Notes under the pieces: model-generated | Told to the model about the DNA's origin: nothing | Database searches by the model: none | Seen by the model: only the letters and a program-made list of their open reading frames with translations | Part shown: positions 1 to 64,000 of the stretch, piece after piece | Layout of the letters: every line of letters begins with the position of its first letter | Position numbering within the stretch: position 1 is the first letter of the stretch | Sequence record: OP079919.1 | Reading direction: 5' to 3' (one strand) | DNA: 64,000 bases | Position numbers and translations under genes: made by a program

Positions 1-66
1 TCACCGTACCGTTTGGGGAATTCGGATTTAAACACGAATTGGTCCAATCGATTAAATAACGTTGAG

Positions 67-88
67 AGGGGAGATTAAGTTCTCCCCT
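67..88 (+). terminator. Stem-loop upstream of rnhA
   Basis: AGGGGAGA/TCTCCCCT 8-bp stem followed by ATTT. Confidence 0.55.
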
Positions 89-111
89 ATTTAACCAACG
101 AGGATAAGATT

Positions 112-633
112 TTGGATCAAATTACTATTTACACCGATGGTAGTTGTCTTGAAAATAGTTCTGCCGGAGGACCGGGTGGGTGGGCGTACATTATCGTCGG
201 TAAGGATGAAAAATATTCGATAGAACAAAACAAAGGTTATTTTAAAACCACAAATAACCGAATGGAAATGATGGCGTGTTTAGAAGCGTTATTGGAGTTC
301 GATTACCCGAAAAGAATTATCATTCATACCGATAGCCAATATCTCATCGACGGGATGACTAAATGGATCTACGGTTGGAGAAAAAGGAATTGGGTGACGG
401 GTTACGGGGAAGCGGTTAAAAATAAAGACCTTTGGCAGGCGTTGATTGACGCAAGCAAATTTCATAAGGTCACCTACGTGAAAGTTAAAGCGCACAACGG
501 CGATAAGTATAATGAACGTTGCGATGTTCTCGCTAAAGAAGCAGCGAGAAACCCAGAGCTTGATGACGTAGGATTTGTTCCCGTACACAACCCACCCAAA
601 ATTAAATATCCTTATTACTTTAGGAAAAGATAA
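112..633 (+). CDS. rnhA: Ribonuclease HI
   Basis: IYTDGSC, GGWA, TTNNRMEM, IHTDSQY, VKNKDLW, KVKAHNG, NERCDVLA motifs; TTG start with GAGGA SD. Confidence 0.95.
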   Translation: MDQITIYTDGSCLENSSAGGPGGWAYIIVGKDEKYSIEQNKGYFKTTNNRMEMMACLEALLEFDYPKRIIIHTDSQYLIDGMTKWIYGWRKRNWVTGYGEAVKNKDLWQALIDASKFHKVTYVKVKAHNGDKYNERCDVLAKEAARNPELDDVGFVPVHNPPKIKYPYYFRKR

Positions 634-635
634 TC

Positions 636-1976
636 ATGGTTTCAATTGATGATGTGCAGAAAAAACTCACCGCTTATTTTGACGACCGTTTAATCGGACA
701 ACCTGAATTAGTAGAGGGTATCGTAACCAATATCAAACTACGAGAAATCTACCATAACAATTTAGCCTTTGCTAAAGAAACTGGGATTTATATCCCCCCT
801 TTAAATATGCTGGTTAGGGGGAAATCCGGTAACGGTAAAAGTCATTCAATTAACTTTATCTGCCGATCTTTGGGATTACCTTTCGTCAGCGTCAACGCCA
901 CGGATTTTACTTCTTCCGGTTATGTTGGGGCTTCGCTGTCAGATATTCCTAAAATGCTGATCGATGAAGCAGAAAGGATTCTTAAAGAAAACGATCAAAA
1001 TAAAGTAGGGTTCGACACATCCACTCCAGCACGGGATGATAAGGATATTGAGGAAGCCGACAATCGTTTTAAAGCGATAGAAAAAGAGTTGGTCGATTTG
1101 GGTATCGGAGTTGATAAATTAGGACCTAAGAGACCCGCCTTTGCCCACTCCATACGTTTGTATGAAAAGGCAAACGCCCACAAAATCAGAGTTTGTTTCC
1201 GTAACAAAATGCCTAAGAAACTTTATGCTGAATTGACGGAAGGAAAAGACTTTACCGGGAAAGAGAAGACGAAGATTAATAGTTTGTTAAATAAACTTTG
1301 TTTACCTCATAAGCCCTACGTCTTTAAATTCGACACAAGTTTCATCGATAAATTCAAGTTAGGGAAAACAAGGGATTCCGACCCTGAGGCTAAAGAGTAT
1401 GCCCAAAATAAGGGCATCGTCATGATCGATGAGATCGATAAAATCCTTATGGGTAAGAACGGACAATACAACGTTGGTACTCATGGGATCATTAGGGAGA
1501 TTTTAGCGTATCTGTCCGGATCGAACATTATGTGCGGAGGGGATATGTTTGATACGTCAAACATCATCTTTATCTGTGCTGGTGCTTTTGACATGGTTGA
1601 CTTTAAAGATATCCCCACCGAACTCTTAGGTCGGCTCCCTACACGTTTAACTGTTAAGGACCCTACTGAAGATAGCCTTTACCGGATGCTGACTTCCCAG
1701 GTAGTCGATCCGTGGGGTATGGTAAAACTCATTCTTCGTAACAAAGGATGTGAGAATTTTATCATTAGTGATGAAATTTCTAGGTATATCGCCAAACGTG
1801 TTATTGAGGACGAAAAGATCAAACCCATTGGGGTCAGACGTTTAATGGCCGTGATTAGCGAAATAGCTAAAATCTATTATCTCATGGACGAGATAGATAA
1901 AGAGATAACTTTATCAGAGTTCGTAGCGGATAAAGCACTTAAAACGATTAGAGACGGTTTATTAGAATCGGTTTAA
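636..1976 (+). CDS. hslU: HslU-like AAA+ ATPase/unfoldase
   Basis: LIGQ, Walker A GKSGNGKS, pore loop GYVG, I-domain-like insertion, Walker B IDEIDKI, DTSNIIFICAGAF, ELLGRLP. Confidence 0.8.
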   Translation: MVSIDDVQKKLTAYFDDRLIGQPELVEGIVTNIKLREIYHNNLAFAKETGIYIPPLNMLVRGKSGNGKSHSINFICRSLGLPFVSVNATDFTSSGYVGASLSDIPKMLIDEAERILKENDQNKVGFDTSTPARDDKDIEEADNRFKAIEKELVDLGIGVDKLGPKRPAFAHSIRLYEKANAHKIRVCFRNKMPKKLYAELTEGKDFTGKEKTKINSLLNKLCLPHKPYVFKFDTSFIDKFKLGKTRDSDPEAKEYAQNKGIVMIDEIDKILMGKNGQYNVGTHGIIREILAYLSGSNIMCGGDMFDTSNIIFICAGAFDMVDFKDIPTELLGRLPTRLTVKDPTEDSLYRMLTSQVVDPWGMVKLILRNKGCENFIISDEISRYIAKRVIEDEKIKPIGVRRLMAVISEIAKIYYLMDEIDKEITLSEFVADKALKTIRDGLLESV

Positions 1977-1978
1977 AC

Positions 1979-2010
1979 TTATATCCTGGGCGGATCCGCC
2001 CAGGATATAA
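1979..2010. terminator. Perfect 32-bp palindrome after hslU
   Basis: TTATATCCTGGGCGGA-TCCGCCCAGGATATAA. Confidence 0.75.
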
Positions 2011-2039
2011 TCTGTTAATTTAACTTTTGGAAACTCATC

Positions 2040-2534
2040 ATGCTTTTAGACGAATGGGTCGGTGTTTTTAACTCGCTATCCTCGGATTTGAAAGGAAGGG
2101 ATGTAGAGGGTTACATTTACTTGTTTGGAGATATCATTAACGGTTTGTTGTGGACGGGATTAGTAGGATGGTGGATATGGTTGGTGAAGGGACGTAAGAA
2201 AAACAAACGAAGAGAAGAGAATGATTATAAGTTAGCGGAATTAATTGAGTCATTCCTTGTCTTTGAAGGCATTACGCCGGATAAGTATTCCATCCCCAAG
2301 TTCCTAATAAAGAATGAGAAAGAACTCCTTATCGCACTAGACTACTTTTTAAGGAAGGACCCATTACTACGTAAGAAGCTGAGATTCAAGCGATTAGAAG
2401 TTAAATTATCGGAGGATAAGATCAAAATAAGATTTAAGTCTATCTTTAGAGCTGGCGTATACGGCGTATCGGCCGATTCCTCAAGGTTACTAATCTTCTT
2501 AGGCCTGTTACTGGAGAAAAATAAAAATGGTTGA
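2040..2534 (+). CDS. Hypothetical membrane-anchored protein
   Basis: One hydrophobic Trp-rich segment followed by a basic stretch. Confidence 0.65.
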   Translation: MLLDEWVGVFNSLSSDLKGRDVEGYIYLFGDIINGLLWTGLVGWWIWLVKGRKKNKRREENDYKLAELIESFLVFEGITPDKYSIPKFLIKNEKELLIALDYFLRKDPLLRKKLRFKRLEVKLSEDKIKIRFKSIFRAGVYGVSADSSRLLIFLGLLLEKNKNG

Positions 2535-2612
2535 ATTATCGTTACCTTCTATCGCATTTTAGGTGGACTCATCTAAGTTCTATTTCTAAGGCATACACTC
2601 ATTAGGTAAATT

Positions 2613-2849
2613 ATGAAACTCGAAGATTATCAGCATCACGTTTCCATTCTTCAACACGAAGATGGAAAAGAACTCCCTTATTTCAAACAAAAGACTTACT
2701 GTAGTGACAAACCTGAACCTTGGATGTTCCAGGGAGCTGGACATGCCATACTGGCGATTTCTAATCAAAGCTATACACAACCATGTCCTGAGTGTATGAA
2801 AGCTATACAGGGCGTTATAGATGGTTATTTGAAGGAAAACCAATCATGA
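2613..2849 (+). CDS. Small hypothetical protein, possible Zn-binding
   Basis: C...H...CPEC pattern. Confidence 0.65.
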   Translation: MKLEDYQHHVSILQHEDGKELPYFKQKTYCSDKPEPWMFQGAGHAILAISNQSYTQPCPECMKAIQGVIDGYLKENQS

Positions 2850-2938
2850 GTAAAGCTTACTATAACGGTGTCAATCCTAATTTGATTTTCGCGCCGCGCG
2901 TCATTTATTTGTTTTGATTTAGTTACGGAGTAAGTATA

Positions 2939-3817
2939 ATGAAAAAATTTAGGGCGGTCATCTCAGCTTCTCAGAGTAAAGAAAAATTAGAGCACAACGA
3001 AGATACTTGTTTGGTTGACTTAGGCGGAGTATCCGATCAACTTTTTAGTGAACGGTCTTTAGAGGCTTCTTTAGAGGCTTTAATTGAGAAAGGAGAGGTG
3101 GGGGAAATTATTACAGACCCCGTTTATTTCGATAACGAAGAATGTTTAAATAAACCCACTATCAGTTTCGAAACACTCTTTGCTTTCTTCACTGGAGGAT
3201 GGCAGTACGAACGCAAGGAAGGGTTTTATCACATTAGCGCCAAAATAAGATTCTTAAAGGAATATGAATCGCACTCTGAACTGGAGTTTATCCCCAGGGT
3301 GGTTTGTGACACGACTGGAAGACCAAAAATCGTTGCGTTTGATCTTAAACCAGGGGAATCTAAAATCGATCCATCAATTATTTCGGAGTGCAAAAATAAT
3401 TCCGCCGGATATGCTTTTGGCCGGACCGAGGTGAAGTCAGATTATTCAGTTATATTTATCTTGGGGTATTTCTGTAAAAAACGATGGAGTCGGGATGAGC
3501 TTATTAATGCGATGCGCTACCTTTGCGATAAAAAATCCGTTGGTGAGTTTGGCCGCCCTCCTACTGGAAGATCGAAAGAAAGATGGAGAAAAATTGATTT
3601 AGCTCTATCACTAGGATCCATTAAGGAGTTTCACATCGAAGATTATAGCGACGATGCGTTCGTTATTAAAGCGAAAATCGATTTTAATTTCCCTGTCGGG
3701 AAAGTCCCATGTTTTATTCGTCGGACACAATTCGTCTTCGCTCCTCGTGTCTCAGTATCGTCAGATTTCTATAAATATAATAGAACTCTTATTTGTTTCG
3801 ATCTCGTTCAGGTATAA
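2939..3817 (+). CDS. Tandem-duplicated, degenerate prohead-protease-like protein
   Basis: Internal repeat (VGEII/VGEFG, ISAKIRF/IKAKIDF, FIPRV/FAPRV, IVAFDL/LICFDL) resembling the gp21/gp175 protease fold without catalytic residues. Confidence 0.5.
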   Translation: MKKFRAVISASQSKEKLEHNEDTCLVDLGGVSDQLFSERSLEASLEALIEKGEVGEIITDPVYFDNEECLNKPTISFETLFAFFTGGWQYERKEGFYHISAKIRFLKEYESHSELEFIPRVVCDTTGRPKIVAFDLKPGESKIDPSIISECKNNSAGYAFGRTEVKSDYSVIFILGYFCKKRWSRDELINAMRYLCDKKSVGEFGRPPTGRSKERWRKIDLALSLGSIKEFHIEDYSDDAFVIKAKIDFNFPVGKVPCFIRRTQFVFAPRVSVSSDFYKYNRTLICFDLVQV

Positions 3818-3917
3818 CCTATGGCCAAGCATAAGCTTTCTGATTTCTTTGATATCGCTGCGCTGTTCCTTTGCGTGACAATAGTTTTGATCGTTTTCTT
3901 TTACGCTATTATTAAAT

Positions 3918-4268
3918 ATGGATAAAATTACTATGTTTGACCTTATTAAACTTCTCGAGATCTTCCTGGGATTCTTTATTTGTATCTTACTGATCGTTCT
4001 GCTCGTCATAACGACACGTAAGAATAAACGCCCCCAACTCCCTCCTACGCATGAAACCCTTCGGTACATCATCTCTGGCGCCCTACAGACGGGAGTTTAT
4101 AATACTCCCGATCTTTATGTCGAGCTCGCCTTAAAGCTCTCTAAGGACTACGGAGAGCTCTTAAACGTTAAAATAGAGTACGACCATTTATCGTCGTCTA
4201 GCCATAAAACGTTTTATATAAAGGATTATACACTTAAACGAGTTTACCCGCTAACCTTTAACGCATAA
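3918..4268 (+). CDS. Hypothetical membrane-anchored protein
   Basis: N-terminal TM helix followed by a basic stretch. Confidence 0.7.
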   Translation: MDKITMFDLIKLLEIFLGFFICILLIVLLVITTRKNKRPQLPPTHETLRYIISGALQTGVYNTPDLYVELALKLSKDYGELLNVKIEYDHLSSSSHKTFYIKDYTLKRVYPLTFNA

Positions 4269-4278
4269 AACGTTGATC

Positions 4279-4310
4279 TACTCCCTCTCCCTATTACGGG
4301 AGAGGGAGTA
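4279..4310. terminator. TACTCC-family hairpin
   Basis: 13-bp stem, TATTAC loop. Confidence 0.75.
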
Positions 4311-4369
4311 CTCTTATGAATTTATTTTTAGTTAATTAATGTTAAACCTAGGATATTATAGTATAATTA

Positions 4370-4620
4370 GCTCTAGCGCTATATATTAGGCCGAAGGCCT
4401 AAAGGGTTAGGGTAAGTCAATTCGTTCGTTTCAGCATCAATCAAGGTATTCGCTACGCTCATACTTTCTTATGCTTACACTCACCCATGCAACCTGGAGA
4501 GAAACCCCGACTGAACAAAGTTGTTTATTCCTTCTCAGGGGAATAAACAGTTCGTCGGCTAAAGACATAGGATGTTTTATGATCAGTAAAGAAATACGAT
4601 AATCTAAACTTATTAGTTCA
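4370..4620 (+). ncRNA. Candidate structured non-coding RNA or long leader
   Basis: Unusually long non-coding gap after TATAAT (4362-4367); hairpins at 4386-4402 and 4507-4558. Confidence 0.3.
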
Positions 4621-4644
4621 AACACTGTAATCTAGGAGATAACC

Positions 4645-4761
4645 ATGAATATCATAATGCCATTAAAGCTACTCGGAGGGTTACTTATCCTGGGAGTGGG
4701 TTTTGGATTACTGGTTTATCTCATTGTTAAACTCTCCGTTAAAATGGCGTATAAAAAATGA
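4645..4761 (+). CDS. 38-aa membrane peptide (not in ORF track)
   Basis: AGGAG SD, MNIIMPLKLLGGLLILGVGFGLLVYLIVKLSVKMAYKK, ATGA overlap with next gene. Confidence 0.7.
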   Translation: MNIIMPLKLLGGLLILGVGFGLLVYLIVKLSVKMAYKK

Positions 4762-5225
4762 GTGAAGAAGAGCTGTCATTAGGTTATATTTCGGTTAAAG
4801 TCATTCCCACTCAGGAAGGGATTCTTAAAGATAAGGTGTTGGATGCAGGCTGTCTTCCGTTAGATGAAGGGTCGTACCACGCTACGCTTATTTTTGATAT
4901 TCATCAGGATGGCGTCATTCCCAACGTACCTATGATTCCTGAAAAGATCTTCGAGGGAAAGGTTATCGGAATCAAGGAACTCGGAGAGCGTAAAGGAGAT
5001 ATTATCTCAGCCGTTGTACTCGAACTGGATTCTCCTGAACTGGCAGAAGAACACGATCGGTTAATACAATGTGGGTATGGTCATTCCTATCCGGATTACA
5101 TCCCCCATATTTCGCTCGCTTACAAGGTCACAGAAGAGCAAATGGAAGATCTCAAACGACAGTGTGAGTCGCTTATTGGTAAAACGTTCTACTTATCCGG
5201 AGAAAGCATCGACTGGATAGATTAA
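4758..5225 (+). CDS. acb1: Acb1-like 2H phosphoesterase (anti-CBASS, T4 gp57B family)
   Basis: Two HxT/S motifs (YHATL, PHISL); VVLELDS..L...H...G..H.Y.DYIPHISLAY and C-terminal DW match T4 Acb1 as recalled. Confidence 0.75.
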   Translation: MSEEELSLGYISVKVIPTQEGILKDKVLDAGCLPLDEGSYHATLIFDIHQDGVIPNVPMIPEKIFEGKVIGIKELGERKGDIISAVVLELDSPELAEEHDRLIQCGYGHSYPDYIPHISLAYKVTEEQMEDLKRQCESLIGKTFYLSGESIDWID

Positions 5226-5238
5226 GAGGTAAAGGGGT

Positions 5239-5667
5239 ATGCCTGATAAACTTACTGTATCACTTTTTAAGCTTATAAAAAACCACACTGGGTTAACGTT
5301 AAAGGAAGGCGAATTCTCTTTAACGGGAGAAAGACCCTTTTGGTTCAGAATACCTCCTTTTCCCCTTAACCCTAGTTCAAGAGAGAGATTGAGAGATCTC
5401 TTTCAAGATAACTTTGATGTGACTGTAGTTGATTATGTTGACGATTACCAGATCATATTCAGCCAAATTGAACCAACAACTTCTCGTCGTATAAAACGCG
5501 TCAGGAACATCCTAGATGTGTTAGAAAGAGAGTACGGTAGAAACTGTCTCAGACCAGAAACCGGTAGAATCTTGAGCGGATATTACTCTACCCATAAAGA
5601 CAGAATAGAACAGGAAGAACTTGCTTATAATAAAAAGATTTTAAATGAAGCGTTACGAAGACGTTAA
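5239..5667 (+). CDS. Hypothetical protein
   Basis: ORF with SD, in operon. Confidence 0.7.
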   Translation: MPDKLTVSLFKLIKNHTGLTLKEGEFSLTGERPFWFRIPPFPLNPSSRERLRDLFQDNFDVTVVDYVDDYQIIFSQIEPTTSRRIKRVRNILDVLEREYGRNCLRPETGRILSGYYSTHKDRIEQEELAYNKKILNEALRRR

Positions 5668-5708
5668 TCTTATGCAATATTTTTAATCTTAAAACGTGGG
5701 GTGGGTAA

Positions 5709-6029
5709 ATGACGTACAATGAAGTCGAGAAATATCTGGAAATGGGAGAGGCCGTCTCTAGGCGTAGTTGGAAAGCGAACGAAGCGGTTTATTTAGAGCC
5801 GACGACGTTACTTAATCCAGCGCACTATCCTGAGTGTTTAAAAGCCGCAGGTATTAACTCCCTTTTGAGAGTCGATCGACATTTAGTGCGTGTTACCGCG
5901 AGTAACACTGTTGAGCGTTTTATTCCCAACTTTGTAGAAAGAAACGAAAACGATTGGTACGTTAAAAGTTATACCTTCGAACAAAATAAAGCATTACCAG
6001 AACATAATCAAGCACAAGAAGTCGCATAA
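5709..6029 (+). CDS. Divergent DUF2829 (Tad2-like) protein
   Basis: YNEVEKYLEMGEAVSRRSW...TASNTVERFIP...NDW follows the DUF2829 pattern. Confidence 0.55.
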   Translation: MTYNEVEKYLEMGEAVSRRSWKANEAVYLEPTTLLNPAHYPECLKAAGINSLLRVDRHLVRVTASNTVERFIPNFVERNENDWYVKSYTFEQNKALPEHNQAQEVA

Positions 6030-6034
6030 TAACA

Positions 6035-6045
6035 CCCCCCCCCCC
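6035..6045. repeat. C11 homopolymer
   Basis: Direct count; intergenic, in AT-rich DNA. Confidence 0.9.
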
Positions 6046-6059
6046 TACACTTAGATTTT

Positions 6060-6089
6060 AACCAGGAGAGGCGTAAGCCTCTCCTGGTT
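6060..6089 (+). terminator. Intrinsic terminator
   Basis: 13-bp stem, GTAA tetraloop, T-rich tail. Confidence 0.8.
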
Positions 6090-6163
6090 TATTTTACATG
6101 TATTCTTTTTTGGATCGATATTATTTATGTGTAAACCTCAATAACTTTTTAGGAATCAACATC

Positions 6164-6379
6164 ATGAACGGTCTTTTTGGAACAGGTTGTTTGCTGTTAG
6201 GTGCTGCAGTGTATTTCTTCCTGAAGTACCTGGAACTGCGTAAAGATTTTAAAGAGAATAAGATTAAAGACAAGGGTCGGGCGTCTGGGTATAAAAATGC
6301 CTATTTCTCTTTAACCATTTGTGTTTTGGGTCTGGGTGTCTTTTTAATGGTTAATGGGACTCTGTTGGAGATCAGATAA
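6164..6379 (+). CDS. Small two-TM membrane protein
   Basis: Start moved from 6098 to the ATG after TTTAGGA; two hydrophobic helices. Confidence 0.65.
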   Translation: MNGLFGTGCLLLGAAVYFFLKYLELRKDFKENKIKDKGRASGYKNAYFSLTICVLGLGVFLMVNGTLLEIR

Positions 6380-6846
6380 TGGATATCGTTATGCTGACCG
6401 ACGCAGAAACAGTTTTGGATGTCGTCGATGCAGAGGAATACTATCTTCCTACGGGAATTATGCGGCATTGGATACAGATGGCTATCCGAAGAGGGCCTGG
6501 GCATTGTAGGGCGTTTTGGTTTGAAGGCGGGATCTTTGTTTTGACCAAAATACCCTTAACAGGTAATAATACATGGAACGCTTCGATTTGGATTTCTGAA
6601 GATTACAGGCGAAAGGGACTGGCCAAGCGAATAACAGTTTTGGCTTTGGATATGTTCAGACTGGCTAACGCGACTCTACGTTTCCATCCTTGGGATCAGC
6701 GTAGCGTTGCATTCTTTTCTAATTTGGTTAACGAGGGATTGTTGACCGGGAAGAATTTTGGGGATATTGGGTCCAGACGTCTTTTATCGTCTGAACTCCT
6801 TAAAGATCCGGAAACCTTTACATCCCAGCGCGTTGAGCTGGTTTAA
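6379..6846 (+). CDS. GNAT-like acetyltransferase
   Basis: IWISEDYRRKGLAKRI acetyl-CoA motif A; downstream N...F. Confidence 0.6.
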   Translation: MDIVMLTDAETVLDVVDAEEYYLPTGIMRHWIQMAIRRGPGHCRAFWFEGGIFVLTKIPLTGNNTWNASIWISEDYRRKGLAKRITVLALDMFRLANATLRFHPWDQRSVAFFSNLVNEGLLTGKNFGDIGSRRLLSSELLKDPETFTSQRVELV

Positions 6847-6870
6847 TCTTTCATAGTAAGAGGTAATAAA

Positions 6871-7251
6871 ATGGACCGTAACGAATTAGCGATTATTCTC
6901 ATCGATCAACTTAACAAATTCCTTTACCCTAAACTTGAGAAAACCAATATGACGAAATTTTGTCTATTGGGAACGCTGAGCCTTGAGGTCGTCACCGGTC
7001 AGTTTTATGATCATAAAACATGCGTGGGGTCGGAGGATATCCTTGCATTGCTCAAAGAGCACGGGATTAACGACGATGGATTCTTAAGCGTAGAAAAACG
7101 ACTATCGGCCTTTGGCGATATTCTGACTTCCTATTCTTATAGAGTTCTAGGGGATCGTTATGGTGATGCTTTTGTTACCGTGAATTTCAATTTGAATTTA
7201 ACTAATCTTAACATGCTTGAGTTCGCTAATGAACTCGCGCGCTACGAATAA
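6871..7251 (+). CDS. Hypothetical protein
   Basis: ORF with GAGG SD. Confidence 0.7.
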   Translation: MDRNELAIILIDQLNKFLYPKLEKTNMTKFCLLGTLSLEVVTGQFYDHKTCVGSEDILALLKEHGINDDGFLSVEKRLSAFGDILTSYSYRVLGDRYGDAFVTVNFNLNLTNLNMLEFANELARYE

Positions 7252-7296
7252 ATCATAATCCCGTCAATTTATTTTATACTTTTAGGAAACACCATC

Positions 7297-8052
7297 ATGA
7301 ACATCAATCAACTGCCAGAGAATCATCACGTCATTTCTTCTATGGTCAATCCGTTTGACCCTAACGAAGAATTGTTCTTCGTTACCCATCCTCGTGTAAA
7401 TACTTACCTGGATCTTGATGTTTGGTTCTGCGATATGGGTACTGGAGACATGAGGGTAATCGAGTCTTACAGTAAAGTATCCGACGTTCGGCTGCTTGGT
7501 TATATGGAAGGGCACGTTGCTAACAATCCGGATCAATTTCTTTACCCCACAGTTATTACCCCTCTTAGCCTGCGAGAGACTGAGATGGTCGTAGATGGCG
7601 TTCTCGGCGCTTTCAATCCTTCACCTCTTGAAAGAGCTAACGCCAGTAAATCTCTTCATCACCCTTCGCCAGAGGAAATATCCGATGGGGCATTTAAGGA
7701 GTACGAAGCGAGGAAAGCGGCTTTGAAAGAACTGCTGGAAAGCGGAGGTGAGATTAAACCAATTCCGAAAACGGTTTACTACACTAAAGAGTTTTCTGAT
7801 GCTTTAGAGGGCGTCCGCGCTGAACAGAGAGAGGCGACTGACCAACAAAGTTCCAAAATCCCCACTGAGTCTAGCGTAACCGTGACTGACCTTGGTGACG
7901 GATTTTCACGGATAGAAAAAGTAATCGGGGGAAGAACCTTGGTAAGTTACGATGAAAAGGCTCACATTCCTTTTCCAAGAAAGCGTAAGCCCAAGAAACC
8001 CAACCATAATCTTAACGCGATCATGGGTTTGTTAGCGAGGGCCAAGAAGTGA
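7297..8052 (+). CDS. Hypothetical protein with basic C-terminus
   Basis: TTTAGGA...ATCATG start; RKRKPKKP tail. Confidence 0.75.
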   Translation: MNINQLPENHHVISSMVNPFDPNEELFFVTHPRVNTYLDLDVWFCDMGTGDMRVIESYSKVSDVRLLGYMEGHVANNPDQFLYPTVITPLSLRETEMVVDGVLGAFNPSPLERANASKSLHHPSPEEISDGAFKEYEARKAALKELLESGGEIKPIPKTVYYTKEFSDALEGVRAEQREATDQQSSKIPTESSVTVTDLGDGFSRIEKVIGGRTLVSYDEKAHIPFPRKRKPKKPNHNLNAIMGLLARAKK

Positions 8053-8423
8053 CAGAAACGTATCAGAGTTGGGCCGCTGAGTTTAAAAAATCCGTCAGCG
8101 AGCTCAAAGAAGTCGAATCGGCCGGCTACGGCAAATATCGTTTAGGGGTGCAGGATCCGCCAGGAAAGCCCTACGTTCTGGTGGAAGTAAAAACTTCCGA
8201 TTGCGCGTACACACCCAACTATTCGTTGGATCTTGTGAAAACGATTAAGATTCCAAAACCTAAAGGGTTGCGGTTATCGGTAGAACGTCGTATTCGGTTA
8301 GTGGGATATCTTTTAGAAATCGGCGTGTTTGATTTACTCACTCAGGCCGAATGGGGGATGATCTTTAATGTCTCTCGTGGATCCATTTGGCATTATAAGA
8401 AACAGAACGAGGAATTGCTATGA
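8049..8423 (+). CDS. Hypothetical protein, possible C-terminal HTH
   Basis: LTQAEWGMIFNVSRGSIWHY; GTG start overlapping previous stop. Confidence 0.55.
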   Translation: MTETYQSWAAEFKKSVSELKEVESAGYGKYRLGVQDPPGKPYVLVEVKTSDCAYTPNYSLDLVKTIKIPKPKGLRLSVERRIRLVGYLLEIGVFDLLTQAEWGMIFNVSRGSIWHYKKQNEELL

Positions 8424-8734
8424 AGATTTATGCTGTAGTTAGCAAGGAAACCGATAATGTGATCGCTAAGTTTCTCGATCACGGGACGGAGAAAATCAAG
8501 TTCAATGGGATCAAATTGGGTATCCTGGATCAACAGGTTCAGCCTGATGAAAGAGAGTTGCTGAAAGTTGTAGAGGTTTATCTTTCGTCGTCAAAAGGAA
8601 AGATGGATCAGACGAAACAACTCGATCCAGACACGTTTATTGTTGAGACGCTCAGTTATTATGAGGAGGTCGATTTTGTCTATCTATCTCGTAACCCTGA
8701 GCATGACATCGCTCTGTGCACACCAAAGGAATAA
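8420..8734 (+). CDS. Hypothetical protein
   Basis: ATGA coupling. Confidence 0.7.
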   Translation: MKIYAVVSKETDNVIAKFLDHGTEKIKFNGIKLGILDQQVQPDERELLKVVEVYLSSSKGKMDQTKQLDPDTFIVETLSYYEEVDFVYLSRNPEHDIALCTPKE

Positions 8735-8736
8735 CG

Positions 8737-9102
8737 ATGCCCGAGATTGTAACCGCTTTTAGTGCTTGGGAATCGAAGTTCGTTTCCAGTTTAAATGAAA
8801 TGGAAAATTTTCTGAAGACTCCACCCGAACACACCAAAATCGAATCGACGATCAAAGGGACTAAACACGGTGTTTGGATTACGTTACTTTATTTCAAAGA
8901 CCGGGACGTTGTTCTAGGGAGAAGTTTCTCTATCACCAAGTGCCCTATCTACGTTGCGAATAACGTCGTGAGAACCAAACTGATTCGTCATATCGCCGAC
9001 CGTGGATTAGAGTCAATTGTTTCGATGACTCGGTGGGGTGGTATCTTAGGAATGAGTTCCGCCACCACCATTCGATGTTTTAAAGAAACTAAAGCACAAT
9101 AA
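8737..9102 (+). CDS. Hypothetical protein, possible C-terminal HTH; likely paralog of 8049
   Basis: AAGGA SD before ATG 8737; SMTRWGGILGMSSATTIRCF. Confidence 0.55.
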   Translation: MPEIVTAFSAWESKFVSSLNEMENFLKTPPEHTKIESTIKGTKHGVWITLLYFKDRDVVLGRSFSITKCPIYVANNVVRTKLIRHIADRGLESIVSMTRWGGILGMSSATTIRCFKETKAQ

Positions 9103-9133
9103 CCTTTCAATACCTTTATTTAGGAAAAATATC

Positions 9134-9661
9134 ATGGCCAAACATTTTGCAGAAGATTTTAAATTAATGTTAGATCTTCACCAGCGCGTACCAGTTGAAG
9201 TACTCAGGGCCTCAGACCAGGTTAAAGCCGCAGTTAAGGTTATCGTAGACACTGTGTCTAAAATCAACGAAGCTCACCCTAGCAAACTCTTACAATCAGG
9301 GTTTGTTATCACGGGATCTCATATTGCAAAAAATACTGATTTTGTTATTGAGCAAACCGAACTTAAGTTGGCATTATCAGAAATAGTGAGTTCTTCTTGT
9401 TACCGTGTAAAGATTGATCTGGTGAACACGAAAAATGACCGTCCTTCCTCGGCGGACCACCACATCTTATCCGAAGCTATTTTACTAGCTTTGGATATTT
9501 ATGCGGTCTCCCCCTCTGGGGTTAGAGTGAATGATAAACCTAAACCCAGCCTGTGTTTAGCAAATCATTTACAAGAAAGTTTTAAAATGTATTCTTGCGA
9601 AGCTTTCGTTAATATCAACCCCTACGCGATAGACATCCTCTTCCCTATCGTTTCATTATAA
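9134..9661 (+). CDS. Hypothetical protein
   Basis: TTTAGGA...ATCATG start. Confidence 0.75.
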   Translation: MAKHFAEDFKLMLDLHQRVPVEVLRASDQVKAAVKVIVDTVSKINEAHPSKLLQSGFVITGSHIAKNTDFVIEQTELKLALSEIVSSSCYRVKIDLVNTKNDRPSSADHHILSEAILLALDIYAVSPSGVRVNDKPKPSLCLANHLQESFKMYSCEAFVNINPYAIDILFPIVSL

Positions 9662-9692
9662 TCAAAAATCTCCGTACCCTACCTAAATAAGG

Positions 9693-10046
9693 ATGAAGAA
9701 AATGAGTACATTTCTGTTAGTTGTATCCGGCTGGTTCGCTCTGTCTATTATCTGTGTCGCTGGCTACTCCTTCGTAAGAGAGGGGTGGAAAAAAGAAGAT
9801 CTCTCTTGGTCGGAGTTTATTAAACAAAGCACGATCTGCGCTAACGTCATTAAAGACAAAGCGGCGCATAAACCTCACGATGTGACTCTGGGGGATTTCT
9901 TAAGCTCCGAAGAAGTTAAACCCTGGTTAAAAGGTTTTGACTACGACGTTGAAGAGAAAACCGATTCTTACGTTATTACGTTGAGAACCCCGGCGCACGC
10001 AAGAGATTTCCTGTTACCACGACAGTTGTTTCCTAATGCCGCATAA
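9693..10046 (+). CDS. Membrane-anchored or secreted hypothetical protein
   Basis: N-terminal hydrophobic helix. Confidence 0.7.
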   Translation: MKKMSTFLLVVSGWFALSIICVAGYSFVREGWKKEDLSWSEFIKQSTICANVIKDKAAHKPHDVTLGDFLSSEEVKPWLKGFDYDVEEKTDSYVITLRTPAHARDFLLPRQLFPNAA

Positions 10047-10049
10047 AAC

Positions 10050-10083
10050 AGTATAGTCCATCCCCTAGGGGATGGACTATACT
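10050..10083. terminator. Perfect 34-bp palindrome before the TSP array
   Basis: AGTATAGTCCATCCCCT-AGGGGATGGACTATACT; long T-tract downstream. Confidence 0.75.
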
Positions 10084-10112
10084 CAACATTTCATTTTTTT
10101 TTTCACTAACGA

Positions 10113-10120
10113 ATTTTATG
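10113..10120 (+). promoter_or_regulatory. Candidate late promoter motif ATTTTATG before TSP1
   Basis: Same octamer precedes TSP3, TSP6 and TSP9; TATG is the phiKZ late consensus. Confidence 0.4.
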
Positions 10121-10195
10121 CTTTGAAAACCGAGTATGTGGGACGCCGCATAAACGTAATCATACATGTATGCTTATTGGTGAATAGAGGACGCT

Positions 10196-12076
10196 ATGAC
10201 CACACCAACTCAACTACCGATACCCAGTAGCAATTTGCTGGATTCGAGATTTAACTTTGAGAAGTTAGACCAGATAGTAAACTCAGATGCCGATTTCTAT
10301 TTGGACCGTTTTGGCAAACAACGTCTTACCGTTTTGGGCGCCACCAATCAGCTCATCCAAAGCCTGAAAGATCAAACTGGTGCCAACAATGTAACCTACG
10401 TCAAATCCAAGGTGGATAAAGTACTGTCATCGATAGGGTATTCCCTTGACGTCATTCCAATGAATATCTTTGACAAGGCTTATTTGTGTTCGGGAACTGA
10501 CAACCCAGATCCTAATACTTGGATCTGGACCGCCGCCCTGCAGGGCGTTTTATCGGATATCGCTTCTTATAAGCTTTTTACCCTCAACGGAAATGACTAT
10601 TATACAACTTTCTCCCTACGAATACCTGGAGGGGTTTATCAGATCGACGATCTGGTTAGTTTGGGTAAGGTAGCAGGGACTGGAGGAGGAGCATCCTTTA
10701 GGACCAACATCGTTATCAACGGAGATGGAAAAAGCAGTTCGGTTCTTCGTCTTATAGGTGATGATAAACAATTGTTTAAATTCACAGAAAGCCGTTTAGT
10801 CATGAGGGATATAGGGCTTCAAACTAACGGGGCTCGTAACATAGGGATGGAATTAGGCGATCAAAATAATTGGGTCCCGATGGCCCACTCCCATCTTGAC
10901 AATGTTTCGATTACCGGATTTTGTCGCGGATTGCTAATAAGCCATTGCTTTGACAGCACGTTCGATTCTTTATTCATATCCGAGATAGCCGATACGGGTA
11001 ATGCGGTTATACCCGCTACCGGTATTGAAATTGCGCAGTTTTTAGGAAAAGATTCCTCTAACAATCCAGATAACTCTAACCAACTGACGTTTATTAACTG
11101 TGTAGTTGAGACGGCTAGGACCGATAACGCTATTTTGTTTTACGTCAACGGAATTAGTAAAAGTTATCCCCACCACGCCATCAACTTCTTAGGTGGGCAC
11201 CTGGAAACCCATAGACGGAACACGGTCTGTTATAAATTTAACAACATGGCCCTGTCAACCTTCACAGGAGTGACATTCAGTCAGAACGGCACTGATTCTA
11301 CTAACCCTGTAAACGTTGGGGTAATAACTGACTCCTGGAATATTATCTTTAATGGCGGAAGAACAGTAACCAATAATGCTAAAAACACTTACGATGATAC
11401 TTGGGATAAATTGATAACCGTAGCGGGATCTAGCATGGGGATCACGTACATGAATCATCATTTTATTACCCCATACCAGACGTATTCTTCGTATAACCGT
11501 AATGCCAACACCGTGTTCAATTTTACCGGGGCGACCGCGGGAATAAACGCCATCGATGCCGATCGCTGTAGATTGAACGACTTCACGTTCAAGCCGTTCA
11601 CCAAATCTATAGAAATAACCAGAATGGATTTGATTACTCAGCGTTTCAGGATATCCGTAAACACTTCTGGTAGTCTGGTTTTCGCGTACTCTAATGATGT
11701 TACTGGCGCCGCCGCTATGACGGATTTGGTAACCATCACCAATACAGGGAATGCGACTTTTCTTGGGTCCGTTACGGCAACTAACGTAACCGGGACGTCC
11801 GATGAGAGGTTAAAAACAGAAATAGGAGAAGTTGATCAAGTTTTAATTGATGTTGTTAAAAGTCTACGGCCTAAGAAGTATCGACTGAAAAACGACCCCC
11901 AAAACAAAATTAGAGTGGGATTCATCGCCCAAGACCTAATAGAACTTATGGATAAAGCTGGATTGGATTTCAAGAAATACAGTATTATCGCAGAGTTTAA
12001 TATTCCTGGGGATGATTCAGAAAACACGTATTATTCCTTGGACTATGATGAAATAATGTTGTTAAGATCCTTGTAG
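10196..12076 (+). CDS. Tailspike/depolymerase TSP1 with C-terminal peptidase S74 intramolecular chaperone
   Basis: Shared anchor (PTQ..IPSS..D.RFN.EKLDQIVNSD...DRFG..RLT), beta-helix-like core, TSDERLKTEI...GFIAQDL. Confidence 0.85.
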   Translation: MTTPTQLPIPSSNLLDSRFNFEKLDQIVNSDADFYLDRFGKQRLTVLGATNQLIQSLKDQTGANNVTYVKSKVDKVLSSIGYSLDVIPMNIFDKAYLCSGTDNPDPNTWIWTAALQGVLSDIASYKLFTLNGNDYYTTFSLRIPGGVYQIDDLVSLGKVAGTGGGASFRTNIVINGDGKSSSVLRLIGDDKQLFKFTESRLVMRDIGLQTNGARNIGMELGDQNNWVPMAHSHLDNVSITGFCRGLLISHCFDSTFDSLFISEIADTGNAVIPATGIEIAQFLGKDSSNNPDNSNQLTFINCVVETARTDNAILFYVNGISKSYPHHAINFLGGHLETHRRNTVCYKFNNMALSTFTGVTFSQNGTDSTNPVNVGVITDSWNIIFNGGRTVTNNAKNTYDDTWDKLITVAGSSMGITYMNHHFITPYQTYSSYNRNANTVFNFTGATAGINAIDADRCRLNDFTFKPFTKSIEITRMDLITQRFRISVNTSGSLVFAYSNDVTGAAAMTDLVTITNTGNATFLGSVTATNVTGTSDERLKTEIGEVDQVLIDVVKSLRPKKYRLKNDPQNKIRVGFIAQDLIELMDKAGLDFKKYSIIAEFNIPGDDSENTYYSLDYDEIMLLRSL

Positions 12077-12082
12077 TTTGGG

Positions 12083-12153
12083 AAATTGGGGGCGTATTTT
12101 TAACTAACGTACCATAACGTCCCCCCCCCACTCCAATTTAGTCAAACAAAGGG
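12083..12153 (+). promoter_or_regulatory. Conserved intergenic stem element, copy 1 (TSP1-TSP2)
   Basis: AATTGGGG...TTTTTAACNAACNTACCAT...CCAATT-AGTCAAANAAAGGG; contains C9. Confidence 0.6.
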
Positions 12154-12157
12154 TGTT

Positions 12158-14299
12158 ATGATGACGACTCCAACTAAGAACGACATTCCAAGCAATAATT
12201 TGTTGGATGCTCGTTTTAACTTTGAAAAGCTCGATCAGATTGTTAATAGCGACGCGAACTATTACCTTGATCGATTTGGTAAACAACGACTCACTTCGGC
12301 CGGATTGGAAGATTTAGCCAGACGATTATCTGAAGATTATGAATCCACCCTATCTAATCAGGATGGGTATAAGAAAATGGGGATGGTGTCTGATTTTACT
12401 ACTCTCAGAACTATCGCCCCAACAATGGAAGGTCAACGCATTCTGCTCAGGTCGGTTGACGCTGGTTCGAATAATGGATCGGGAGAGTTTATAGGACATT
12501 TAGGGAGCAATGGGGTTGACGACGGGGTTAATGTCGCGGTGGGATCCAACTTCTATTGGGAGAGGCTTTCGACTGATTTTGTTAAATCTTCTTCTATAGG
12601 TGATTACACTCGGATTAACTCCTTTATTTCAGCCGGAAATAAGAAGATCACTGTCGATGCCGATCTCAGCGGGTGGCTTAACGTCAAAAGTAACACCACG
12701 ATAACTTTTAACCCATTGTGTCGGCTGATACCTGATACCGATGACAAAGTCGGCATAAGTATTAGAGGAGCCGCCCCAACCTCCTATGTTAATCTAGCTA
12801 CTGATGCATTAGGGATAGATGGCTCAATTACCACCACTAATGACGTTTTTAACATTGGTGATTGGCTGGAAATTAGATCCAACAAGGTTCTTCCCGGCGC
12901 GAATTTTTATCAGGTTAAGCAATCTGTTTTACGCAAAGTGCTTCGTAAAACACAAAATGGAAATGGAACTTGGACATACCGTCTCCACAGTAGTTTAGGT
13001 TATAACTTTAACGTCAGCGACGGTGCTTCCGCTGGGGTTGCGACAGTATTGGAAAATATTGTTATCGATGGGGCTAACTTAAATAAAGACAATTTCACCA
13101 ATATCTTCACCATAGGGATAAACTGTTATTACGTTTATAACCTCACTATAAAAAATATCAACCTATTCGGAACAAAAGTAAAGGATTCTGCCTCAGACAC
13201 TCCAGGAAGATCCGGAATAAAACTGTATAATTGCGTTAACGTTAGAATCGATAATGTGAACGCCTCTTATATAGGGTGGTATGGTGTAGAGGTTATGGGA
13301 TGCAGTGAAAACGTAGATGTAAATCGTTTATACGGTGTGGATTGTCGACATACCGTTTCCATGAACTGGATCGAATCTGGCGACCTTTATGGTGGGCCTA
13401 TGTGGGTTTCGGTAAGGAACTCAGCAAGTCACGCTGCAAGATTAAGTGGGTTTGACACTCATGATCTAGGAAAGGGGATCGCATTTATTAATTGCCAGAG
13501 TTTCGATTCTGGTGATGATGGATTCCAAGTAAGGGCGATGGACACCGTTCTAATCGATTGCCATGCTGAAGGATCGACACTTGATGGCTTCGGCGGCGCT
13601 ACTGGCGCAAAGAACAGCAAATTAGTAAACTGTTCTTTCAACTACAACGTCAGATACGGAATTAATTTAGGTTATGAAGGCGGTATTGTTATCGACTGTG
13701 ACGTCGATAATAACGGTTACATGGGGATTTGTACCATCGGCGGACTCATTCAAGGAGGGTCGGTCACCAATAATTATCCGGCTGCTATCGATATAGGCGC
13801 CGGATTTAATGCCGCCCAAACCGATCTCAAAATCGATGGTGTTAGAATGCCCTCTTCGACCGCCCAGACAAAAATTTTGAGTTTTGCTGGTGACGCGGTA
13901 GCCGCTAACAACAAACCTGAGTTGGTTAGAATGGAAAATTGTTACGTTCCTGGTTACGGAAGAGATTGGGTCAGACTGGTATCGTTCACCGTCCAACCTT
14001 TACCCCCGGTGCTTAATAATAATCTACTTACTTCCAGCTTAACCTCCCCTGGAAAAATAAGCGGGCAAGTCCAATTATCTGCAGGGACAGCCACGGTGAC
14101 AACCACAGAGGTTTTCTCACAACTTGGTAGCGGTGCAAATGTTTTAAAATACTCATCGCAGATTAAGTTGAAACCTATCGCTCGTTCTGCCAATATAGGC
14201 GCTCATTATGTTTCAGCAATCAACAACGGGACGTCCTTTGTAATCAATTCAACCAATTCCTCGGATGGCTCGACCATTTATTGGGAAATAACACTTTAA
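12158..14299 (+). CDS. Tailspike/depolymerase TSP2 (pectate-lyase-like beta-helix)
   Basis: Shared anchor, TSP1/Gp66-type domain (EGQRILL..GSGEFIG..DDG..YWER), parallel beta-helix repeats. Confidence 0.85.
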   Translation: MMTTPTKNDIPSNNLLDARFNFEKLDQIVNSDANYYLDRFGKQRLTSAGLEDLARRLSEDYESTLSNQDGYKKMGMVSDFTTLRTIAPTMEGQRILLRSVDAGSNNGSGEFIGHLGSNGVDDGVNVAVGSNFYWERLSTDFVKSSSIGDYTRINSFISAGNKKITVDADLSGWLNVKSNTTITFNPLCRLIPDTDDKVGISIRGAAPTSYVNLATDALGIDGSITTTNDVFNIGDWLEIRSNKVLPGANFYQVKQSVLRKVLRKTQNGNGTWTYRLHSSLGYNFNVSDGASAGVATVLENIVIDGANLNKDNFTNIFTIGINCYYVYNLTIKNINLFGTKVKDSASDTPGRSGIKLYNCVNVRIDNVNASYIGWYGVEVMGCSENVDVNRLYGVDCRHTVSMNWIESGDLYGGPMWVSVRNSASHAARLSGFDTHDLGKGIAFINCQSFDSGDDGFQVRAMDTVLIDCHAEGSTLDGFGGATGAKNSKLVNCSFNYNVRYGINLGYEGGIVIDCDVDNNGYMGICTIGGLIQGGSVTNNYPAAIDIGAGFNAAQTDLKIDGVRMPSSTAQTKILSFAGDAVAANNKPELVRMENCYVPGYGRDWVRLVSFTVQPLPPVLNNNLLTSSLTSPGKISGQVQLSAGTATVTTTEVFSQLGSGANVLKYSSQIKLKPIARSANIGAHYVSAINNGTSFVINSTNSSDGSTIYWEITL

Positions 14300-14356
14300 C
14301 CTTTGCTGGATGGTGATTGGTCGACGCCGGTCTAAAACTAATTTGTTAGGGTCATT

Positions 14357-14392
14357 TAAAATCCAACCGGTCTTAAGACCGGTTGGATTTTA
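14357..14392. terminator. Perfect 36-bp palindrome between TSP2 and TSP3
   Basis: TAAAATCCAACCGGTCTT-AAGACCGGTTGGATTTTA. Confidence 0.75.
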
Positions 14393-14394
14393 TG
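14387..14394 (+). promoter_or_regulatory. Candidate late promoter motif before TSP3
   Basis: ATTTTATGCT. Confidence 0.4.
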
Positions 14395-14433
14395 CTTACC
14401 GATATTTCAACCTTCCTGACCCGAGGAATAGCA

Positions 14434-16665
14434 ATGACTTTACCAACGCAAAAACCTATTCCGAGTTCATCCATAACTGATCAATTATTTAATGCCGAAA
14501 AGATAGATCAGGTTGTTAACTCGGATGAACTAGAATATTCCGATCGTTTCGGAAAGAAACGATTCACCTTTTCAGGATTATACAACGTTGTACAGAATTG
14601 GATCAGCAGTTTGGGGTCAAGTTCCGGGGCGTCAGCTGTAGGTCTTAGCCAGGGCGGTACGGTTCAGGCCGGTCTCTACAACGTTGTTAATGTCGAACAA
14701 TTCGCTTATCTCAATACTTCAGATGATGATTGGGGTCCGGCTTTTAGAGGGGCCAGGGATAAAGCAATCGAGATATCTGCTCCGGTCGTTACTTTTAAAG
14801 GTCAGTACAAAATAAAAGTAAGCTCCGGTCCGACCACTCACACCCTGCCTTTCGACGACGGAACTTACGATACAAGAAGAACTGGCGAAGTTTTACTTTC
14901 TCCAGAAACCTTGAATACAATGCCTGTAGGATTGGAATGGCCTTCCGGACTCTCCCTTAAATCAGACGGGATCGGAAATAACTCAATTACTTTCGATTGG
15001 GATAATGCCACTGTTGGGCTGTCTCAGGGGATTGGTATCTGCATCAGGGTCAGAAACTGGGACGGAACTTATCTTGCTAAGGCCGGGTCAGTTAATCGCA
15101 TGAATAGCGATATAGCCAATGTGGAGTTTGATGGGTTTAGCGTAAATAATGCCTTTATCGGAATACTGGCCGACGGTATCGTGGGATCAGTCAGTTGGGG
15201 CAGTCTCCAGTTTAAGAAATGTTTCTTACCTATGACTTGGCAGGGCGCCGACAGATGCACGATTAAGAAACTGAGATTTACAGATTGTCCTACCGGATTC
15301 TCGGTAGGTGGATGGTGGCTGACCCGTAACGACATATCAGGATCCAATACCGGATTGGGGGTCCCGCCTTACATTGCAGGAACCGACGTGTACTGCATCG
15401 GATGGATGGACTTCGTTAAAATTGAATCTCTGGAGTACTCTAATAGTACTTCGTTTGACAATTCCCCGTTGTTTGCCGCGGTAGATACTTTCTTCGACAC
15501 CTATTTCTACAAAAGCGCGAACAGCGCTAGAACTGCTAGTGGTGGTCGATGCACTAATACAGGCCCTAACCTAACTAGCGCGAGTACGTTAGCGGCAGAT
15601 TCTCCGTTCTTAGGTATCGCCGGGCGCGCTCACTCACAAATGGGGCGTTACCACCGAAATCACATCTTGAATGAAATTATTTCTCTCAAGACGTGGGGAT
15701 GTTTCAGGGCATCAGTCCTTACCACTGCTAATGGAAACTCGGAGCTCAACGTCCCGGGGTGCATAGTGGGTACCGCGTACATCGAACAGGCCTGTAAGGT
15801 CACGGTTGGCGGTGACGCCACGGTGGGGGGAAGTAATGACTTCGTTACATCAGGTAAAGATGTTTGGAAAGGGACAAAAACTTATTCTAAGTATTATGCT
15901 GGTGAAGGATCCGTAATCGTTAAAGATGGATGGTCTGTTAATAGTTTGGGGTTGTTCCCGTCAGCGCGGACTGTTGCAAGAAATGATAATGGGTATAATA
16001 ACAGACTAAGAAGAACAATTGTCGACGATGGCACAGGGAAACCGGTCATACTCGAACAGCTTTCTGAAACGGTCTATGCGACCCCTCCTCAGAAATTTAT
16101 TCCTAACGCCGTGGGTTCAGTAGACGACAAATATTACTGGGTTCAACTAGAAAAGAACGTCTCTTCAAAGGCTACTATTTATTCTGGTGTTCCAACGACG
16201 GCGGCGCAAACACCTATAACCTCTCCGGCCATTAAAGTAATAATGGAACGTTTAGGTAACAGAGTTAAATTAAAAATTAATTTGGATGCGTCAAATTACG
16301 CAGCCGGCGGCAGTAATCCGGTGGTAATCGGATTTACTGGGGTCTATAAACCTATTCTTACTGCAAGTCCCGATTACGCCCTTGGGGCGTACGGTCCGGT
16401 GAGACCCATAATGGTCAGCACCAAAACATTTACAGTTACCGATTCTACTTCAGTGAGTCGGACGTTTAGGATCGAGCCGGTCGCGCATCAAGCTGGGGTA
16501 TTCACTGATGGCGGCGGGGTTAATAATTACTACTTTGTTTTGCTCACCCAGCATCATACTTCTGACACTAATAGACTGTTGTGGTCGGATTTCACCGGTT
16601 CGTTATGTCAGATAGAAATAGAATATGATACGAATGACGCTATCACTTCATCCAGCGTATTTTAA
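14434..16665 (+). CDS. Tailspike/depolymerase TSP3
   Basis: Start moved from 14383 to the ATG after GAGGA; shared anchor, DDWGPAF entry, beta-rich body. Confidence 0.8.
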   Translation: MTLPTQKPIPSSSITDQLFNAEKIDQVVNSDELEYSDRFGKKRFTFSGLYNVVQNWISSLGSSSGASAVGLSQGGTVQAGLYNVVNVEQFAYLNTSDDDWGPAFRGARDKAIEISAPVVTFKGQYKIKVSSGPTTHTLPFDDGTYDTRRTGEVLLSPETLNTMPVGLEWPSGLSLKSDGIGNNSITFDWDNATVGLSQGIGICIRVRNWDGTYLAKAGSVNRMNSDIANVEFDGFSVNNAFIGILADGIVGSVSWGSLQFKKCFLPMTWQGADRCTIKKLRFTDCPTGFSVGGWWLTRNDISGSNTGLGVPPYIAGTDVYCIGWMDFVKIESLEYSNSTSFDNSPLFAAVDTFFDTYFYKSANSARTASGGRCTNTGPNLTSASTLAADSPFLGIAGRAHSQMGRYHRNHILNEIISLKTWGCFRASVLTTANGNSELNVPGCIVGTAYIEQACKVTVGGDATVGGSNDFVTSGKDVWKGTKTYSKYYAGEGSVIVKDGWSVNSLGLFPSARTVARNDNGYNNRLRRTIVDDGTGKPVILEQLSETVYATPPQKFIPNAVGSVDDKYYWVQLEKNVSSKATIYSGVPTTAAQTPITSPAIKVIMERLGNRVKLKINLDASNYAAGGSNPVVIGFTGVYKPILTASPDYALGAYGPVRPIMVSTKTFTVTDSTSVSRTFRIEPVAHQAGVFTDGGGVNNYYFVLLTQHHTSDTNRLLWSDFTGSLCQIEIEYDTNDAITSSSVF

Positions 16666-16680
16666 CATTTAAGGTGTGAT

Positions 16681-18441
16681 ATGACGCTCCCAACTCAAAA
16701 CGCTGTTCCTAGTTCAGCTAAGAACGACCAGCTCTTTAATGCTGAAAAAATAGATCAGGTCGTCAATAGTGACGACCTCCAGTACACAGATCGCTTCGGT
16801 AAGAAGCGATTTACTTTCTCTGGTTTATACAACATAATCCAAACATGGGTTGCGAGTTTAAGTGATACCACCGGAGCAGGATCGGTCGGGATCGCGCAAG
16901 GGGGGTACATCCAGCAATCTCTTTTGGAAGTGACACCGATGATGCAAGGTGCCGTAGGAGACGGCGTCGCTGATGACTCACAGGCGTTGATCAAAACATT
17001 TACTACTGCTAAAACACTTGGATTGCGGGTTAAAATAGATCGCGCTTATCTTTGCTCCTCAGCGCTTGCCGTTTCTGGACCGCTATACTTAGAAGGAATC
17101 AACCCGGAAACAGGAAAAATTATTTTTACAAATAAAGATGACTTCGGTCTTTACATTACTCAGATCAAATCCACAGACTTCATAACCATAAAAAATATCA
17201 GCATTACGGCCGGAGCTAAAATCGTTAATCCAAAGGGCCTCCTAACCATCGACGGAAGCTCTCAATTAACAACTGATCAGTCGGCAGGCAAATACCTCTT
17301 AGCAGATAGGACAATCCGCCGCGGGCTGTTGGATAATGTTAATCTCGATTGCCTTAGTGGGAACTACGCGGTTAACTACCTTAACATTATTTCATGGATG
17401 AATTATTCCGTTAGAAACATATTGATAAGAGGGTCAAGGGACAACCTGTCGGCGCTCACTAATGGAATACTTTTAAACGGCGATGGTTTCCCCGTCGACA
17501 TCCACATGACCGACCTTTTGATGTATAACCTAGGTCGGGCTATTAACTCCGTGGATTACGTGGAAGGACTCCACATTTCAGAGTTTGAATTTGTAAACGT
17601 TTTAAGGGGGATTAGCGCCGATTACGACTCAAATTATTCCAAACTCAGCTCATCGGTATGCGGATGTTACGGACCTATGATTCACACGGGTCATGTAAAC
17701 CTGGGAACGATGACTGGCGCTGACTCATGCATTTACATTAAAAATACTGTCACTCCTCGTATCAAAGATCTTTTGCTTTTCAATAGCGCCGGCGCTGCCG
17801 TCACAAACAGTTACGGGGTTTACGTTTACGGATCAACCAGCGGTGGGGAAATATCCAGCGTTTATGTTGCGGGTGGTGGTGCCGCCAACACGAAGACCAA
17901 TAATTATTCAATTAGAGTATATGGCGCCAATGGATTAAACATCAAGGACTGTACCGGAAGCTATGCGGGAGCCGTAGTGTATCTTGAAGGGGTTTCCACT
18001 AACTGTGTCATATCAGGAAATAGTGGTATCAGCACCACTAACGTCGTTTATATTTTCAGTGCCAATAACGCCAACAATAAAATAACTTCTGATAACTCGG
18101 GAATAGGAATCACGGATAAGGTGGTCGGCGGAGATCCTAGCGGGTCTTATGTGGAACCTCTAATCTGGCAGAGGAAGTACACACTGAATTTAGCCGCGGC
18201 CAAAGATGCCGGGACGTCTTTCACTTTTAACGTCCCGATTCCCGGGGGAAATTTTGGTGTTGCTCCAGATGCCGCTTTCGCGACATTACCCTCCAATCTT
18301 ATCGGACAATTTTCATATAACCCTTCGGCCAGTTCAGCAACAAGTCTGAATGTAACCATTTATTTTATCTCGGCCGCAGCCATAGGGAGTTACGATATTT
18401 TAATTTCGGCAGCTGGTTTTGGCGTAAGCAGAACGCAATAA
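16681..18441 (+). CDS. Tailspike/depolymerase TSP4
   Basis: Shared anchor, GAVGDGVADDSQAL pectate-lyase-3-type start. Confidence 0.85.
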   Translation: MTLPTQNAVPSSAKNDQLFNAEKIDQVVNSDDLQYTDRFGKKRFTFSGLYNIIQTWVASLSDTTGAGSVGIAQGGYIQQSLLEVTPMMQGAVGDGVADDSQALIKTFTTAKTLGLRVKIDRAYLCSSALAVSGPLYLEGINPETGKIIFTNKDDFGLYITQIKSTDFITIKNISITAGAKIVNPKGLLTIDGSSQLTTDQSAGKYLLADRTIRRGLLDNVNLDCLSGNYAVNYLNIISWMNYSVRNILIRGSRDNLSALTNGILLNGDGFPVDIHMTDLLMYNLGRAINSVDYVEGLHISEFEFVNVLRGISADYDSNYSKLSSSVCGCYGPMIHTGHVNLGTMTGADSCIYIKNTVTPRIKDLLLFNSAGAAVTNSYGVYVYGSTSGGEISSVYVAGGGAANTKTNNYSIRVYGANGLNIKDCTGSYAGAVVYLEGVSTNCVISGNSGISTTNVVYIFSANNANNKITSDNSGIGITDKVVGGDPSGSYVEPLIWQRKYTLNLAAAKDAGTSFTFNVPIPGGNFGVAPDAAFATLPSNLIGQFSYNPSASSATSLNVTIYFISAAAIGSYDILISAAGFGVSRTQ

Positions 18442-18554
18442 TCTTTTAGTATTTAATAGATTGAGGGCGTGTAATCGATAATAACTGAGGGATGATGATT
18501 AAATTTATATTACGTCGACTTCATCCCAGATTGATCGTCATTTAGGAGTTTTCA

Positions 18555-20696
18555 ATGACACAGCCAACTCAGAATCCTATTCCCAGTGGGAATATACTGG
18601 ATCAGATTTTTAACGCAGAAAAGATAGATGAAGTTGTCAACAGTGGCAGCGAGCAATATACGGATAGGCTGGGAGTTAAAAGATTCACTATAGCCGGACT
18701 CACTGCTTTAGTCAGAAATTTGATCAATTCGATATCGGGGAATACTGGCGGAGGGAACGTAGGATTAGCTAATGATGAAATGCTTCAGTCTTATTTGGAT
18801 AAGTACGAAAATGCGTCATGCTCGATCTTCAAGTTCCTTTCCCCAGAAGAAGCTAGAAATGCGAATTTAAAACTTCTCGTCAATATAGACCAGGCAGTTG
18901 CCTCCGCAGCCGATGCTGGCGTGAGTTCCATTAAACTCCCACCCGGACACTTTGAGTTTAATACCACCACAATGCTTTATAATGTTTGTATTGTGGGTAG
19001 TAATGAATCAGAAGCCCCAGATCTTCAACTCGAAGCGACAGATGGCTCTTCAGGGAAGTTATCACTGAATACCAAAGGTACCGTATTGCACCTTACTGGT
19101 AATTCCGCAGCAAATGGCATCACCTTTAATACGAATACCCCGTCGTCTTCTGTAGTTGGGGTAAGCCGTTGTTCTGTTTATTATCCCGATCAAGACTGGG
19201 CCAACTGGTCAGTGGGAGGGACAGATATAGATGGCGTGACTTATTATCAGCCGACGGTGTACCCGGCGGCGTTTATAATAAACGGTGGAATGCGGGCTTT
19301 CTTCGATAAAGTCTTTTTTATCAACGCATATCAATGGATAGAAATAAGAGACACCCAAATACCGATGATCGGTAAGATAGCGGGAACCCTCATCAATCGT
19401 GGTGTTCAGATCACACGTATGGGAGCGGGAGGATACACGGATACGGTTAACTCCTATCCTTTCTGGACATGGGCTTGTGGGTTTAGGGGTAACTCCATGC
19501 GAGCCAACCTGTACCAAACCTTTAAGGGAATTTGTTATGAGGTAGGTAACGATGACGGAACGACGCGAACTGTAGAACAGATGCTGATTAATCGTCTTAA
19601 CGTTATCGGGTGTGCGGACGGACTCATTTGTGGTGGAAAGGGCGTGACGCTCAATAGCGCTAAATTCGATAACTGTATGCGAGCCATCACGGTTAACAGT
19701 TTGGATAATTCTGCTTACCACAGTTTCAGCAATGTCTGGGCGTCGTGTTATTACAATAACAATTATGTGTTTAAACAGAGAACTGATGGGAGCGTTTACG
19801 TTTTCTCTACGAATAGTTCGACCCCTGTAAATATTAATAATTTTAATGTTGTAAGATCCGACGGTATAGGGATAAACATGCCGTATGCCTCTGGGTCAAA
19901 CATCAGTAATGTGGTCATTCAACAATTGGGTTGGAAAGGGTTTGTTTTGGGTTCTGCCGGAAGAAGCACAGACGTGTTGAATGTTAACACGTGTAATGTG
20001 AACTTTTATACCGGGGATTCGGCTTTAACCCAGATAGGTTATGAGATTGGCGATTTTGTAAGATGCTCGATTAAAGGACTGCAGTACAAAGGTGGGAGTA
20101 ACGTAACGCCTTACGTCATGACAGGGACATTGAATCCGTACGAATCCGGCAAAGAAATAGATTTAAGTTCTCTCGACGGCCCGCTTTATAAAGGGGTAAG
20201 CCAGTCTATCGTTTCTGTTATTCGTGGGAGAATACGCCGTCTTGTGGGGGTAACAGCAAGTTCTACAGACAGTGTTCTCGTGACATCGTTATCGGGGACT
20301 AATACCGGCGGTACAGCTTTAAACTGCGGCGTGGGTGTAAGAAACACGGTATCAACCGGAAATGGCCATGGGGTGTTAGTACTTTATTCGTCTAAGGCGG
20401 GAGAGCTCGTTGAGACAGCAGAAGTTTTTAACGACGGAGCCGTTTTAGGGGTCAGGCCGCGATCAACAACTGCCGTGCTAGGAGATACGAGTAACCCTTG
20501 GAATTCGGCGGATATAAAAACCATCAGGGCGACCTCGTCGATTACACTTAACGGCAATCCAGTTGGGGTTAAAGTTAGTGTGCCGGCGTCAGCTACCGCC
20601 ACTGGAGTGGTAGGTCAGTGGGCGGCCGATACGACCTATATCTATATTTGTGTGGCCACCAATACTTGGGTGAGGGCCAGTTTAGCAACCTGGTAA
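18555..20696 (+). CDS. Tailspike/depolymerase TSP5
   Basis: Shared anchor, IKLPPGHF, beta-helix, tail-fibre-type end GQWAAD..YIYICVATNTW.R. Confidence 0.85.
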   Translation: MTQPTQNPIPSGNILDQIFNAEKIDEVVNSGSEQYTDRLGVKRFTIAGLTALVRNLINSISGNTGGGNVGLANDEMLQSYLDKYENASCSIFKFLSPEEARNANLKLLVNIDQAVASAADAGVSSIKLPPGHFEFNTTTMLYNVCIVGSNESEAPDLQLEATDGSSGKLSLNTKGTVLHLTGNSAANGITFNTNTPSSSVVGVSRCSVYYPDQDWANWSVGGTDIDGVTYYQPTVYPAAFIINGGMRAFFDKVFFINAYQWIEIRDTQIPMIGKIAGTLINRGVQITRMGAGGYTDTVNSYPFWTWACGFRGNSMRANLYQTFKGICYEVGNDDGTTRTVEQMLINRLNVIGCADGLICGGKGVTLNSAKFDNCMRAITVNSLDNSAYHSFSNVWASCYYNNNYVFKQRTDGSVYVFSTNSSTPVNINNFNVVRSDGIGINMPYASGSNISNVVIQQLGWKGFVLGSAGRSTDVLNVNTCNVNFYTGDSALTQIGYEIGDFVRCSIKGLQYKGGSNVTPYVMTGTLNPYESGKEIDLSSLDGPLYKGVSQSIVSVIRGRIRRLVGVTASSTDSVLVTSLSGTNTGGTALNCGVGVRNTVSTGNGHGVLVLYSSKAGELVETAEVFNDGAVLGVRPRSTTAVLGDTSNPWNSADIKTIRATSSITLNGNPVGVKVSVPASATATGVVGQWAADTTYIYICVATNTWVRASLATW

Positions 20697-20700
20697 TAAT

Positions 20701-20738
20701 TATTACTCCTTCTCCGGTTAACCGGAGAAGGAGTAATA
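20701..20738. terminator. Perfect 38-bp TACTCC-family palindrome between TSP5 and TSP6
   Basis: TATTACTCCTTCTCCGGTT-AACCGGAGAAGGAGTAATA. Confidence 0.75.
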
Positions 20739-20748
20739 GATACGTCCG

Positions 20749-20756
20749 ATTTTATG
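20749..20756 (+). promoter_or_regulatory. Candidate late promoter motif before TSP6
   Basis: ATTTTATGCT. Confidence 0.4.
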
Positions 20757-20821
20757 CTGATCTAAATTCAGTAGACTTGCGCAAGTCTTTTATACTACAT
20801 TCTTTTTAAAGGAGTAACCTC

Positions 20822-22711
20822 GTGGCTACAACTCCAACTACGGGTGATATCCCCAGCAATGCTGCGGTGGACCTTAAGTTTAACTCGGAACAATTCGACC
20901 GAGTAATGAATTCTGACGATCTGACTTATACGGATCGTTTTGGTAAAAAACGTATTACAATGAAAGGGGTTCAGGAACTCGCTAATGGCTTCCAGGATAC
21001 TTTCACTAATCTGTTGGGTTCTCCCGACGGGTTCAAATTAATCGGCGGGGTTAAATCTTTTGATACCCTGAGATCGACACCAGTGAGAACCGAAGGCCAA
21101 CGTATTTTCCTCAAATCCTATTATGAAAACGGAGTTACTGGGAGTGGGATTTTTATTGGGCGCATCGGAACAAAATTAGATGACGGTGGGACAGTAGCTC
21201 AGGGAATTGGATATTACTGGGAACGTATTCCTTGGTCGAGTCTTACTGCGGAAGACTTCGGAGCAAAAGGTGACGGCGTTACTGATGATAGCTCGGCCAT
21301 ACTAGCTGCCGTGGCTTTTTCCTCAAGCACCGGAACATCGATGGGTCTTTTATCTGGCAAAACCTATGTCTTTAAAGGATCTGTTGGATTATCGATCGAC
21401 CTGGGTAAATTTTCTTTCGGTTGTTTTAACGGGAGAAGTAAACTTGATTTTTCTGCTTTCACCGGATCCAACGCAATAAATGTATTTAGTTCCCCGGGCT
21501 ACCCTACCTCCATGTACAGAAACACAACTAACAGACTGATAGGTTTGGAGGTTTACGGTGGGTTAGTTGCTGGCGTAAACGGCTTGCTGCTGGGGCACGA
21601 CGATTATTCCTACAATGGTCAAAGTGTGATAGAACACTGCGCCTTTGTCAGGTTCGATAATGTGATTCTTTGCGGCAAGAACACATGGCGAACTAAGTTT
21701 ATTTGTTGTACAGTCTCCACCGGAATAACCTCGGTCTTTAATGCGCCTGCGGGATTAGAGAATTCAGGAGAATCGGTGACGTTCTCCGGATCGCAAATTA
21801 GCGATTCAAACGGAGCCCCTATTATTGTTAACTGTGCTAGTTTTTCCCTGGGGCTTGTCGGGGGGACTTCAGTACTAAATACACGCATCCTCATTAACGC
21901 CCAAGGCGCGACGGTACTGATGGATGACATGGGTAACGAAGAAAACCCGGGTCAGCAGGGCTTTTATGTTTACGCTGATGTTAAAGGCGCGGGAGCCCGA
22001 CTAATTATCACCAGTTCTACGATAGTTTGCAATAACCCATCAGCTCAAACTAAATCTTTGTTTAATGTCGATCAAAACGCATACATCATCCTTAACAATG
22101 TAAAAATGCAAGGTAATGGTTATAAATTCGAAGTAGATCCGACAGGCGACCAGGTTGGGAAATGGATTAGCGGGAAAGGTAAAGTCTTGGTATCTGGGGT
22201 TACGGGCGATCCGTTATCAGGGGCAGGAAATATCCCAATCCACGAATCGTTGTCACCGATCAGGAACTGGAACTTTGATTCGGGAGATCTGAGCGATTGG
22301 ACCATCAATAATTCAGGATCCGCATCCCAAACCGGAGTGGTCGGTACGGCGTATAAAAAAGTAGGGGATTACGGCCTTCGTCTTACTTCAGTGGCCGGCC
22401 TTAATGTTTTTGCTACCTCTTCTTTCCCTGTGAGACCTGGCGGGTATTATAAAACAAGTTTCTGGGCCAAAGTAGTTACCGCCAACTCAGGTGCGACTAG
22501 TGCCGGCAACCTCACCCTGTCGTTCAAAACAGCTTCCGGAGTACAAATAATCTCACAAACCGCCAATCTTCCTTCCGCGGTCACTGATTGGGCTGTTTAT
22601 GGCGCATTCATTTGTGGGGACGTCCCTGTAGGGGCTGTCACTGCTGAGATAAGTCTGAGAGCGTCTTCCGGAGCTGTGGTTGATTTCGACGCGGTTCTTT
22701 TTAATTTTTAA
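20822..22711 (+). CDS. Tailspike/depolymerase TSP6 with C-terminal CBM-like domain
   Basis: GTG start after AAGGAG; anchor, Gp66-type domain, FGAKGDGVTDDSSAI, C-terminal NWNFDSG..W jelly-roll pattern. Confidence 0.85.
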   Translation: MATTPTTGDIPSNAAVDLKFNSEQFDRVMNSDDLTYTDRFGKKRITMKGVQELANGFQDTFTNLLGSPDGFKLIGGVKSFDTLRSTPVRTEGQRIFLKSYYENGVTGSGIFIGRIGTKLDDGGTVAQGIGYYWERIPWSSLTAEDFGAKGDGVTDDSSAILAAVAFSSSTGTSMGLLSGKTYVFKGSVGLSIDLGKFSFGCFNGRSKLDFSAFTGSNAINVFSSPGYPTSMYRNTTNRLIGLEVYGGLVAGVNGLLLGHDDYSYNGQSVIEHCAFVRFDNVILCGKNTWRTKFICCTVSTGITSVFNAPAGLENSGESVTFSGSQISDSNGAPIIVNCASFSLGLVGGTSVLNTRILINAQGATVLMDDMGNEENPGQQGFYVYADVKGAGARLIITSSTIVCNNPSAQTKSLFNVDQNAYIILNNVKMQGNGYKFEVDPTGDQVGKWISGKGKVLVSGVTGDPLSGAGNIPIHESLSPIRNWNFDSGDLSDWTINNSGSASQTGVVGTAYKKVGDYGLRLTSVAGLNVFATSSFPVRPGGYYKTSFWAKVVTANSGATSAGNLTLSFKTASGVQIISQTANLPSAVTDWAVYGAFICGDVPVGAVTAEISLRASSGAVVDFDAVLFNF

Positions 22712-22719
22712 TGGTGAGC

Positions 22720-22749
22720 TAGGGGAGGGGGCGCCCTCCTCCCTTATTT
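22720..22749 (+). terminator. GC-rich hairpin between TSP6 and TSP7
   Basis: AGGGGAGG...CCTCC(T)CCCCT followed by TATTT. Confidence 0.6.
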
Positions 22750-22764
22750 ATGAGGTTTCTAAAA

Positions 22765-24480
22765 ATGACCACGCCTACCAATAATGACATTCCGAGCAGT
22801 TCGGTACAAGATAGGTTGTATAACGCCGAGAAATTTGATGAATTCATGAATTCATCGAACACTAATTTCACTGATCGCAAAGGAGTTTCACGATGGACAC
22901 TAAGCGGAATCAGAACTGTTATAAGTAACTGGATGACGAGTCTGAGTAGCAATGCAGGCGGAAACACCATAAAGGTCGATAATGCGCTACTACCAGACTT
23001 GGACTATGCGCCGAGCATTTTTAGATTTATGACCGACGCAGATATCGATTCGATGAAGAACACTCTGGGTAGCGAAGTTCCTGTCGATTACGCCTTACAA
23101 GCAGTTATCGATGCCGGTTATAAGTCAGTCAGATTCCCCCACAACGTTAAGGGCATCTATATTCTTTCTGGGTTGGTAACACTCCCTTCAGCCTTCACAA
23201 TCTTTGGAACGTGTTCCAAACCATATAGTAGTATTACCGACTCTTCCTTCTTAAATAAAGGGGTGACTTTACGTAAAGCCGTCGGGGCGGATTATCTGTT
23301 CGGAGCCGGTTCGGTATTCAGAATTTATGGGTGTAATCTAGATGGAAGAGACAACCTTCGCCCTCTAATCAACCAGACCAATCAAATACGCGGCGGAATA
23401 TTAGAAGATTGCGGGATCTACCGTTTTCTTTATGGAGTCGGGAGTTATGGTTACACCTCTATTGTTGTTAAACGATCATCCATTTGTTCAAATAACATAG
23501 GAATAAGGAACCTTATCGACAGCCGTATTATGGACGTTACCCTCAATGCCAATAAAGGTAACGGGGTCGATAACCAGGTCGGGGCCAATAATAATATTTT
23601 TGAAAACGTCAGGAATGAATGGAATGAAGGGATAGGGTATTATTTTTATGGGTCGGTGGGGAACATCATTACTGGTGAACTTATTGATAGATCTGGTTCG
23701 GCCAATGTTGTCGTCCTGGCCGGTGGATCCGCATTGATTTCAGGGGTTATCTCCCAACGACCCGCTCGTACGTTGAGTGAGGACTCAAGTTATAACACTC
23801 ATTTCTATGTGGCCGGAAGTAAATCAAAACTTTGTTTATCCGGTGTAACTACGGCAACGGGCATTGACGACGGGGGTACCGGAACTTTAACGCCACAAAG
23901 GACAATCGTGATAGGCGGGACGAATACCGACGTGACCGTTCTTTCTAGCGGGTGCGATTTATCGGGAAGTATTCTCTCGCCGTTAAGATTCGACGTTACT
24001 CCAGCTACGGTAGGATTTAGAAACAATATTGGCGTTGACGACTGGGTTAACACCGGGCAATATCAGTTCATCAAAGGAAGAGCGTCGATCGGTAGTCAGA
24101 AAAATGCGGTGATCTTGGCCAGTGGTGTGGGGAGTACCGCGACGTTAGTTTTTGATAACACAGGGTTCGTCGACCCCACTTCTAATTTCCCCGATATACC
24201 TAAGAAACGAAAAATTATCATAGAAAGCATGACTTCGGTATCGGCTTCCAGAACTGTAGGTTTTTATGAAGTTTCGTTATTGACCAGGCGTTTCTCTAGC
24301 ACTGCCGGTTTTGATGTCTTACAGGAAACATCTTATCCTGCTGGAGCGTGGGCGCGGACTACCGCAACTGGTGTTTCTATAAACATTGCCCTCTCAGCGG
24401 ACGCCAAACAGATAACAGTTACGCTAACCAACGTAGATGGCGTCGGAAGATTTATAGATGCTGCTCTTAAGTGGGATTAA
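22765..24480 (+). CDS. Tailspike/depolymerase TSP7
   Basis: ATG after GAGG; variant anchor (DRLYNAEKFDEFMNS..TDRKG.SRWTL), beta-helix with NNN.F.NVRNEWN. Confidence 0.85.
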   Translation: MTTPTNNDIPSSSVQDRLYNAEKFDEFMNSSNTNFTDRKGVSRWTLSGIRTVISNWMTSLSSNAGGNTIKVDNALLPDLDYAPSIFRFMTDADIDSMKNTLGSEVPVDYALQAVIDAGYKSVRFPHNVKGIYILSGLVTLPSAFTIFGTCSKPYSSITDSSFLNKGVTLRKAVGADYLFGAGSVFRIYGCNLDGRDNLRPLINQTNQIRGGILEDCGIYRFLYGVGSYGYTSIVVKRSSICSNNIGIRNLIDSRIMDVTLNANKGNGVDNQVGANNNIFENVRNEWNEGIGYYFYGSVGNIITGELIDRSGSANVVVLAGGSALISGVISQRPARTLSEDSSYNTHFYVAGSKSKLCLSGVTTATGIDDGGTGTLTPQRTIVIGGTNTDVTVLSSGCDLSGSILSPLRFDVTPATVGFRNNIGVDDWVNTGQYQFIKGRASIGSQKNAVILASGVGSTATLVFDNTGFVDPTSNFPDIPKKRKIIIESMTSVSASRTVGFYEVSLLTRRFSSTAGFDVLQETSYPAGAWARTTATGVSINIALSADAKQITVTLTNVDGVGRFIDAALKWD

Positions 24481-24505
24481 GTAGCTAAATTCCTTATTAG
24501 TAGTG

Positions 24506-24573
24506 GAATTGGGGTGTTTTTAACCAACTTACCATTGTCTTTTGCCTCCACCCCAATTCAGTCAAATAAAGGG
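24506..24573 (+). promoter_or_regulatory. Conserved intergenic stem element, copy 2 (TSP7-TSP8)
   Basis: 11-bp stem GAATTGGGGTG/CACCCCAATTC; same loop and 3' motifs as copy 1. Confidence 0.6.
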
Positions 24574-24577
24574 TTCA

Positions 24578-26311
24578 ATGATGACCGCACCGACTAATAA
24601 CAATGTACCGAGTAGCTCGGTTCAAGACAGATTGTACAATGCTGAAAAATTCGATGAATTTATGAATTCGGATAATCCCAATTATACCGATCGTAAGGGG
24701 AACTCCCGCTGGACTCTGAATGGGATAAGAATAGCCATATCCAATTGGATGACGTCATTGGGTACGTCAGTCGGGTCAGCCTATATTGGTAAAGGAAACG
24801 ATACTGTATCCAATCTTTTAGAGGCCTCCATCACTGAATATCTCACCGCTGAAGATCAAAATACACTCAGAAGTTCGTTGGGGGCGGAAGTCAATGTAGA
24901 TTATGCTTTAAAGGCAGCGATCGACGCAGGTATTCTCCGATTAAGATTCCCTAGGATGATAGGGATTTATGTTCTGGGCGCCGACCCTGTTACCCTTCCA
25001 ATAGGCTTTTCTATGGTCGGGGATAGAACCAGGTTATATACAGCGCCTTCCGATTCTACCTTTCTTAACAAGGGTACTGTGCTAAGATTAAGTTCCGGAG
25101 CCTCTTCGCTGTTCTTGTTAACTCAAAAGCATCAGTTTAGCGGAATTAATTTCGATGGCCGTGATAAAACGGTTAACTTAATGAAAGGAGCGGACCAAAC
25201 TCAATTCTGTAGGTTCTATAATTGCGGAATCCATCGATGGTTAAACGGATTGGGCGGATCTTCTTCAGGCGGATATACGGCTACACTTTCAGTATCTTTT
25301 TGTGATATTTCTGGAAATTATCGGGGCGTGCGTAATCTTATCGATTCCAAAATATCGGATAGTACCATTAACGCCAATGACACCAATGGGGTCGAACTTA
25401 ACGTAGGCGCCAATAACAACGTCTTTATTAATGTCAGAAACGAATGGAACAATGGCGTTAACTACTACGGGTATGGGGGTAAGCGCAACATCGTCGTCGG
25501 GGAGCTATGCGATCGAGCCGGACTCAACGGAATTGTTGCTGCGGGAGGCGCCCAGTGGTCCCTCGAAGGAGTGAATGTGCAGCGTTCGGGCAGGCTCGCC
25601 ACCCAGGGATCTGTCGACGACGCCCATTTCTATGTGACTGGTGAAGGATCATCTATCATAATGAGCGGAGTTTACACAACTCAAGGCTCTGACGATACAG
25701 GGGGTGGGAGAGTCTCCCCGTCGTACACTCTGGCTGGTGGAGGAAATTCATCTGACACGAAAACATTCTCGGCCGTGAACAGCGTCTTGAGCGGATTTGG
25801 GGTTTCAGCGATAAGACCTGGGTCCTCCACTTTCTCTAATATGAGCGTTGTGGGTTGTAACGGCTTTTACGATAGAATATCCGGAAACACAATAAATTTC
25901 TACGAAGGAAACTTCTCTTTGGGGAAAAGGGCTTCGTCGTTGAGTTTAAGTGGAACGGGTTCTACGGCACAGATCACATTCCCTACAACAGACTCGTTTC
26001 CGCAATACAGGGTGGGTTTTACCAGACAGTTGCATATAACAGCTAGGAACAACATCAATACGGGATCGGTCGCTTATTACAACGTCCCGCTATTCTTTTA
26101 TAGAGAACAATCGACCGCCGTTGTGCGAGCGAATACAAGTAAAGAAGAAACAATGGTGACCCTCAGCGGAGGAACTTGGGGTTTAACCGCGGCGTCCCCG
26201 ACCGGGGTCGCTATTGACCTGGCGGTTTCTTCTGATGGCCTGACGTTAACCGTAACGCTGACAGCCATCGATAACTCATCAAGAATCATTGATGTGGAAC
26301 TGAGGGCTTAA
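24578..26311 (+). CDS. Tailspike/depolymerase TSP8 (paralog of TSP7)
   Basis: Start moved to ATG after AAAGGG; same anchor subtype and core motifs as TSP7. Confidence 0.85.
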   Translation: MMTAPTNNNVPSSSVQDRLYNAEKFDEFMNSDNPNYTDRKGNSRWTLNGIRIAISNWMTSLGTSVGSAYIGKGNDTVSNLLEASITEYLTAEDQNTLRSSLGAEVNVDYALKAAIDAGILRLRFPRMIGIYVLGADPVTLPIGFSMVGDRTRLYTAPSDSTFLNKGTVLRLSSGASSLFLLTQKHQFSGINFDGRDKTVNLMKGADQTQFCRFYNCGIHRWLNGLGGSSSGGYTATLSVSFCDISGNYRGVRNLIDSKISDSTINANDTNGVELNVGANNNVFINVRNEWNNGVNYYGYGGKRNIVVGELCDRAGLNGIVAAGGAQWSLEGVNVQRSGRLATQGSVDDAHFYVTGEGSSIIMSGVYTTQGSDDTGGGRVSPSYTLAGGGNSSDTKTFSAVNSVLSGFGVSAIRPGSSTFSNMSVVGCNGFYDRISGNTINFYEGNFSLGKRASSLSLSGTGSTAQITFPTTDSFPQYRVGFTRQLHITARNNINTGSVAYYNVPLFFYREQSTAVVRANTSKEETMVTLSGGTWGLTAASPTGVAIDLAVSSDGLTLTVTLTAIDNSSRIIDVELRA

Positions 26312-26378
26312 GGTTATTTCCTACGAAGTGTTAATGCTATGAAGGTAAGGAGTTAACCCACACACAGCAGGTACTTAT

Positions 26379-27152
26379 ATGCATAATCGTAGTGTTAAGC
26401 GTGCTAACCGCGACGCTCGTCGCGAAGCAAGACGTCAAGATAAGTCCCAAAGTAGCCAACTGAAACTGGTGGACAGCAATTTCAGTGAAGTAAATCTACC
26501 TCTTGCAAAAGCTGATCGGAGTAAGATTGAGCCGAAAAACCCAATGCAGCAAAAATATTGGGATGGGTTACATGCCCACGATGTTGTCATCGGTATAGGG
26601 GAAGCGGGTAGCGGTAAAACGTTCCTCCCAACTTGTTATGCCGCGGAACGTCTGATGGCTAAAGACGTGGAAAAGATCATCGTTACACGGCCAGTTTTAC
26701 AGGCCGATGAAGATCTGGGTTTTCTCCCCGGGGATGTTAATGAGAAATTCGCACCTTACTTCCGACCGGTCTACGATATCTTACTGAAACGCCTGGGTGG
26801 TGGAATGCTCAACTATTGCATGAAGCCTGGCGTGGAGAAAGTTGAAGTCGCCCCCTTTGCTTTTATGAGAGGTCGTACTTTTTCTGACTCAGTAGTGATT
26901 CTTGACGAAGCGCAAAACGTTACAGTCATGCAGATGAAAATGTTCATCACTCGTATGGGTGAGAACACTACGGTAATCATCAACGGCGACCTTACCCAGT
27001 GCGATCTTCCTAAAGGAGTTAAATCCGGTCTGGAAGATCTGCTGGAACGCATCGAACGAGATCCTGAAAATGGATTCCCGGTTTATCGTTTCAACGCCGC
27101 TGATAGTGTGCGGTCAGATATTTGCTCCAAAGCCCTGAAGCTTTACAAATAA
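26379..27152 (+). CDS. phoH: PhoH-like ATPase
   Basis: GEAGSGKT, IIVTRPV, LGFLPGD..EK, FMRGRTF, DEAQN, GD.TQ.D. Confidence 0.95.
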   Translation: MHNRSVKRANRDARREARRQDKSQSSQLKLVDSNFSEVNLPLAKADRSKIEPKNPMQQKYWDGLHAHDVVIGIGEAGSGKTFLPTCYAAERLMAKDVEKIIVTRPVLQADEDLGFLPGDVNEKFAPYFRPVYDILLKRLGGGMLNYCMKPGVEKVEVAPFAFMRGRTFSDSVVILDEAQNVTVMQMKMFITRMGENTTVIINGDLTQCDLPKGVKSGLEDLLERIERDPENGFPVYRFNAADSVRSDICSKALKLYK

Positions 27153-27157
27153 GTCCT

Positions 27158-27194
27158 AATAACTCCTATTCCCTTATCGGGAATAGGAGTTATT
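27158..27194. terminator. TACTCC-family hairpin after phoH
   Basis: 16-bp stem, TTATC loop. Confidence 0.8.
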
Positions 27195-27242
27195 TTAAAC
27201 GCGCCACGGCCATTTATGAACTTTTCATAAGAGACTGTAATC

Positions 27243-27710
27243 ATGAACCTCATGTACGATAATTACTACGGAAAAGAAATAATTGGATTGGGTTTAGAGG
27301 GAGAAGTCATCACAATGTTAAATTTGGCGATGACTGACATTAATCACTTCGCTAAGAAAAGTATCGCTAAAGACATCAACCCCTATCCGTTCAATCTGGA
27401 AGATTTTAAACACAACCGTTTAAACGAACACTACTTCCTCGTTTTTGATGGGAAGAAAATAGCGTCGATTCTATCCGTCGTTTACGCTTTAGAGCATCAT
27501 CTCAAAATAGCTAAAATCTTTAACGTTTATACGTTACCGGAGTATCGCCATAAAGGGCTTGCTAAACGCAACCTAATCGCCGCTATCGTGTCGGCAAGAT
27601 CAAATGGGTACATTGTGCAGTTAAACGTTTACAGGTCTAATAAAGCCGCTCAGAGGCTTTACAAGAGCCTTAAATTTAAACCCGTCGAATACACTATGCA
27701 GCTCGGTTAA
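27243..27710 (+). CDS. GNAT acetyltransferase
   Basis: VYTLPEYRHKGLA and V..SNKAAQRLYKSL.F. Confidence 0.85.
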   Translation: MNLMYDNYYGKEIIGLGLEGEVITMLNLAMTDINHFAKKSIAKDINPYPFNLEDFKHNRLNEHYFLVFDGKKIASILSVVYALEHHLKIAKIFNVYTLPEYRHKGLAKRNLIAAIVSARSNGYIVQLNVYRSNKAAQRLYKSLKFKPVEYTMQLG

Positions 27711-27810
27711 TTTTAACGACCATAATGTTTTATTGGTAATAAACGAGAATACGTTGTTTTAAACATCGGTTTGAAATAACACGTTCTCATTTTAAACTGT
27801 AAAATAAAAG

Positions 27811-28608
27811 GTGAATGGAATGAAAGTGACTAAAGAAGAATTGATTGAACGCTTTAATCTAGTAATAGAAAAAGAAGATATTAATTTCAGTGATGGGAGT
27901 GATTCGCTTAAACTGGTCTTAGACAACCCTAAGATGACCTCTCAGGCGTTCGAGAATATAGTGGGGTGGTTAACAGAGATCCTATTCGTTGGGAGCAACC
28001 TGATACATATTAGCGAAGAAACATCATTAACTGGCGTGATTTTCTTAAACGATTTAACAAGCTACTCCAAAAAACTTCATTTAAATAACTCCCGGGTTCA
28101 TCGCACCAATATTTCAAATTTGGCTCAGTGCACCATTGCCGACTCCAAACTCCAAGATGTTTCGATTACGTCGAACGGGGAATTTGGGGAAGGAATTACT
28201 ATTAAATACAGTGATCTTATCGGCTGCGATTTGGTCAATGACTTTATTGATCACAGTTATATCATCAACAGAGATTTGACCGGAAGAACGACTTTGAGGA
28301 ATTGCCGAGTTGCGCACTCCAGACTTTTCTTTGGACTGCAAACGATAACGAATAAAAGATTCTCGTCCGTTATTATCGACGCCCCTCAATTTAGCGGCGA
28401 TTATTTCTCCATCGGATTAAATGGAGAAAGCACCGTAGGGTATATCAATGGAACCGAAAAAGTCATCGTAGCGGGTGAGAAGAGATATAACCTGGGGAGT
28501 TGGGAAGAACAATTTGTTAAGAAAGAACAAAATTTATTCATTAAAATGATGAATCAAAAGAAATTAGAAATGATGAATATGTTCTTCGATAGTTTGGCGT
28601 TTAAATAA
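27811..28608 (+). CDS. Hypothetical protein with short beta-repeat character
   Basis: Long ORF; start may be ATG 27820. Confidence 0.65.
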   Translation: MNGMKVTKEELIERFNLVIEKEDINFSDGSDSLKLVLDNPKMTSQAFENIVGWLTEILFVGSNLIHISEETSLTGVIFLNDLTSYSKKLHLNNSRVHRTNISNLAQCTIADSKLQDVSITSNGEFGEGITIKYSDLIGCDLVNDFIDHSYIINRDLTGRTTLRNCRVAHSRLFFGLQTITNKRFSSVIIDAPQFSGDYFSIGLNGESTVGYINGTEKVIVAGEKRYNLGSWEEQFVKKEQNLFIKMMNQKKLEMMNMFFDSLAFK

Positions 28609-28614
28609 TAAAGT

Positions 28615-28650
28615 TTTACTCTACCTCGCGATATCGCGAGGTAGAGTAAA
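28615..28650. terminator. Perfect 36-bp palindrome, bidirectional terminator between convergent genes
   Basis: TTTACTCTACCTCGCGAT-ATCGCGAGGTAGAGTAAA. Confidence 0.8.
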
Positions 28651-28654
28651 TTGT

Positions 28655-31225
28655 TTAACTTACATAAATGGAAGTTAACGATAACTGAGAGAATATCCCT
28701 GAAATGTACGCCTGAACGCCTCGTGTCCCTACGGTGTAGCGATCAATAAAACTATTCATTTGGGTCGAACTAGTTCCTGAATAGTCAGTCCCTGAAACCG
28801 ACACGGAGGTTGTTCCCGATAGAGTATTGACTGAACTGGTAATATTAGTGGCGATGGATCTCGCCAAAATACCACTTCCGGGATAGTCAATTTTAAAAAC
28901 ATCAAAAAAGGTATTACCGGATTGCAAATGGGTGGCCTGCAGACAATTTCCTTTGGCCACATACAAAGCGCCGGACCAACTGCTATTATTTACTCCGGTA
29001 TTCCAGATCATCAGAGAAGAAATTGGTGTACCTGAGTTATTATAATAGGAGCAGTCACTTAACCGGAACCATTGGGCTAAATTCAAATTAGATGATGTGA
29101 CCGAACTTAACGAGTAGTCGCCGGAAAAACTTACCCCTGACGCTTTCAGTCTGTGAAGGAACGCCGAATCGGCGGTCGTTAAAGGCAAATTAGTCCCTGA
29201 TTTGACACTCCCTCCCCTCATGTTAATTTCTACACGTTGATTGGCTTCCTGGGTGCCGTCGTTGGTAATGAACCTTGATAACTCACAGTCGTTGAAATTA
29301 TAGGACCCCCTTTGTGAGATTCTCACTAGGGTGGGGGTGCCGTTGTAATTGGGGTTGTGTAATCTCCTAGCGTCGAGCCTGATATTGTGTTGAAATCCGT
29401 AAGATGGACGTTTGATAATTAAATTATCCACCCCTACGTTGTTCATACTGACTTTCATGTCGATAGGTTCGAACATAGTGTCGGTCGATGCAGAAGTATT
29501 GCTTGCCCTGGGCTTCGTGTTGGTGAAATCAATTTTTAACGTCCCGCCGGCGGCGTAGGTAACGTTGTCAAATCGAATATTCATAGGAGGAGTAACCGTT
29601 CCGTCGCGGTTTATCCAATAAATATTTTGAAGGCAACTAGAAGCTTCCGGAGTCTCAATAGTCAAGCCATCAATATCTATTTTATTAAATAGCTCACCGG
29701 CCATCTGAGACCCAGTAGGTAAAGAAGTGTAATTATCGGCGGCTCCCTGTACAATGGACCCTTCTCCATTGGACGCTAAACTGTAATATTTCCAAAATCC
29801 TCTGACCCTGACGTTACGCATAATCAGCGTCCCATCGGTGATTCCTCCGGAAGTAGTCCTGGCCTGCACAAGTGAAGGGAAAAGAAATTTTCCGTAGTAA
29901 GGGTCTCCGGATCCTCTCCCCAGTTCGTATACTGTGTCAAGTATCTCGAGAGTTGAGTTTTTAGTACCTAAGAAAACAGCAGCTCCGTCACCAATCTTGC
30001 AGTTTACAAGTTTGTAATATCCGATGCTTGGGTTATGGCTATCGAAGTTGTTGGCCGAGCAATTATCAAAAATGGTATCGGCTATCCAACCGGCCGCGGA
30101 TATCGACCCCCATCCGTAGCCAAACGCGTTTACGTTTCTTACGTATAACTTCGCCCCCCACCCATGGTGGAGTGTGTAAGATGCATAAGTGGTCGTTTGA
30201 TCCGAGGAAGAAAAGGAAGCGGTTGGGTGAGCGTCGTAGATGAAATCCACGTAGGTGTTGTAGTAATACTGAATGTCGATAACGTGACGTGATCCTATTT
30301 CCGTAATCGGTTTATTGAGTATTCTCCCCTCTTTTATGATCAAGTTGGACACATAAAAGAACTGGAAGAATATAGGTCTAGGCCCATAACGATAGTCGAC
30401 GTCCGGCATAATAAATTCACTGAAACCAGCCTGGATAGGTAGCGCCGATATGCTAGTAATCGACGTCCCGTTGTAAGGGAAGACGTTATCCATTTTGCCG
30501 TTAGCACTTATCCTGGTTACGTGAGCGAGTTTCTGAGTTTTTGCGCCAGCTTGGGTTTGTGTGCTATTATAAACATATAGGTCGTCTGAAAAATTCATAA
30601 TGACCATGCTGTCGTTTAAAGTCGTGTCCGATCCCAACGAATCTAAACAACCGTTTCCGCTTAAGAAGTCTGTGGAGGCATTAGTATTTAACTTAGTTAC
30701 CACGGAAGATCCGGAGGCATGGTTAACTAATCCGCTCGATTGAGAGATCCAGAAAGTCCCGGTAAAATCAGCCGCCGGAATAATTTTCATTCCCCCTAAA
30801 TCGGTCTTCTTATTATCGATGATCCAGTTAAACTTGGCGTTACCGGAAATCAAGTACTCACCAGATTTTTGTTTTATAGGAATGCCCGTCAATGTCGACA
30901 ATTGAATAAGGGCTAAAAGTTTGTCGGTGACGTCAACATCCCCCGTGTTCTCTATACCAAACATGTCACAGGAAAGAAATGTTTGAAGGTTAGAGACTTT
31001 ACCTCCATAAGGAAGATTTATAATTGACGACCCGTCCCCTCCGGTTAAAACATTCAGGGTTTCCTGGACGGCCGCCGCTACCCCCTTAGCGGTCAATCTC
31101 TGGTTACCAAAACGATCAGTATAGGTATTCTCATCGGAATTAATGATCTCATCTAACTTTTCGGCATTAAATCTAACATCTATAGCGGTGCTACTGGGTA
31201 TACCATTTTGTGTTGGAGTCGTCAT
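28655..31225 (-). CDS. Tailspike/depolymerase TSP9 (inverted, solitary)
   Basis: Anchor MTTPTQNGIPSS..D.RFNAEKLDEIINSD..YTDRFG.QRLT; beta-rich 856 aa; GGAGGGAG SD. Confidence 0.85.
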   Translation of the reverse strand: MTTPTQNGIPSSTAIDVRFNAEKLDEIINSDENTYTDRFGNQRLTAKGVAAAVQETLNVLTGGDGSSIINLPYGGKVSNLQTFLSCDMFGIENTGDVDVTDKLLALIQLSTLTGIPIKQKSGEYLISGNAKFNWIIDNKKTDLGGMKIIPAADFTGTFWISQSSGLVNHASGSSVVTKLNTNASTDFLSGNGCLDSLGSDTTLNDSMVIMNFSDDLYVYNSTQTQAGAKTQKLAHVTRISANGKMDNVFPYNGTSITSISALPIQAGFSEFIMPDVDYRYGPRPIFFQFFYVSNLIIKEGRILNKPITEIGSRHVIDIQYYYNTYVDFIYDAHPTASFSSSDQTTTYASYTLHHGWGAKLYVRNVNAFGYGWGSISAAGWIADTIFDNCSANNFDSHNPSIGYYKLVNCKIGDGAAVFLGTKNSTLEILDTVYELGRGSGDPYYGKFLFPSLVQARTTSGGITDGTLIMRNVRVRGFWKYYSLASNGEGSIVQGAADNYTSLPTGSQMAGELFNKIDIDGLTIETPEASSCLQNIYWINRDGTVTPPMNIRFDNVTYAAGGTLKIDFTNTKPRASNTSASTDTMFEPIDMKVSMNNVGVDNLIIKRPSYGFQHNIRLDARRLHNPNYNGTPTLVRISQRGSYNFNDCELSRFITNDGTQEANQRVEINMRGGSVKSGTNLPLTTADSAFLHRLKASGVSFSGDYSLSSVTSSNLNLAQWFRLSDCSYYNNSGTPISSLMIWNTGVNNSSWSGALYVAKGNCLQATHLQSGNTFFDVFKIDYPGSGILARSIATNITSSVNTLSGTTSVSVSGTDYSGTSSTQMNSFIDRYTVGTRGVQAYISGIFSQLSLTSIYVS

Positions 31226-31293
31226 CTCTCCCTCCGACTATAAAAATTAACGGCCACACATATTACTATGCATGACTCCTAATGAACTTGGGT

Positions 31294-31301
31294 CATAAAA
31301 T
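31294..31301 (-). promoter_or_regulatory. Candidate late promoter motif before TSP9
   Basis: CATAAAAT on plus strand = ATTTTATG on minus strand. Confidence 0.4.
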
Positions 31302-31338
31302 TCAACATGATATTAATCTACATTATTGAGGTTTTATT

Positions 31339-31614
31339 ATGAAATTTACTTCTGCTGTTGCAAAACTCAAACCCGGTTACGGGATTCAGTGCACCGATTG
31401 GAATGGTGCTAATCAATTTGTTTTTGATGCCTCTTTGACCATGTCTCTCGTTGAAGCACGCAAACAGGGATTCCCGGGCCCGGTTAAACTGAAGCCGGTT
31501 TACGTGTTGCATAACGCTAAAGGTGAGCTGCAACCTGGTTGGGTGCCGTCCCAGGGCGATCTTCGCAACGAGAACTGGATCGTTGTCAAAATCAAAGACG
31601 CGTTGGCGAAATGA
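31339..31614 (+). CDS. DUF2829 / Tad2-like protein
   Basis: F..AV..LK.G......WNG..QFV...WVPSQGDL..ENW matches the SPO1 Tad2/DUF2829 pattern as recalled. Confidence 0.75.
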   Translation: MKFTSAVAKLKPGYGIQCTDWNGANQFVFDASLTMSLVEARKQGFPGPVKLKPVYVLHNAKGELQPGWVPSQGDLRNENWIVVKIKDALAK

Positions 31615-31937
31615 ACTACCATCTCTTCTTCGTCGTAGGATTGACGGTTTGTTTGATCGTTTTTAGTGTCTTTGACGATTACTACACGAAAAGAGCGATT
31701 GGGCTTAAAGGTTACGTTCCTTTCTGGGTCGTCGCCGTAATTCCAGGAAAATCCAAACTTAGTCTTAAACTGATTAAGTTTAAGATGACGTGTTATGTTT
31801 TAGTTTGGATTGCGTGGCTGGTCATTTTATCATCTCCGTTACCTTTTCTTGTTGCGTTGATGATGACGATCTTGGGATTGCTCAGTTGCATCATGTTAGG
31901 ATCGTTGCTTCACAACATCGCTCAATCTAAAAAATAA
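31611..31937 (+). CDS. Multi-pass membrane protein
   Basis: ATGA-coupled start at 31611; 3-4 hydrophobic helices. Confidence 0.7.
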   Translation: MNYHLFFVVGLTVCLIVFSVFDDYYTKRAIGLKGYVPFWVVAVIPGKSKLSLKLIKFKMTCYVLVWIAWLVILSSPLPFLVALMMTILGLLSCIMLGSLLHNIAQSKK

Positions 31938-31940
31938 ATC

Positions 31941-31971
31941 TAAGTAGGAGAGGTTTCCCCTCTCCTACTTA
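31941..31971. terminator. TACTCC-family hairpin with arms swapped
   Basis: TAAGTAGGAGAGG/CCTCTCCTACTTA, 5-nt loop. Confidence 0.7.
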
Positions 31972-31988
31972 ATAAAGGATAATCTTTT

Positions 31989-32912
31989 ATGCCCATCATT
32001 ATCGTTCCAGTTAGCGGTGGGGTGGAATCCACTGCTTTACTCCATAAAGCCTTACAAGGTGACAACGAAGTTCATCCTGTATACGTTGCTGTCAACGGCG
32101 ATCCCAGATCATCAGTATTTGATTTAACCGCAGCCGAACATATAGTGAATTGGTTTGAAGAACATAAAGGTGGTTACGTCGGGAGATTAAGACCCTTAAC
32201 GTATATGATCAATCCGGTTTTCTTTCATCTCCATAACAACAACAAAATAGAAAACACTCCGGCCAATTATGGAGTGACCCAACAATTTCAATTGGTTTAC
32301 AACATTAGTCTTCTTCGATCTAAATTTTGGGATTGTAATCCAGGTGTCTGGATTGGTTGGTTAAAGGAGGATGGCAATGAATTTTCTTTTAACGAATACG
32401 ATTTCTCGGCAGAGGAGTATAAGGAACTCTTAAAATTACCCGTGACGCTAGGGACGTTATCTAATATAGATAGAACGTGTAAGCCTTTTAGACCCCCCTT
32501 CTGGGAAATGACTAAATCCGATGTTTATCTAAGCCTGCCTGAAGAGCTTAAAACTTTAGTCGTTCCTAACGGTTCCGAGTATTATAACGGAGACGGTGAC
32601 TTGGTCAGAACGCCTTGGAAAGCTAAAAGGAAAGAATGGATCAATGCGAATATACCTATTAAAGACAGTTATGTGTTTTCAGCAGCTCAGATCTCCCGCA
32701 TAGGGCGATACGCCGGAAAGAAACTCTTGGGGAAAGATTTCAATCTCTCTCCTAATTACGACGCTTTAATCGAATTAGTTTATCGAGACTCTCGATGGCA
32801 CCCACTCCCCTTTACCAATAAAGACTTCTACACCATTTGTAGTGCGAATAACTTAAAAGCCATCGTCAGGGAAGCCCAACACAACATCCCTGCTATCAAA
32901 CTAATCGGTTAG
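31989..32912 (+). CDS. QueC-like PP-loop (adenine nucleotide alpha-hydrolase) protein
   Basis: IIVPVSGGVESTALL...EVHPVYV; later PF..MTKSDV; no CxxCxxC. Confidence 0.6.
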   Translation: MPIIIVPVSGGVESTALLHKALQGDNEVHPVYVAVNGDPRSSVFDLTAAEHIVNWFEEHKGGYVGRLRPLTYMINPVFFHLHNNNKIENTPANYGVTQQFQLVYNISLLRSKFWDCNPGVWIGWLKEDGNEFSFNEYDFSAEEYKELLKLPVTLGTLSNIDRTCKPFRPPFWEMTKSDVYLSLPEELKTLVVPNGSEYYNGDGDLVRTPWKAKRKEWINANIPIKDSYVFSAAQISRIGRYAGKKLLGKDFNLSPNYDALIELVYRDSRWHPLPFTNKDFYTICSANNLKAIVREAQHNIPAIKLIG

Positions 32913-32962
32913 TTGGATAGTTCATCTATTTTTAGTTCTACATTATCTTTTCGGAGTAATCA

Positions 32963-33151
32963 ATGAAATGTAATCACGATTTTGAAAAACCCACCTATGA
33001 ATTCTTAAAGAAGGAGTTGGGGTTCTTTCATTGTTTTAAACGAACGTGTAAACTATGCGGCCATGTTCACCAACAAGAAGTGAAACGTAAATCAGATGCA
33101 CCTCTCTGGGCTAAAGAAGCAGAAGAGGTATTTCACTATCACAAATTTTAG
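32963..33151 (+). CDS. Small Zn-finger-like protein
   Basis: CxH...CxxC. Confidence 0.6.
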   Translation: MKCNHDFEKPTYEFLKKELGFFHCFKRTCKLCGHVHQQEVKRKSDAPLWAKEAEEVFHYHKF

Positions 33152-33163
33152 GAGTTAACACCC

Positions 33164-33730
33164 ATGGGTTTCTTTGTTTCTGAAAATGGTCTAAAGGCAA
33201 AGGGTTTAAGGACCCCTAATTGCTCTTGGATTAAAAATGCGAATGATCGATTCTATTCAATCGATAATGGTTGGGAGCGGTATATGAAAGCTTCTACAGA
33301 AGAGATCATTAATGGGGTAAAACGCATTAACCTCAGCTCACCTGATTTTGGTATTAACGATATTTTGATTAGTTTAATCGTTAGATTCAATACCGATATT
33401 CGTTTGAGCAAAATCTTCAGGGAGGTTAACAATAACGACGTCCCTTCTTTGTTTAACGATAACGACTACGTTAAACGCTTTACCCAACGTCCTTACGTAG
33501 AAAACGGGTTATTGAAATATAACAGTTGGACGGTGGGGGTGGGACGTCTGCCAAAAATTCAGTCTTTTGATTGGAGAGTGCATGGATCTGAGGGATTTAA
33601 CGTCATAACTGTTGCCGCCCCAAAACCTAAACTAAAGGTCTGGTTTACAAGAAGCGATAAACCGGGTTACGTTAATTTTGTCGTTAAAGATCAGCCGGGA
33701 CTTAACGAATGGGAGAAAGTTTATGGGTAA
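33164..33730 (+). CDS. Hypothetical protein
   Basis: AGGAG SD. Confidence 0.75.
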   Translation: MGFFVSENGLKAKGLRTPNCSWIKNANDRFYSIDNGWERYMKASTEEIINGVKRINLSSPDFGINDILISLIVRFNTDIRLSKIFREVNNNDVPSLFNDNDYVKRFTQRPYVENGLLKYNSWTVGVGRLPKIQSFDWRVHGSEGFNVITVAAPKPKLKVWFTRSDKPGYVNFVVKDQPGLNEWEKVYG

Positions 33731-33941
33731 AGCGGATCGAATTAAAGTTAAACGGGCCGCGAAGTCATTGGCCTCGATGAAAGACGAGATGGCACGGGCG
33801 TTAGACAGGTCGTTTTTAGCCGCAATCGAAGCGTTAAAATCGGTTACGGTCCCACCCCAACCGGCTTTGGTGAAAAGGCCAGAAGTAGAGGTCCTGGAAG
33901 AGGATACGATAGTTGAGGAACGCGGTAATGACAAAACGTAA
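33723..33941 (+). CDS. Hypothetical protein
   Basis: Start moved to the ATG after GGGAG. Confidence 0.6.
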   Translation: MGKADRIKVKRAAKSLASMKDEMARALDRSFLAAIEALKSVTVPPQPALVKRPEVEVLEEDTIVEERGNDKT

Positions 33942-34233
33942 GTTACTCTCTGGTCAAGGCATGACACGATCTGAAAAGAAGATTTTCAGATATTTCGAGG
34001 GTCGCGTCTTAAAGGGCCGGCGTAAGTATATTGAAATTACTCGTGATGGAATTTTATCTCGGAAATATGACCGGTCTTTTATGCCCGAGTCGGCATTCGT
34101 CAAGATGTTGGAAAAATCCTTCGGTCACACCTTCGAAGGAAAAATAAACGAACGCTGGTCTGCGAGTTTAGCCAACTATTCTTCTCTCAACAAAAAGGTT
34201 GCTTTTCGCGGACATTTAAGAGATTCTATTTAA
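33928..34233 (+). CDS. Basic hypothetical protein
   Basis: GAGGA SD before ATG 33928. Confidence 0.65.
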   Translation: MTKRKLLSGQGMTRSEKKIFRYFEGRVLKGRRKYIEITRDGILSRKYDRSFMPESAFVKMLEKSFGHTFEGKINERWSASLANYSSLNKKVAFRGHLRDSI

Positions 34234-34259
34234 ACCTAATTACCTACGAGAAATAAAAA

Positions 34260-34763
34260 ATGAGTAAACGAGGATTATCATCCAGCCCCTATAGGAGTAG
34301 GCTCGAAAAGAAAATGCTGGATAAGAGGAGAGCCGGCCTTTTGACGGGACCTAAACTGAGAGGCCGGAAAGCCATTCAGCAGAGGATTCAAATAGATTCG
34401 TTCCTGGAAAATATCATCTCTGATGCCGAATCATGGGCGGAACGACAAAAGATGGAAGAGTGGTTAAAAAATCCGCTTTATCCCTATTGGCGTAAGGATC
34501 CCTTTGAAATAAGGAATTCGGGGATTGTTCCTCCCCCTGCGTTTTCCGGTAAAGACCACCGGATGCTTTCCGAAACACTTAAAAATCTTGTGTTGGCTAA
34601 AACTATTCCTGGTGTTTCTGTAGAGGCGCTGAATGGATCAGCCAATCGCCAGGAAAGTATTCACGAAACATTCTCTTTTTACACCCACAAAAATATTGAC
34701 CTTAGAGATTATCGCAAGGTTCATGGCCGTCCTTTAACTACTAACGGATTCCAACATGGCTAA
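34260..34763 (+). CDS. Basic hypothetical protein
   Basis: Arg/Lys-rich N-terminus. Confidence 0.7.
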   Translation: MSKRGLSSSPYRSRLEKKMLDKRRAGLLTGPKLRGRKAIQQRIQIDSFLENIISDAESWAERQKMEEWLKNPLYPYWRKDPFEIRNSGIVPPPAFSGKDHRMLSETLKNLVLAKTIPGVSVEALNGSANRQESIHETFSFYTHKNIDLRDYRKVHGRPLTTNGFQHG

Positions 34764-35304
34764 AAGTATCTGGAAACCGGGTGTTAAGATCACCCGTAAA
34801 GAAAAGAAAGCACTTCGTCGTTTAATGCCTCATCCTAATAAAGGTCGCAGACACTACCAGTGGCGGGTAGAAAACTTACGCATTAGCCACATCATGAAAA
34901 ACGTATTGAATGATGACGGTACACTGAATATCGTTCAGGTTGCTAAACGCTCGGTTCGCGTTTCGGCCAAACTCACGATGAAGAGAGAATTCGCGATATC
35001 GCGTGTCCAGGGTAAAGTAAAGGGTCCGATCTTTACAGAAGTCGATAACGCCGGTCAAAATCAAGGAGAGGTCATCGAGAGACTGAGAGCCGGATACCAA
35101 TTCACCGTGACCTCCCCAGAATTAGCGAAAACGATTAGGGAACTCCCCGCTGATATCGATCCGGTCCAATTCAAAGAAACCTGCGATAAGGTTATCGAAC
35201 AATATCTCAGTGATAACATTAAGAACGGAACCGTTAATCCAGAAATAAAAGGAGTACATCTTCGTGGCCAAGCCAGTTACCTATCGTCAGTTCCTAAAGA
35301 ATAA
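34756..35304 (+). CDS. Basic hypothetical protein
   Basis: Overlapping start; Arg/Lys-rich N-terminus. Confidence 0.7.
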   Translation: MAKSIWKPGVKITRKEKKALRRLMPHPNKGRRHYQWRVENLRISHIMKNVLNDDGTLNIVQVAKRSVRVSAKLTMKREFAISRVQGKVKGPIFTEVDNAGQNQGEVIERLRAGYQFTVTSPELAKTIRELPADIDPVQFKETCDKVIEQYLSDNIKNGTVNPEIKGVHLRGQASYLSSVPKE

Positions 35305-35518
35305 CGGCATTCCCAAGGATAAGAAAGAACCTCTTATTCCTACTACGGCGGTATTGCTACCGAAACCTGAGGTTCCTAAAGGGCTTAATTCTAGTCTGCG
35401 CAGTACTGATGGAACGGGAATAGATACCTTCGGTAATTTAGATGGGAGGTCCGGAAAGATCGAAATACTCAACGCTAAGTATGCTCATGGAGAATGGTTT
35501 ACTTGGCCTAACAAATAG
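35264..35518 (+). CDS. Hypothetical protein
   Basis: GTG start after AGGAG; fills the gap between genes. Confidence 0.6.
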   Translation: MAKPVTYRQFLKNNGIPKDKKEPLIPTTAVLLPKPEVPKGLNSSLRSTDGTGIDTFGNLDGRSGKIEILNAKYAHGEWFTWPNK

Positions 35519-35536
35519 AAAGGGTGGGACGACGTA

Positions 35537-36909
<1,373 letters not shown>

Positions 36910-36910
36910 A

Positions 36911-37354
36911 ATGGGGTTCAATATTAGAATCGCAAACGCAACGGTCGTTCAAACGGAAAACGGATATTTGTCGTTCAAAGTTCCCAGGATCGACCGAGAC
37001 GATGACGTCCCGTTTTCTTTAGGGATATGGGGATCCAATGAGATAATACCGACTTATGGATTCTGGCAAGATTTTTGTGTCGATTTAGGTATAGCCGATC
37101 TCTTTTATTACGAGCTAGAATCTAAAGGGTTGGGTTGCCACCAATATCCTGGCGTGTTGGCGATAACCGAGGAAGTGATCACTAAGCTTAAAACAGCACT
37201 GGAAGATTATCAGAAACGCTACCCGGATATTGAGATCAAAGACGAGCTAACTACTGATCTCACCAGAACGTATCTCCACGGTTTACGCTGGCTTATTTAC
37301 TGGAGCGAACGAGCTTTTAAAAGCGGTCCTCTTCCTGGAATCAGTTTGTCTTAA
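36911..37354 (+). CDS. Hypothetical protein
   Basis: ORF in operon. Confidence 0.75.
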   Translation: MGFNIRIANATVVQTENGYLSFKVPRIDRDDDVPFSLGIWGSNEIIPTYGFWQDFCVDLGIADLFYYELESKGLGCHQYPGVLAITEEVITKLKTALEDYQKRYPDIEIKDELTTDLTRTYLHGLRWLIYWSERAFKSGPLPGISLS

Positions 37355-37367
37355 AAGGCAGGTAACT

Positions 37368-37928
37368 ATGAAACAGAAATTTCATCAAGGCGATTTGGTT
37401 TTTATAAAAGAAGACCTCGGTCCATACATGTCCCATTTCGAAAGTGGGTGTCGGGCTATCGTTCAATACAGTTACAATGATCGTTACGGCGACAAAGATA
37501 AATCAAAAGAGTTTAAAAATGAGTCTGACATCAGCTATTCTCTTTGGTTGGAAGGGAGGGGAAGCGTTGCTTGGTATCAACAGGACCAACTCATTCTCAT
37601 TGAGGCGGGGAGAGGCGATCTCTTAGAACGGTGGGAAAAGGAAGAGGAAGAGAAAAAGGTTAGGGAATCCGATCTGGATTACATCTTTTCCATTAAAGAT
37701 CCGAATCAACTGGGTTATTACAGTCTGCAGGCCTTGGCTGACGTTATGGAACTGGGCTCGCTTTGGGGTTCAAGAGGAGAGGGTGTAGATTTGGTCCGTA
37801 ATCAACACTGCATGCGTATTCTCTTTAGCCGATTCGTGTCGTGTGAAAACCCCAAGGAAGAATTCTTAAAATCAGTGGCTGAATTTAAAGAGAAAGTCCG
37901 GTCCGGTCAAATCGACACACAGATTTAA
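37368..37928 (+). CDS. Hypothetical phage protein with SH3/KOW-like N-terminus
   Basis: KF..GDLV.I...YS....YG...YSL...AWY. Confidence 0.65.
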   Translation: MKQKFHQGDLVFIKEDLGPYMSHFESGCRAIVQYSYNDRYGDKDKSKEFKNESDISYSLWLEGRGSVAWYQQDQLILIEAGRGDLLERWEKEEEEKKVRESDLDYIFSIKDPNQLGYYSLQALADVMELGSLWGSRGEGVDLVRNQHCMRILFSRFVSCENPKEEFLKSVAEFKEKVRSGQIDTQI

Positions 37929-37983
37929 TCAGGTCTTTAATATCTCGTCGTAACGCTCAATAATTTTTAGGGGTATCGACATC

Positions 37984-38391
37984 ATGAAGAAAGATATTGA
38001 AAAACCAAACAGCTTCCATATTACCGAGTGCTCTTTATCATCCGCCAGTTCCCTTTCTTTTAACAAAGAAGGGTTTCTGGAGAATTATACCGGGTTTAAC
38101 GAGCACATTGTTTATACCTCTGATATTGTCGGGGGATATTTAGAAAGAGAAAATGACGAATTAGGCGAAAGCTTATTCGAAGTTCTTTTTGACAGATCCC
38201 GTAGTCCATCCATCGTCTACATTACCGTTCTTAAAAAGAACACGGACGTTCTAGAACTTAACGTGACAATAAAAGATGTGAAAGACTGTTCCGCTTTAAT
38301 AGAAGCGTACGATAAAGTGATCTTGGCTTTTGATGAAACGAGAGAACATTCCCTCGCTAAAGCCTTTGACCTCGCGCTACAATACTGCTAA
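37984..38391 (+). CDS. Hypothetical protein, tandem paralog A
   Basis: IEKP..F.I....LS..SSLSF.KEGFL...ALQYC shared with next gene. Confidence 0.8.
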   Translation: MKKDIEKPNSFHITECSLSSASSLSFNKEGFLENYTGFNEHIVYTSDIVGGYLERENDELGESLFEVLFDRSRSPSIVYITVLKKNTDVLELNVTIKDVKDCSALIEAYDKVILAFDETREHSLAKAFDLALQYC

Positions 38392-38415
38392 TTTAATTTA
38401 TCTTTAGGAAAAATC

Positions 38416-38850
38416 ATGGAAAATCAAATCGAAAAACCGGATTGCTTTTATATTGCTAAAGGTCATTTGTCCGGATGCAGTTCTTTGTCTTTCGACAAAG
38501 AGGGGTTCTTAAGTAATAATGAAGTCGACGAATCGCTGATTGAAAACCTGGTCGGCGGTTATCTTGAAATAGAAGATCACGAAGACGGACTTAGTTATTT
38601 TGAAGCATTGGTGACCGTCTCGGAAGAACGAATTGGAAGTGGATTTAAAACCCATACGGTGAAACGCCACACACTCCATATCGAAGCCGTCAATGACGAA
38701 TCCGACACCCTGAAATTCACCATCGACAACGTTGATACGAAAGACTTCGACGCGCTAATCGAACGTTACAACGGTGTGATCTCCGCCTTTGATGAGAATC
38801 GTCAACATTCCTTGTACTCGGCCTTTGCAACGGCTTTACAATACTGCTAA
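38416..38850 (+). CDS. Hypothetical protein, tandem paralog B
   Basis: Same N- and C-terminal motifs as 37984. Confidence 0.8.
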   Translation: MENQIEKPDCFYIAKGHLSGCSSLSFDKEGFLSNNEVDESLIENLVGGYLEIEDHEDGLSYFEALVTVSEERIGSGFKTHTVKRHTLHIEAVNDESDTLKFTIDNVDTKDFDALIERYNGVISAFDENRQHSLYSAFATALQYC

Positions 38851-38874
38851 TCAACACCACTTTTAGGAAAAATC

Positions 38875-39402
38875 ATGTCTGACATCAAACGTATTGCTGA
38901 CTTAATGTACCAATCGGTTATTCAGAATAACCCAGGGATTCTAAAAGCCGGATTGGTTGTCATTGCGACAGACCAAGAAAAAATGGTGAAGTCGGATGTT
39001 CGTTTCATTCCGGTCTCAGCCGCTGTTGGGCCAAATCCGGTCCATGAAAGAATAGAAGCGATTATTAAGGAGGGCGGGTTTTACCTTCACCACCTCGATA
39101 ACGTCTGGGTTGTCACCAATTTCGAAGGGCGGGCACAGGCGGCGTTGTTATACGCGCAACATTGCTTCCAACAATATGCCGTGCGTCTACCACCTGACAG
39201 CGGGTATCGTGGTTATGAAATCAATCCTGGTGTCAGAGTCGAGATCGTTGGGTTCTCCGATCCAACCGCCGAGCCTGAAGAGGCATTCTCGCTTTATGAA
39301 TCATTATGTGCTGAATGCAACCCCTCCCTTGTCAACATAAACGGCGAAGTCCATCTGAAGTCAGACGCTCGTTATCGTAACAGTCACGAGGGCGGTTACT
39401 AA
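38875..39402 (+). CDS. Hypothetical protein
   Basis: TTTAGGA...ATCATG start. Confidence 0.75.
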   Translation: MSDIKRIADLMYQSVIQNNPGILKAGLVVIATDQEKMVKSDVRFIPVSAAVGPNPVHERIEAIIKEGGFYLHHLDNVWVVTNFEGRAQAALLYAQHCFQQYAVRLPPDSGYRGYEINPGVRVEIVGFSDPTAEPEEAFSLYESLCAECNPSLVNINGEVHLKSDARYRNSHEGGY

Positions 39403-39429
39403 TAGTCTAAGTAACACAAGGAATAAAAA

Positions 39430-39795
39430 ATGATAGTGAGACTTGTGGTTAACCAACATTGTCGTCTAGGTTGGTGGTTTGAAAGAGAATATTTCTCCTA
39501 CAATAACCGCGATCTGAGAGACCTCGCCCCTAAGAATAGTGAAACTTATTATTCTGGTGGGGAGCACGGCGTTAATCTCTTCACAGAGAAAGGCGATGAA
39601 ATCAGGGCGTGGTTAGAACTCGTCAAAGAAACTTATCCGATTATTGAAGAAGAGATCGGTCTGGTTCTTAAAGAGATCGGAAACAGTAAAGGGGGATTTT
39701 ACGATGTGCGTAAAATCCTGCGAGATCGCAAACCTTCTTTACTTTGGCAGTGGTCTCCAATGAACAAAGATTTCTTGCCTCCTTCCGTTTTTTGA
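39430..39795 (+). CDS. Hypothetical protein
   Basis: AAGGA SD. Confidence 0.7.
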   Translation: MIVRLVVNQHCRLGWWFEREYFSYNNRDLRDLAPKNSETYYSGGEHGVNLFTEKGDEIRAWLELVKETYPIIEEEIGLVLKEIGNSKGGFYDVRKILRDRKPSLLWQWSPMNKDFLPPSVF

Positions 39796-39880
39796 TCTAG
39801 AGCAATGCCCAGACAAGGATGTCGTCAACACAGCTTAGTGCTGTTTCGAGTCAACTAATTAAACTCAACGAGGAATAAAC

Positions 39881-40756
39881 ATGTTAAGAAATATTCACGA
39901 ATGCATCCGCGCTATCGATATTCATTCTGGTGTAGTGATGTCACTCAGACTCAACGCAGATGATCGAGTAGAACGTCTCACTGCGTCGATCATGATCTCA
40001 GATAGATACGATAACCGGTTCTTAATCTTACCAGATGAAATTAGAACATTCACACAAACCATCCGTGAGTTTGTGCACGGAATTATACCAGGATTTAATC
40101 CTAACGCACCTAAACTTCAATATGTCGTAGTAGAAAACCTGAAAGAAAAACGGGTTAACATTTCTTTTAAAGGAACGACGATAAAAGTGGGCGGGGATAG
40201 AGACCCAAGGATCAATCTTACCGAGATTCTTGAAACGATATCACTCTGGCACCCTTTCATTATTCAGTGGCCAATTTACGGGGTGGTTGACTACGCCGAA
40301 TTGAATAAACTAAACAGAATGCTGTTGCTTCATCGAGACTCCGGCAACTTCCTTAAAGTTCTAACTCGACAAGGAAATATGTCCAATCCGTTGACGACCA
40401 TTACCGTAAGAGATGGTCGGGGATCTCACAAGGAGCTGGTGATTTCTAACAGAACCCAATTCTCGATGATTATTTCTGGTACTGCCGGTAAAGACATCTT
40501 GGAGTTGATTATCGAAACGCTCCAATCTAAACCAATGTTAGGTGATCGGAAAGGTCACATCAAAGAGCTGGCAGGGAAGTACGTTTTTGTCTGCTCCTTG
40601 ATAAAAGCCCCTCGTAAAGAAAACTTTGATCGACACCAGCTCACGATTATGAGTGAGGTCGGACCTTATCCTCAAGCTATCCGTTTAAATTTTGAAACAG
40701 ATGAAGAAAGAAATGAAATTATTTCGGGACTGGAACACGCTTTAACAATCGTTTAA
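39881..40756 (+). CDS. Hypothetical protein
   Basis: GAGGA SD; 291 aa; followed by terminator. Confidence 0.8.
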   Translation: MLRNIHECIRAIDIHSGVVMSLRLNADDRVERLTASIMISDRYDNRFLILPDEIRTFTQTIREFVHGIIPGFNPNAPKLQYVVVENLKEKRVNISFKGTTIKVGGDRDPRINLTEILETISLWHPFIIQWPIYGVVDYAELNKLNRMLLLHRDSGNFLKVLTRQGNMSNPLTTITVRDGRGSHKELVISNRTQFSMIISGTAGKDILELIIETLQSKPMLGDRKGHIKELAGKYVFVCSLIKAPRKENFDRHQLTIMSEVGPYPQAIRLNFETDEERNEIISGLEHALTIV

Positions 40757-40757
40757 C

Positions 40758-40794
40758 TTATACTCCTACTCCCTTATCGGGAGTAGGAGTATAA
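40758..40794. terminator. TACTCC-family hairpin
   Basis: 16-bp stem, TTATC loop. Confidence 0.8.
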
Positions 40795-40888
40795 ACCTTA
40801 TTATTTTTTACTTGTATTTATTTATAGATCTTTATTATCAAAGCGTAAACTAAAACAACCGTTAACTTTATATGGTTGGTTTTTCCTA

Positions 40889-40919
40889 ACCGAGGAAATG
40901 GAAGTCCTCGGTCTTTTTT
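40889..40919 (+). terminator. Intrinsic terminator in the leader of 40952
   Basis: ACCGAGGA/TCCTCGGT followed by C-T6. Confidence 0.6.
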
Positions 40920-40951
40920 AATACGGAATACAAATTTAGGAAATCAAGATC

Positions 40952-41368
40952 ATGAAAAATATCTTTATCGCCCTCTCTCTGTTCGTTTTCTCTTTCTCCG
41001 CACTAGCTGAAGATTTTGTCTGTAAGACAGAAGCCTATGTCGCCGATCCGAAAGGAACCGATCCGGCAGTAATAACTCACGGCGTTTACAGTTTTGATTA
41101 TAATCGCGCTACCGACGTTTTAACCAAAATCGATGGTAAGAAAGATGACTTCGCAGTCCCTACCTTTGCGGTAGGTAAGGACGACAAAGGCATCACCGTC
41201 CGCGTGGGGTATAAAGGCAAAATGGTATATTGGTTTGGGTTTAACGGCCGGGCTATCGATTCCGTCATTCTGGCGGAACATAAAACCATGATAACCCGAG
41301 ATTCTTTTAAAGGGGATACCATGGCGAAAACTGTTTATTTGAAAATGTACAGCGACTGTTCTTATTAA
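40952..41368 (+). CDS. Secreted protein
   Basis: Sec signal peptide ending in ALA; Cys pair. Confidence 0.75.
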   Translation: MKNIFIALSLFVFSFSALAEDFVCKTEAYVADPKGTDPAVITHGVYSFDYNRATDVLTKIDGKKDDFAVPTFAVGKDDKGITVRVGYKGKMVYWFGFNGRAIDSVILAEHKTMITRDSFKGDTMAKTVYLKMYSDCSY

Positions 41369-41377
41369 GGGACGACG

Positions 41378-42073
41378 ATGAAAAGAAATGTGTTCGTCGA
41401 AATGCTCGACAACGGAGTGAGGATAAGAGCGCTTTCGGAAGATGCTAAATCCACACTGATCGACCACACGTTCACCACTCAATCGTTGTTGACTTCCGAA
41501 CAGTTTCGGCGCCTAGTGGACATCGCAGAAGAGAATTGGGAGATCGAAAGTCAGTTTAGAAGATCTGTCCAGCTGTGTGTCCACTGGGGTGTGGTTACCA
41601 AGGAAATCGTAGACGGGTTAACTGAATACATCGGCGATCGTAAAGTTGCTGAACTGGGTTGCGGGCACGGTTATCTTCTTTCTTGTTTAAAAGAAAAAGG
41701 AGTCGATATCCGAGGATACGACCTGGGGATCGAATCAGGAGAGGCCGAAGAATGGTTGGGGTCTAAACTCGTAACTGATAAAAAGCACCATTTGTTTGCT
41801 TCTTATACTTCGGGCAATTATAACGAACTCTCGTTCGATTATTACGATATCATTCTCATGGTCTGGCCTCGTAATGCCGATCAAGCATTACTCAAAATGA
41901 AGCCTAGACAGACGCTCATTCTTATCGGGGAATTGGACGGCTGCACCGGAGGTCCTCTTCAAGAGAGGATTTTGAATGAGCGTTTTGAAGTCATAGAAGA
42001 AAATTTCTTAGGGAAGCATTATATCCGCTGGGATGGACTCCACGACAAGATTAACATTTATCGTAAAAACTGA
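41378..42073 (+). CDS. Class I SAM-dependent methyltransferase-like protein
   Basis: KVAELGCGHGYL, GYDLG, IILMVWP, IGELDGCTG. Confidence 0.75.
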   Translation: MKRNVFVEMLDNGVRIRALSEDAKSTLIDHTFTTQSLLTSEQFRRLVDIAEENWEIESQFRRSVQLCVHWGVVTKEIVDGLTEYIGDRKVAELGCGHGYLLSCLKEKGVDIRGYDLGIESGEAEEWLGSKLVTDKKHHLFASYTSGNYNELSFDYYDIILMVWPRNADQALLKMKPRQTLILIGELDGCTGGPLQERILNERFEVIEENFLGKHYIRWDGLHDKINIYRKN

Positions 42074-42100
42074 CATCAACTTTATTTAGGGAAACGTATC

Positions 42101-42556
42101 ATGTCATTACTGAAAAACATCGTTATTAAATCTTCTTCTATTTCCGCCATCTGTGGGATTCCGACTTATAAGGATAAACCTTGCGCTTACACCAACGTGG
42201 GGTTCAATCGCAAACTTTACGGTACGGGCGTGGACTACGTCCTCGATAATTCGGATGGGATCCTCAAACAAACTAATCTGGATGAAACCAGTTCTGATCA
42301 GCCGACTAAGCTTAACGGTGTTTTCGTTATTAAACACATGACCGGGTTGGTTGACGGCAATTCCTGCGTAATCGGGGTTAAGGACGACGTCATCCTTTGC
42401 GTGGCGGACAACAAAGGACTTATCTGGACCCACCCCACCTGTTCCACAATGAGTATTCAGGATGAGTGTCTCAAAGAGGTGATGACTCCCGACGGATTCG
42501 AGCAGTATAAGTTGGGTCGTAAACGTCGCTTCTCTGACGATCTGGCTTTCTTTTAA
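42101..42556 (+). CDS. Hypothetical protein
   Basis: TTTAGGGA...ATCATG start. Confidence 0.75.
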   Translation: MSLLKNIVIKSSSISAICGIPTYKDKPCAYTNVGFNRKLYGTGVDYVLDNSDGILKQTNLDETSSDQPTKLNGVFVIKHMTGLVDGNSCVIGVKDDVILCVADNKGLIWTHPTCSTMSIQDECLKEVMTPDGFEQYKLGRKRRFSDDLAFF

Positions 42557-42568
42557 AGGAAACGAAAA

Positions 42569-42883
42569 ATGCACTCGCAGCTCACAACCATTATTGACAC
42601 GGTGGAAAGGGTCAAAAACGATCGGTTTAATCCCGAGACCTTCATCACCAGTCGAAAAGTAAGCACCAACGATATGGTGTTTTCTTACAGTTATCTTTTG
42701 GGTAATCTTTACATCAAAGGTGCGTTCGACGACGGCGAATTCGAAATCTTCAAAGATCACGCTACCTGGCAGGTTTGGATCTGGGGTGAAAAGAAACCGG
42801 ATCGCTGTCAGTTCTCCTGTCCTGAACACGGGTACGATAAAGTAAAACACTTTATCGAAACCACTTTCCCAGAAACGAAATAA
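42569..42883 (+). CDS. Hypothetical protein
   Basis: AAGGA SD. Confidence 0.7.
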   Translation: MHSQLTTIIDTVERVKNDRFNPETFITSRKVSTNDMVFSYSYLLGNLYIKGAFDDGEFEIFKDHATWQVWIWGEKKPDRCQFSCPEHGYDKVKHFIETTFPETK

Positions 42884-42925
42884 CGTGGTTGGGGAGAAAC
42901 CTCCCCAGCTAATTAAGAGGCCGAT

Positions 42926-43402
42926 ATGGATACCATTTCAGTATTAACTCATCAAATTGTCGTCGTTCAAATGGATGAGGAAACACTCACTTTGAAAGAT
43001 CTTCGTCATGACGGCACGCTGGTCTTCAAGCACTTTGATGATAATTCCCCCCGAGCGACGTTGAATGATCTGAAAAGGTTATTTGAGGCGGGAGACCTCC
43101 TCCTGAGAATCAAAGGACATAATGAGATAGGTGTTTCAGAAGGGTTTGATTTTACTGGCTACGTCGAATTACACAACGTAGTCCTCACCGACCCAATTCT
43201 GGAAAACACGGATCTTCTTGACGTCAGCCTCCCTAACAACACTTTCTTATCGGTGCGCTTTGCTTCTCTAGAACGTGTCTCCACTGATGTCAAGTCAAAG
43301 AAAATCTTTTTGGCTTATGGGCTATATGCCGGGACTGATTTAACGACAGCTGGTGACATCAATCTCGTTAATGGTCAGCGGTGTAACTTGGATAGAATTT
43401 AA
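42926..43402 (+). CDS. Hypothetical protein
   Basis: GAGG SD. Confidence 0.7.
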   Translation: MDTISVLTHQIVVVQMDEETLTLKDLRHDGTLVFKHFDDNSPRATLNDLKRLFEAGDLLLRIKGHNEIGVSEGFDFTGYVELHNVVLTDPILENTDLLDVSLPNNTFLSVRFASLERVSTDVKSKKIFLAYGLYAGTDLTTAGDINLVNGQRCNLDRI

Positions 43403-43411
43403 GAGGTAGCC

Positions 43412-43804
43412 ATGATTACTGTCGATTTAACAATGGGTTGCGTGACTCGTCTGGGTCTAATCATCAACAGAATCCAAAATTATCCGCGTCATAAGGCCCT
43501 CAAAGATTTAGCTCCGCTATTTATCTTTGATGAAACCAATTGGTTTTACCCGCGTTGCGAAATAAAGTGGAATAACCCGGAAACCTTAATCACCTGGCTG
43601 GGGTTGGTGGCTGATGAATTTCCCGAAGTCGGTGAAGAAGTCGAATTGATCGTTCGTGCAATCGAGGGTAAAACGTCCGGTCGGGTCAGTGTTTTTGATT
43701 TACTCAATACCCCCACTCACCAACACCTTCTCCTGGTTTGGGATATCCATGAGAAAAAGACAACGGTTAAACATCCAGGCGGTGACCATCCCTTCTTTAA
43801 ATAA
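43412..43804 (+). CDS. Hypothetical protein
   Basis: GAGGT SD. Confidence 0.7.
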   Translation: MITVDLTMGCVTRLGLIINRIQNYPRHKALKDLAPLFIFDETNWFYPRCEIKWNNPETLITWLGLVADEFPEVGEEVELIVRAIEGKTSGRVSVFDLLNTPTHQHLLLVWDIHEKKTTVKHPGGDHPFFK

Positions 43805-43830
43805 TCCGTTTTTCTTTAGGAATTAACATC

Positions 43831-44208
43831 ATGTCTAAGTTATCATCTTCAGCGGTAAATGATTTATTTTGTGAGTGTTTGGCTGGATCAGAAGAAGATC
43901 CCGACGTAAAGGTCGTAGTGGGTATCGTAGGGGTCTTTATCTTCGATCCCGCTAAACTTATTGAAAACAAAGAAAGTATCGTTTCTTTTCTCATGGAGCT
44001 TCCTGAGAAATTTCAGGAAGAGAAAGGAGGCGGGTGGAGTTTCCTCGAAGCTTGTATGGATAAAGAGGGAAACCACTGGGCAGAACATCCAACCATCGAA
44101 CGGCTAATGGGTCTGGGAATCGCCATAGATAAAGTAGAATACGTTCTACCGCGCGAAATGTGGTCCGTCCTCCCAGGCGGAATGCCGTATTTTGTTATTA
44201 AGAAATAA
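43831..44208 (+). CDS. Conserved phage hypothetical protein
   Basis: ELPE.F....GGGWSFL.AC.D..G..W...LPGGMPY motif recalled from other phages. Confidence 0.75.
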   Translation: MSKLSSSAVNDLFCECLAGSEEDPDVKVVVGIVGVFIFDPAKLIENKESIVSFLMELPEKFQEEKGGGWSFLEACMDKEGNHWAEHPTIERLMGLGIAIDKVEYVLPREMWSVLPGGMPYFVIKK

Positions 44209-44237
44209 CCAAACCTAACTTTTGAAAGGAACATCCA

Positions 44238-44696
44238 ATGAAAAGCATCGTTTTAGTTTTACTCTCTTTCTTTTCCGCTTCCGTATTTGCTGGCGCAATG
44301 GGAATGGTCGATCCTCTGGACGTTGTAGGCGATCGTTGCGCTCCAGGCGATATCGTCTTTTACGGTCAAACTGAAAAAGGACATAAAGAAGTTCTCGTCT
44401 GCCGTTGGGACAATGACGTCTTTTACTCCTACGGTAAGATCGGTCAGAAACCCGAGCTGTATCTTAAAGTCAATGTTCGCGATGTAAGGGCTCAGGTTGA
44501 AGACACCGACAACACCAGCGGCGAACAAGTCATCATCAAAAATGGTAACACGCTTTATTACGTTGGCGCGAAATCTTACTTCAACGAAGCTAAAGATGTG
44601 GGTTGGGTTAACGTTACCGATACCAATGGTAAAAAGATCGTTAACATTCCACTGGTAGGCAGCGGAACCATAAGCGACATTCGTAATCAATTTTAA
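44238..44696 (+). CDS. Secreted protein
   Basis: Signal peptide ending in VFA; Cys pair; Y.YGK.G.KPEL. Confidence 0.75.
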   Translation: MKSIVLVLLSFFSASVFAGAMGMVDPLDVVGDRCAPGDIVFYGQTEKGHKEVLVCRWDNDVFYSYGKIGQKPELYLKVNVRDVRAQVEDTDNTSGEQVIIKNGNTLYYVGAKSYFNEAKDVGWVNVTDTNGKKIVNIPLVGSGTISDIRNQF

Positions 44697-44710
44697 CTGG
44701 GTGGGTTAAG

Positions 44711-45058
44711 ATGACTTATAAAGAGCTCAACGAACTACTCTCTACCAAAACACCGACCGAACAGTTTGTTTGGTTGGAAGCGGAAGTGAAACGTCTCGGT
44801 CTCGAGATCACTGATAAGCGCCACGCTGATTGGATTACTGAAGGAAAGCAAGATCCTTTCGGAGGACGGTATGATGACGATGACCGCGCGCATCAATCTC
44901 AACATACCGACTATGATGTAGGGAACGCCGTTTACCTGGCGGATCGGCACGACCTCAGTCTCATCGCTCAACAAACCGAAGCTAAAGAACGCATCCGCTG
45001 GCTATCCCGGCAGTTGTATAAACATCGATTAATCCAGGCTATCCTTTTAGCCGAATAA
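44711..45058 (+). CDS. Conserved phage hypothetical protein
   Basis: DP.G..Y...TD..AK.RIRWLSR motif. Confidence 0.7.
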   Translation: MTYKELNELLSTKTPTEQFVWLEAEVKRLGLEITDKRHADWITEGKQDPFGGRYDDDDRAHQSQHTDYDVGNAVYLADRHDLSLIAQQTEAKERIRWLSRQLYKHRLIQAILLAE

Positions 45059-45071
45059 CAAAGGTATCACC

Positions 45072-45425
45072 GTGAAAAACATTTTAGGTCTCATCATCCT
45101 GTTCTTCCTGGCAACAACCCCGGCACGAGCCCACTTGTTTGGACCGGTGGACCAAGTCAACATCCGTGGTTACGAAACGACTCTGATCAACATGCGGTTA
45201 AAATCGGATCGTAACGACTACTACGCGTTTAGCGTCGGAGACGTCACTAAGGTGGACAGTAAGGGGAATCCGGTTAAGATGTACGTGATGGCTGGCATGG
45301 AAGCCATTTTCCCAATGACCATTAGTAATAAGTACATTAAAAACGACCACATCAAGATCTGTTCCTGGCCTCTTGATGCCCACTCGCAATTCACCGGAAA
45401 GGTATGCTTCGATGTTCGCGTATAA
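45072..45425 (+). CDS. Secreted protein, module gene 1 (chaperone/Ig-like?)
   Basis: GTG start; signal peptide ending in ARA-H; YY and ICS...C motifs. Confidence 0.65.
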   Translation: MKNILGLIILFFLATTPARAHLFGPVDQVNIRGYETTLINMRLKSDRNDYYAFSVGDVTKVDSKGNPVKMYVMAGMEAIFPMTISNKYIKNDHIKICSWPLDAHSQFTGKVCFDVRV

Positions 45426-45807
45426 AACACTCATCATCCTCATTGCAGCGTTTTTCACTAACCTGGCGTTAGCTGACGCGCCCTACATGACTAACAACAC
45501 CGCCTCGTCTTCTGAACGAGTACAGGTCGGTGATGTAAGTTGCGATTCTTCTAAACCACAGTCAACTATTAATATAGGAGCTTACGGTAATAACGGCAAT
45601 CGTTACAGTTACGAAGATTCTGATAAAGGCGGGTTCGTATCCATCTCCATCCCTATCGGGGAATCTGCCGTAAAGACGGATTGCTCGCGCCTCTATGACT
45701 TAGGCGTGAAGATGAAAGAAGTTGAATTAAAACAGCGTGAAATGGCTGTTGCTGCTGCCGAAGAAAACCTTCGGCTCCAACAGCAGCGAGCTTTAGATTT
45801 CAAATAA
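45412..45807 (+). CDS. Secreted protein with C-terminal coiled coil, module gene 2
   Basis: Start moved to the ATG after GGAAAGGT; signal peptide; GDVSC...ISIPI...DCSRLY; heptad tail. Confidence 0.7.
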   Translation: MFAYKTLIILIAAFFTNLALADAPYMTNNTASSSERVQVGDVSCDSSKPQSTINIGAYGNNGNRYSYEDSDKGGFVSISIPIGESAVKTDCSRLYDLGVKMKEVELKQREMAVAAAEENLRLQQQRALDFK

Positions 45808-45852
45808 CCAACCTTAACGTTATACCAACCAACCCAACAGGAAAATTCCTAA

Positions 45853-46344
45853 ATGAAAAAGATCATGATCGCTATTGCTCTTCTGTCTACCACAGCATTC
45901 GCCAACGCCGCTTCTGAGCAGGTATGGAACGCGTCTCTCACCAACAGCCAAATCACCTGCGGCATCGACTACACCGGCGGCACCCCGGTTGAAGGCGGTA
46001 TTCTTACTGCTAACGAAAGCGGGACGAATACGTCCAAAGCCATTTCCTTCACCCTGATCGCGAACACGCAAAACGTCAACTGGCAGATCACCGAAGCCAA
46101 ACTGGTTCAAAACACCGGCCGGTTTGATTTCAGCGATAACCTACTGAGCGTAAACGATAAAACCAAAACGTCGGTTTACATCAACGATCAGGAATACGCG
46201 TGGCCTGACGCCGCTCAAGCTAAAGCGTTGGCGAGCAATTCTCGCGTGATCAAACTGGCGCCGAAAATCAATCTGGAACAGTCGGTCTTCCCGGTCGGGA
46301 CAACCCGCATCCAAGGCAAGATTGTGATCAACTGCATTCAGTAA
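45853..46344 (+). CDS. Secreted pilin/fimbrial-subunit-like protein, module gene 3
   Basis: Signal peptide ending in ANA; N- and C-terminal Cys; terminal beta-strand FPVGTTRIQGKIVINC. Confidence 0.6.
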   Translation: MKKIMIAIALLSTTAFANAASEQVWNASLTNSQITCGIDYTGGTPVEGGILTANESGTNTSKAISFTLIANTQNVNWQITEAKLVQNTGRFDFSDNLLSVNDKTKTSVYINDQEYAWPDAAQAKALASNSRVIKLAPKINLEQSVFPVGTTRIQGKIVINCIQ

Positions 46345-46363
46345 TCGTCATCTACACATCTTC

Positions 46364-46392
46364 AATAGGGGGAGATACTCCCCCTATTTTTT
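46364..46392 (+). terminator. Terminator after the secreted module
   Basis: 11-bp stem followed by T-tract. Confidence 0.8.
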
Positions 46393-46413
46393 ACACCCCT
46401 CACTTTTAGGAAA

Positions 46414-46818
46414 ATGCAAATGTCTACTATCTCTCAAAACTCAACTACTGATATGAACGGCAAAGTGACTTTTAATAAAGGCGCTTTCCCGCAGCTGATG
46501 ACCCCAACTTTCATGATCTTCATCTGGGCCTATCAGCCGGTTATGAACGCCATCCAGGGCTGGAACCCGGCCATCGGTTTCATCTTCGCCTTTGTCGTCT
46601 TCCTGATCTGGTTTTGTCATGACCGCGCATTCTTGGCTTCACAAGGTGCGTTCGTCCCTCACTGGCTTTGGTTCCTTTTCGTTCCGGTGTATATCTATAA
46701 ACGCCAGAAACGTAACGGTAATAGCCGTTGGTGGGTCGTCTTCTGGCTGATCAGCGTAATAATGGGGTTGGTGGTTTCCGCCGCCACTATGGCAGTATTC
46801 CATCCCCAGGGTTACTGA
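46414..46818 (+). CDS. Membrane protein
   Basis: Several TM helices; LFVPVYIYKR motif. Confidence 0.75.
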   Translation: MQMSTISQNSTTDMNGKVTFNKGAFPQLMTPTFMIFIWAYQPVMNAIQGWNPAIGFIFAFVVFLIWFCHDRAFLASQGAFVPHWLWFLFVPVYIYKRQKRNGNSRWWVVFWLISVIMGLVVSAATMAVFHPQGY

Positions 46819-46823
46819 TTTCA

Positions 46824-46851
46824 TTTGTGAGGCGGAATTCCGCCTCACAAA
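46824..46851. terminator. Perfect 28-bp palindrome
   Basis: TTTGTGAGGCGGAA-TTCCGCCTCACAAA. Confidence 0.7.
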
Positions 46852-46893
46852 AACTCTCTTTTATTTTTTATTTATTTCTTAGGAATAAACATC

Positions 46894-47538
46894 ATGGCAA
46901 CTCCACGTAAAAAGAAACCCGCAACAAAAAACCGCATGACTTTCGAACAAAAACGTCTGTCTGAAATCATTAAGAAAGTCTATCACGAGCTCTATTTTGT
47001 CGGGGCGTCTTTTTATAAACCGACGGCGGTCAACGCCAACAAGCTCTTCTTAGGAGCTCAGGGTAAAGAAGTTCATACCGCGCGGCGAATTCTATTAGAT
47101 CATTTGATCAGCCTTAAGACGAACTGGCCTTTATGGGTTGGGTGTTTCTTCAATACCCCTAATGGAATCTCTGTGGCTACCGCAGACTCTTTATGGGAAG
47201 CAGAGACGATGTTATCCTTCGGGGGACAGTTCAATAAAAGAATAGAGACTGTGGTAGATGGCATCATCGAAGCTGAAAATGACCCCGACTGCACTCGGGA
47301 AACATTGATAGGCTACGGATATTTCTTTAGCCACTGCGACATCTACAACATGTCCGGGACAGACGAACGTTTAGTAAAACTGATGCTCCCCTATATGGAC
47401 AAGCATTTGGCTAAAGAAGTTAAACCAGAAGACGTCGTCGTTAGCACAGACCTTTTGATCGAATCAATAGTCAAGCGTGGTGGGGTCGCTAAAGATGGCA
47501 AAATCGAAGAATACATCGAGGTGTCGGAGGAGTGGTGA
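46894..47538 (+). CDS. Hypothetical protein
   Basis: TTAGGA...ATCATG start; basic N-terminus. Confidence 0.75.
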   Translation: MATPRKKKPATKNRMTFEQKRLSEIIKKVYHELYFVGASFYKPTAVNANKLFLGAQGKEVHTARRILLDHLISLKTNWPLWVGCFFNTPNGISVATADSLWEAETMLSFGGQFNKRIETVVDGIIEAENDPDCTRETLIGYGYFFSHCDIYNMSGTDERLVKLMLPYMDKHLAKEVKPEDVVVSTDLLIESIVKRGGVAKDGKIEEYIEVSEEW

Positions 47539-48086
47539 AACGATTATACCTGTTACTCATTTTGCTCGGATTAAGTTTTAGTAGTTTGGCCAGAGTCGAT
47601 ATCGTCCTGGTCTGTAATAAAGTTGGAGAGACCAAAGGAACTGGGGTTGTTAAACCGACTCTTTACAACACCGACATCAATTATTTTATAATTTCCAAAA
47701 ATAAAATATCGTTACTTAATGGGCGTTACGGCGGGGTTCTTATGGAACTGCCTTTTTTCCTTTATCATGATAAAGGAAAAATAGAGGGTAGTGGGACTGC
47801 TGGGTACGATAAGATCGATCTCGGTTTTACTAACGGCGACCTCGTCATAAACCTCACTAGGTTCACGAAATTCATAGCGACCCCGGATAACAAAGAGAAC
47901 AAAGTAGATAAAACGATTGAGTTCTCAGAGTGCTATATTTTGGATAGGATTATCACGCCTGAAGCAGAGGATGCAGTTCCTTTCTCTAAAAGCGATAATA
48001 GTGACACCAAAAGCAGAAGAGGTCCTGGTCCAGGTCCGGCTAATCCAGGTAGTCACCCCAACGGTCCTCCGGGACCACCCCGTTAA
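47532..48086 (+). CDS. Secreted protein with Pro/Gly-rich tail
   Basis: Signal peptide; ends GPGPGPANPGSHPNGPPGPPR. Confidence 0.7.
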   Translation: MVKRLYLLLILLGLSFSSLARVDIVLVCNKVGETKGTGVVKPTLYNTDINYFIISKNKISLLNGRYGGVLMELPFFLYHDKGKIEGSGTAGYDKIDLGFTNGDLVINLTRFTKFIATPDNKENKVDKTIEFSECYILDRIITPEAEDAVPFSKSDNSDTKSRRGPGPGPANPGSHPNGPPGPPR

Positions 48087-48104
48087 TTACTCAAAGGAAA
48101 TATC

Positions 48105-48722
48105 GTGGAAAAAACTATTTTTGACAAGATCGTCGACTGGTCTACTGAACGTAATATCATCACCGCGGGGAAGCCTTCCGGCCAAGTCCTTAAAGTCATG
48201 GAAGAAATGGGGGAGATTGCTGGCGGCGTTGCACGCAACAAACTCGATTTGATCAAAGATGCGGTGGGTGACGTATTGGTCATCATGACTAACGTTGCGA
48301 AGATGTACGGGGTTGAGCCGTCTTCTGTTATTACCTTTGACGAAGAAGAACGAGGAGGGCATTTTGAATGGAGCGCTGGTACGATTGGGTTGATCGCGGA
48401 CATGTACGCCTTTTGGGGGGAAGCTTTTAGCCTTGTAGAAGATTACGACGTCGAGCGTAAATTTACCGACCTAGAAGCCGTCTATTATCCGGTGCTCAAC
48501 ATCCTTTATGAAATCTCCCGCCGTTATAACTTTACGTTGCAAGAAGCTGTCGAAGCGTCTTACGACGAGATTAAAGATCGTAAGGGGGTTTTCTATAATG
48601 ACGTCTTTGTTAAAGAAGCCGACTTCACTCCAGCTTGGGCGGTTGAGACGTTAGCGGATAAAGGTCTGTCGATGTCGGCTCGCGGATATCTCTCCCATTG
48701 GTTGGCGAGACAAGCCGGTTAG
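48105..48722 (+). CDS. MazG-like nucleotide pyrophosphohydrolase
   Basis: Q.LKVMEEMGE...DAVGDV and Y.EIKDRKG...D.FVKE. Confidence 0.85.
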   Translation: MEKTIFDKIVDWSTERNIITAGKPSGQVLKVMEEMGEIAGGVARNKLDLIKDAVGDVLVIMTNVAKMYGVEPSSVITFDEEERGGHFEWSAGTIGLIADMYAFWGEAFSLVEDYDVERKFTDLEAVYYPVLNILYEISRRYNFTLQEAVEASYDEIKDRKGVFYNDVFVKEADFTPAWAVETLADKGLSMSARGYLSHWLARQAG

Positions 48723-48768
48723 TAATCTTTGTGGGTGGGGTTTCCCACCCCCTATTTAGGAGAAAATT

Positions 48769-49044
48769 ATGGCTCAGGCGCCATCCATAGTTTATTATGC
48801 TGCACGCACCACACCGACGGGAATTCTTTTGGTTGGTCAGGATCCTGACACCAAAGAGGTTCGTAAGTTCGATGTACCTAAAGATAAGCTGAACGCCAAA
48901 TTAGGCGAGAAGTTTCGTTTGAGTTTCGGGGAGTTTCTCAGGGAAGATGAACCCGACCCGATTATCTTCAGGGTTCATGATCTGAGTAAACCCAAAAAGA
49001 AACTCAATCCAAATAAGAAACATGCTAAAAGGAAAAGAAAATGA
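48769..49044 (+). CDS. Hypothetical protein with basic tail
   Basis: AGGAG SD. Confidence 0.7.
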   Translation: MAQAPSIVYYAARTTPTGILLVGQDPDTKEVRKFDVPKDKLNAKLGEKFRLSFGEFLREDEPDPIIFRVHDLSKPKKKLNPNKKHAKRKRK

Positions 49045-49250
49045 TCACGGAGATAGTAACTATCGTACTATGTTACTTCGCCGGAGGGTGGTTTTTACAT
49101 TTACTCTGGTGGCGTAATCAGAGAGCTCCAAAAGAAGGCTACGTCAAAACGTTATTCAAAGCCTGGCTTAGTCCTATATGGCATCTGTTTATTCTTATCG
49201 GCCATGCGTTCAAACGGGTAAGTGAATTCTTTTTGGAAATCTTTAAGTAG
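49041..49250 (+). CDS. Small membrane protein
   Basis: ATGA coupling; hydrophobic segments. Confidence 0.65.
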   Translation: MITEIVTIVLCYFAGGWFLHLLWWRNQRAPKEGYVKTLFKAWLSPIWHLFILIGHAFKRVSEFFLEIFK

Positions 49251-49252
49251 TC

Positions 49253-49477
49253 ATGTTAGAATTTAAAATTAAATGTGTCAGAGGAAGACGGATGTATAAA
49301 CTGTTTTCCTTTTTAAGGGAAGTTCTTTACGGGAGAGGAGTGATTTCTTCTACAGTGATTGACTGGGAGTTGGGAGAAATCACTTTGAGTATCTTTGCGC
49401 CGGGAGAAGAAGAAACACTGACAGAAGAAATAAAACAGTATTGCGAACAACACAGCTCATTGACTTTTCTATCCTAG
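49253..49477 (+). CDS. Hypothetical protein
   Basis: ORF in operon. Confidence 0.6.
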   Translation: MLEFKIKCVRGRRMYKLFSFLREVLYGRGVISSTVIDWELGEITLSIFAPGEEETLTEEIKQYCEQHSSLTFLS

Positions 49478-49501
49478 TCTATCTTTTTAGGAATTAACAT
49501 C

Positions 49502-49750
49502 ATGATGAATAGGTTGAGGTTAAGACTAAAGAAAAACCTTTCTAAGACCTATCGACAATCCATTAGGTTTGAATCAGATTACCGTTATAGGGTTATCGAC
49601 CTCGGCAATCATTTTCGTATTGAGAAAAGGATCTCTGGATATTGGATATTTGCGCACTGGATGCGTTTACCGGTTATCTTTAACACCTACGACAGGGCTA
49701 AGAACAAGATCATTATTCTCGGTATTCATCACACGTTTAAACTCGGTTAA
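49502..49750 (+). CDS. Hypothetical protein
   Basis: TTTAGGA...ATCATG start. Confidence 0.7.
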   Translation: MMNRLRLRLKKNLSKTYRQSIRFESDYRYRVIDLGNHFRIEKRISGYWIFAHWMRLPVIFNTYDRAKNKIIILGIHHTFKLG

Positions 49751-49780
49751 TCGATTTATTACTAATTAAGGAAACAAAAA

Positions 49781-50203
49781 ATGTACTTATGGTTATTTCG
49801 CATTTTAATGGTGATCGCTGTTGCACTCAATCTTTACGGGACGTCGGTTGGTAGCGAACAAATCGTTTCGTTCGCTGACTGGCTATTTTTACTCTTCACG
49901 TCATTCACGATAGGTTGTTTTATCGCTTTGTGTTTAGTTTACGCCACCCTGTTCGCATCGGGCCAAAAGGTCAAAGATATGGCTAAGAATATCTTAGCTA
50001 AAAATGAAGAACGTAAGAAAAAATCATGGTACGGTCTCAGGGTATGTGTCGGTCGTATCTGGCTATTTGGTTTCATGGCGTTTATGGCTTACTCAGGTTC
50101 ACCTATTTTGGCTACGCTCAGCATCGTCTTCGTATTGATGTCATATGGGCTAAGTTCTTTGATCACGACAAAGGCAAAAGACGTTGTCGCTAAGGAGATT
50201 TAA
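49781..50203 (+). CDS. Four-TM membrane protein
   Basis: Hydrophobic helices. Confidence 0.75.
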   Translation: MYLWLFRILMVIAVALNLYGTSVGSEQIVSFADWLFLLFTSFTIGCFIALCLVYATLFASGQKVKDMAKNILAKNEERKKKSWYGLRVCVGRIWLFGFMAFMAYSGSPILATLSIVFVLMSYGLSSLITTKAKDVVAKEI

Positions 50204-50451
50204 TGGAGAATATCTCTTTCGGCGATTACCGAAGATCATTAGGGCTAACCAGGACCAATCCTAAGACCGATAAAGAATTCGCCGTTCCGGATCACGCAGA
50301 GCGTGTTTATGAGATACCCACGGAGATTGATGTTATCGAGGGCGGGGTAAAGCTTGAGTACATTAGCGGAAAGGGTCACGTGTACGCGACATATTGCTGG
50401 ATCGGCGATATGGGTTGGTGGCGCTGGGAAAGCAGAAATAAACCAAATTAA
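50203..50451 (+). CDS. Hypothetical protein
   Basis: AAGGAG SD; coupled start. Confidence 0.7.
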   Translation: MENISFGDYRRSLGLTRTNPKTDKEFAVPDHAERVYEIPTEIDVIEGGVKLEYISGKGHVYATYCWIGDMGWWRWESRNKPN

Positions 50452-50465
50452 CTTTAGGGAATATC

Positions 50466-50918
50466 ATGGCTAACGAATTCAACATTAACGGTAAAAGTAT
50501 CAATGTGCCTTCAGGCGCGTCCATCAGTTTCTCCAATGGCGAACTGTTAATTAACGGCAAACCTCCTTCAGAGATTGAGCCTGGTCAGAACATCACAGTT
50601 AATATCATTGTGCAGGGTTCTGCTACGAAAATCGATATCGGATCAGGGACCGTTACTGTCAATGGATCGGCCGGGGAAATAAAAACAGCATCCGGCGATG
50701 TTAACGTGCAAGGTAATTGTGAAGGTCAGATAACCACCGCATCGGGTGATGTGGATGTTGGCCAAGAAGCAAGAAACGGAATAAAAACTGCTTCTGGTAA
50801 CGTGACGGCAAAGACTATAAAGGGGAACGTTGAAACTTCTTCCGGAGATATTCAAGCTGATCAGATCGTCGGTAATGTTAAAACGACTTTCGGTACGATA
50901 AAACCCCCTCATGGATAA
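50466..50918 (+). CDS. DUF4097/putative-adhesin-type beta-repeat protein
   Basis: Repeats TASGDV, TASGDV, TASGNV, TSSGDI, TTFGTI. Confidence 0.75.
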   Translation: MANEFNINGKSINVPSGASISFSNGELLINGKPPSEIEPGQNITVNIIVQGSATKIDIGSGTVTVNGSAGEIKTASGDVNVQGNCEGQITTASGDVDVGQEARNGIKTASGNVTAKTIKGNVETSSGDIQADQIVGNVKTTFGTIKPPHG

Positions 50919-50923
50919 ACAAT

Positions 50924-50959
50924 ATATACTCCTACGGCTTAATCGCCGTAGGAGTATAT
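50924..50959. terminator. TACTCC-family hairpin
   Basis: 15-bp stem, TTAATC loop. Confidence 0.8.
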
Positions 50960-51011
50960 TTAAACGGTTATTTTTAGTTATTGAACTTCTCTTCCCTTTT
51001 AAGGATTATCT

Positions 51012-51875
51012 ATGAATTTTCAATCTTTGAAGAAACTCGTCGGCCCGATTGAGTTATCTTGCATATCCTTCTGTTTGTTATTTATGATATTTAATCTACC
51101 GGCGGCTCAGGAGTCGTGGTTAGTCTCCGCAGTATGTTATTTGGCTTTATTGTTCTCTGCCAGTTGGTTATTCAAAGCGGCAGGTTGTGTTCTGTGTTAT
51201 AAAACGGAAGGCGGGTATGATGACGAACACGATCTGGAACATGCAGAGAACGTATTGCGCAGTGAGCTTAGCTCTAAGGAATGGTCTATATTAACCGCGT
51301 GGCGAGTTCTAGTCGGGTTAGTTGTTCTGCTGGGACTGGGAACGTGGTACGGGGTGGGTTATTTCACTATGCTCTTTGCATCGCTGGGATTGGGTTTGCT
51401 TGTCAAAACCTATTACGAAGATTGGAAGAAAAACAACCAACCGGCATTAGAGAATGCCCGTAAAGAATTCATCTTAGCCATTCAAGATGAAGGAGCTATT
51501 CTCAGCGGGGCTGTTTTTATTAAAGGTCGGGGATCCTTCATTCTTAAGAAAGGATATAACGCGGCCGAATTCGACGCCATGCTAGATTGGTTAGATTTTG
51601 ATTACGACCAAGAAGCATTAGAAGATGGATTCATGATGATCCAGGGCTTCTTCGAACTCCAAGGCAACTATCAAATTCAGCGTTATTGGGATGGGGAAGT
51701 TGGAGAATGCTGGGTGGTATTTAAGTACCATGATTTAAGTACCATAACCGATCCGTTAACTTTATCGGCTGCGTTATTAACCGATAATGAATTCGTAGAA
51801 GAATTCGAGGATTACCTCAAGAAACATCCAGAAGAGATAGGATTAGAAAATGAAACCGATCGAACCGGGTTGTAA
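51012..51875 (+). CDS. Membrane protein fused to a soluble phage domain
   Basis: Four N-terminal TMs; C-terminal L.KGY...F...LDFDYD motif. Confidence 0.7.
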   Translation: MNFQSLKKLVGPIELSCISFCLLFMIFNLPAAQESWLVSAVCYLALLFSASWLFKAAGCVLCYKTEGGYDDEHDLEHAENVLRSELSSKEWSILTAWRVLVGLVVLLGLGTWYGVGYFTMLFASLGLGLLVKTYYEDWKKNNQPALENARKEFILAIQDEGAILSGAVFIKGRGSFILKKGYNAAEFDAMLDWLDFDYDQEALEDGFMMIQGFFELQGNYQIQRYWDGEVGECWVVFKYHDLSTITDPLTLSAALLTDNEFVEEFEDYLKKHPEEIGLENETDRTGL

Positions 51876-52290
51876 ATGTGTTATTGTGGCCGACAAATAT
51901 ACTCCTGAAAATGTCGGTAAGGTCGTTACGGTCATACATCGTTACGGTCAGGGAAGTTTCTTCTTATTTAAATACCCCGACGGAATTACCGCGGGCGGAT
52001 CGATCGACTCTCCCGCTTGGAGTGTTGTCGAGCAAATTGATATGAGACTCATACCGCACGGGTCCTCGCCTCTGGTGGTACGTCGCATCGTCGATCTTTG
52101 TGGATCCAATGGGAAAATAAATGGGTTGGTAGGGGAACACAGGCTTATGCGTATAGACGGAGGTGACTTCGACGATAATCCTTATCGGGAGAAGAAACCT
52201 GTCTCGGAAGTACTGGATTCTTTACAAGCTCATTGGATCAATTCACCAGAAGTATGGGATGAACATCAAAGGAGAGCTCAACATGGATGA
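51850..52290 (+). CDS. Conserved phage hypothetical protein
   Basis: IEPGC.C.I...N.GKVV.V...W.V...LMRID. Confidence 0.7.
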   Translation: MKPIEPGCKCVIVADKYTPENVGKVVTVIHRYGQGSFFLFKYPDGITAGGSIDSPAWSVVEQIDMRLIPHGSSPLVVRRIVDLCGSNGKINGLVGEHRLMRIDGGDFDDNPYREKKPVSEVLDSLQAHWINSPEVWDEHQRRAQHG

Positions 52291-52549
52291 TCTGATGAAT
52301 TATCTTTGGGTCTTCCTAGCAATGCTGGGGGCGAAGATTATTTTTGCTATTTACAAAGATAGCAAAGAAATGGGATATAATCCCATTCCCAAAGTAGAAT
52401 GGCGCGGAGGGGCGTTCCCAGCAGGCCCGGTAGTTTATTTTCTTTTCGGGTGCGCGATAGGGAATTACCAAAACATTTATTTATGTTTGGCCGCTCTAGC
52501 GTTAATTATAGTCATTCTCAAATGCGATTTCTTTGTAAGGGAAGAGTAA
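52283..52549 (+). CDS. Small membrane protein
   Basis: Start moved to the ATG after AGGAG; three hydrophobic segments. Confidence 0.65.
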   Translation: MDDLMNYLWVFLAMLGAKIIFAIYKDSKEMGYNPIPKVEWRGGAFPAGPVVYFLFGCAIGNYQNIYLCLAALALIIVILKCDFFVREE

Positions 52550-52619
52550 TCTGAATAGACCTAGTAATAACTGGGTCTATATTACTCCTATACCACACTA
52601 AGATTTAGGAATTAAAATC

Positions 52620-53207
52620 ATGATGAATCAATTAAAGGATTGGATCGATTACTCTTCTTACTGGAATACGTATAACCGCGTTCTTCTTCGTAAAGGAGGG
52701 ATGTACACCGAACAGATCGAACTGGAGCTCACCCCAATTAACGACGAGTGGGACGAAGTTAAACTCTGTAAAATCCGTAAGCATCGTACGAGCATGGGAC
52801 CGGGGGATAAAATTAGTCATCATCTCCATCCTGACATCTTTGCATTGATGGAAGAGAAGCTAGGATATCATTTAGCTCATTTCATCTTTCACTACGATAT
52901 CTACACTAAGCTAACCAATTACGATGCAAGAAGATACTGGTACTTGCTAGATCGTTATGTCTTTAATGGCGGCGGCGGAATACCGCTGGTGTTGATAGAT
53001 CCAAACTTTGATTTGCTGAGAGAGGATTGGGCTAAAGGGACTTCCTCGGCTTACGCCGACGCTAAACAACGCATTATGGATAGATTGAACATAGGGTTGG
53101 ACCAGGTAAACAATCTGAGTTTTTTCGGGGATTTAAGACGCTTGGACATTCACGATCACACACCATTTAGAGTGGGCGTGGCAACTTGGGTGGGGGATAA
53201 ACGATGA
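52620..53207 (+). CDS. Hypothetical protein
   Basis: TTTAGGA...ATCATG start. Confidence 0.75.
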   Translation: MMNQLKDWIDYSSYWNTYNRVLLRKGGMYTEQIELELTPINDEWDEVKLCKIRKHRTSMGPGDKISHHLHPDIFALMEEKLGYHLAHFIFHYDIYTKLTNYDARRYWYLLDRYVFNGGGGIPLVLIDPNFDLLREDWAKGTSSAYADAKQRIMDRLNIGLDQVNNLSFFGDLRRLDIHDHTPFRVGVATWVGDKR

Positions 53208-53623
53208 AACTCATTCATGGTAGAACTAGGTCGGTTATCCTCATAGGGAAATACGCCATAAAGCTCCCCTATTTGAAATCCTGGCCGTATTTCGTTAGGG
53301 GGCTATTGGATAACATGTTCGAGAAAAGCTATAACCGATTCCCTAGTGAGTCATTAGCCCCTTTATTATTTTCTCTTCCTGGGGGTTTCTTAAACGTATA
53401 CCCGCGTTGTAGTGTAATAACTGATCCCAAAGACCCGCAACTCTGGAAACTATTCAAAAATCTTTACGAAGAGGATAACGAGTACATTTTAAATATCATA
53501 GAAGTCGCCGAGCCTTCCAACTTCGGTTATTATCAAGGTCGAATAGTAGCGATTGACTATGGTCATGGTCAACAGTACTTTTTGAACAAACGTATCGTCG
53601 AAGATGAATTGGAGTTATTTTGA
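53204..53623 (+). CDS. Minimal protein-kinase-like protein
   Basis: YAIKLP, AEPSNFG and IDYG in kinase order. Confidence 0.45.
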   Translation: MKLIHGRTRSVILIGKYAIKLPYLKSWPYFVRGLLDNMFEKSYNRFPSESLAPLLFSLPGGFLNVYPRCSVITDPKDPQLWKLFKNLYEEDNEYILNIIEVAEPSNFGYYQGRIVAIDYGHGQQYFLNKRIVEDELELF

Positions 53624-53673
53624 ATCTTTATTTAGTCAAGCATGGTTTGGGCGGCTAAACCATAAGGAACGGT

Positions 53674-53919
53674 ATGAGAGATAATTTGGTAATATTGGGT
53701 AAGGGGTTCTATTTAGTAAGAACCCAGGCCGGTTTCAGAAAAGCGATTAAACATAGATTCTCTAATTCTCCGGATATCGCTGAAGAACGACCGTCCAATT
53801 ATCCACGTTCGTACCCGGCCATTGTGTCCATATCGACAGAATACAGGGGGTATTGGTATCCTAGTGTAAACTGGATCCCTTTAAACGACTTACTTGGTCA
53901 GATAAAGGAAAGTGAATGA
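53674..53919 (+). CDS. Hypothetical protein
   Basis: AAGGA SD. Confidence 0.65.
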   Translation: MRDNLVILGKGFYLVRTQAGFRKAIKHRFSNSPDIAEERPSNYPRSYPAIVSISTEYRGYWYPSVNWIPLNDLLGQIKESE

Positions 53920-54185
53920 AATCGGAAATCATCGTTACCAGAACGTTCGCTCAGTTAAAAGAACTTCGGATAATGATCAGCCGTAAATTGGTTAAGTCGG
54001 CTTCTTTGGTTGAAACCACAGAGGGGTGGTCGGTAGAGTTCAAAACTGAATACGGAGATAGAGTATTCTCTTCGTCAAAGAATGCGTACTATCCAAAGAC
54101 CTTTAAAGGTTTTGCAGCACCCATCAAAATGTTGAGAAAGATGGGATTTGACGAAGTAAAGATGGTATTTCTAAAGGCCAAATGA
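53916..54185 (+). CDS. Hypothetical protein
   Basis: ATGA coupling. Confidence 0.65.
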   Translation: MKSEIIVTRTFAQLKELRIMISRKLVKSASLVETTEGWSVEFKTEYGDRVFSSSKNAYYPKTFKGFAAPIKMLRKMGFDEVKMVFLKAK

Positions 54186-54206
54186 TATTAATTTAGGGGA
54201 AATCAA

Positions 54207-54518
54207 ATGAAATTATTTCTGGTCCGTTCGCCCGATAATGCGGGGGAATATGAAAGATGGCGAGAGCTGGTTGTTGTTGCTAGAGATGAAAAGGAAGCAA
54301 AAGACATAACGTTCCCGCATCCCGATTTCGTTTCTGGGACTTCAGTATTTGGACAGGTTCCTACCGGTGATAACCATGGTTCGCTATCAGGGCTTCCTTA
54401 TGGAGAAAAAGGCCGTGGGTATTGGTACCCTAACCGTGATAACCTCCAGGTTATCTGTTTGGGGGAAACGTCTCTTACAGAACCTGGAGCTATATCAGGG
54501 TTTTTCTACCACGCGTAA
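54207..54518 (+). CDS. Hypothetical protein, paralog of 61445
   Basis: MKLFLV...VVVA.D...A...HP. Confidence 0.7.
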   Translation: MKLFLVRSPDNAGEYERWRELVVVARDEKEAKDITFPHPDFVSGTSVFGQVPTGDNHGSLSGLPYGEKGRGYWYPNRDNLQVICLGETSLTEPGAISGFFYHA

Positions 54519-54541
54519 TAAACATCTTTAGGGGAAATATC

Positions 54542-54763
54542 GTGAGACCAATACTTTTAGTCGAAAGAGATCTTACGCCAATCAAAAATGCGGGGGTTGA
54601 GATCGTCATGCCCAAGTTTAGAGTGGTTGGGATTGAGGAGTTAGGCGTCGTCCGATTGGATTCTCCTCAGGGGAAGAAAACGGATATGGATGAGATGTTT
54701 ATCCCGGTCTCTCTAGACATAAATGGGATTTGTGCTTCTTTTGTGATGGCTTTGGGAAATTGA
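54542..54763 (+). CDS. Hypothetical protein, tandem family member 1
   Basis: LVERDLTP. Confidence 0.65.
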   Translation: MRPILLVERDLTPIKNAGVEIVMPKFRVVGIEELGVVRLDSPQGKKTDMDEMFIPVSLDINGICASFVMALGN

Positions 54764-54799
54764 TACAACATGTCTGATGCCGTGATTTGAGGTGGTCTC

Positions 54800-55132
54800 A
54801 TGAAAATAATGGTTTTAGTTGAAAAAGATCTTACCCCGAATGAAATTATGGAATCCAATATTCCGGGACTAAGATTTGAGATAGTAGGGCCAAATCGATT
54901 AGGCGACAGTCTATTTGATTTCCCCCAGAGAAAAGCTCTGGGTGGGGATAAGGATGTCGTTTTGGTATCTCAGGAAATACCCGAGATTATAACAACCAGA
55001 CTTTTCTTTATTGAATGTGGTGAATTTGCTAAGATAATAGGACGCACCCCATTTCGCCTAATAGAGGCGAAAATAAAGAAATACATCGTCGATAACTTAC
55101 ATCGCGCCATTTTAATTACCGAGGGTCAATGA
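54800..55132 (+). CDS. Hypothetical protein, tandem family member 2
   Basis: LVEKDLTP, LVSQE, ECG. Confidence 0.7.
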   Translation: MKIMVLVEKDLTPNEIMESNIPGLRFEIVGPNRLGDSLFDFPQRKALGGDKDVVLVSQEIPEIITTRLFFIECGEFAKIIGRTPFRLIEAKIKKYIVDNLHRAILITEGQ

Positions 55133-55133
55133 A

Positions 55134-55460
55134 ATGAAAGTAACGATTCAAGTACTCGAAGACAGAGAAGTCGATATCATCGAGGCTCTAGAAAAGTGTT
55201 TGTTCATCCCCCATTTCTATTTCGTACATCGGGGGCGCGATAAACGAGAATTCTTAGGGGAGGACGACGATTCCATTTTGATCATCTCACAGGAGTTGGT
55301 TGATTGTTGTCCTGAACTGGTCGTATTGGAATGCGGGGATTTGGAAAAACTGTGTTTCTCCCAACGACGCGCCAAAACCGAAAAAGAGGTTATTATCGAA
55401 TACCTCAAAGCCAATCGAGAAAAGATTATCAAAGTCACTGACTTGCCGGGGTACTATTAA
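55134..55460 (+). CDS. Hypothetical protein, tandem family member 3
   Basis: IISQE, LECG, I.EYL. Confidence 0.7.
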   Translation: MKVTIQVLEDREVDIIEALEKCLFIPHFYFVHRGRDKREFLGEDDDSILIISQELVDCCPELVVLECGDLEKLCFSQRRAKTEKEVIIEYLKANREKIIKVTDLPGYY

Positions 55461-55993
55461 TGACCGCTCGTTATTTTGCCGGTGATTTCCATTTAGGAGA
55501 CCCCTCTATTATCAAATACCGTAAGCAGTTTAAAACGGTAAAGGAGCACGATGAATTTATCGCTGATACGATTTTGGTTAAACCTCGTGATCACGACATA
55601 CTAACGATCGTGGGTGACGGATTCATTAAACCAGAATCGTTGTTCATTCTGAAGAAGTTCCCGTATAAGAAACATCTTATCCCAGGGAATCACTGTATGG
55701 AGAAAGGCGTTAAAGTTACTGATCTCGCTGCTTTCTTCGACGTTGTTACCGGATCGTTTAAATGGAAGAGTGGGTTCTTCGTATCCCATGAACCTCAACA
55801 TCCTGATCATCTCCGAGGTCGCATCAATATTCATGCTCATTTGCATGATAAAGTGATTGAAGACGAACGTTATATCGGGGTGTCGTTAGAACAAACCGGT
55901 TATCGTTTAATCCATCACGATGAGATCTTATCTGGTTCTTATCGTACTTATCGAGCGCCAAGATTAGAAGATCATCTTCACGTAGGAAAATAA
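55460..55993 (+). CDS. Calcineurin-like metallophosphoesterase
   Basis: GDFHLG, VGD, PGNH, SHEP, NIHAHLH. Confidence 0.9.
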   Translation: MTARYFAGDFHLGDPSIIKYRKQFKTVKEHDEFIADTILVKPRDHDILTIVGDGFIKPESLFILKKFPYKKHLIPGNHCMEKGVKVTDLAAFFDVVTGSFKWKSGFFVSHEPQHPDHLRGRINIHAHLHDKVIEDERYIGVSLEQTGYRLIHHDEILSGSYRTYRAPRLEDHLHVGK

Positions 55994-55995
55994 TT

Positions 55996-56256
55996 ATGGA
56001 TCTAGATAACGATATTGTTAGTAAAGAGCATCCCAAACCGATGAGTATAAGCACAGTGTATGGTGATGAGAAAGAAATAGCCTCTCGTGTGTGCGTCATC
56101 GACGCCTGCGTTAATTTCAGCAGGGCTATTGAAGAAGCATGGTTGAAATTACAAAAACCAGAAAAGGTAACAAAAGTCGATTTGAGCTTCGTTATGGAAG
56201 ATGGAAATACATGTGACATAACCGTGGTTAAAAAGATAGAAGATGAAGTATTGTAA
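55996..56256 (+). CDS. Hypothetical protein
   Basis: ORF in operon. Confidence 0.65.
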   Translation: MDLDNDIVSKEHPKPMSISTVYGDEKEIASRVCVIDACVNFSRAIEEAWLKLQKPEKVTKVDLSFVMEDGNTCDITVVKKIEDEVL

Positions 56257-56332
56257 ATCTTTACGAAGCTAAGCGAGATAAAGAACTTAAGGCAACGTTG
56301 AAGAAAATTGTTCCCATTAGTAAGGTGTAAAG

Positions 56333-56677
56333 ATGAATCCATTTAACATTTATTTTTCTGCTTCTCCCCTGGGGTCCGCTATAGGGTTAGCGATCTTGCT
56401 AGTCCTTGGGTGGTTTTTTATTTACCGCAGCCCTACGGTGATTAACCAAGTTATCGGTAAACAGAAACGCGTCTACGTTGTTTTGTTCGTCCTGGTATTT
56501 TTTATCGGGAGTTGTTTTAATATAGGTACTCGGCAAGCTGAGCTTAATCGTTCTCAGTTCGACACCCAGATGAACACTGAGATCATCAAGAAATCACCTA
56601 CCTCCACGGAAGTCTTCGATGCCCGTGGTAACTTTAATCAAGCGTTAGATAAAGCAAAAAAGGAAAATGAACAATGA
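56333..56677 (+). CDS. Two-TM membrane protein coupled to the SPFH gene
   Basis: Two TMs; ATGA overlap with 56674. Confidence 0.75.
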   Translation: MNPFNIYFSASPLGSAIGLAILLVLGWFFIYRSPTVINQVIGKQKRVYVVLFVLVFFIGSCFNIGTRQAELNRSQFDTQMNTEIIKKSPTSTEVFDARGNFNQALDKAKKENEQ

Positions 56678-57540
56678 AGAAACTTTTCTCAATTGTGGGA
56701 TTAGTGATGATTGCAACTTTACTCTCTGGATGCGGTCAGATTGTAGAACCTGGTTTTAAAGCCAAGTTCCTTTCTTCCAGCGGTTACAGTAACGAGATCA
56801 AGGAGCCGGGTAAATATCAAGTTTGGTGGGGCGAGAAGTTGATTAAACTTGATACCTCGACCAAAGCGATATCCATTCCTCTCACTGTTAAGATGGCGGA
56901 TGAAATGGATTTATCCTTTAGCGTTAACTTCCGTACCCGAGTCGGGGGTAACGATAAAGTCCTGAACGCCATGTTTAACGACATTCGACCTCAGGATACC
57001 GATAAGGGTCTGATCATCTCCTTAGATCAGGTATTCTCGGTTTACGGTAATGACGTAGTGAGTAACGTTGCTCGTTCCGTAGTGGGGAAATACAAAGTCA
57101 GTGAGGTCTCTAAAAACTACGACACGATCAACGAGCAACTTCAGGCTAAGTTAATCGAAGCGATGAAGAACAACCCGCTGGAAGTGTCCAACGTGACCGT
57201 CGCTAACATTACCTGGCCTAAAGTCATTACTGACGCCATCGAAAAGCAACAAGAACGTGAACTGGCAATCAAGACAGAAGAAAACCAGCAAGCGATAGAA
57301 ATGGTTAAACGCACTAACCAGCTCAAACTCGCCGAAGCTGACCGAGAGATCGAACTCACTCGAGCGAGAACCCTGCGAGATCAGAATGCCATTACCGCCG
57401 ATGGCTTAAGCGATAAACTCATCGCTTATAAAGCGTTAGAGGTTCAACAATCCATGACAGATAACAAGTCGGCGGTGTTTGTCCCTTATGAAGCGTTCAA
57501 TGCACCCGGATTGTCCAACCGCATCTTTAGTGCCAAATAA
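56674..57540 (+). CDS. SPFH/Band 7 domain lipoprotein
   Basis: Lipobox LLSGC; V.PG...EPG.Y; V.R.VVG; I..P..I..AIE..Q coiled coil. Confidence 0.85.
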   Translation: MKKLFSIVGLVMIATLLSGCGQIVEPGFKAKFLSSSGYSNEIKEPGKYQVWWGEKLIKLDTSTKAISIPLTVKMADEMDLSFSVNFRTRVGGNDKVLNAMFNDIRPQDTDKGLIISLDQVFSVYGNDVVSNVARSVVGKYKVSEVSKNYDTINEQLQAKLIEAMKNNPLEVSNVTVANITWPKVITDAIEKQQERELAIKTEENQQAIEMVKRTNQLKLAEADREIELTRARTLRDQNAITADGLSDKLIAYKALEVQQSMTDNKSAVFVPYEAFNAPGLSNRIFSAK

Positions 57541-57549
57541 TTAACAATT

Positions 57550-57577
57550 AATCTGGTTGGGCTCATCCAACCAGATT
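57550..57577 (+). terminator. Hairpin after the SPFH gene
   Basis: AATCTGGTTGG/CCAACCAGATT. Confidence 0.7.
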
Positions 57578-57603
57578 ACCTTTACTTTAGGAAAAAAAAT
57601 ATC

Positions 57604-58167
57604 ATGATCAATTGCTTGAGTGCCAATGAGTCAGAATTGTTTAAAAAGCAATGGAACGAATACGTAGAGGAAGGGCTTCCCGGACTCGATGAAAGAATGA
57701 AGGGCCCGATGCTGATCCTGAACGCAATACCTGGGGTAACGACCCGATTTTGTTGTTCCGGTCATACCTTTGAAGAAAGGCTATCATCTCACCCGACCAA
57801 AGTTTATTCTCGAGTACAGAAAAGGAATTTCATTTTTGTTGTTGAGGTGGCGCACCCAACCATTTTTTCAGTATTTGATAAGTTCTTTAAATCTTTAGAT
57901 GAGGACGAGTTTATTTTCTGCCGACCTTCTCTAGAGACCACTCTGCTTAAGAAAAACTTTGGTGGTCGTGAAGTATATCCGGTTTGGGTATTCGAAATGA
58001 ACTGGGTTTACGAACTTACCGAGGAGGAAAAAACAAAAGGGAGAGACGAGGTTCAAAAAGAACTGTGGGAGAGACTCCTCAGAGAACTTTTCCTTATTAC
58101 CTCCCCTGAAATTCGCAACGAATATTATTCCAGGTCGGTTTTTACTCATCCCCATCAACCTAGCTAA
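57604..58167 (+). CDS. Conserved phage hypothetical protein
   Basis: LN.IPGV.TRFCC.GH motif. Confidence 0.7.
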   Translation: MINCLSANESELFKKQWNEYVEEGLPGLDERMKGPMLILNAIPGVTTRFCCSGHTFEERLSSHPTKVYSRVQKRNFIFVVEVAHPTIFSVFDKFFKSLDEDEFIFCRPSLETTLLKKNFGGREVYPVWVFEMNWVYELTEEEKTKGRDEVQKELWERLLRELFLITSPEIRNEYYSRSVFTHPHQPS

Positions 58168-58181
58168 CTAGGGACTTTATC

Positions 58182-59291
58182 ATGTTTGATATCGGCATCG
58201 TCGTTGGTAAATTCGCCCCGCTCACTCAGGGTCATATCAACCTTATCACCCAAGCCTCCCTCCAGGCTAAGAAAGTTATCGTTGTGTTAAGTCACGACAG
58301 TCGCTGGTTAGCGCAACAATGTCCTCGTGATCAGAAGGCGTTGACGTTCACCAACCGTCTTCGTTGGTTACAGCAGCATTACGCCGATTCTGACCATATT
58401 GATATTAAATATATCATCGAAGATGACATCCCGGAATTCCCCAACGGATGGAGCGCTTACTGTAACCTCCTCAGGAAGATCTACACTGAGGAACAGCACA
58501 AGAAATATAAAGGAATCGGATCAGTCGACAACACTCGTCGGATTGCTCAGACCGTAGCCATTTTCAGTAGCGAAATCGATTACGATAAAGGCTACGAGGA
58601 GCATCTTCCTGAAGTCAGTCACGTCGTCGTTGACGCGCATCGTACGGCGGTTCCAATTAGCGCGACTAAAATTCGTGAGAATCTTTACGCCAACTGGGAA
58701 TACCTCCCTTCTATTGTTCGTAAGGACTACACCAAACGGATTGTCATCCTCGGTCAGGAATCTTGCGGTAAAAGTGTCATGGTCAAGAATCTGGCTAAGA
58801 TGTTTAATACGTCCTGGGTAGAGGAGTACGGTCGGACGTATTGTGAAACAGAGCTCTGTGGTTCAGAATCGACACTCCGTAGCGATGATTATCCTATTAT
58901 CGCTTATCGCCATAAGGAGCTGGAAATCCAGGCCATGCGCTCAGCCAATCGTATCTGCATCGTGGATACGAACGCGTTCATTACTGAATACTACCATCGG
59001 TTGTATGAAGGAAAACCTAACCGGATCGTTTCCGCAATTGCTGCTGAGGAAAACTACGATTTAGTTATCGTACTCAAGCCTACAGTGCCGTGGGTCGACG
59101 ACGGCCTTCGTAGTAATCCCGAAAGACAACGCACGACTGAACTATTTAATCTCATGTGTCTGGAGTTCCCTAATCAGCTCCCGGGAGGAAGAACGTTCTA
59201 TATTTCTTCCCCTGATTACAAAGTTAGGTTCGATCAGGCTTACGAGATTATCAAAACCTTTACCCAGCGTGTTAACTCAGGTGAATTTTAA
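58182..59291 (+). CDS. nadR: NadR-type NMN adenylyltransferase / ribosylnicotinamide kinase (no HTH)
   Basis: GKFAPLTQGH, ISATKIR, GQESCGKS, EYGRTY, DTNA, WVDDGLR. Confidence 0.92.
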   Translation: MFDIGIVVGKFAPLTQGHINLITQASLQAKKVIVVLSHDSRWLAQQCPRDQKALTFTNRLRWLQQHYADSDHIDIKYIIEDDIPEFPNGWSAYCNLLRKIYTEEQHKKYKGIGSVDNTRRIAQTVAIFSSEIDYDKGYEEHLPEVSHVVVDAHRTAVPISATKIRENLYANWEYLPSIVRKDYTKRIVILGQESCGKSVMVKNLAKMFNTSWVEEYGRTYCETELCGSESTLRSDDYPIIAYRHKELEIQAMRSANRICIVDTNAFITEYYHRLYEGKPNRIVSAIAAEENYDLVIVLKPTVPWVDDGLRSNPERQRTTELFNLMCLEFPNQLPGGRTFYISSPDYKVRFDQAYEIIKTFTQRVNSGEF

Positions 59292-59987
59292 ATGAAAGAA
59301 CTTTTTAGCGTAATCTATACTGATTTCCAGAGCGGATGGAGTCGTAAGGAATGGCTGTGGTTAGTCGTAGCCGTCTCGGCTGTTGTAGTTGGGAGTATCT
59401 CCGCTTCGCCACTGGAATTCTGGGCGGGTATATTCAACGTCGTCTGCGTTATTCTTGTTGCTAAAGGTCGACTCTCCAATTACTATTGGGGACTATTAGG
59501 GGTGGTTCTCTACGCGATCGTTTCCTACAAGCAACAACTCTACGGCAACATGGCGCTTAACGTCATTTACTTTGGATTCCAATTCTGGGGTATTTACGAA
59601 TGGCGTAAAACATTGCTGAATAAGACTGATGCTGGCGTTGACGTATCCGTTAAAAGACTGTCACTTCTCCAGTTCCTTCAGATGACGTTCGTTGTTTTGG
59701 CGGGGACCTTTGCAGTCAGTTTGTTCCTTCGTCATATCGGGGATAGCTCACCTGTATTAGATGCGTTTACGATGGTAGCGAGCTTAATCGCTATGGGCTT
59801 GATGGTTAAACAGTATTCCGAACAATGGTTACTCTGGATACTGGTCGATATCGCTTCTATTTACATGTGGGTCATTCCTGCTTTAGACCAACCTGGTTCT
59901 TGGTCCATGGTAGCGATGTGGACGGTCATCACCGGTAACGCGCTGTACGGCGCTTACATGTGGTTTATTGTTAAGATAAATAAATAA
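59292..59987 (+). CDS. pnuC: Nicotinamide riboside transporter PnuC
   Basis: Multi-TM; L.AKGR..NY..G, DAFT...S..AM.LM..QY.EQW..WI.VD; directly after nadR. Confidence 0.92.
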   Translation: MKELFSVIYTDFQSGWSRKEWLWLVVAVSAVVVGSISASPLEFWAGIFNVVCVILVAKGRLSNYYWGLLGVVLYAIVSYKQQLYGNMALNVIYFGFQFWGIYEWRKTLLNKTDAGVDVSVKRLSLLQFLQMTFVVLAGTFAVSLFLRHIGDSSPVLDAFTMVASLIAMGLMVKQYSEQWLLWILVDIASIYMWVIPALDQPGSWSMVAMWTVITGNALYGAYMWFIVKINK

Positions 59988-60012
59988 TTCCGATAATAGA
60001 GGATAAAATATC

Positions 60013-60714
60013 ATGCGTGAGAACTATGACATTAATGCCACTTCAGACGACGTCTTCTTTAATCACTCTAAATCATTTAAGCTGGTGAGCAAAGCGATTA
60101 AGAAGATCAGTTCAGCAAAATGGGAGGGGGTTTTTAGTGACCCTACCCAGAATGCTGCCCGTGGGTATGATGAAGGCCGGTTCGATAACATCCTCCGCGC
60201 AATGTATTCTGAAGATTTGGCGAGGGCCTTGGACTTTGCTATTCATCGCAACGAGATTGCCCGAATAGATATCGCCATCATGATGATGAAACCTGAAACC
60301 AAAATCGATTACCATTTTAGGCACGATATCCCCTATCGTCAATGGGGATATCTTAGTTTCCGATCTGATTTAACAATTGCCAGCGCGGATCAGCTCGACA
60401 GCAATCCCTTTTTCTTCACTACGCTCTTGCGGGAGCTCAAAAGAGCGGGGATTTACGATTACAACGTAAACGCGATCAGCGAGCTTTATCAACTTGTACA
60501 TCTGGCCTCTATCGCGCTGTCGTACACTGGTTTGAGTGGATTGGGGGAATCGGATTCCTACCAGAACGCAATCGGTGTCGCCATGCAGGTAATTCGTCGT
60601 TGGGGCGCGGGAGAGAGTTCTGAAGTTATGAGTGATCTTGATCGAGCCACTCAGATTTGGTCGCCTTCGGAATCGGACTATGTTAAGTTTTACGAAGAAT
60701 TGGTCATCGGATAA
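60013..60714 (+). CDS. Hypothetical protein
   Basis: GAGGA SD. Confidence 0.75.
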   Translation: MRENYDINATSDDVFFNHSKSFKLVSKAIKKISSAKWEGVFSDPTQNAARGYDEGRFDNILRAMYSEDLARALDFAIHRNEIARIDIAIMMMKPETKIDYHFRHDIPYRQWGYLSFRSDLTIASADQLDSNPFFFTTLLRELKRAGIYDYNVNAISELYQLVHLASIALSYTGLSGLGESDSYQNAIGVAMQVIRRWGAGESSEVMSDLDRATQIWSPSESDYVKFYEELVIG

Positions 60715-60813
60715 CGAAGCGTAATTAAATTTAATAGTATGGTCAGTCGACCTAGGTGAGAGTGATCTTGTAGGTTACTCTCATTCCTTTCGTAAATATC
60801 GGAGAAATAAAAA

Positions 60814-61329
60814 ATGGCTAAAGAAAACGTTGTTCGTATTCCACTGTATAATTTAGGTAATCTTTCTTGTGTAGGGTATCGAGAAGGGTGTGGGTATAAC
60901 GTTAAGGTTTATTGGGGTGATTATCTGCTGGCCTCTAAACCTAATCTCACCCAAGCACTCGACTTCGCTTATATCGGAGTTCGACTCTTCTCCCCGATTC
61001 ATAGTGAATGGTTAACCAACGATCTGCGCTTAACTATTTGTGAATCTTTGATAAAAGCCCGTTTATTAATTGATGGCAATCATAGCGTAGAGCGTTCTTC
61101 TGTTCTTTCAGAGGGATTCCTTAAACATTGGAAAACAGGTGAGTCTGGAGTAGACTATTATCTGGAAGTACGTCTTGCTAGAGACCCGGGTAAAATAGAA
61201 GACGACATCGTTCAAGTCACCTTAAAGTATGACAACGACGGGTGCAGCTTCACTCATAGCTTCAAGAAATACGCTTCCGTTTTCAACTATAAAGAACATT
61301 TAGGCCTTTTCAAACAAGTTACCCGCTGA
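60814..61329 (+). CDS. Hypothetical protein
   Basis: GGAG SD; followed by terminator. Confidence 0.75.
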   Translation: MAKENVVRIPLYNLGNLSCVGYREGCGYNVKVYWGDYLLASKPNLTQALDFAYIGVRLFSPIHSEWLTNDLRLTICESLIKARLLIDGNHSVERSSVLSEGFLKHWKTGESGVDYYLEVRLARDPGKIEDDIVQVTLKYDNDGCSFTHSFKKYASVFNYKEHLGLFKQVTR

Positions 61330-61336
61330 GTCATTC

Positions 61337-61369
61337 TAACTCCTACTCCCGATAAGGGAGTAGGAGTTA
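61337..61369. terminator. TACTCC-family hairpin, inverted copy
   Basis: 14-bp stem, GATAA loop (reverse complement of TTATC). Confidence 0.8.
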
Positions 61370-61444
61370 TTACACATGTAAATAAAAACAGACCTTTATT
61401 ATCTCTATGTGGAATAAACCATAATCTTTTTAGGAGCATGTAAC

Positions 61445-61747
61445 GTGAACATCTATTTAGTTAAACCAATGGAATTTACTGGCGACGAAGATATCAACGG
61501 TATGGTCGTTGTAGCACCTGACACCAACACCGCCTTGCTGACCCACCCTCATATCGACGCAGACGGCAATACCTTCGAATGGGAAGTCGAAACCAATTCT
61601 GAAGCTGGTAACTGGGTGGATGATGAGGGCCGAACTGACATCTTCCACGGCTGCGCTTGGCCGGCTCCTGATCGTTTACACTGTGTTCTGTTGGGCGTAG
61701 CCGCCGACGGGATGGAAGAAGGTATCGTGTTGGTCGATCGTGATTAA
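61445..61747 (+). CDS. Hypothetical protein, paralog of 54207
   Basis: GTG start; MNIYLV...VVVAPD...HP. Confidence 0.7.
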   Translation: MNIYLVKPMEFTGDEDINGMVVVAPDTNTALLTHPHIDADGNTFEWEVETNSEAGNWVDDEGRTDIFHGCAWPAPDRLHCVLLGVAADGMEEGIVLVDRD

Positions 61748-61757
61748 GGGGTAACGC

Positions 61758-62276
61758 ATGAAAGTCGTTAGATTTGGGAACCTGACCGTTAATAAAGATA
61801 ACAAGCTGGAGATAACACAGTTTAATTTTTCCAGTGAGTCCAACGGCGAACCCGTCACACCGGCTGGTATGGTGAAAGCTATTGTCAAATGGCTAAACAG
61901 TCATGTCGGGAACACCGATGGGATGTTCAATCCCATCAAAGACTTAAACGGAGTCCCGCTTATCGCAGGAGTAAATATCCCAATTGATCAATCCAAGTTG
62001 GTTATGCCTAAAAGTGTGGCTTTAGCCGAACTGGATCCTCCTGTTTTTAGCACCAACGAATATACGTTCCTGGAAGTAGAGGAACGCGTTTATCAGCTCA
62101 TAGCGATGCAAATAGGTATAACGCTCACTACCGAAATGGGTGTCATTCCTGGCTCGGTTGAACTGATTGATGTGGATGACTCTCGTCCACATCCCGACAA
62201 TGTCGTAGGTTACTGCCTGACATTAGAAAATCCACCGCGGTATTTCTTGAAAGTTAAGAATAAAGGAGTTCGGTAA
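61758..62276 (+). CDS. Hypothetical protein
   Basis: AAGGGG SD. Confidence 0.7.
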   Translation: MKVVRFGNLTVNKDNKLEITQFNFSSESNGEPVTPAGMVKAIVKWLNSHVGNTDGMFNPIKDLNGVPLIAGVNIPIDQSKLVMPKSVALAELDPPVFSTNEYTFLEVEERVYQLIAMQIGITLTTEMGVIPGSVELIDVDDSRPHPDNVVGYCLTLENPPRYFLKVKNKGVR

Positions 62277-63061
62277 TGTTAGAGACCCAGCTTAAAGATC
62301 GCCTGACCATCCTGAATACTTTCGAATGGTTTACCTACTTCTGGAATAAATTCGAGGAAGGCATGTATGATGTAAGGCGAACCATGCATAGCGCGTCGGT
62401 TGCGATTAATAACGGCGATTGTGCGGTAGCCGCCTTGGCAGTAGGTTCTGTTTTGAATCGTCGACTGGATGTTAACGTTGGAATGGCTCGCAACACTCTT
62501 CACGCCTGGGTCACTATCGGTAGCGATATCTTCGATACCGAATACCCCACAGGACACGATATATCAAGTTTTAAATCTAAATGGGGCGATCGTATCAGTG
62601 AGGTGGTTTTAACACCTGAGACCCTCGTAGAAGAGTTTATGCCGTGCGATCTGGTAGGCGCTTATCTCGTAAAAGAATTCTGCGGGATAATGTGTGAACC
62701 GCATCCTAAAGAAATCGATTTTCTCCTGAATAATCCTACCGAATACGAATCACGGGAGGGTGTTCACAAAATCGAAAAGGCTATTGCGTTCGCAGTAGAG
62801 GAAACTCTGAAAGCTCGCCGGGTAGTAACCACCATCAAACACGAGTCTTACTTCACTGCTAAAGAAGCCACGATGGATCATGAACTCAAAGATCACGTCA
62901 GGGATATCTATTCCGGTATTCTGATCTGCGTACTGGTGGATAAGAACGATTACAAAGTGATCGGAGAGTCTTATCGCAAAGGACCAGAAACAGAACGCAC
63001 ACTCCTGGCGAGATCAAGAGCCAAGTTTATCGCTCTGGATAAACTTAAAGACGTAGCGTGA
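62276..63061 (+). CDS. Fusion of a papain/transglutaminase-like Cys-His-Asp domain and an N4 gp49/Sf6 gp66-like domain
   Basis: INNGDC...HAW...IFD in the N-part; E.YFTA...ICVL...VIGES in the C-part. Confidence 0.55.
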   Translation: MLETQLKDRLTILNTFEWFTYFWNKFEEGMYDVRRTMHSASVAINNGDCAVAALAVGSVLNRRLDVNVGMARNTLHAWVTIGSDIFDTEYPTGHDISSFKSKWGDRISEVVLTPETLVEEFMPCDLVGAYLVKEFCGIMCEPHPKEIDFLLNNPTEYESREGVHKIEKAIAFAVEETLKARRVVTTIKHESYFTAKEATMDHELKDHVRDIYSGILICVLVDKNDYKVIGESYRKGPETERTLLARSRAKFIALDKLKDVA

Positions 63062-63086
63062 TCATTCAATTTTAGGAAATAAAATC

Positions 63087-64000
63087 ATGAACGAAGAAAA
63101 TAAAATCGCGATCGTTTCTCATGGGGAGGTTGTTGAGTTTGATCCTAACAACGCTGAGCATCGAAAGATTCTTGAGTCGGCAAATAGGAAACTTATAACG
63201 AACGAACTCTACCAGCGGGATTTAAAACGCTTTAAAGATCTGGTTTTGTTTTATCAAAGTGCGGTTAGCAAAGAAACCATCGATGATAAAATTGAGGAGT
63301 TCTTAAGGGCTACCGGGATAAGGTTGGACTATTCCGATCTGGCCATTTTTAACTACGGGTACCCGGACATAGATGGATACTTCGGTACTCTCTATAACCG
63401 CGCAATGGGGATTGAACCTCCTTCTGTGTCAGCTGATGAAAATCCGATTGTTGGACTGAAGGAGAAGAGCTTGGACCCTCAACATTCATCAACCAACACT
63501 GGCGGTGGGTTATTATACGGCATTCTGCTCCGTAAATTTAACCGTTTTATGCAGAACGTAACAGCCGACCTTTTATTATTAGTGGACGTAAAATCGTTAA
63601 CGGCACAATGCCGGATTGAGACAAACATCCTCAGAAAAATAGAGGGGTTTAATAAAGAAACAAATCTGGAACTGGATCGCGTCGGTATAGGTCGGTCAAT
63701 CGATGAAAATACGCAACCCGAGTATTTTAATGTTCTTTTCGCAGACCTAATTAAACGATCAGAAGAATTCAGAATACAGACGATCCCTCTTTCTGAGAAA
63801 ATTCGGTTTTATCAATCAGACTGTGGTGAAATCAGGATTGGCGGAATTGACAAATCTTCAGCGGATATACCGCTGGTGCTGGTTACCGATAAAGAAGGAC
63901 GGGTTCGTTGCCGTCAGGTCGGGGAACTATTGCGTGGCGACAAACCATTCCCATGTTTTATCTGTAACGGCTCGCCGGATAAAAAGGAATCAAGAAATGA
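63087..64000 (+). CDS. Hypothetical protein, truncated by window end (not in ORF track)
   Basis: TTTAGGA...ATCATG start; frame open for 304 codons to the edge. Confidence 0.75.
   Translation, partial: MNEENKIAIVSHGEVVEFDPNNAEHRKILESANRKLITNELYQRDLKRFKDLVLFYQSAVSKETIDDKIEEFLRATGIRLDYSDLAIFNYGYPDIDGYFGTLYNRAMGIEPPSVSADENPIVGLKEKSLDPQHSSTNTGGGLLYGILLRKFNRFMQNVTADLLLLVDVKSLTAQCRIETNILRKIEGFNKETNLELDRVGIGRSIDENTQPEYFNVLFADLIKRSEEFRIQTIPLSEKIRFYQSDCGEIRIGGIDKSSADIPLVLVTDKEGRVRCRQVGELLRGDKPFPCFICNGSPDKKESRN

Follow-up and report, generated by a model that had tools for sequence, protein, structure and literature searches.

The sequence window analysed here, a 64,000-nucleotide stretch of record OP079919.1, comes from the Klebsiella jumbo phage KPN8, a phiKZ-like myovirus of 257 kb with annotated split RNA-polymerase subunit genes and a tubulin-like gene. 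It holds a receptor-binding-protein (RBP) cluster whose nine genes (T1 to T9, Table 1) code for tailspikes or fibres, and it raises the question of how so many spikes could be assigned to places on one tail. How multi-RBP phages place their RBPs is known in few cases, and in each of these the positions have different modules. In KPN8, conserved anchor classes and their conserved order suggest a separate tail attachment site for every class. The explanation that accounts best for the data, whose chance of being right we put at about a half, combines six anchor classes, probably with separate docking helices, with recombining bodies and with units delimited by hairpins and TATG motifs.

Table 1. 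Features of the RBP cluster of KPN8 (window coordinates).
Feature	Coordinates	Strand	Remarks
Hairpin, putatively closing the upstream unit	10050..10083	+	15-bp perfect stem; -26.6 kcal/mol; kept in all six phages
Promoter-like motif RATTTTATGM	10112..10121	+	contains TATG; T1 start 76 nt downstream
T1 (KPN8_72)	10196..12076	+	class A anchor 10196-10363; tail-fibre body; C-terminal Peptidase_S74 chaperone domain
T1/T2 intra-pair spacer element	12084..12138	+	ends AATTGG...CCAATT, long loop; stops 23 nt 5' of first codon (12161) of T2 anchor
T2 (KPN8_73)	12158..14299	+	class A anchor 12161-12328; K1-lyase-like beta-helix body; 99% identical to the single class A protein of phiKp_32
Hairpin 3' of T2	14357..14392	+	-25 to -28 kcal/mol; overlaps the following promoter-like motif
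Promoter-like motif RATTTTATGM	14386..14395	+	T3 start 40 nt downstream
T3 (KPN8_74)	14434..16665	+	class B anchor 14434-14601; body like KN1-specific depolymerase 9M4D; GenBank start (14611) leaves out the anchor
T4 (KPN8_75)	16681..18441	+	class B anchor 16681-16848; N-proximal domain like Phi92 gp150; 15-nt gap to T3
T5 (KPN8_76)	18555..20696	+	class C anchor 18555-18722
Hairpin 3' of T5	20701..20738	+	about -30 kcal/mol; ACTCC...GGAGT core typical of KPN8 unit ends
Promoter-like motif RATTTTATGM	20748..20757	+	T6 start about 66 nt downstream
T6 (KPN8_77)	20822..22711	+	class D anchor 20825-20992; pectate-lyase-like body
GC-rich hairpin, T6/T7 junction	22722..22743	+	-22.8 kcal/mol; variant motif TTATTTATGA (22744-22753) directly after
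T7 (KPN8_78)	22765..24480	+	class E anchor 22765-22932; body phrog_6518, like 7XY1
T7/T8 intra-pair spacer element	24507..24558	+	ends AATTGG...CCAATT; stops 23 nt 5' of first codon (24581) of T8 anchor
T8 (KPN8_79)	24578..26311	+	class E anchor 24581-24748; paralogous to T7 over its full length (overall identity 43%, anchor 82%)
phoH-like gene	26379..27152	+	no terminator between T8 and phoH
Hairpin 3' of phoH	27158..27194	+	likely end of T6-T8-phoH unit
Hairpin between convergent g82 and T9	28615..28650	.	likely T9 terminator; counterpart annotated as terminator in phage Miami
T9 (KPN8_83)	28655..31225	-	class F anchor 31058-31225; body resembles tailspike 8X8M; protein 100% identical to Miami gp099
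Promoter-like motif RATTTTATGM	31293..31302	-	T9 start 69 nt downstream

A shared N-terminal anchor falls into six classes

A homologous anchor of ~56 residues opens eight ORFs on the + strand (10196-26311) and one on the - strand (28655-31225). A profile built from the window's own anchors recovers all nine (E 1e-29 to 1e-38), which are the only copies in the entire KPN8 genome. The anchor starts at residue 1 or 2 in every one of these proteins, and likewise in 146 of the best 150 library matches (residues 3-5 in three, residue 11 in one).

The initial annotation had described anchor pairs T1/T2, T3/T4 and T7/T8 with shared motifs, had left T5, T6 and T9 as singletons, and had proposed about six docking-site classes. 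The quoted motifs are present in the translations and the pairs are real, with identities over 52 amino acids of 76% (T1/T2), 81% (T3/T4) and 82% (T7/T8) against 42-63% for every other pair of KPN8 anchors; T5, T6 and T9 are indeed single in the KPN8 genome. Phylogeny of the anchors, proposed there as a check, resolves exactly six classes (A to F) among 41 anchors from the six known Miami-like phage genomes. Each class is monophyletic and the members of each pair fall in one class. Bootstrap counts out of 200 are 196 (A), 193 (B), 137 (C), 200 (D), 199 (E) and 187 (F), so that C has 68% and the other five classes have 93-100%. The class residues also hold in 62 further representatives with distinct bodies from a library of 1.84 billion proteins.

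Within classes, pS ranges from 0.64 to 0.82 and pN from 0.085 to 0.18, class D standing apart (pS 0.15, pN 0). Between-class pN is 0.35, about three times the within-class value, and synonymous sites are saturated in both comparisons. Because synonymous sites are saturated yet amino acids are conserved within classes, the pairs are old, selected paralogues rather than fresh duplicates. Recent tandem duplication or gene conversion is ruled out by this saturation and by the nucleotide identity of the KPN8 pairs, which is only 61-72%. The phoH gene proved unusable as a divergence baseline, as two phages carry a different allele. In class D, the first 50-56 residues are 100% identical at the amino acid level in all six phages, and conservation extends over the first ~130-160 aa. 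Across all classes, 17 of 56 columns are invariant. Phage YC1 carries a hybrid C/B anchor, and the classes are therefore not absolutely insulated from each other.

Gene order is fixed while bodies are exchanged

The order A-B-C-D-E on one strand with F on the other is identical in the six genomes; these are all closely related, so that this conservation is worth roughly one observation. The suggestion that related phages might keep the anchor order while the bodies vary was borne out in this set, since bodies of slot orthologues are mostly unrelated between genomes. The nine KPN8 bodies are themselves unrelated or distantly related enzymatic bodies, matching tail, tailspike or depolymerase families and solved spikes. 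Homology between genomes ends at anchor codon 30-60 (about 130 for class D), and one breakpoint falls inside the anchor. Copies per class range from 0 to 2 among phages with nearly identical backbones. Miami is devoid of classes B and C, the entire B-C unit being missing as a block, and in phiKp_32 the only A anchor resembles T1 at the 5' end and T2 at the 3' end. Neighbours of one class (A A, B B and E E in KPN8) may arise and collapse via unequal recombination of tandem anchors, and a body recombined in behind an anchor would inherit the virion position of that slot. In the phage collection, multi-copy arrays of the anchor are confined to the six Miami-like genomes, and an IMG/VR query with the class D N-terminus found no more distant relatives.

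Hairpins, promoter-like motifs and probable transcription units

The four strong hairpins listed earlier (at 10050, 14357, 20701 and 22720) all exist. However, the claim that pairs match terminator-delimited units is weak for KPN8 and does not hold in general. No strong hairpin is present at the T4/T5 and T8/phoH junctions, so T5 joins the T3/T4 unit and phoH joins the T7/T8 unit; with no terminator separating it from T8, the phoH-like gene probably lies in one unit with it. The hairpins would thus punctuate the units as T1-T2, T3-T4-T5, T6/T7-T8-phoH (the slash marking the T6/T7 hairpin) and T9. The statement that hairpins fall between groups and never inside a pair is true of KPN8, with a chance probability of about 0.11 (three internal hairpins placed at seven junctions and missing the three within pairs, C(4,3)/C(7,3) = 0.11), but not of YC1 and ZKP1, where strong hairpins lie inside same-class pairs (C/C, -23, and E/E, -25 kcal/mol, respectively).

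It is probable that this coincidence of pairs and hairpins arose by chance, the hairpins being ordinary punctuation and the adjacency of pair members a footprint of local duplication or insertion beside the anchor that is most alike, with no regulatory meaning. Besides the probability given above, the two relatives with hairpins inside pairs and the sharing of units by T5 and phoH with pairs, it is favoured by the frequency of strong hairpins, which occur about once per 5 kb throughout the window, share the ACTCC...GGAGT core and are a general punctuation of the phage. However, the hairpin-and-motif boundaries ahead of A and at the A/B and C/D transitions are kept in every relative that has those junctions, and Miami lacks the B-C unit as a block. 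In addition, the T1/T2 and T7/T8 spacers each hold an inverted repeat with 6-base ends AATTGG/CCAATT and a long loop (-17 to -18 kcal/mol), and these two elements are homologous to each other. The conserved boundaries, the block absence and the shared spacer element indicate that the unit structure is not random, though the units are not the pairs.

Co-transcription of pairs, which had also been proposed, is plausible in KPN8, where the intra-pair spacers contain no canonical terminator and the promoter-like motif stands only at unit starts. RATTTTATGM occurs four times in the 64 kb, each time in sense orientation and 40-76 nt ahead of T1, T3, T6 and T9, and is a candidate promoter from which the phage's own RNA polymerase would transcribe the four units through the TATG it contains. 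In phiKZ, the late promoter is TATG, with transcription starting at the G (PMC4666361). A sigma-70 promoter scan gave counts equal to the shuffle expectation, which is irrelevant because the phage has its own RNA polymerase. Judged by sequence, the hairpins are putative terminators. Of the four stems, only that at 14357 is directly followed by a U run; at 10050 the run is shifted away from the stem, at 22722 it is interrupted, and at 20701 there is none. A simple terminator scan detected no excess of terminator-like sites (19 vs 17.9 in shuffles).

The anchor is homologous to that of the Sf11 tailspike

The nine-anchor profile matches residues 2-60 of chain G of PDB entry 9OCC (E 1.8e-23), and T3, T4, T5, T7 and T9, searched singly, all match the same anchor (E 2e-7 to 1e-10). 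By similarity (to gp13 residues 4-59) and by its extreme N-terminal position in all nine proteins, the anchor is a module of the Sf11 gp13 type. In Sf11, a Shigella siphophage, three gp13 anchors clasp one helix of the distal tail protein gp17 in a bundle, with published contacts at gp13 Arg16 and Lys19 (PMC12724387). These two residues correspond to columns 15 and 18 of the window anchor. Class-specificity scores peak at columns 13-15, 17 and 18, which include both contact residues, and columns 17, 18 and 26 are strictly class-fixed. Column 17 is Ser/Ala, Gln, Gln, Leu, Arg and Val in classes A to F, respectively, and Leu in 78 of 88 siphovirus-type (single-copy-type) anchors. The Sf11 contact residues are retained by class D alone, whose D-L-K-F contact segment is Sf11-like. 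Each class is 50-58% identical to the Sf11 anchor and as distant from the other classes. Helical periodicity was absent among the class-specific columns (p about 0.38).

Docking classes and their possible partners

Following the Sf11 structure, three anchors of each trimer would wrap one helix from a virion protein. Since the classes differ most at the segment with the Sf11 contact residues, they probably bind as many as six distinct docking helices at the periphery of the baseplate. By this analogy, our data support the six anchor classes as docking classes, since the anchor is homologous to that of a solved anchor-adaptor bundle, class-fixed residues lie at or beside published contact positions, and purifying selection acts within classes despite saturated synonymous sites. 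The proposed address code is plausible, and homology searches returned no docking partner. Proteins of one class probably occupy a common site class, either jointly or in competition. Six mutually orthogonal plugs for six baseplate helices, with the slot setting the position and same-class neighbours as alternative occupants, is a more tentative proposal that we place a little short of an even chance.

In tblastn searches of the entire KPN8 genome with Sf11 gp17 (whole and residues 100-175), gp16 and gp14, the best E was 0.22. KPN8 has no gp17-like distal tail protein as partner, and its partner(s) must therefore be different proteins. A profile of the gp17 adaptor region could not be built, all 156 homologues being at least 95% identical. 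The small conserved genes flanking the cluster (g66-g71 upstream, g81-g82 downstream) were rejected as adaptors, having no informative family and no paralogy. KPN8_35/37/38/39 were rejected as class-matched scaffolds: they are four paralogues, not six, and Miami carries them collinearly and at the same lengths despite its lack of classes B and C, so that scaffold and class do not co-vary.

It appears unlikely that docking is generic, the nine anchors using one kind of site or interchangeable sites and the classes being old paralogue lineages kept by synteny. The class residues would then serve, for example, against trimer mixing of co-expressed spikes or against tandem-repeat recombination. 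Such docking would agree with crossovers inside anchors and the existence of hybrid anchors, with the failure of the search to give class-specific partners, and with the invariant columns, which may reflect a common core interaction. The backbone virion genes show no visible change as class copies vary, which fits shared or vacant sites and, equally, non-specific docking; the linkage of slot and class could also come from synteny-preserving recombination alone. However, the columns with the highest class specificity fall together with the two published Sf11 contact residues, column 17 differs among classes A to F while being mostly Leu in single-copy-type anchors, and pN within classes is low at saturated synonymous divergence. 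Moreover, the classes are as far from each other as from the Sf11 anchor, whose bound protein differs.

Quite improbable is a branched arrangement, on the model of the CBA120, G7C or K1-5 complexes, in which one or a few classes (likeliest D) sit on the baseplate and the rest dock on other RBPs or small adaptors: branching is the norm among other multi-spike phages (PMC6872550), and the fully conserved class D anchor with its extended conserved N-terminal region and ancestral-type contact residues would suit a baseplate role, but no helix donor was found, every anchor sits at the very N-terminus, like that of the directly attached Sf11 gp13, and a scan of T1-T9 revealed neither a T4 gp10-like nor another known branching domain at the sensitivity of Pfam HMMs. 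In Miami, an anchorless RBP-like gene, 093, begins 3 nt after class A gene 092, which suggests piggy-back attachment; the Miami record notes similarity of 093 to RaK2_00525 and of 092 to RaK2_00526.

If separate docking sites for the six classes are correct, a positional address code has been created through radiation of a single siphovirus-type anchor, one small and structurally solved module having diversified into six conserved classes. The system is compact and readable from sequence, and docking specificity could be traced to just a few columns (13-18). The virion of KPN8 or Miami is predicted to show, in a solved structure, as many as six kinds of anchor-helix bundle. If docking is generic instead, synteny-preserving recombination alone can freeze the order of paralogues. 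For annotators, true gene starts and the constant anchor portion can now be located.

Comparison with known systems

The closest counterpart is Sf11 gp13 (PDB 9OCC; PMC12724387), in which a trimeric enzymatic spike carries a homologous ~56-residue module at its extreme N-terminus; the KPN8 anchors presumably form an equivalent helical-bundle attachment. However, a single anchor gene is present in Sf11 and in about 228 further records of small siphoviruses, whereas KPN8 has nine in six classes, and KPN8 differs further in its lack of a gp17 homologue and in keeping the contact residues in one class only.

CBA120 (TSP1-4), G7C (gp63.1/gp66) and the K1-5/SP6 adapter system likewise place several RBPs on a virion via conserved N-terminal modules, with bodies swapped by recombination. 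These phages use T4 gp10-like domains or peptides of 7-11 residues, a different module per position (PMC6872550). In KPN8, by contrast, the six paralogous classes come from the radiation of a single module family.

PhiK64-1/RaK2 and phiKp24 are, like KPN8, Klebsiella jumbo myoviruses with 9-14 clustered depolymerase-type RBPs (PMC6872550, PMC9700779, PMC13385381), and some KPN8 and Miami bodies resemble theirs, although they belong to different phage lineages. A possible parallel for transcription is phiKZ, with its TATG late promoters and phage-encoded multisubunit RNA polymerase (PMC4666361): KPN8 carries annotated split RNA-polymerase subunit genes, and the putative promoter motif at its four units contains TATG. 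The extended form RATTTTATGM is, in the sequences compared here, specific to its own phage group.

Nine receptor-binding genes with a common anchor

Klebsiella phage KPN8 (OP079919.1, 256,576 bp) matches window positions 10000–26400 with 100% identity; subtracting 62000 from a record position gives the window position. Genes for a split multisubunit RNA polymerase and for a tubulin-like protein are annotated in KPN8, and it is therefore a phiKZ-like jumbo myovirus. No paper discussing its receptor-binding genes was found in the literature searched. A homologous N-terminal module, the anchor, opens eight long ORFs on the plus strand and one on the minus strand, and a piecewise profile search of the whole KPN8 genome reveals exactly these nine anchors (T1–T9), with 17 invariant columns. 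The pairs of similar anchors described in the initial annotation are real: over the first 52 residues, identity is 76% for T1/T2, 81% for T3/T4 and 82% for T7/T8 versus 42–63% for the remaining pairs. The GenBank CDS of T3 (KPN8_74) begins at window position 14611, without the 59-codon anchor. All nine bodies come from tail, tailspike or depolymerase families, and T7 and T8 are full-length paralogues with an overall identity of 43% and one common body family.

Features of the receptor-binding cluster and its relatives (window numbering unless a record is named)
Feature	Position	Detail
T1		Peptidase_S74 chaperone domain
T2		K1-lyase-like body
T3	start 14434 by anchor (mechanical ORF 14383)	matches solved spike 9M4D
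T4		matches solved spike 6E0V
T6		pectate-lyase-like body
T7	start 22765 by anchor (mechanical ORF 22750)	matches solved spike 7XY1
T8	start 24578 by anchor (mechanical ORF 24542)	
T9	28655–31225, minus strand	matches solved spike 8X8M
Strong hairpins of the cluster	10050, 14357, 20701, 22720	
Hairpins with ACTCC...GGAGT core	4279, 20701, 27158, 40758, 50924, 61337	A/T-flanked
T1–T2 spacer	12084–12138	inverted repeat
T7–T8 spacer	24507–24558	inverted repeat
YC1 C–C spacer	L008, reverse-complemented, 7632–7673	AATTGG...CCAATT ends
ZK_P1 second class E gene	L011, 13101–13457	118-aa anchor-only remnant
phiKp_32 class C gene	L002, 15097–17369	apparently interrupted once: 259-aa anchor-bearing ORF, then a separate ORF
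Miami genes 092 and 093	L007, 1072–4392	093 begins 3 nt after 092
KPN8_35, 37, 38 and 39	L016, 37669–50000 and beyond	large virion/minor-tail paralogues

Six anchor classes in a conserved order

A search of a 50,697-record phage collection yielded six related phages in seven records (Miami twice): KPN8, phiKp_32, YC1, Raoultella phage VB_ZK_P1 (ZK_P1), Miami (genus Miamivirus) and 'Stenotrophomonas' phage BUCTxx100. In the homologous clusters of these phages all anchors were located (41), and a neighbour-joining tree built on their first 50 residues resolves six classes, all of them monophyletic. At the sequence level, the proposal of about six anchor classes has strong confirmation, and the classes are conserved across the genus. 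The anchor of the first class C gene of YC1 is class C in its first half (including columns 12–18) and B-like in its second half; it is a natural hybrid, and this accounts for the lower bootstrap of class C.

Anchor classes, with residues at columns 17 and 18 scored in 40 anchors (the 118-aa remnant left out)
Class	KPN8 members	Bootstrap (of 200)	Column 17	Column 18
A	T1, T2	196	Ser/Ala	Arg
B	T3, T4	193	Gln	Leu
C	T5	137	Gln	Ile/Leu (Ile/Val among 62 further representatives)
D	T6	200	Leu	Lys
E	T7, T8	199	Arg	Leu
F	T9	187	Val	Arg

In each of the six genomes, classes A-B-C-D-E follow each other on one strand, with F beyond phoH on the other strand. The number of copies of a class differs among them: AA BB C D EE F in KPN8, A BB C D E F in phiKp_32 and BUCTxx100, A B CC D E F in YC1, A B C D E E(remnant) F in ZK_P1, and A D E F plus an anchorless gene in Miami. 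Bodies in the same slot are mostly unrelated, with full-length near-identity in only five slot orthologues, so the anchor order is kept in related phages while the bodies vary, a positive outcome of the check proposed in the initial annotation. Backbone nucleotide homology extends into the first 30–45 codons of T1 and T9 and the first ~130 codons of T6; at the other genes, nucleotide alignment between genomes is limited to the anchors (40–60 codons at 72–89%).

The anchorless gene of Miami, 093, is RBP-like and lies directly behind the class A gene 092; notes in the record liken 092 to RaK2_00526 and 093 to RaK2_00525. It may be that 093 attaches piggy-back. The cluster architecture of BUCTxx100 is the same as that of the Klebsiella phages despite its Stenotrophomonas label. 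The phoH proteins of BUCTxx100 and ZK_P1 are only 63–65% identical to that of KPN8 between flanks of ~90% identical DNA, so the mosaic reaches past the receptor-binding genes. The wider region of phiKp_32 is flanked by two IS200/IS605 tnpB genes.

Age and exchange of anchors

Within classes, anchors have nucleotide identities of 69–80%, with saturated synonymous differences (pS 0.64–0.82) and pN of 0.085–0.18, while pN between classes is 0.35. Class D departs from this pattern, with 96.8% nucleotide identity, pS 0.15 and pN 0. Class-specific amino acids have been held by selection. Recent duplication or gene conversion as the origin of the KPN8 pairs is excluded by their nucleotide identity of only 61–72% and saturated synonymous sites; the pairs are old. 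The single class A anchor of phiKp_32 is T1-like in its first 15–20 codons, with an upstream region identical to that of T1, and from about codon 20 onwards it matches T2 at 100%. Crossovers do happen inside anchors, and the KPN8 pair and the single phiKp_32 gene would be one unequal tandem-anchor exchange apart. Such exchange offers a simple reason why genes of the same class adjoin.

Hairpins, promoter-like motifs and predicted units

The four hairpins of the initial annotation are present and strong. RATTTTATGM is present at four places in the 64-kb window (chance expectation 1.14 anywhere in it), always sense-oriented and 40–76 nt upstream of T1, T3, T6 and T9; the G of its TATG lies at 10120, 14394, 20756 and 31294. 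Genome-wide, KPN8 has 11 copies, one of them 31 nt upstream of KPN8_37. The late promoters of phiKZ have the core TATG, with the start site at G (PMC4666361); the KPN8 motif contains this core. A strong hairpin together with the motif precedes A and separates A from B and C from D in every relative having those junctions, and the B-C unit is missing from Miami as a whole block. The GC-rich hairpin between T6 and T7 precedes a variant of the motif, and T9 is provided with a terminator-like hairpin of its own; no strong hairpin is present at T4–T5 or between T8 and phoH. From this placement, the predicted units are [T1 T2], [T3 T4 T5], [T6|T7 T8 phoH] and [T9].

It had been suggested that the anchor pairs match hairpin-delimited units. 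The pairs do lie inside units, but the units are not pairs and the match is weak: the coincidence of pairs and hairpins in KPN8 has P ~0.11, the window averages about one strong hairpin per 5 kb, and in YC1 and ZK_P1 strong hairpins are found between the members of same-class pairs. An ACTCC...GGAGT core, apparently the standard unit-end signal of KPN8, recurs in many of the window's strongest hairpins.

The spacers of T1–T2 and T7–T8 are homologous to each other. Both carry an inverted repeat with ends AATTGG/CCAATT and a common loop and leader sequence, followed by a ribosome-binding site and a double-Met start; the repeats stop 23 nt short of the codon that opens the T2 and T8 anchors. The C–C spacer of YC1 has the same ends, again 23 nt before the second C anchor, and the pattern is found nowhere else in the six phage loci. 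The repeat may act in a leader structure or as a processing site, or it may be an insertion footprint.

Class-specific columns and docking

The sole solved-structure match of the nine-anchor profile is PDB 9OCC chain G (residues 2–60, E 1.8e-23), the tailspike gp13 of Shigella siphophage Sf11. Residues 4–59 of gp13 have been modelled as N-terminal helices, and the three anchors of the trimer form a bundle with one adaptor helix, supplied by the distal tail protein gp17; in this bundle, Arg16 and Lys19 of gp13 make salt bridges with Glu129, 136, 147 and 152 of gp17 (PMC12724387). These two contact residues correspond to anchor columns 15 and 18. The highest class-specificity scores (0.79–0.89) fall on columns 13, 14, 15, 17 and 18, which lie on either side of the invariant Asp16, with both contact positions among them. 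Columns 17, 18 and 26 are strictly class-fixed, and the class residues at columns 17/18 recur in a further 62 representatives whose bodies are distinct. Class-to-class identity (47–67%) is comparable to that of each class to Sf11 gp13 (50–58%).

The linkage of class and slot could also be kept by synteny-preserving recombination alone. The hybrid C/B anchor of YC1 counts against class-specific docking, and so does the absence of helical periodicity in the class-specific columns. The specific columns, the residues at columns 17/18 and the interclass distances point towards it, and we give class-specific docking roughly an even chance. Homology to a solved complex and selection both favour the address code suggested initially, but no docking partner was found: whereas Sf11 gp13 binds gp17, the KPN8 genome has no homologue of Sf11 gp17, gp16 or gp14, and small genes neighbouring the cluster were uninformative as docking partners.

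KPN8_35, 37, 38 and 39 have a common N-terminal domain of ~260 aa, and the KPN8_35–39 block is collinear in all six phages. As class-matched partners they were rejected, the four paralogues being unchanged in Miami, which is without B and C.

Comparison with known anchors

By tblastn, the anchor is found once per genome in ~228 records of 45–48-kb siphoviruses, and in multiple copies only in the six Miami-like phages of the phage collection. Matches to the anchor come from 1,821 clusters of a 1.84-billion-representative library, nearly always at the extreme N-terminus. Column 17 is Leu in 78 of 88 siphovirus-type representatives, and among the six KPN8-type classes only class D retains the Sf11-like D-L-K-F. 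The KPN8 arrangement is a previously undescribed variant of a known anchor-based mounting of receptor-binding proteins.

Follow-up and report, generated by a model that had tools for sequence, protein, structure and literature searches.

The mounting of multiple receptor-binding proteins has been detailed structurally for a few systems only, all of which rely on large branching domains. In phiK64-1, RaK2 and FBKp24 and in the Ackermannviridae (CBA120-type, TSP1-4), the spikes are joined to one another by long N-terminal docking domains. In the podophages SP6 and K1-5, two alternative tailspikes plug through short conserved N-termini into a separate adaptor protein. The pair closest to the locus described here comes from the Shigella siphophage Sf11 and consists of the tailspike gp13 and the distal tail protein gp17 (9OCC; Subramanian, Dover and Parent, J Virol 2025; PMC12724387): the three anchors of one spike trimer wrap a single short helix, the adaptor, with which the core of the distal tail protein ends, and Arg16 and Lys19 of the anchor touch the adaptor (9OCC, PMC12724387). 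Siphophages of roughly 45-50 kb that infect Salmonella, Klebsiella, Escherichia, Erwinia and Aeromonas have Sf11-like pairs as well. Of 36 siphophage loci that encode an anchored spike, 34 had a homologue of the distal tail protein too, and the adaptor motif formed the end of every tail variant of this protein examined.

The window analysed here (the whole 64-kb stretch of DNA) corresponds to bases 62001-126000 of the Klebsiella jumbo phage KPN8 (100% match to OP079919.1). KPN8, whose annotation includes a tubulin-like protein and split RNA polymerase subunits, probably belongs to the genus Miamivirus of the Chimalliviridae, where its closest relative, phage Miami, is listed. The region reads as the receptor-binding gene array of KPN8, with nine predicted tailspike genes, most of them with capsule-depolymerase-like bodies (window coordinates; anchors of about 58 codons, delimited by alignment):

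10196..12076, plus strand: spike A1 (KPN8_72, 626 aa), class-A anchor (10196-10369), C-terminal Peptidase_S74 intramolecular chaperone
12158..14299, plus strand: spike A2 (KPN8_73, 713 aa), class-A anchor (12161-12334), K1-capsule lyase-like body
14434..16665, plus strand (alternative start 14383): spike B1 (KPN8_74), class-B anchor (14434-14607)
16681..18441, plus strand: spike B2 (KPN8_75, 586 aa), class-B anchor (16681-16854)
18555..20696, plus strand: spike C (KPN8_76, 713 aa), class-C anchor (18555-18728), body matching PHROG tail proteins only (phrog_9383)
20822..22711, plus strand: spike D (KPN8_77, 629 aa, GTG start), class-D anchor (20822-20995) and neck, K2-type tailspike-like body
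22765..24480, plus strand (annotated start 22750): spike E1 (KPN8_78), class-E anchor (22765-22938)
24578..26311, plus strand (alternative start 24542): spike E2 (KPN8_79), class-E anchor (24581-24754)
28655..31225, minus strand: spike F (KPN8_83, 856 aa), class-F anchor (31052-31225)

A preliminary description of this DNA had reported nine ORFs that share a short N-terminal motif, and this was confirmed: 18 columns were invariant in the alignment of the first 62 residues of the nine spikes (571-856 aa, counted from the anchor's first methionine), an anchor-module profile matched each of them with E = 1e-27 to 4e-34, and the whole 256.6-kb genome contained exactly nine anchor-bearing ORFs, so that the resemblance is not due to chance. 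Divergence of the proteins began at about residue 50-75, and at about 143 in one gene. Three start codons, from the ORF list or from GenBank, are probably wrong: the GenBank start of B1 (14611) cuts off the anchor, and ATG 14434 has GAGG upstream and is consistent with the other eight spikes; for E1 the likelier start is ATG 22765, not the annotated 22750, and for E2 it is ATG 24578/24581, not TTG 24542.

For seven of the nine bodies, a resemblance to solved structures of phage depolymerases or tailspikes covered most of the length or part of it, the match of E2 being counted via its 39% identity to E1. The body of A2 showed the Rider and C domains of a K1 lyase in a domain search and matched 9K4A (7.8e-113) and 7W1C (1.8e-91), D matched 8IQE/8IQ5 (about 5e-58) and also 7XYC, F matched the solved tail spike 8X8M (6.6e-51), and E1 a Klebsiella phage 'type I tail fiber' (7XY1, 8.5e-34) as well as phrog_6518. 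Partial matches linked the central part of B1 to a KN1-specific depolymerase (9M4D, 1.2e-21; also 9M4C) and the neck and body start of B2 to gp150 of phage phi92 (6E0V, 7.8e-15), B2 having in addition PHROG matches to pectate-lyase and colanic-acid-degradation families. Thus the beta-helix-type bodies announced beforehand are supported for most spikes; A1 and C are the exceptions, with body matches to PHROG tail-protein families only (phrog_27613 for A1, whose C-terminus matched PF13884 in Pfam at 9.5e-14 and whose sole match in the PDB was 9OCC, in the anchor). The homologies to K1-, K2- and KN1-type bodies make a wide capsule range of KPN8 plausible. As to polysaccharide-degrading activity, haloed plaques have been published for its relative Miami (PMC13709898).

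The remaining features of the array were as follows:

26379-27152, plus strand: PhoH-like ATPase gene, non-spike, conserved
27243-27710, plus strand: acetyltransferase-like gene, non-spike, conserved
27811-28608, plus strand: gene without named function, non-spike, conserved
28615..28650, no strand: 16-bp palindromic hairpin between the convergent KPN8_82 and spike F
10113..10120, plus strand: ATTTTATG motif upstream of A1, putative promoter
14387-14394, plus strand: ATTTTATG before B1, putative promoter
20749-20756, plus strand: ATTTTATG before D, putative promoter
31294-31301, minus strand: ATTTTATG before F, putative promoter
10050-10083, 14367-14386 and 22722-22741: further hairpins with T-runs

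These four copies of ATTTTATG were the only ones in the 64-kb window, each 40-76 nt upstream of a spike start codon, and are likely phage promoters marking four transcription units; the hairpin at 28615..28650 is likely a bidirectional terminator. The three non-spike genes separated class E from class F in all six related phages.

Searched against the PDB, the anchor profile matched residues 3-61 of Sf11 gp13 (9OCC) with E = 7.6e-22, and pairwise phmmer comparison of Sf11 gp13 with each of the nine anchors gave 2e-9 to 8e-14. The AF2 anchor model (pLDDT 84-91 across residues 11-50) comprised a helix (14-29), a hairpin (34-44) and a second helix (46-58), and in Foldseek it matched the 9OCC gp13 chains G and I-L (TM 0.82-0.88, rmsd 1.2-1.7 Å) and no other PDB entry. 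By profile and by model, the anchor of about 55 aa is predicted to adopt a known fold, homologous to that of Sf11 gp13; with depolymerase-like bodies behind it, the proposed anchor-plus-enzyme design of the spikes is supported.

Along the KPN8 array the anchors fell into the order A,A,B,B,C,D,E,E,F, with two members each in classes A, B and E. The same array and the same six-class order were found in Miami, phiKp_32, YC1, VB_ZK_P1 and BUCTxx100, so that gene order was identical in six of six phages; the relatives had five to eight genes, and Miami classes A, D, E and F only. Anchor identity was 76-100% within and 47-67% between classes. Within classes, pS was 0.69-0.81 and pN 0.11-0.18 (backbone control, pS 0.13): the anchor classes are under purifying selection, their synonymous sites are saturated and, since the protein sequence has nevertheless been kept, the classes are old. 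The bodies were almost all different, with only five shared body pairs among 41 spikes; the A2 body was 99% identical to that of the phiKp_32 class-A spike, and spike F was 99.6% identical to Miami gp099. In class D, the first 50 residues compared were 100% identical in all six phages and similarity extended to about residue 141-148, after which the bodies diverged. Fourteen anchor positions were class-diagnostic, including two homologous to Arg16 and Lys19 of Sf11. This six-class structure in a fixed order, with classes that differ at the positions corresponding to Sf11 adaptor contacts, is new.

A separate hub for the spikes had also been proposed beforehand, and two observations favour it: the Sf11 anchor type docks on a helix of a different tail protein (9OCC), and a candidate with six predicted helices of this kind is encoded elsewhere in the KPN8 genome:

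48072-51287 of the genome (locus L017, 72-3287), outside the window: KPN8_39, candidate rack protein

KPN8_39 is a paralogue of phiKZ-type tail-fibre proteins and adjoins a baseplate-assembly gene; its virion location and copy number are inferred from neighbouring genes and PHROG names. At its C-terminus the siphophage adaptor motif is repeated six times in tandem, in copies of 19 aa (residues 967-1069, period 19-20 aa); these copies, hereafter pegs, differ from one another. A profile built from siphophage adaptor tails only, run without composition correction, ranked KPN8_39 first in the genome (E = 0.0033; next 0.84), and the adaptor profile, likewise uncorrected, detected six of the six repeats; with the default composition correction of HMMER the same profile did not report KPN8_39. 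Among the 180,598 positions of an ungapped PSSM scan, pegs took ranks 1, 2, 3, 5 and 8. A class-generalised adaptor motif, defined after the KPN8_39 tail had been inspected, occurred four times in the six-frame ORFs of the whole genome, all four in this tail (mean in shuffles, 0.77). Single-sequence and four-sequence adaptor searches of KPN8 were not significant, nor did a peg profile significantly recover the siphophage adaptors. The AF2 model of KPN8_39 was unusable (pLDDT 31). Membership of KPN8_39 in the gp17 family was considered and rejected, because only the short adaptor motif is in common; no match to the core of the distal tail protein (residues 1 to about 120) turned up in the KPN8 six-frame ORFs.

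The peg tail extends past the end of the PHROG family profile and appears restricted to Miami-like phages; the orthologues of Erwinia phage Joad and of Pseudomonas phage phiRU lack it. It was 97.6-99.5% identical across Miami and relatives, and a metagenomic relative with a 56% identical tail had kept pegs 1-5 one for one. These six tandem adaptor copies, on a tail that sequence comparison places in one lineage, are likewise new.

Like Sf11, KPN8 thus combines a homologous anchor with an adaptor motif on a tail protein of the same genome. In Sf11-type phages, however, the tail is non-contractile, a single gene encodes the spike, and the distal tail protein supplies a single adaptor helix. KPN8, a contractile-tailed and probably nucleus-forming jumbo phage, has nine anchored spikes of six classes, and its six adaptors stand in tandem on an unrelated fibre or baseplate protein of phiKZ type. 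Evidently, the anchor-adaptor module has crossed between tail types that are unrelated to each other, having gone from the non-contractile tails of siphophages to the baseplate of a contractile-tailed jumbo phage. Adaptor helix and anchor helix share the core motif hydrophobic-D-x-x-hydrophobic-N, which suggests that the adaptor helix mimics a fourth anchor within the bundle. With phiK64-1, RaK2, FBKp24 and the Ackermannviridae, KPN8 has in common many different depolymerase spikes per virion, and some of its bodies, like some of those of Miami, have homologues among the spike bodies of phiK64-1 or RaK2; unlike in these branched systems, each spike has only a helical anchor of 55 aa, it is the partner protein that appears to provide the multiplicity, and no homology was found between the attachment parts of KPN8 and theirs. 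The SP6/K1-5 adaptor works alike, with two spikes against six classes.

The best model, to which we give a probability of roughly 55%, is that the pegs of KPN8_39 hold the six spike classes. Each copy of KPN8_39 would be a rack of six pegs and each peg would, by analogy with Sf11, be enclosed by a single spike trimer through its anchors, with a different peg for each of the six anchor classes. Where a class is duplicated, its two members would compete for one peg type, making occupancy mixed at three peg types, so that a virion with several racks could display all nine enzymes. New specificities would arrive by swapping bodies, or whole spike genes, behind a class-true anchor. The fuller version, an ordered six-position hetero-multivalent receptor-binding organelle with one class per peg, refillable by gene exchange, we put forward tentatively, the odds being somewhat against it.

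The preliminary description had instead supposed that spikes may plug interchangeably into a separate hub or many equivalent sites. In a refined form of this idea, all nine anchors would fit any peg or equivalent site, the classes would reflect ancestry and homologous recombination, which alone would preserve gene order, and virions would be random mosaics. Fifteen positions were indeed invariant across all 41 anchors of the six phages. Moreover, Miami has all six pegs, on a 99.5% identical tail, yet four anchor classes, so that peg number does not track class number, and in Pseudomonas phage PS-1 two pegs were found with one anchored fibre; pegs therefore need not have distinct partners. Free exchange nevertheless fits poorly with class-specific residues that persist despite saturated synonymous sites, with class-diagnostic residues at the positions homologous to Sf11 contacts, and with six differing pegs kept one for one in the 56%-identical relative. 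We consider it unlikely; interchange or competition inside a class only is plausible.

Less probable still is docking of the anchors on some other KPN8 tail or baseplate protein that has no recognisable adaptor motif, the KPN8_39 repeats being otherwise used. Pegs and siphophage adaptors resemble each other over a short stretch and with only marginal significance, as this explanation would have it; against it, the motif was found nowhere else in the genome, the KPN8_39 tail ranked first with an independent profile, and that tail is confined to the lineage having anchored spikes and is borne by a tail-fibre paralogue next to a baseplate gene. Classical branching, in which a single scaffold spike would carry the other spikes in the manner of the Ackermannviridae TSP complex or the phiK64-1/RaK2 fibres, is very improbable: a 2026 survey calls Miami a 'branched multi-fiber arrangement', by analogy only, and the Miami array has one anchorless protein directly after its class-A spike, but in KPN8 the same short anchor was present in nine of nine spikes, no docking-domain family was matched in them (Pfam, PHROGs), and bodies or necks started at residue 50-145, leaving at most about 145 aa before the body in every spike, in agreement with the earlier remark that no long branching N-terminus is evident.

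If the pegs of KPN8_39 do hold the six classes, attachment may come down to a 55-aa anchor and a 19-aa peg, six times over, on a probably nucleus-forming jumbo phage. This would be a compact way for one virus to bear many host-recognition tools, would explain the near-total turnover of capsule specificities while one rack stays invariant, and would make the architecture of the receptor-binding complex readable from sequence alone in new genomes.

The window is 100% identical to bases 62001-126000 of Klebsiella phage KPN8 (OP079919.1), a 256.6-kb myovirus isolated on K. pneumoniae KLEB009. At 58182-59987 it also carries KPN8_142 and KPN8_143, annotated as NadR-like and PnuC-like (NAD salvage, nicotinamide mononucleotide uptake), genes of a kind described for other jumbo phages. 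KPN8 shares a backbone at 87-97% nucleotide identity with Miami (Miamivirus, listed under Chimalliviridae), phiKp_32, YC1, Raoultella phage VB_ZK_P1 and 'Stenotrophomonas' phage BUCTxx100. The last of these (OR529409.1 59554-85898), whose recorded host is Stenotrophomonas maltophilia, also carries this array, there with seven anchored spikes, in a backbone 92-94% identical to that of the Klebsiella phages, and its host label deserves a check. The KPN8 paper makes no mention of the spike array; a 2026 survey counted six receptor-binding proteins in Miami, five of the six enzymatic, and, by analogy only, gave them the label 'branched multi-fiber arrangement'.

The preliminary description had reported nine ORFs with a common N-terminal module (the anchor, ~55 aa), and this was confirmed: 18 columns of the first 62 residues were invariant among the nine, a profile of the anchor matched each ORF with E = 1e-27 to 4e-34, and tblastn and phmmer found exactly nine copies in the whole KPN8 genome. 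The genes (KPN8_72-79 and KPN8_83, here A1, A2, B1, B2, C, D, E1, E2 and F, the letter giving the anchor class) run head to tail on the + strand for the first eight, with the ninth on the - strand, separated from them by three conserved genes (a PhoH-like gene, an acetyltransferase-like gene and one unknown). Met-Thr-x-Pro-Thr is most likely the start of all nine spikes, which corrects three annotated start codons.

Annotated starts that would be corrected
14383-14611, + strand: KPN8_74, whose GenBank start at 14611 cuts off the whole anchor
22750, + strand: KPN8_78, whose annotated start adds 5 residues absent from the other anchors
24542, + strand: KPN8_79, whose annotated TTG start adds 12-13 residues absent from the other anchors

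Upstream of the spike genes two further features were found. The leaders of the second class-A and second class-E genes (12040-12175 and 24460-24595) are 82% identical over ~135 nt, a double ATG included, which suggests that both extra genes were acquired together with a common 5' leader. Moreover, the 64-kb window contains just four copies of the sequence ATTTTATG, and every copy precedes a spike gene by 40-76 nt.

Occurrences of ATTTTATG
10113-10120, + strand: before A1
14387-14394, + strand: before B1
20749-20756, + strand: before D
31294-31301, - strand: before F

ATTTTATG is probably a phage promoter, and if so the array would be split into four transcription units. Sigma-70 promoter sites were fewer than in shuffled controls, a scan that has no bearing here because the phage has its own RNA polymerases.

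When the profile of the nine anchors was compared with the PDB, one sequence matched, residues 3-61 of gp13, the tailspike of Shigella siphophage Sf11 (9OCC, E = 7.6e-22). The AlphaFold model of the anchor (helix 14-29, hairpin 34-44, helix 46-58; pLDDT 84-91 over residues 11-50) superimposed on the gp13 chains of 9OCC with an rmsd of 1.2-1.7 A and TM of 0.82-0.88, with no other PDB match. The gp13 residues modelled in that structure, 4-59, are exactly the anchor part; the three N-terminal segments of each spike trimer form a helical bundle round one adaptor helix of the distal tail protein gp17, spike Arg16 and Lys19 make salt bridges to gp17 glutamates, and a hexameric ring carries six spike trimers (PMC12724387). 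The anchor was present in 233 phage records, nearly all from enterobacterial siphophages of 45-50 kb with one copy each; several copies per record were confined to seven records, all Miami-like phages. A search of IMG/VR for other multi-anchor genomes found none, only 32 anchor-bearing contigs of siphophage size, each single-copy.

The six phages together have 41 anchored ORFs, whose anchors fell into six classes with a constant gene order, A, B, C, D and E on the + strand and F on the - strand, and each array slot was always filled by an anchor of its own class.

Anchor classes in gene order
KPN8: A A B B C D E E F
Miami: A D E F, and one anchorless protein
phiKp_32: A B B C D E F
YC1: A B C C D E F
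VB_ZK_P1: A B C D E E F
BUCTxx100: A B B C D E F

Two of the spike genes are truncated, each by a single break: a class-C gene of phiKp_32 and a class-E gene of VB_ZK_P1. In phiKp_32 (LC768500.1), two IS200/IS605-type TnpB genes flank the array region, one just after the array and one upstream, which is unusual for a nucleus-forming jumbo phage. The anchorless protein of Miami, gp093 (L009:3338-5017 in local coordinates, 559 aa, phrog_16942, RaK2 gp525-like), is encoded by the gene that immediately follows the class-A spike; it may be carried by that neighbouring spike or attach otherwise.

Over the first 50 residues, anchor identity was 76-100% within a class and 47-67% between classes. This pattern does not reflect mere recent descent: between phages, synonymous sites in the anchors of classes A, B, C, E and F were saturated (median pS 0.69-0.81; pN 0.11-0.18), against a pS of 0.13 in the adjoining backbone gene PhoH used as control, which indicates that the pool supplying the spike genes and their anchors is far older than the backbone. 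Class D departs from this: its anchor, with a pS of 0.12 and 100% identity over the first 50 residues in all six phages, belongs to the backbone. Similarity between same-class spikes stopped at residue ~51-76 (~143 in class D, where it continues through the neck to residue ~141-148). Fifteen positions were invariant in all 41 anchors and 14 were class-diagnostic, including the homologues of both Sf11 Arg16 and Lys19.

Beyond the anchor, the nine bodies differ.

Bodies of the nine KPN8 spikes
A1: unassigned, with a C-terminal Peptidase_S74 chaperone
A2: K1-capsule lyase-like (9K4A, E = 7.8e-113)
B1: partial likeness to KN1 depolymerase (9M4C/D)
B2: phi92 gp150-like neck, pectate-lyase PHROG
C: PHROG tail protein match only
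D: K2-type tailspike-like (8IQ5/8IQE, E about 5e-58)
E1: resembles 'type I tail fiber' 7XY1
E2: placed through 39% identity to E1
F: resembles tail spike 8X8M

In PHROG alignments the same bodies sit on other, longer N-termini in other phages, a case of ordinary module shuffling, and among the 41 spikes only five pairs had a body in common.

No significant homologue of the Sf11 distal tail protein was found in KPN8 by single-sequence search or with a four-sequence profile, and a weak double match (E about 5) in that search pointed to the C-terminus of KPN8_39 (genome 48072-51287; L017:72-3287; 1071 aa), where repeats were found. KPN8_39 is a paralogue of the phiKZ-type tail-fibre/virion proteins KPN8_35, 37 and 38, its gene adjoins a baseplate-assembly gene, and in two relatives the homologue bears the annotation 'minor tail protein'. 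Its last 115 residues are six tandem repeats ('pegs') of 19-20 aa, all acidic and ending in D-x-h-h-N-x-x-h-P-(E/D/S), with h hydrophobic. A hydrophobic-generalised motif, written after this tail had been seen, occurred four times in the six-frame ORFs of the genome, all four in the KPN8_39 tail (mean in shuffles 0.77). The tail is 97.6-99.5% identical across the six phages and lies past the end of the PHROG family profile; it had no counterpart in other jumbo-phage orthologues, that of Pseudomonas phage phiRU stopping exactly at the repeat start and that of Erwinia phage Joad having an unrelated 150-aa C-terminus instead. A metagenomic relative with a tail 56% identical keeps pegs 1-5 one for one, on a contig that stops just past this gene, before any spike array. 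An AF2 model of a KPN8_39 homologue was set aside (pLDDT 31), its secondary-structure line alone being noted.

We compared the pegs with siphophage adaptors, the C-terminal motifs of distal tail proteins, taken from 34 of 36 loci with an anchored spike; the other two, both short contigs (~5 kb), had no detected distal tail protein. All tails examined end in a peg-type motif, which usually closes a protein of ~160 aa. Queried with the Sf11 adaptor region, a homologue search yielded only proteins of 95-100% identity, too uniform for a diverse profile, and the profile was built from 14 distinct siphophage tails only. Searched against KPN8 six-frame ORFs with HMMER's composition correction off, it placed KPN8_39 at the top with all six repeats (E = 0.0033; next match 0.84), while under the default correction KPN8_39 was not reported. 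In an ungapped PSSM scan of 180,598 positions, pegs took ranks 1, 2, 3, 5 and 8; the reverse search, with a six-peg profile against the siphophage loci, was not significant. Anchor helix, Sf11 adaptor helix and pegs have in common a hydrophobic-D-x-x-hydrophobic-N core, which fits the formation of a bundle with the adaptor as if it were a fourth, anchor-like helix. An Asn/Thr covariation between anchor and adaptor helices, sought by eye in the siphophages, was dropped, mismatches being about as many as matches.

Anchor and peg motif are thus homologous to the two sides of a solved anchor-adaptor pair, and six classes and six pegs co-occur in a lineage-specific manner. We propose that KPN8_39 acts as a rack, in which the anchors of a single spike trimer would wrap round each peg, a model to which we give a probability of roughly 0.55. 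Different anchor classes might further address different pegs; the two members of any class that is duplicated (A, B and E in KPN8) would compete for one peg type, leading to mixed occupancy across several racks per virion. Such one-to-one addressing is the more doubtful part. Within the group, the number of pegs does not follow the number of classes, Miami having six pegs and four classes, and this also counts against the rack, as do Pseudomonas phage PS-1, whose distal tail protein (L016:2264-2770) has two tandem adaptor motifs 21 aa apart with only one anchored fibre gene found, and the dependence of the statistical support on switching off the composition correction. The preliminary description had suggested that the spikes plug interchangeably into a separate hub: sequence comparison argues for the hub, and the interchangeability did not find support. 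Whereas Sf11 gp17 provides one adaptor helix per spike trimer, KPN8_39 has six tandem pegs, and KPN8 would be a jumbo myovirus that has the Sf11-type anchor-adaptor pair in multiplexed form.

What the first reader, a model, noticed from the sequence alone, without database searches (positions are those of the whole stretch)
12077..12160. Conserved ~70-nt intergenic stem element inside two tailspike pairs (second copy 24500-24583)
Seen: the TSP1-2 and TSP7-8 spacers, 12 kb apart, align as AATTGGGG / TTTTTAAC-AAC-TACCAT / CCAATT / AGTCAAA-AAAGGG / ATGATG, although the flanking coding DNA is diverged. The G-rich and C-rich arms pair (about 9 and 11 bp), with a compensatory outer pair (A-T versus G-C) around a conserved loop. 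In copy 1 the G-tract can alternatively pair with ACGTCCCC. Inference: a cis-element that sets expression of the second spike in a pair (processing site, protein-binding hairpin or switch), or a recombination handle for swapping spike genes.
Basis: partly seen in the sequence, partly recalled or inferred. Interest (0 to 1): 0.75.

Follow-up and report, generated by a model that had tools for sequence, protein, structure and literature searches.

The report
Conserved hairpin spacer between tailspike genes
A short spacer that folds into a hairpin recurs between neighbouring tailspike genes in a small group of giant Klebsiella phages. It is real and maintained by evolution, but it looks like an ordinary messenger-RNA hairpin that travels with shuffled spike genes, not a new kind of switch.

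Summary
The window is Klebsiella phage KPN8 (256.6 kb, a nucleus-forming chimallivirus). Both spacers exist as described. Their cores are 70% identical over 88 nt, against 45 +/- 3% for random window pairs and 47-55% for the flanking coding DNA. With relatives fetched here the family grows to 7 intact copies and 3 decayed relics in six phage genomes or contigs. Every copy lies after a tailspike (TSP) gene; there are none elsewhere in the KPN8 genome.

The only universally conserved feature is a 9-bp outer stem (AATTGGGG / CCCCAATT). It pairs 9/9 in six intact copies. Three positions change on both sides, and the wobble pairs are mostly G-U on the sense strand.

The alternative pairing occurs only in copy 1 and its near-identical twin.

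The element sits in spacers that lack the palindrome-plus-TTTATG (terminator plus putative late promoter) module bounding the spike operons. So it is probably transcribed inside a polycistronic late mRNA.

Best reading: an intercistronic mRNA hairpin with an open leader carrying the ribosome-binding site, inherited and shuffled with spike cassettes. Loop and flank types reassort, so a T4 PeSL-like recombination role remains possible. Function is untested. Interest is moderate.

The parts
12074..12160 (+). Copy 1: the whole spacer, from the TSP1 stop codon to the base before the TSP2 start
   Evidence: The covariance model scores 104-109 bits.
12083..12091 (+). Copy 1, 5' arm of the outer stem (AAATTGGGG)
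12092..12130 (+). Copy 1 interior ('T-type'). It holds the 17-nt motif at 12097-12113, the alternative-pairing partners 12088-12095 / 12117-12124, and a C9 run at 12121-12129.
   Evidence: The C run is about C20 in the near-identical copy L151.
12131..12139 (+). Copy 1, 3' arm of the outer stem (CTCCAATTT; one G-U pair)
12140..12160 (+). Copy 1 A-rich leader with the Shine-Dalgarno-like AAAGGG (12148-12153). The first ATG (12158) is probably not the start.
24478..24580 (+). Copy 2: the whole spacer, from the TSP7 stop codon to the base before the TSP8 start
   Evidence: The covariance model scores 99-108 bits.
24506..24516 (+). Copy 2, 5' arm (GAATTGGGGTG)
24517..24548 (+). Copy 2 interior ('T-type'; motif at 24517-24533)
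24549..24559 (+). Copy 2, 3' arm (CACCCCAATTC)
24560..24580 (+). Copy 2 A-rich leader with AAAGGG (24568-24573)
10196..12076 (+). TSP1, 626 aa, with a C-terminal Peptidase_S74 chaperone domain. The 5' flank of copy 1 overlaps its last codons.
   Evidence: It stays linked to the element in L129 and L151.
12161..14299 (+). TSP2, 712 aa, K1-capsule-lyase-like depolymerase
   Evidence: Its body equals the first spike of phiKp_32 (96% identity).
22765..24480 (+). TSP7, 571 aa (upstream of copy 2)
   Evidence: (repeat D1)
24581..26311 (+). TSP8, 576 aa (downstream of copy 2). The GenBank start (TTG at 24542) lies inside the element.
10050..10122 (+). Operon boundary before TSP1: a 34-nt perfect palindrome (10050-10083) followed by the TTTATGC motif at 10115 (putative late promoter)
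   Evidence: phiKZ late promoters are T(-3)ATG(+1) (PMC7598289).
14357..14396 (+). Operon boundary after TSP2: a 36-nt perfect palindrome followed directly by TTTATGC (14389)

Best explanation
The two spacers are paralogous copies of a lineage-restricted intercistronic module. It occurs only inside the tailspike arrays of Miami-like Klebsiella chimalliviruses.

The module consists of:
- the stop codon of one spike gene and a short conserved flank;
- a 9-13-bp stem whose arms read AATTGGGG and CCCCAATT;
- an interior that is free to vary (14-48 nt);
- an A-rich, unstructured leader carrying the ribosome-binding site and start codon of the next spike gene.

The module sits in spacers that lack the 'long palindrome + TTTATG' module bounding the spike operons. 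It is therefore probably transcribed within a polycistronic late mRNA.

Proposed mechanism: the sense-strand RNA hairpin acts as an intercistronic barrier. It could shield the 3' end of the upstream spike message, mark a stable processed end for the downstream one, or partly attenuate read-through. The next ribosome-binding site stays in an open leader. The result would be a set relative yield of two spikes made from one promoter.

The module is inherited and shuffled together with spike cassettes: upstream body, element, then the first ~70-140 nt of the next gene.

Shown: the family, its restricted location, conservation and covariation of the stem, the variable interior, and mosaic evolution. 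Inferred: transcription across the element and any RNA-level function.
For: Family and location:
- 7 intact copies: KPN8 x2, L151, L129, YC1 L004 9722-9803, L144 16144-16243, L150 6504-6576.
- 3 relics. All copies follow a spike or fibre gene.
- Covariance-model searches of the whole KPN8 genome plus 15 related loci (about 560 kb) found no other copies.

Stem:
- 9/9 pairs in six intact copies and 7/9 in the seventh (L144) and in each relic.
- Three pairs change on both sides (AU/GC, GC/CG, GC/AU). Overall 91% of cells pair, against at most 58% when the partner columns are slid.
- With four sequences, 36/36 cells pair, against at most 64% when slid.
- RNAalifold on an independent MAFFT alignment predicts the same stem.
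- Hairpin z-scores are -2.4, -2.9 and -4.2 for three copies.
- G-U pairs on the sense strand number four independent cases, against one A-C.

Orthologue comparison (copy 1 versus L129): coding DNA 74-86% identical, arms 8/9 and 8/9 with pairing kept, interior 47%.

Context:
- All 39 spacers containing TTTATG have stems of at least 12 bp.
- 28 of 33 spacers of 35 nt or more without TTTATG, including all element copies, still hold a stem of at least 8 bp close to the ribosome-binding site.
- No conserved TATG lies in the element: copy 1 has TTATG, L129 has TTACG, copy 2 has CAATG.
- All three relics have lost the downstream gene. They also show a missing or degraded arm.
Against: - There are no expression or structure-probing data.
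- Copy 1's own hairpin is weak. Its z-score is -0.6, and the minimum-energy fold uses the competing G-tract / C-tract pairing.
- Covariation rests on 3 of 9 pairs and few independent sequences. Shuffle controls are only moderately exceeded (16-55 of 500 for most measures, 123 of 500 for further pair types).
- Seven of the nine pairs are nearly invariant. That could equally reflect recent common descent or sequence-specific recognition on DNA.
- The minus strand folds at least as well.
- Decay of relics is also what neutrality predicts.
- Stems of 9-13 bp with large loops are not classic RNase III substrates (own knowledge), and the 3' tail is not U-rich.
Confidence: 0.5

Rival explanations
1. 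DNA-level recombination module, analogous to T4-type PeSLs. The G-run / C-run inverted repeat and its conserved flanks would be preferred crossover points, or the target of a phage protein. They would promote gain, loss and exchange of spike cassettes. Conservation would then reflect this role rather than any RNA function.
For: - Interior and 3'-flank types occur in all four combinations: T+A (copies 1 and 2), T+B (YC1 minus-strand relic), C+A (L129), C+B (L144).
- Copy 1 and its orthologue L129 share both flanks but have unrelated interiors.
- A deletion in phiKp_32 and YC1 has one end inside the element, at a 7-nt microhomology.
- The element marks the end of a unit (S74 spike, element, next N-terminal head) that occupies different positions in KPN8, L151 and L129.
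- PeSL stem-loops also carry polyG/polyC tracts and mediate shuffling (PMC2839356 and PMC4122927).
Against: - All three large spike-body swaps mapped here break in the conserved N-terminal coding DNA, 70-140 nt downstream of the element, not in it.
- The arms offer only 9-11 nt of identity.
- There are just two copies per genome, in direct orientation 12 kb apart.
- Sense-strand G-U pairs would be mismatches in the complementary-strand hairpin.
Confidence: 0.2
2. Neutral passenger. The spacer was duplicated along with spike cassettes and is simply young. The stem would be an inherited feature of an old terminator-like hairpin with no present function.
For: - The family is confined to a handful of closely related phages. 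Exact-pattern scans of IMG/VR, JGI metagenomes and GTDB genomes found no further copies.
- Most stem positions never vary.
- Copy 1 folds poorly.
- Other internal spacers make do with unrelated hairpins.
Against: - Between orthologues the interior has diverged to the random level, while arms and flanks are kept at or above the level of coding DNA.
- All differences in the arms of six intact copies preserve pairing.
- The elements are more alike than the flanking coding DNA in the paralogue comparison.
Confidence: 0.15
3. Terminator plus internal promoter. The hairpin would end the upstream spike transcript, and the AT-rich interior or leader would hold a non-TATG (for example middle-class) promoter for the phage RNA polymerase. 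Each spike would then be its own transcription unit.
For: - The T-type interior is AT-rich and shared by four copies.
- phiKZ middle promoters have only a weak AT-rich motif (PMC7598289).
- phiKZ terminators are hairpins (PMC10914365).
Against: - The interior is not conserved. L129 and L144 have GC-rich interiors. YC1 and L150 have 26- and 14-nt interiors, with no room for a promoter.
- No U-rich tail follows the stem, and the terminator scan does not list it.
- The TTAT/TATG that follows bona fide boundary palindromes here and in phiKZ is missing.
Confidence: 0.08
4. Regulatory switch or operator. Alternative pairing of the G-tract, or binding of a protein to the loop, would toggle translation of the second spike.
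For: - In copy 1 the G-tract can pair either with the 3' arm or with 12117-12124. The alternative is the predicted minimum-energy fold.
- The near-identical L151 keeps an alternative helix.
Against: - The alternative partner is absent from copy 2.
- In YC1 and L129 the inner helix stacks on the outer stem rather than competing with it.
- The loop is not conserved across the family.
- No Rfam family matches.
- The hairpin ends about 19 nt before the start codon and does not occlude the ribosome-binding site.
Confidence: 0.05

Closest known systems
PeSLs (promoter-early stem-loops) of T4-type phages (Arbiol et al. 2010, PMC2839356; Comeau et al. 2014, PMC4122927)
   Same: - Short repeated intergenic cassettes in the most variable parts of a large phage genome.
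- Stem-loops that often use polyG followed by polyC.
- Chimeric copies that indicate exchange between copies.
- Association with genes that are gained, lost or swapped.
   Different: - PeSLs are defined by a strong sigma-70-type early promoter next to the stem-loop, and the stem-loop is a proven terminator.
- This element has no promoter-like site and no TATG late-promoter motif.
- It lies in a late structural operon of a phage that carries its own RNA polymerases.
- It has two copies per genome rather than dozens.
Chimallivirus terminator hairpin followed by TTAT (phiKZ motif, Putzeys et al. 2024, PMC10914365), with the T(-3)ATG(+1) late promoter (PMC7598289)
   Same: Both are G/C-tract hairpins in intergenic spacers of a nucleus-forming jumbo phage. 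KPN8 has clear counterparts of this module at 10050-10122, 14357-14396 and 20701-20757.
   Different: - The element's loop is 14-48 nt rather than a few bases.
- Its tail is AATT(T/C)AGTC or AATTTTAAC.
- No TTAT/TATG follows it.
Intercistronic mRNA stem-loops, such as bacterial REP elements and phage intercistronic processing or stabiliser hairpins (own knowledge, not tested here)
   Same: An imperfect palindrome inside an operon, between two co-transcribed genes, placed just after a stop codon and ahead of the next ribosome-binding site.
   Different: - REPs occur in hundreds of copies genome-wide and are linked to RAYT transposases.
- This family is confined to one gene array.
- No processing or stabilising activity has been measured.

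Membership tests
PeSL (T4-type promoter-early stem-loop cassette) | A sigma-70-like early promoter adjacent to the stem-loop | tested here: not met
   The consensus scan lists no promoter-like site in 12077-12160 or 24481-24580. The host phage is a chimallivirus with its own RNA polymerase subunits.
PeSL (T4-type promoter-early stem-loop cassette) | A stable stem-loop, often polyG...polyC | tested here: met
   The AATTGGGG / CCCCAATT stem is present in all intact copies.
PeSL (T4-type promoter-early stem-loop cassette) | Copies flank variable genes and recombine with each other (chimeric copies) | tested here: inconclusive
   All copies lie in the spike array, and loop and flank types reassort. 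However, the mapped spike-body swaps break in coding DNA.
PeSL (T4-type promoter-early stem-loop cassette) | The stem-loop terminates transcription | not testable with these tools
   This needs transcript 3'-end data.
Intrinsic (factor-independent) terminator | A GC-rich hairpin with a short loop, followed directly by a U-tract | tested here: not met
   The terminator scan does not list it. Loops are 14-48 nt, and the tails contain only 2-4 U after two A.
Chimallivirus terminator plus late-promoter module (hairpin followed by TTAT/TATG) | A hairpin followed within a few bases by TTAT(G) | tested here: not met
   The boundary palindromes at 10050, 14357, 20701 and 22722 have it. The element spacers do not, and the TATG at the start codon of copy 1 is not conserved in L129 or copy 2.
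Any curated RNA family (Rfam 15) | A match to a covariance model | tested here: not met
   No hit overlaps either spacer, even at E up to 10. ARAGORN finds no tRNA or tmRNA.
REP-like repetitive extragenic palindrome | Many copies dispersed through the genome | tested here: not met
   The 256.6-kb genome holds two copies, both in the spike array.
MITE-like mobile element | Terminal inverted repeats bounded by a target-site duplication, inserted into unrelated flanks | tested here: not met
   No direct repeat abuts the arms. Both flanks outside the arms are themselves conserved between copies, so the unit is larger than the inverted repeat.
Riboswitch-like or alternative-structure switch | Two mutually exclusive helices, both conserved | tested here: not met
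   The alternative helix occurs only in copy 1 and L151.

The most novel reading that the evidence does not exclude
The AATTGGGG / CCCCAATT hairpin family could be the chimallivirus counterpart of T4 PeSLs. On this reading it is a dedicated crossover site, possibly recognised by a phage protein. It would drive the gain, loss and reshuffling of depolymerase-spike cassettes, and so host-range evolution, in nucleus-forming jumbo phages.
Probability: 0.15. Interest if true: 0.6.

Novelty: new member of a known kind. Interest (0 to 1): 0.35.

Why it matters
Multi-spike jumbo Klebsiella phages are studied for capsule-specific host range. How eight spike genes are expressed in balance, and how cassettes move between phages, is poorly described for nucleus-forming phages, which use their own RNA polymerases.

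This analysis gives three usable results:
- A two-class grammar for the spike-array spacers: a palindrome plus TTTATG at operon boundaries, and a hairpin plus open leader inside operons.
- A defined hairpin family with covariation that can be looked for in transcriptome data.
- A map showing that spike bodies are exchanged at the conserved N-terminal coding head, while the element travels with the upstream spike.

It also corrects two probable start-codon annotations. Function is unproven, and the family is small and lineage-restricted, so this is useful but not surprising.

Tried and rejected
Searches that led nowhere:
- The first collection scan used a 17-nt loop pattern. It was too loose and returned only chance hits.
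- Stricter patterns found nothing in IMG/VR, JGI metagenomes or GTDB genomes.
- The 3'-flank pattern gave three hits. The two I read (L136, L137) lack the stem and the context and are chance matches; the third (L138, a cyanobacterial genome) was not read.
- IMG/VR holds no close relative of this phage group.
- blastn with 11-nt words cannot find copy 2 using copy 1 as query, so the 'phages' search under-reports diverged copies. The extra copies came from reading every spacer and from protein-baited contigs.

Tests that gave no match:
- Rfam, tRNA, sigma-70 promoter and terminator scans: nothing at the element.

Ideas considered and rejected:
- A resemblance, seen by eye, between the TSP4-TSP5 spacer (18442-18554) and the 5' part of the element. 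Neither covariance model supports it.
- Read-through fusion of TSP1 and TSP2. They are in the same frame, 81 nt apart, but a stop follows after 8 codons.
- A late promoter in the element. TATG is not conserved.
- A MITE. There is no target-site duplication and the flanks are conserved.
- A general promoter motif. The loop motif occurs nowhere else in the window, and k-mer counting of 53 intergenic regions gave no shared motif.

Left unexplained:
- A 21/22-nt match to the 5' flank inside the coding DNA of a spike of Raoultella phage VB_ZK_P1 (L005 6698-6719). It reads in frame.

Only the phiKZ T(-3)ATG(+1) motif and the terminator motif as printed in PMC7598289 and PMC10914365 are used in this report.
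Full report
**Context**

The window is bases 62001-126000 of Klebsiella phage KPN8 (OP079919.1, 256,576 bp). KPN8 belongs with phages Miami, phiKp_32, YC1, Raoultella phage VB_ZK_P1 and 'Stenotrophomonas' phage BUCTxx100. Three facts mark it as a nucleus-forming chimallivirus:
- Miami is used as a chimallin-encoding phage in the core-genome study of nucleus-forming phages.
- KPN8 encodes split RNA polymerase beta-like subunits.
- KPN8 encodes a tubulin-like protein.

Positions 10196-26311 hold eight co-oriented genes of 571-743 aa. They share N-terminal 'head' sequences (families D1 and D2). TSP1 carries a Peptidase_S74 chaperone domain and TSP2 carries K1-capsule-lyase domains. Calling them tailspikes or depolymerases is reasonable.

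**Observation check**

Both spacers are as described.
- The cores are 62/88 (70%) identical. Random window pairs give 45 +/- 3% (maximum 53%). The upstream coding DNA is 47% identical and the downstream coding DNA 49-55%.
- The loop motif and the 3' motif occur nowhere else in the window.
- Copy 1 has a 9-bp stem with one G-U pair. Copy 2 has an 11-bp stem. The outermost pair is A-T in one and G-C in the other.
- The alternative G-tract pairing in copy 1 exists and is its predicted minimum-energy fold.
- Whole-spacer fold energies do not differ from shuffles. The isolated hairpin is significant for copy 2 (z = -2.9) but not for copy 1 (z = -0.6).

**More copies**

I read every spacer of the spike arrays of the five relatives. 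I also fetched further arrays through protein baits. This enlarged the family.

Intact copies:
- KPN8 copies 1 and 2.
- L151 9909-10000 (ENA assembly). It is 97.7% identical to KPN8 from upstream of TSP1 to 139 nt into TSP2, but has about C20 where KPN8 has C9.
- L129 14718-14811 (Logan contig), an orthologue of copy 1 in a phage whose marker protein is only 58% identical.
- YC1 L004 9722-9803.
- L144 16144-16243, in a 251-kb contig of assembly GCA_029087405.1.
- L150 6504-6576.

Relics:
- L003 and L004, about 16001-16062 (phiKp_32 and YC1). The 5' half is kept. The 3' arm, the ribosome-binding site and most of the downstream spike are deleted, at a 7-nt microhomology.
- L004 18698-18801 on the minus strand. 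It follows a tail-fibre gene and is itself followed by a 4-codon remnant of a spike start. Its 5' arm carries two mismatches.

Two covariance models were searched over the complete KPN8 genome and 15 related loci (about 560 kb). They found nothing else. Pattern scans of IMG/VR, JGI metagenomes and GTDB genomes added no copies.

**What is conserved**

Only the outer stem and, within subfamilies, the flanks are conserved.
- The nine outer pairs form in 9/9 positions in six intact copies, and in 7/9 in L144 and in each relic.
- Three pairs show changes on both sides (AU/GC, GC/CG, GC/AU).
- 91% of cells pair, against at most 58% when the 3' partner is slid by 1-3 columns. Of 500 column shuffles, 16 reach the observed number of doubly changed pairs.
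- On an alignment made without reference to structure, 36/36 cells pair, against at most 64% when slid. RNAalifold also predicts the same stem de novo.
- Wobble pairs are G-U on the sense strand in four independent cases, against one A-C. This hints weakly that the sense RNA is the selected molecule.

Between the orthologues (copy 1 and L129) the segments compare as follows:

| Segment | Identity |
|---|---|
| Coding DNA | 74-86% |
| 5' arm | 8/9, pairing kept |
| 3' arm | 8/9, pairing kept |
| Leader | 82% |
| Interior | 47% (random level) |

Interiors range from 14 nt (L150) to 48 nt (L129). The alternative pairing is confined to copy 1 and L151.

**Genomic grammar**

The spike-array spacers fall into two classes.

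Class 1: all 39 spacers containing TTTATG carry a stem of at least 12 bp, in most cases a near-perfect 13-18-bp palindrome.
- In the KPN8 window the stem is followed by (A)TTTTATGC at 10115, 14389 and 20751, and by TTATTTATGA at 22747.
- This matches the phiKZ pattern of a terminator hairpin followed by TTAT (PMC10914365).
- It also matches the T(-3)ATG(+1) late promoter (PMC7598289).
- I read these spacers as terminator plus late promoter. This is an inference.

Class 2: of the 33 spacers of 35 nt or more without TTTATG, 28 still carry a stem of at least 8 bp shortly before the ribosome-binding site. The stem sequences are mostly unrelated.
- These spacers are not all independent, because some are orthologous.
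- Every element copy belongs to this class.
- The element is thus one sequence family among functionally analogous internal hairpins.
- TSP2 and TSP8 most likely depend on read-through from the promoters before TSP1 and TSP7.

**Evolution**

KPN8 TSP2 is the first spike of phiKp_32 (96% identical). The junction lies about 70 nt into the conserved N-terminal coding head. Relative to phiKp_32, KPN8 therefore has an extra unit: TSP1 body, element, and next head.

The same unit recurs elsewhere:
- In L151, with a different downstream spike body. Homology ends 139 nt into the gene.
- In L129, where it sits at position 2 and the K1-lyase spike at position 1.

Spike bodies are therefore exchanged at the N-terminal head, and the element travels with the upstream spike.

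Inside the element, interior types and 3'-flank types occur in all four combinations.
- Interior type T: copies 1 and 2, and both relic types. Interior type C: L129 and L144 (local alignment score 12, against a 99th percentile of 9).
- Flank type A: copy 1, copy 2, L129 and L151. Flank type B: YC1, L150, L144 and the minus-strand relic.
- Copy 1 and L129 share both flanks but not the interior.

Exchanges or conversion tracts ending near the arms have therefore occurred.

**Mechanism**

I commit to an intercistronic sense-strand RNA hairpin. It would act as a barrier or stabiliser, or as a weak attenuator, and is followed by an open A-rich leader carrying the ribosome-binding site (confidence 0.5). 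Four observations support this:
- The stem is the only conserved feature.
- The stem stays compatible with G-U pairs.
- The element sits where a read-through transcript is expected.
- The copies that have lost the downstream gene also have a missing or degraded arm.

Rivals:

| Rival | Confidence | Main point |
|---|---|---|
| PeSL-like recombination site | 0.20 | Loop and flank types reassort |
| Neutral passenger | 0.15 | Small, young family |
| Terminator with an internal promoter | 0.08 | Contradicted by the non-conserved and sometimes tiny interiors |
| Switch or operator | 0.05 | Alternative helix and loop are not conserved |

None can be excluded without transcript and structure data.

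**Comparison with known systems, and novelty**

The nearest described system is the PeSL of T4-type phages. The element shares the polyG/polyC stem-loop, the location among variable genes and the chimeric copies. It lacks the defining promoter and the high copy number. It is not in Rfam, and two full-text literature searches on related topics turned up no description of it.

I rate it a new member of a known kind: an intercistronic or cassette-boundary hairpin. It is lineage-restricted and of moderate interest.

Only motifs printed in the cited papers are used here.

Noticed in passing
window 10050-10122, 14357-14396, 20701-20757, 22722-22753; homologous spacers in L002-L006, L129, L144-L152: Operon boundaries in the spike array are long, near-perfect palindromes followed by (A)TTTTATGC. 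Across phages the palindrome centre changes on both arms together while the TTTATGC and the downstream leader stay fixed. This looks like a terminator plus T(-3)ATG(+1) late-promoter module, as in phiKZ.
   Followed up: partly
window 10196-12299 compared with L003 2259-2393, L151 7831-10139 and L129 12836-14945: Spike bodies are exchanged with breakpoints in the conserved N-terminal coding head, 70-140 nt into the gene. Relative to phiKp_32, KPN8 carries an extra unit (S74 spike, element, next head). L129 has the same genes in a different order.
   Followed up: yes
window 24542 (GenBank start of KPN8_79) and window 14611 (GenBank start of KPN8_74): Both annotated starts look wrong. Conserved N-terminal homology begins at ATG 24581 and ATG 14434. 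The TTG at 24542 lies inside the element's interior.
   Followed up: partly
window 12121-12129; L151 about 9953-9972; window 6035-6045: The C-run in copy 1 is C9 in KPN8 but about C20 in the otherwise 97.7%-identical L151. This is either a slippage-prone tract or an assembly artefact. A second run (C11), preceded by a similar ATAAC, follows the ORF ending at 6029 and is conserved in relatives.
   Followed up: no
L003 and L004 16001-16310; L005 17216-17572: In phiKp_32 and YC1 the last spike is reduced to a C-terminal fragment. It is joined to the 5' half of an element copy at a 7-nt microhomology. VB_ZK_P1 keeps a different, N-terminal plus C-terminal remnant of the same spike.
   Followed up: partly
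L004 18698-18801, minus strand: A decayed element copy follows the minus-strand tail-fibre gene of YC1. After it come a ribosome-binding site and a 4-codon remnant of a spike start. KPN8 has only a bidirectional palindrome at the equivalent place (28615-28650).
   Followed up: partly
L005 6698-6719: A 21/22-nt match to the element's 5' flank lies in frame inside the coding DNA of the first spike of Raoultella phage VB_ZK_P1. Whether it is chance or a trace of the flank's origin is unknown.
   Followed up: no
window 10123-10195 and the same region in all relatives: The 5' leader of the first spike gene is almost invariant across six phages. It contains a 12-nt palindrome and a short conserved hairpin, and is more conserved than the coding DNA that follows.
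   Followed up: no
window 4758-5225 (by homology to L129 5544-6011, L131 5146-5535 and L144 4374-4841); L003 22297-23433; L130 508-1647: The relatives' genes at the position corresponding to window 4758-5225 carry a precomputed Acb1 (anti-CBASS) Pfam hit. phiKp_32 and one Logan contig carry a TnpB (IS200/IS605) gene nearby. Neither was checked on the window's own protein.
   Followed up: no
L006 (OR529409.1): A phage deposited as a Stenotrophomonas maltophilia phage (BUCTxx100) is a close relative of these Klebsiella phages, 92-97% identical in the conserved flanks. The host label seems worth checking.
   Followed up: no

Follow-up and report, generated by a model that had tools for sequence, protein, structure and literature searches.

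A horizontally mobile three-gene operon of predicted exported proteins, one with a pilin-like predicted fold, in Klebsiella jumbo phage KPN8 and unrelated phages

The genome of the Klebsiella jumbo phage KPN8 (OP079919.1, 256.6 kb; Miamivirus-like) contains three consecutive small genes on the plus strand, here called g1, g2, and g3, that are closed by an intrinsic terminator. All coordinates below refer to the window, i.e., the whole stretch of 64,000 nucleotides that was analyzed, in which a position equals the OP079919.1 record coordinate minus 62000. The first gene, g1 (KPN8_112; 45072..45425, +), starts with GTG and encodes 117 amino acids (aa), ~97 aa of which would form the mature protein, with conserved cysteines C97 and C112. 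It overlaps by 14 nt with g2 (KPN8_113; 45412..45807, +), which encodes 131 aa when counted from the ATG of the GenBank record and carries C44 and C91. A spacer of 45 nt separates g2 from g3 (KPN8_114; 45853..46344, +), which encodes 163 aa (~145 aa mature) with C36 and C161. The terminator (46368..46392, +) consists of a GC stem-loop at 46368-46385, beginning 23 nt past the g3 stop, and a subsequent T-run; a terminator is also annotated at the equivalent place in the record of Klebsiella phage Miami. No promoter belonging to the trio was identified at the window locus. The products are annotated as hypothetical proteins, both as KPN8_112-114 in KPN8 and as gp130-132 in Miami, and the region from 44200 to 47600 shares 95-98% nucleotide identity with Miami, YC1, BUCTxx100, and VB_ZK_P1, which belong to the Miamivirus group. 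The trio sits in a long plus-strand run of small genes, including those for a dihydrofolate reductase, a methyltransferase, and a MazG-like pyrophosphohydrolase, and this run begins ~14 kb downstream of a tail-fiber/tailspike gene cluster.

A first-pass annotation of this DNA had described three successive open reading frames (ORFs) with signal peptides and cysteine pairs, overlapping or closely spaced and ending in a terminator. This description holds for the ORFs, for the stem-loop at 46368-46392, and for the export signals, which we called with a simple n-region/h-region/AxA rule (basic n-region, hydrophobic core, AxA-type site); the motifs that it quoted for g2 and g3 are likewise present in the translations. 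When the trio in the window was considered together with those at seven other loci, all 24 proteins had a predicted Sec-type signal peptide and exactly two cysteines, conserved in position, in the mature part. None of the trio members has a lipobox cysteine after the signal peptide, and the predicted signals are all cleavable. However, the window is rich in predicted exported proteins between 40.9 and 57.5 kb, and 10 of its 94 ORFs were predicted to be exported, such that a run of three signal-peptide ORFs is by itself only mildly unlikely here. The trio stands out from chance because it is conserved elsewhere, not because three exported ORFs adjoin.

The third gene also differs from its surroundings in composition, as had been noticed from its codons. 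Its share of C-ending codons (0.42) is the highest among the 75 plus-strand ORFs of at least 100 aa (mean, 0.254; standard deviation, 0.046), that of g1 is 0.38, and the GC content of g3 is 51%, versus 43% for the window. The same bias recurs in all four Klebsiella jumbo-phage genera compared (g3, 0.34-0.42; flanks, 0.24-0.28). In enterobacteria, raised use of C-ending codons is consistent with high expression.

Searching 50,697 phage records by tblastn, we identified homologs of g1 in 21 records, of g3 in 24, and of g2, the most widely detectable member, in 177, of which 153 were from Vibrio phages. The complete g1-g2-g3 order, with the genes side by side, was observed in 11 distinct lineages examined, in agreement with the remark in the first-pass annotation that similar trios recur in unrelated phages. 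The carriers fall into five phage genera (Miamivirus, Eowynvirus, Siatvirus, Maaswegvirus, and Henunavirus) and include phages of Klebsiella, Erwinia, and relatives; in Henunavirus (Vequintavirinae), the trio is embedded within a tRNA array. Further copies are located on a 169-kb plasmid-like contig of Providencia rettgeri with ParA/ParB, on a 29-kb phage-like contig of Klebsiella pneumoniae, and on the metagenomic contigs L013, L025 (273.6 kb), L026, and L027. Identity to the window proteins is 28-48% for g1, ~45-52% for g2, and 50-60% for g3, although the g3 homolog on L013 is far more divergent, being missed by blastp at 1e-4 and found with a g3 profile (E 7.6e-13).

Across these lineages the three genes travel together and their neighbors do not. 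When all ORFs between 38 and 53 kb of the window were compared by blastp with all ORFs of the other trio loci, in a comparison that reached 5-8 kb on each side of the trio, the trio genes were the only ones to match; as no flanking gene is common between lineages, the trio must have moved without its neighbors. The g1/g2 overlap is retained at 1-17 nt in 10 of the 11 lineages, the exception being the Henunavirus locus with a gap of 10 nt. Local GC content ranges from 33% to 57% among the trio-bearing loci and the GC content of the trio tracks it, indicating that the genes have resided in very different genomes long enough to adapt in composition. The gene-neighborhood survey, run as a check on co-occurrence, thus found that the three genes do occur together elsewhere; the sole exception to linkage that we found is contig L012, where a g1 homolog lies beside a tailspike gene with neither g2 nor g3 adjacent. 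A gene for a Lom/Ail barrel adjoins the trio on L013, and on the Providencia contig a PapC/PapD operon is located ~5 kb from the trio with other genes between. Based on the tblastn survey, the flank comparison, and the linkage in multiple lineages, the trio forms a single accessory operon that is horizontally mobile and is passed on whole, by descent as well as by transfer. This substantiates its original description as a unit of exported proteins, and it very probably constitutes a co-functioning exported module.

A natural variant without the trio exists among close relatives of KPN8. Comparison by blastn, alignment of the junctions, and the phiKp_32 annotation delimit a variable block of 3.0 kb (43834..46874, +) comprising seven genes, KPN8_109-115, with the trio among them. 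The block is absent from phiKp_32, a close Miami-like relative that is otherwise collinear. Its edges are marked by near-identical 18-nt motifs, each containing a ribosome site and start, at 43816-43833 and 46879-46896, which suggests gain or loss by recombination through short homology. The trio is therefore of the moron type among accessory genes, in that it is discrete, has its own terminator, varies among close relatives, and has different flanks in unrelated genomes.

All three families are rare and new. For g3, g2, and g1, a word-indexed search of 5.8 billion proteins returned 18, 19, and 2 clusters, respectively, and an exhaustive profile search of 1.84 billion representatives brought the g1 family to 19 proteins. 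One of these 19 matches is an unrelated long repeat protein of the Big_9/cadherin-like type, a weak sign that g1 may contain an Ig-type domain. Two scans in which each bacterial species was represented by one genome returned no relative; PLSDB contained no match to g3 and one marginal match to g2, on a Mesorhizobium plasmid; and JGI metagenomes added nothing new, their sole match being one Miami-like contig. Scanning the trio and its neighbors against Pfam, PHROGs, NCBIfam, and PADLOC gave nothing above noise except for the assignment of g2 to PHROG 37374 (E 2.8e-6), a family of unknown function, and no sequence membership in a described superinfection-exclusion or defense family was found with PADLOC, PHROGs, or NCBIfam. 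Profile searches with all three families found no sequence relatives in the PDB, the Pfam pilin, SCPU, and PapD models matched no member of the three families, and searches of the literature yielded no publication that deals with these genes.

The g1 product was predicted by AlphaFold2, from an alignment of 22 sequences, to form a single domain of seven strands (pLDDT 89.6), and P81, C97, and C112 are invariant in its family. The small Ig fold that had been proposed from the sequence agrees with this seven-strand sandwich and with the Foldseek matches, which are exclusively generic Ig/FnIII-like domains (GbpA, complement MG domains, and glycosidase accessory domains; best E 2.5e-3). The same generality leaves the label “chaperone-like” without specific support. 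PapD-type chaperones have two domains, whereas g1 has one; the curli protein CsgC (2xsk) and the chaperone Caf1M (1z9s) rank 36th and 45th among its Foldseek matches, and neither PapD_N nor PapD_C of Pfam matched any of 22 members. We also considered g1 and g3 as paralogs and rejected this, as their alignment is limited to the signal peptides.

For g3, the AlphaFold2 model (18-sequence alignment; mean pLDDT 86.7, pTM 0.75) predicts a beta-sandwich core formed by residues 36-162, with C36 and C161 in the first and last strands, and a mature N-terminal segment (residues ~20-35) modeled as coil. The five best Foldseek matches in the PDB are all chains of CfaB, the major pilin of CFA/I (E 9.4e-4 to 4.6e-3), although the match is marginal (TM ~0.42, rmsd 11-12 A). 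They are followed by CS17, the PapG pilin domain, FimF/G, FaeG, CsuA/B, SafA, PapA, FimA, and CupE, and the matches also include TasA (8aur, E 0.056), Saci_0406 (7pnb, E 0.056), and CanA (7uii). Against BFVD, the top match is a viral protein of 157 aa (A0A2I7S9Y1, E 3.7e-7). We therefore read g3 as pilin-like because one structural class, that of the donor-strand pilins, dominates its matches and not because any match is strong; the earlier suggestion of a pilin-like g3 stands in this sense, with marginal scores. Searches of 18 g3 homologs against the pilin families of Pfam (Fimbrial, SCPU, etc.) gave no match at E values up to 1. Of the 22 invariant residues of g3, which include C36, four (E22, W25, A27, and Q33) lie in the N-terminal coil segment, a hint, short of proof, that this conserved segment may act as a binding strand. 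That g3 assembles through strand complementation is nonetheless rather doubtful in our judgment.

The g2 protein combines a conserved region of ~70 residues, between C44 and C91, with a C-terminal tail of ~40 residues that is charged, rich in Gln, and poor in Pro and Gly. Heptads had been noted in g2 and taken to indicate a coiled coil; when tails of 36-41 residues were scored, however, the best register was matched by 19-86% of shuffled sequences, so that the periodicity is indistinguishable from that of shuffles. The g2 homologs of Vibrio phages are distant, with 28-31% identity, and are nonetheless true homologs; P24, Y25, G40, G56, Y58, Y67, D71, G73, P81, and C91 are kept in both groups. 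They occur in unrelated phages (59-kb Queuovirinae, 79-kb phages, the T5-like pVp-1, and Thalassavirus), and in every case genes for two other predicted exported proteins lie ahead of the g2-like gene, i.e., in permuted order. One neighbor has 149-159 residues, with a cysteine near the mature N terminus and another four residues from the C terminus, comparable to g3; the other has 132-135 residues with two cysteines near the C terminus, comparable to g1. Homology of these neighbors with g3 and g1 could not be established by profile comparison (hhalign probability of 33%, later 13%, for g3 and ~1-2% for g1; HMM searches not significant), and the likeness is limited to size, signal peptide, and cysteine placement. 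The Vibrio unit is likely an analog of the trio, and sequence comparison establishes homology for g2 alone. The g2-like gene of Vibrio siphophages lies, together with its two neighbors, between a gene of ~800 codons and one that matches DnaT_2 of Pfam; the permuted trio of the T5-like and Thalassavirus Vibrio phages lies ~1.2 kb upstream of a gene whose product, judged by eye, is a putative M15-type peptidase endolysin.

Taken together, we propose that the trio is one horizontally mobile operon whose exported, disulfide-bonded products form a single envelope complex with g3 as its structural subunit, a statement to which, as a whole, we give somewhat less than an even chance. According to this proposal, the Sec pathway would export the three products to the periplasm of the infected cell, where their disulfides would form, and the proteins would then bind into one envelope complex in which g3 is the abundant, oligomerizing subunit. 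The free conserved N-terminal segment of g3 could pair with a neighboring g3 or with g1. The g1 and g2 proteins, the latter comprising a Cys-bracketed domain and a helical tail, would be produced in fixed proportion through translational coupling and may serve as partners in assembly or anchoring. The product might be a short oligomer, a sheet, or a fiber, either periplasmic or associated with the outer membrane; with neither an usher nor a two-domain chaperone encoded, it would not be a canonical fimbria. For the phage, the benefit could be an envelope change that is independent of any receptor, for example, one that excludes other phages or protects the cell until lysis. The phages that carry the trio differ widely in receptors and hosts, which favors a receptor-independent role over one in masking a single receptor; a role in exclusion or protection is nevertheless speculation, and we consider it fairly unlikely. 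The fimbria-like fiber and the superinfection-exclusion complex suggested in the first-pass annotation are accordingly hypotheses. A more specific version, in which g3 is polymerized by strand complementation as a phage pilus-type system that needs no usher, with the one-domain g1 and an oligomerizing g2 of the outer envelope as helpers, and in which the infected cell thereby acquires a fiber of viral origin on its surface or in its periplasm, seems unlikely to us, and the same judgment covers, jointly with it, the Vibrio trios as a permuted and very distant version of such a system.

Several other explanations account for part of these observations. Enterobacterial hosts possess several chaperone-usher systems, and g3 might enter such host machinery, for instance, by capping or terminating host fimbriae, in which case g1 and g2 would assist and the phage could dispense with an usher. 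Chaperone-usher pilins are indeed what the g3 model matches best, and the Providencia trio lies in the vicinity of a PapC/PapD operon; yet other genes separate the two, no locus has an adjacent usher, g3 has no similarity to pilin families, and fimbrial sets vary by host whereas the trio is conserved whole, such that we regard this explanation as quite improbable. The three proteins could instead be independent periplasmic effectors, such as enzyme inhibitors or sensors, that travel together as neighbors and form no complex. The order, spacing, and overlap of the genes, however, are kept across 33-60% identity and 33-57% GC, and a linkage due to chance would have decayed over such divergence. 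Single periplasmic proteins are made by lytic phages, as exemplified by the antiholin RI of T4 (PMC8385771), and the generic Ig-like nature of g1 and the lone g1 homolog on L012 also fit independent effectors, which we consider an unlikely explanation on balance.

Less probable still are roles in lysis or in the virion. A spanin-like or lysis-regulating envelope complex might be suspected from the putative endolysin gene downstream of the permuted Vibrio trios and from the putative helical periplasmic tail of g2, but the proteins have no lipoprotein signal and would retain no membrane anchor after cleavage, the annotations show no lysis gene close to the trio, either in the window or at the enterobacterial loci, and the beta-rich Ig/pilin folds differ from known spanins; a lysis function is therefore very unlikely. 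That the trio encodes parts of the virion (head or tail fibers, or decoration), as in the virion appendage listed among the functions first suggested for it, appears extremely unlikely, given the predicted cleavable Sec signals, the accessory-gene setting, the copy on a plasmid-like bacterial contig, and the absence of the trio from phiKp_32. The virions of tailed phages assemble in the cytoplasm, and such signals direct proteins out of it. The large tail-fiber cluster 14 kb upstream in the window and the position of the Vibrio siphophage trio, between the ~800-codon gene and the DnaT_2 gene, are the observations in favor of a virion role.

The role of most genes in large phages is not known, and where a role is known, it very rarely lies beyond the cytoplasm. 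The trio is compact, repeatedly exchanged, and strongly conserved, all of its products are predicted to reach the envelope, and the main one is predicted to share the fold that bacteria use for fimbriae. If the proteins assemble as proposed, they would be smaller than any pilin-type system known and the first such system on phages, and they would exemplify how a virus remodels its host's surface while infecting it. Without polymerization, the locus would still offer three new families, a clear signal of co-inheritance, a natural variant that lacks the trio, and two confident models; the families, the variant, and the models together make it a tractable entry to uncharacterized phage genes.

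Among known systems, the class 5 chaperone-usher pilins are the closest structural relatives of g3 according to its predicted model. The likeness consists in the best g3 matches being to CfaB and CS17 (4y2l, E 9.4e-4; 8ehs, E 1.3e-2), in a similar size, in Sec export, and in a beta-sandwich whose core leaves out an N-terminal segment. In contrast to these pilins, g3 has no sequence similarity to them, and the trio is borne by phages and includes no usher, two-domain chaperone, or tip adhesin; no Usher/PapC gene adjoins the trio at any locus, the usher of the Providencia contig belonging to a separate operon, and no trio protein is a two-domain chaperone of the PapD kind, g1 being one domain of ~97 residues. 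The trio therefore falls outside the chaperone-usher class, and strand complementation may give it a partly similar way of working. The g1 protein resembles the PapD/Caf1M chaperones and CsgC as an exported Ig-like sandwich with a predicted disulfide, but many unrelated Ig/FnIII domains outrank them as matches, and g1 has a single domain. The spanins, which combine an outer-membrane lipoprotein with an inner-membrane-anchored coiled coil, have no counterpart in the trio, which shows no lipobox and no significant heptads.

Polymers that form by strand complementation without an usher are known from the TasA fibers of Bacillus, the archaeal threads of Saci_0406, and the cannulae of CanA (PMC9715654, PMC12518558). 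These three are from other organisms and envelopes, are weaker matches to g3 than CfaB, and have no counterpart of g1 or g2. The concept of phage accessory (“moron”) genes has been reviewed (PMC3594210), and the trio resembles the morons Lom and Bor of lambda, Llp of T5, and Imm, Sp, and RI of T4 in being self-contained, variable among relatives, atypical in composition, and exported. It differs from them in comprising three co-evolving genes, in having no similarity to them, and in occurring mostly in large phages isolated as virulent. In concept, moron-type envelope genes and chaperone-free strand-complemented fibers are thus the closest to the trio.

In Klebsiella phage Miami, a close relative of KPN8, an extra gene, gp133, lies immediately 3' of g3, the last gene of the exported trio (6099-7300 of the Miami locus, corresponding to window positions 46298-46400). 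Its 339-aa product combines a DUF723 domain with a T5orf172/GIY-YIG-like domain and is a putative homing endonuclease. The 3' end of Miami g3 is strongly recoded over its last ~50 nt, with six residue changes in the final 18 residues versus one across the remainder of the protein, and the end of gp133 bears a second g3 end, of the KPN8 type, together with the terminator. This pairing of a recoded g3 end with a duplicated one is the pattern that insertion of a homing endonuclease usually leaves. A gp133 homologue (37% identity, E = 3e-61) is also located shortly downstream of the trio in an unrelated metagenomic contig, L013 (7883-9019), and genes of this type may aid the spread of the trio. 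Immediately 3' of the trio in the same contig is a gene for an Ail/Lom-family outer-membrane barrel (7308-7826); genes of this family are classic phage accessory genes.

The trio also belongs to a 3.0-kb block of seven genes that is missing from phiKp_32, an otherwise collinear Miami-like relative. The block is bracketed by near-identical 18-nt ribosome-site/start motifs (43816-43833 and 46879-46896), which look like recombination points for its gain or loss. Across the trio region, OR529409.1 (BUCTxx100), labelled as a Stenotrophomonas maltophilia phage, is 98% identical to Klebsiella phages; its host assignment merits verification.

Nine of the ten window ORFs with signal-peptide-like N-termini fall in one 17-kb stretch (40952-57540), comprising the trio and ORFs starting at 40952, 44238, 47532, 49781, 51012, and 56674; the stretch looks enriched in predicted envelope-directed accessory proteins. 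The last of these ORFs (56674-57540) encodes a protein bearing an LSGC site of the lipoprotein type. The exported 184-aa protein encoded at 47532-48086 carries a Pro- and Gly-rich C-terminal tail, and scans of the Pfam and PHROGs families returned no match to it.

Vibrio phages belonging to several unrelated groups (L009, 1654-2794; L010, 1708-2845; L011, 1717-2833; L018 to L021, about 3050-4230) encode a set of three exported proteins in permuted order. The third protein of this set is genuinely homologous to g2; the likeness of the first two to g3 and g1 is confined to protein size, signal peptide, and the positions of the Cys residues. Elsewhere in the window, about 10 large genes are clustered at 10196-31225, several of them annotated as tail fibre or tailspike genes and one on the minus strand, an arrangement in keeping with the many-branched apparatus by which Klebsiella jumbo phages bind their receptors.
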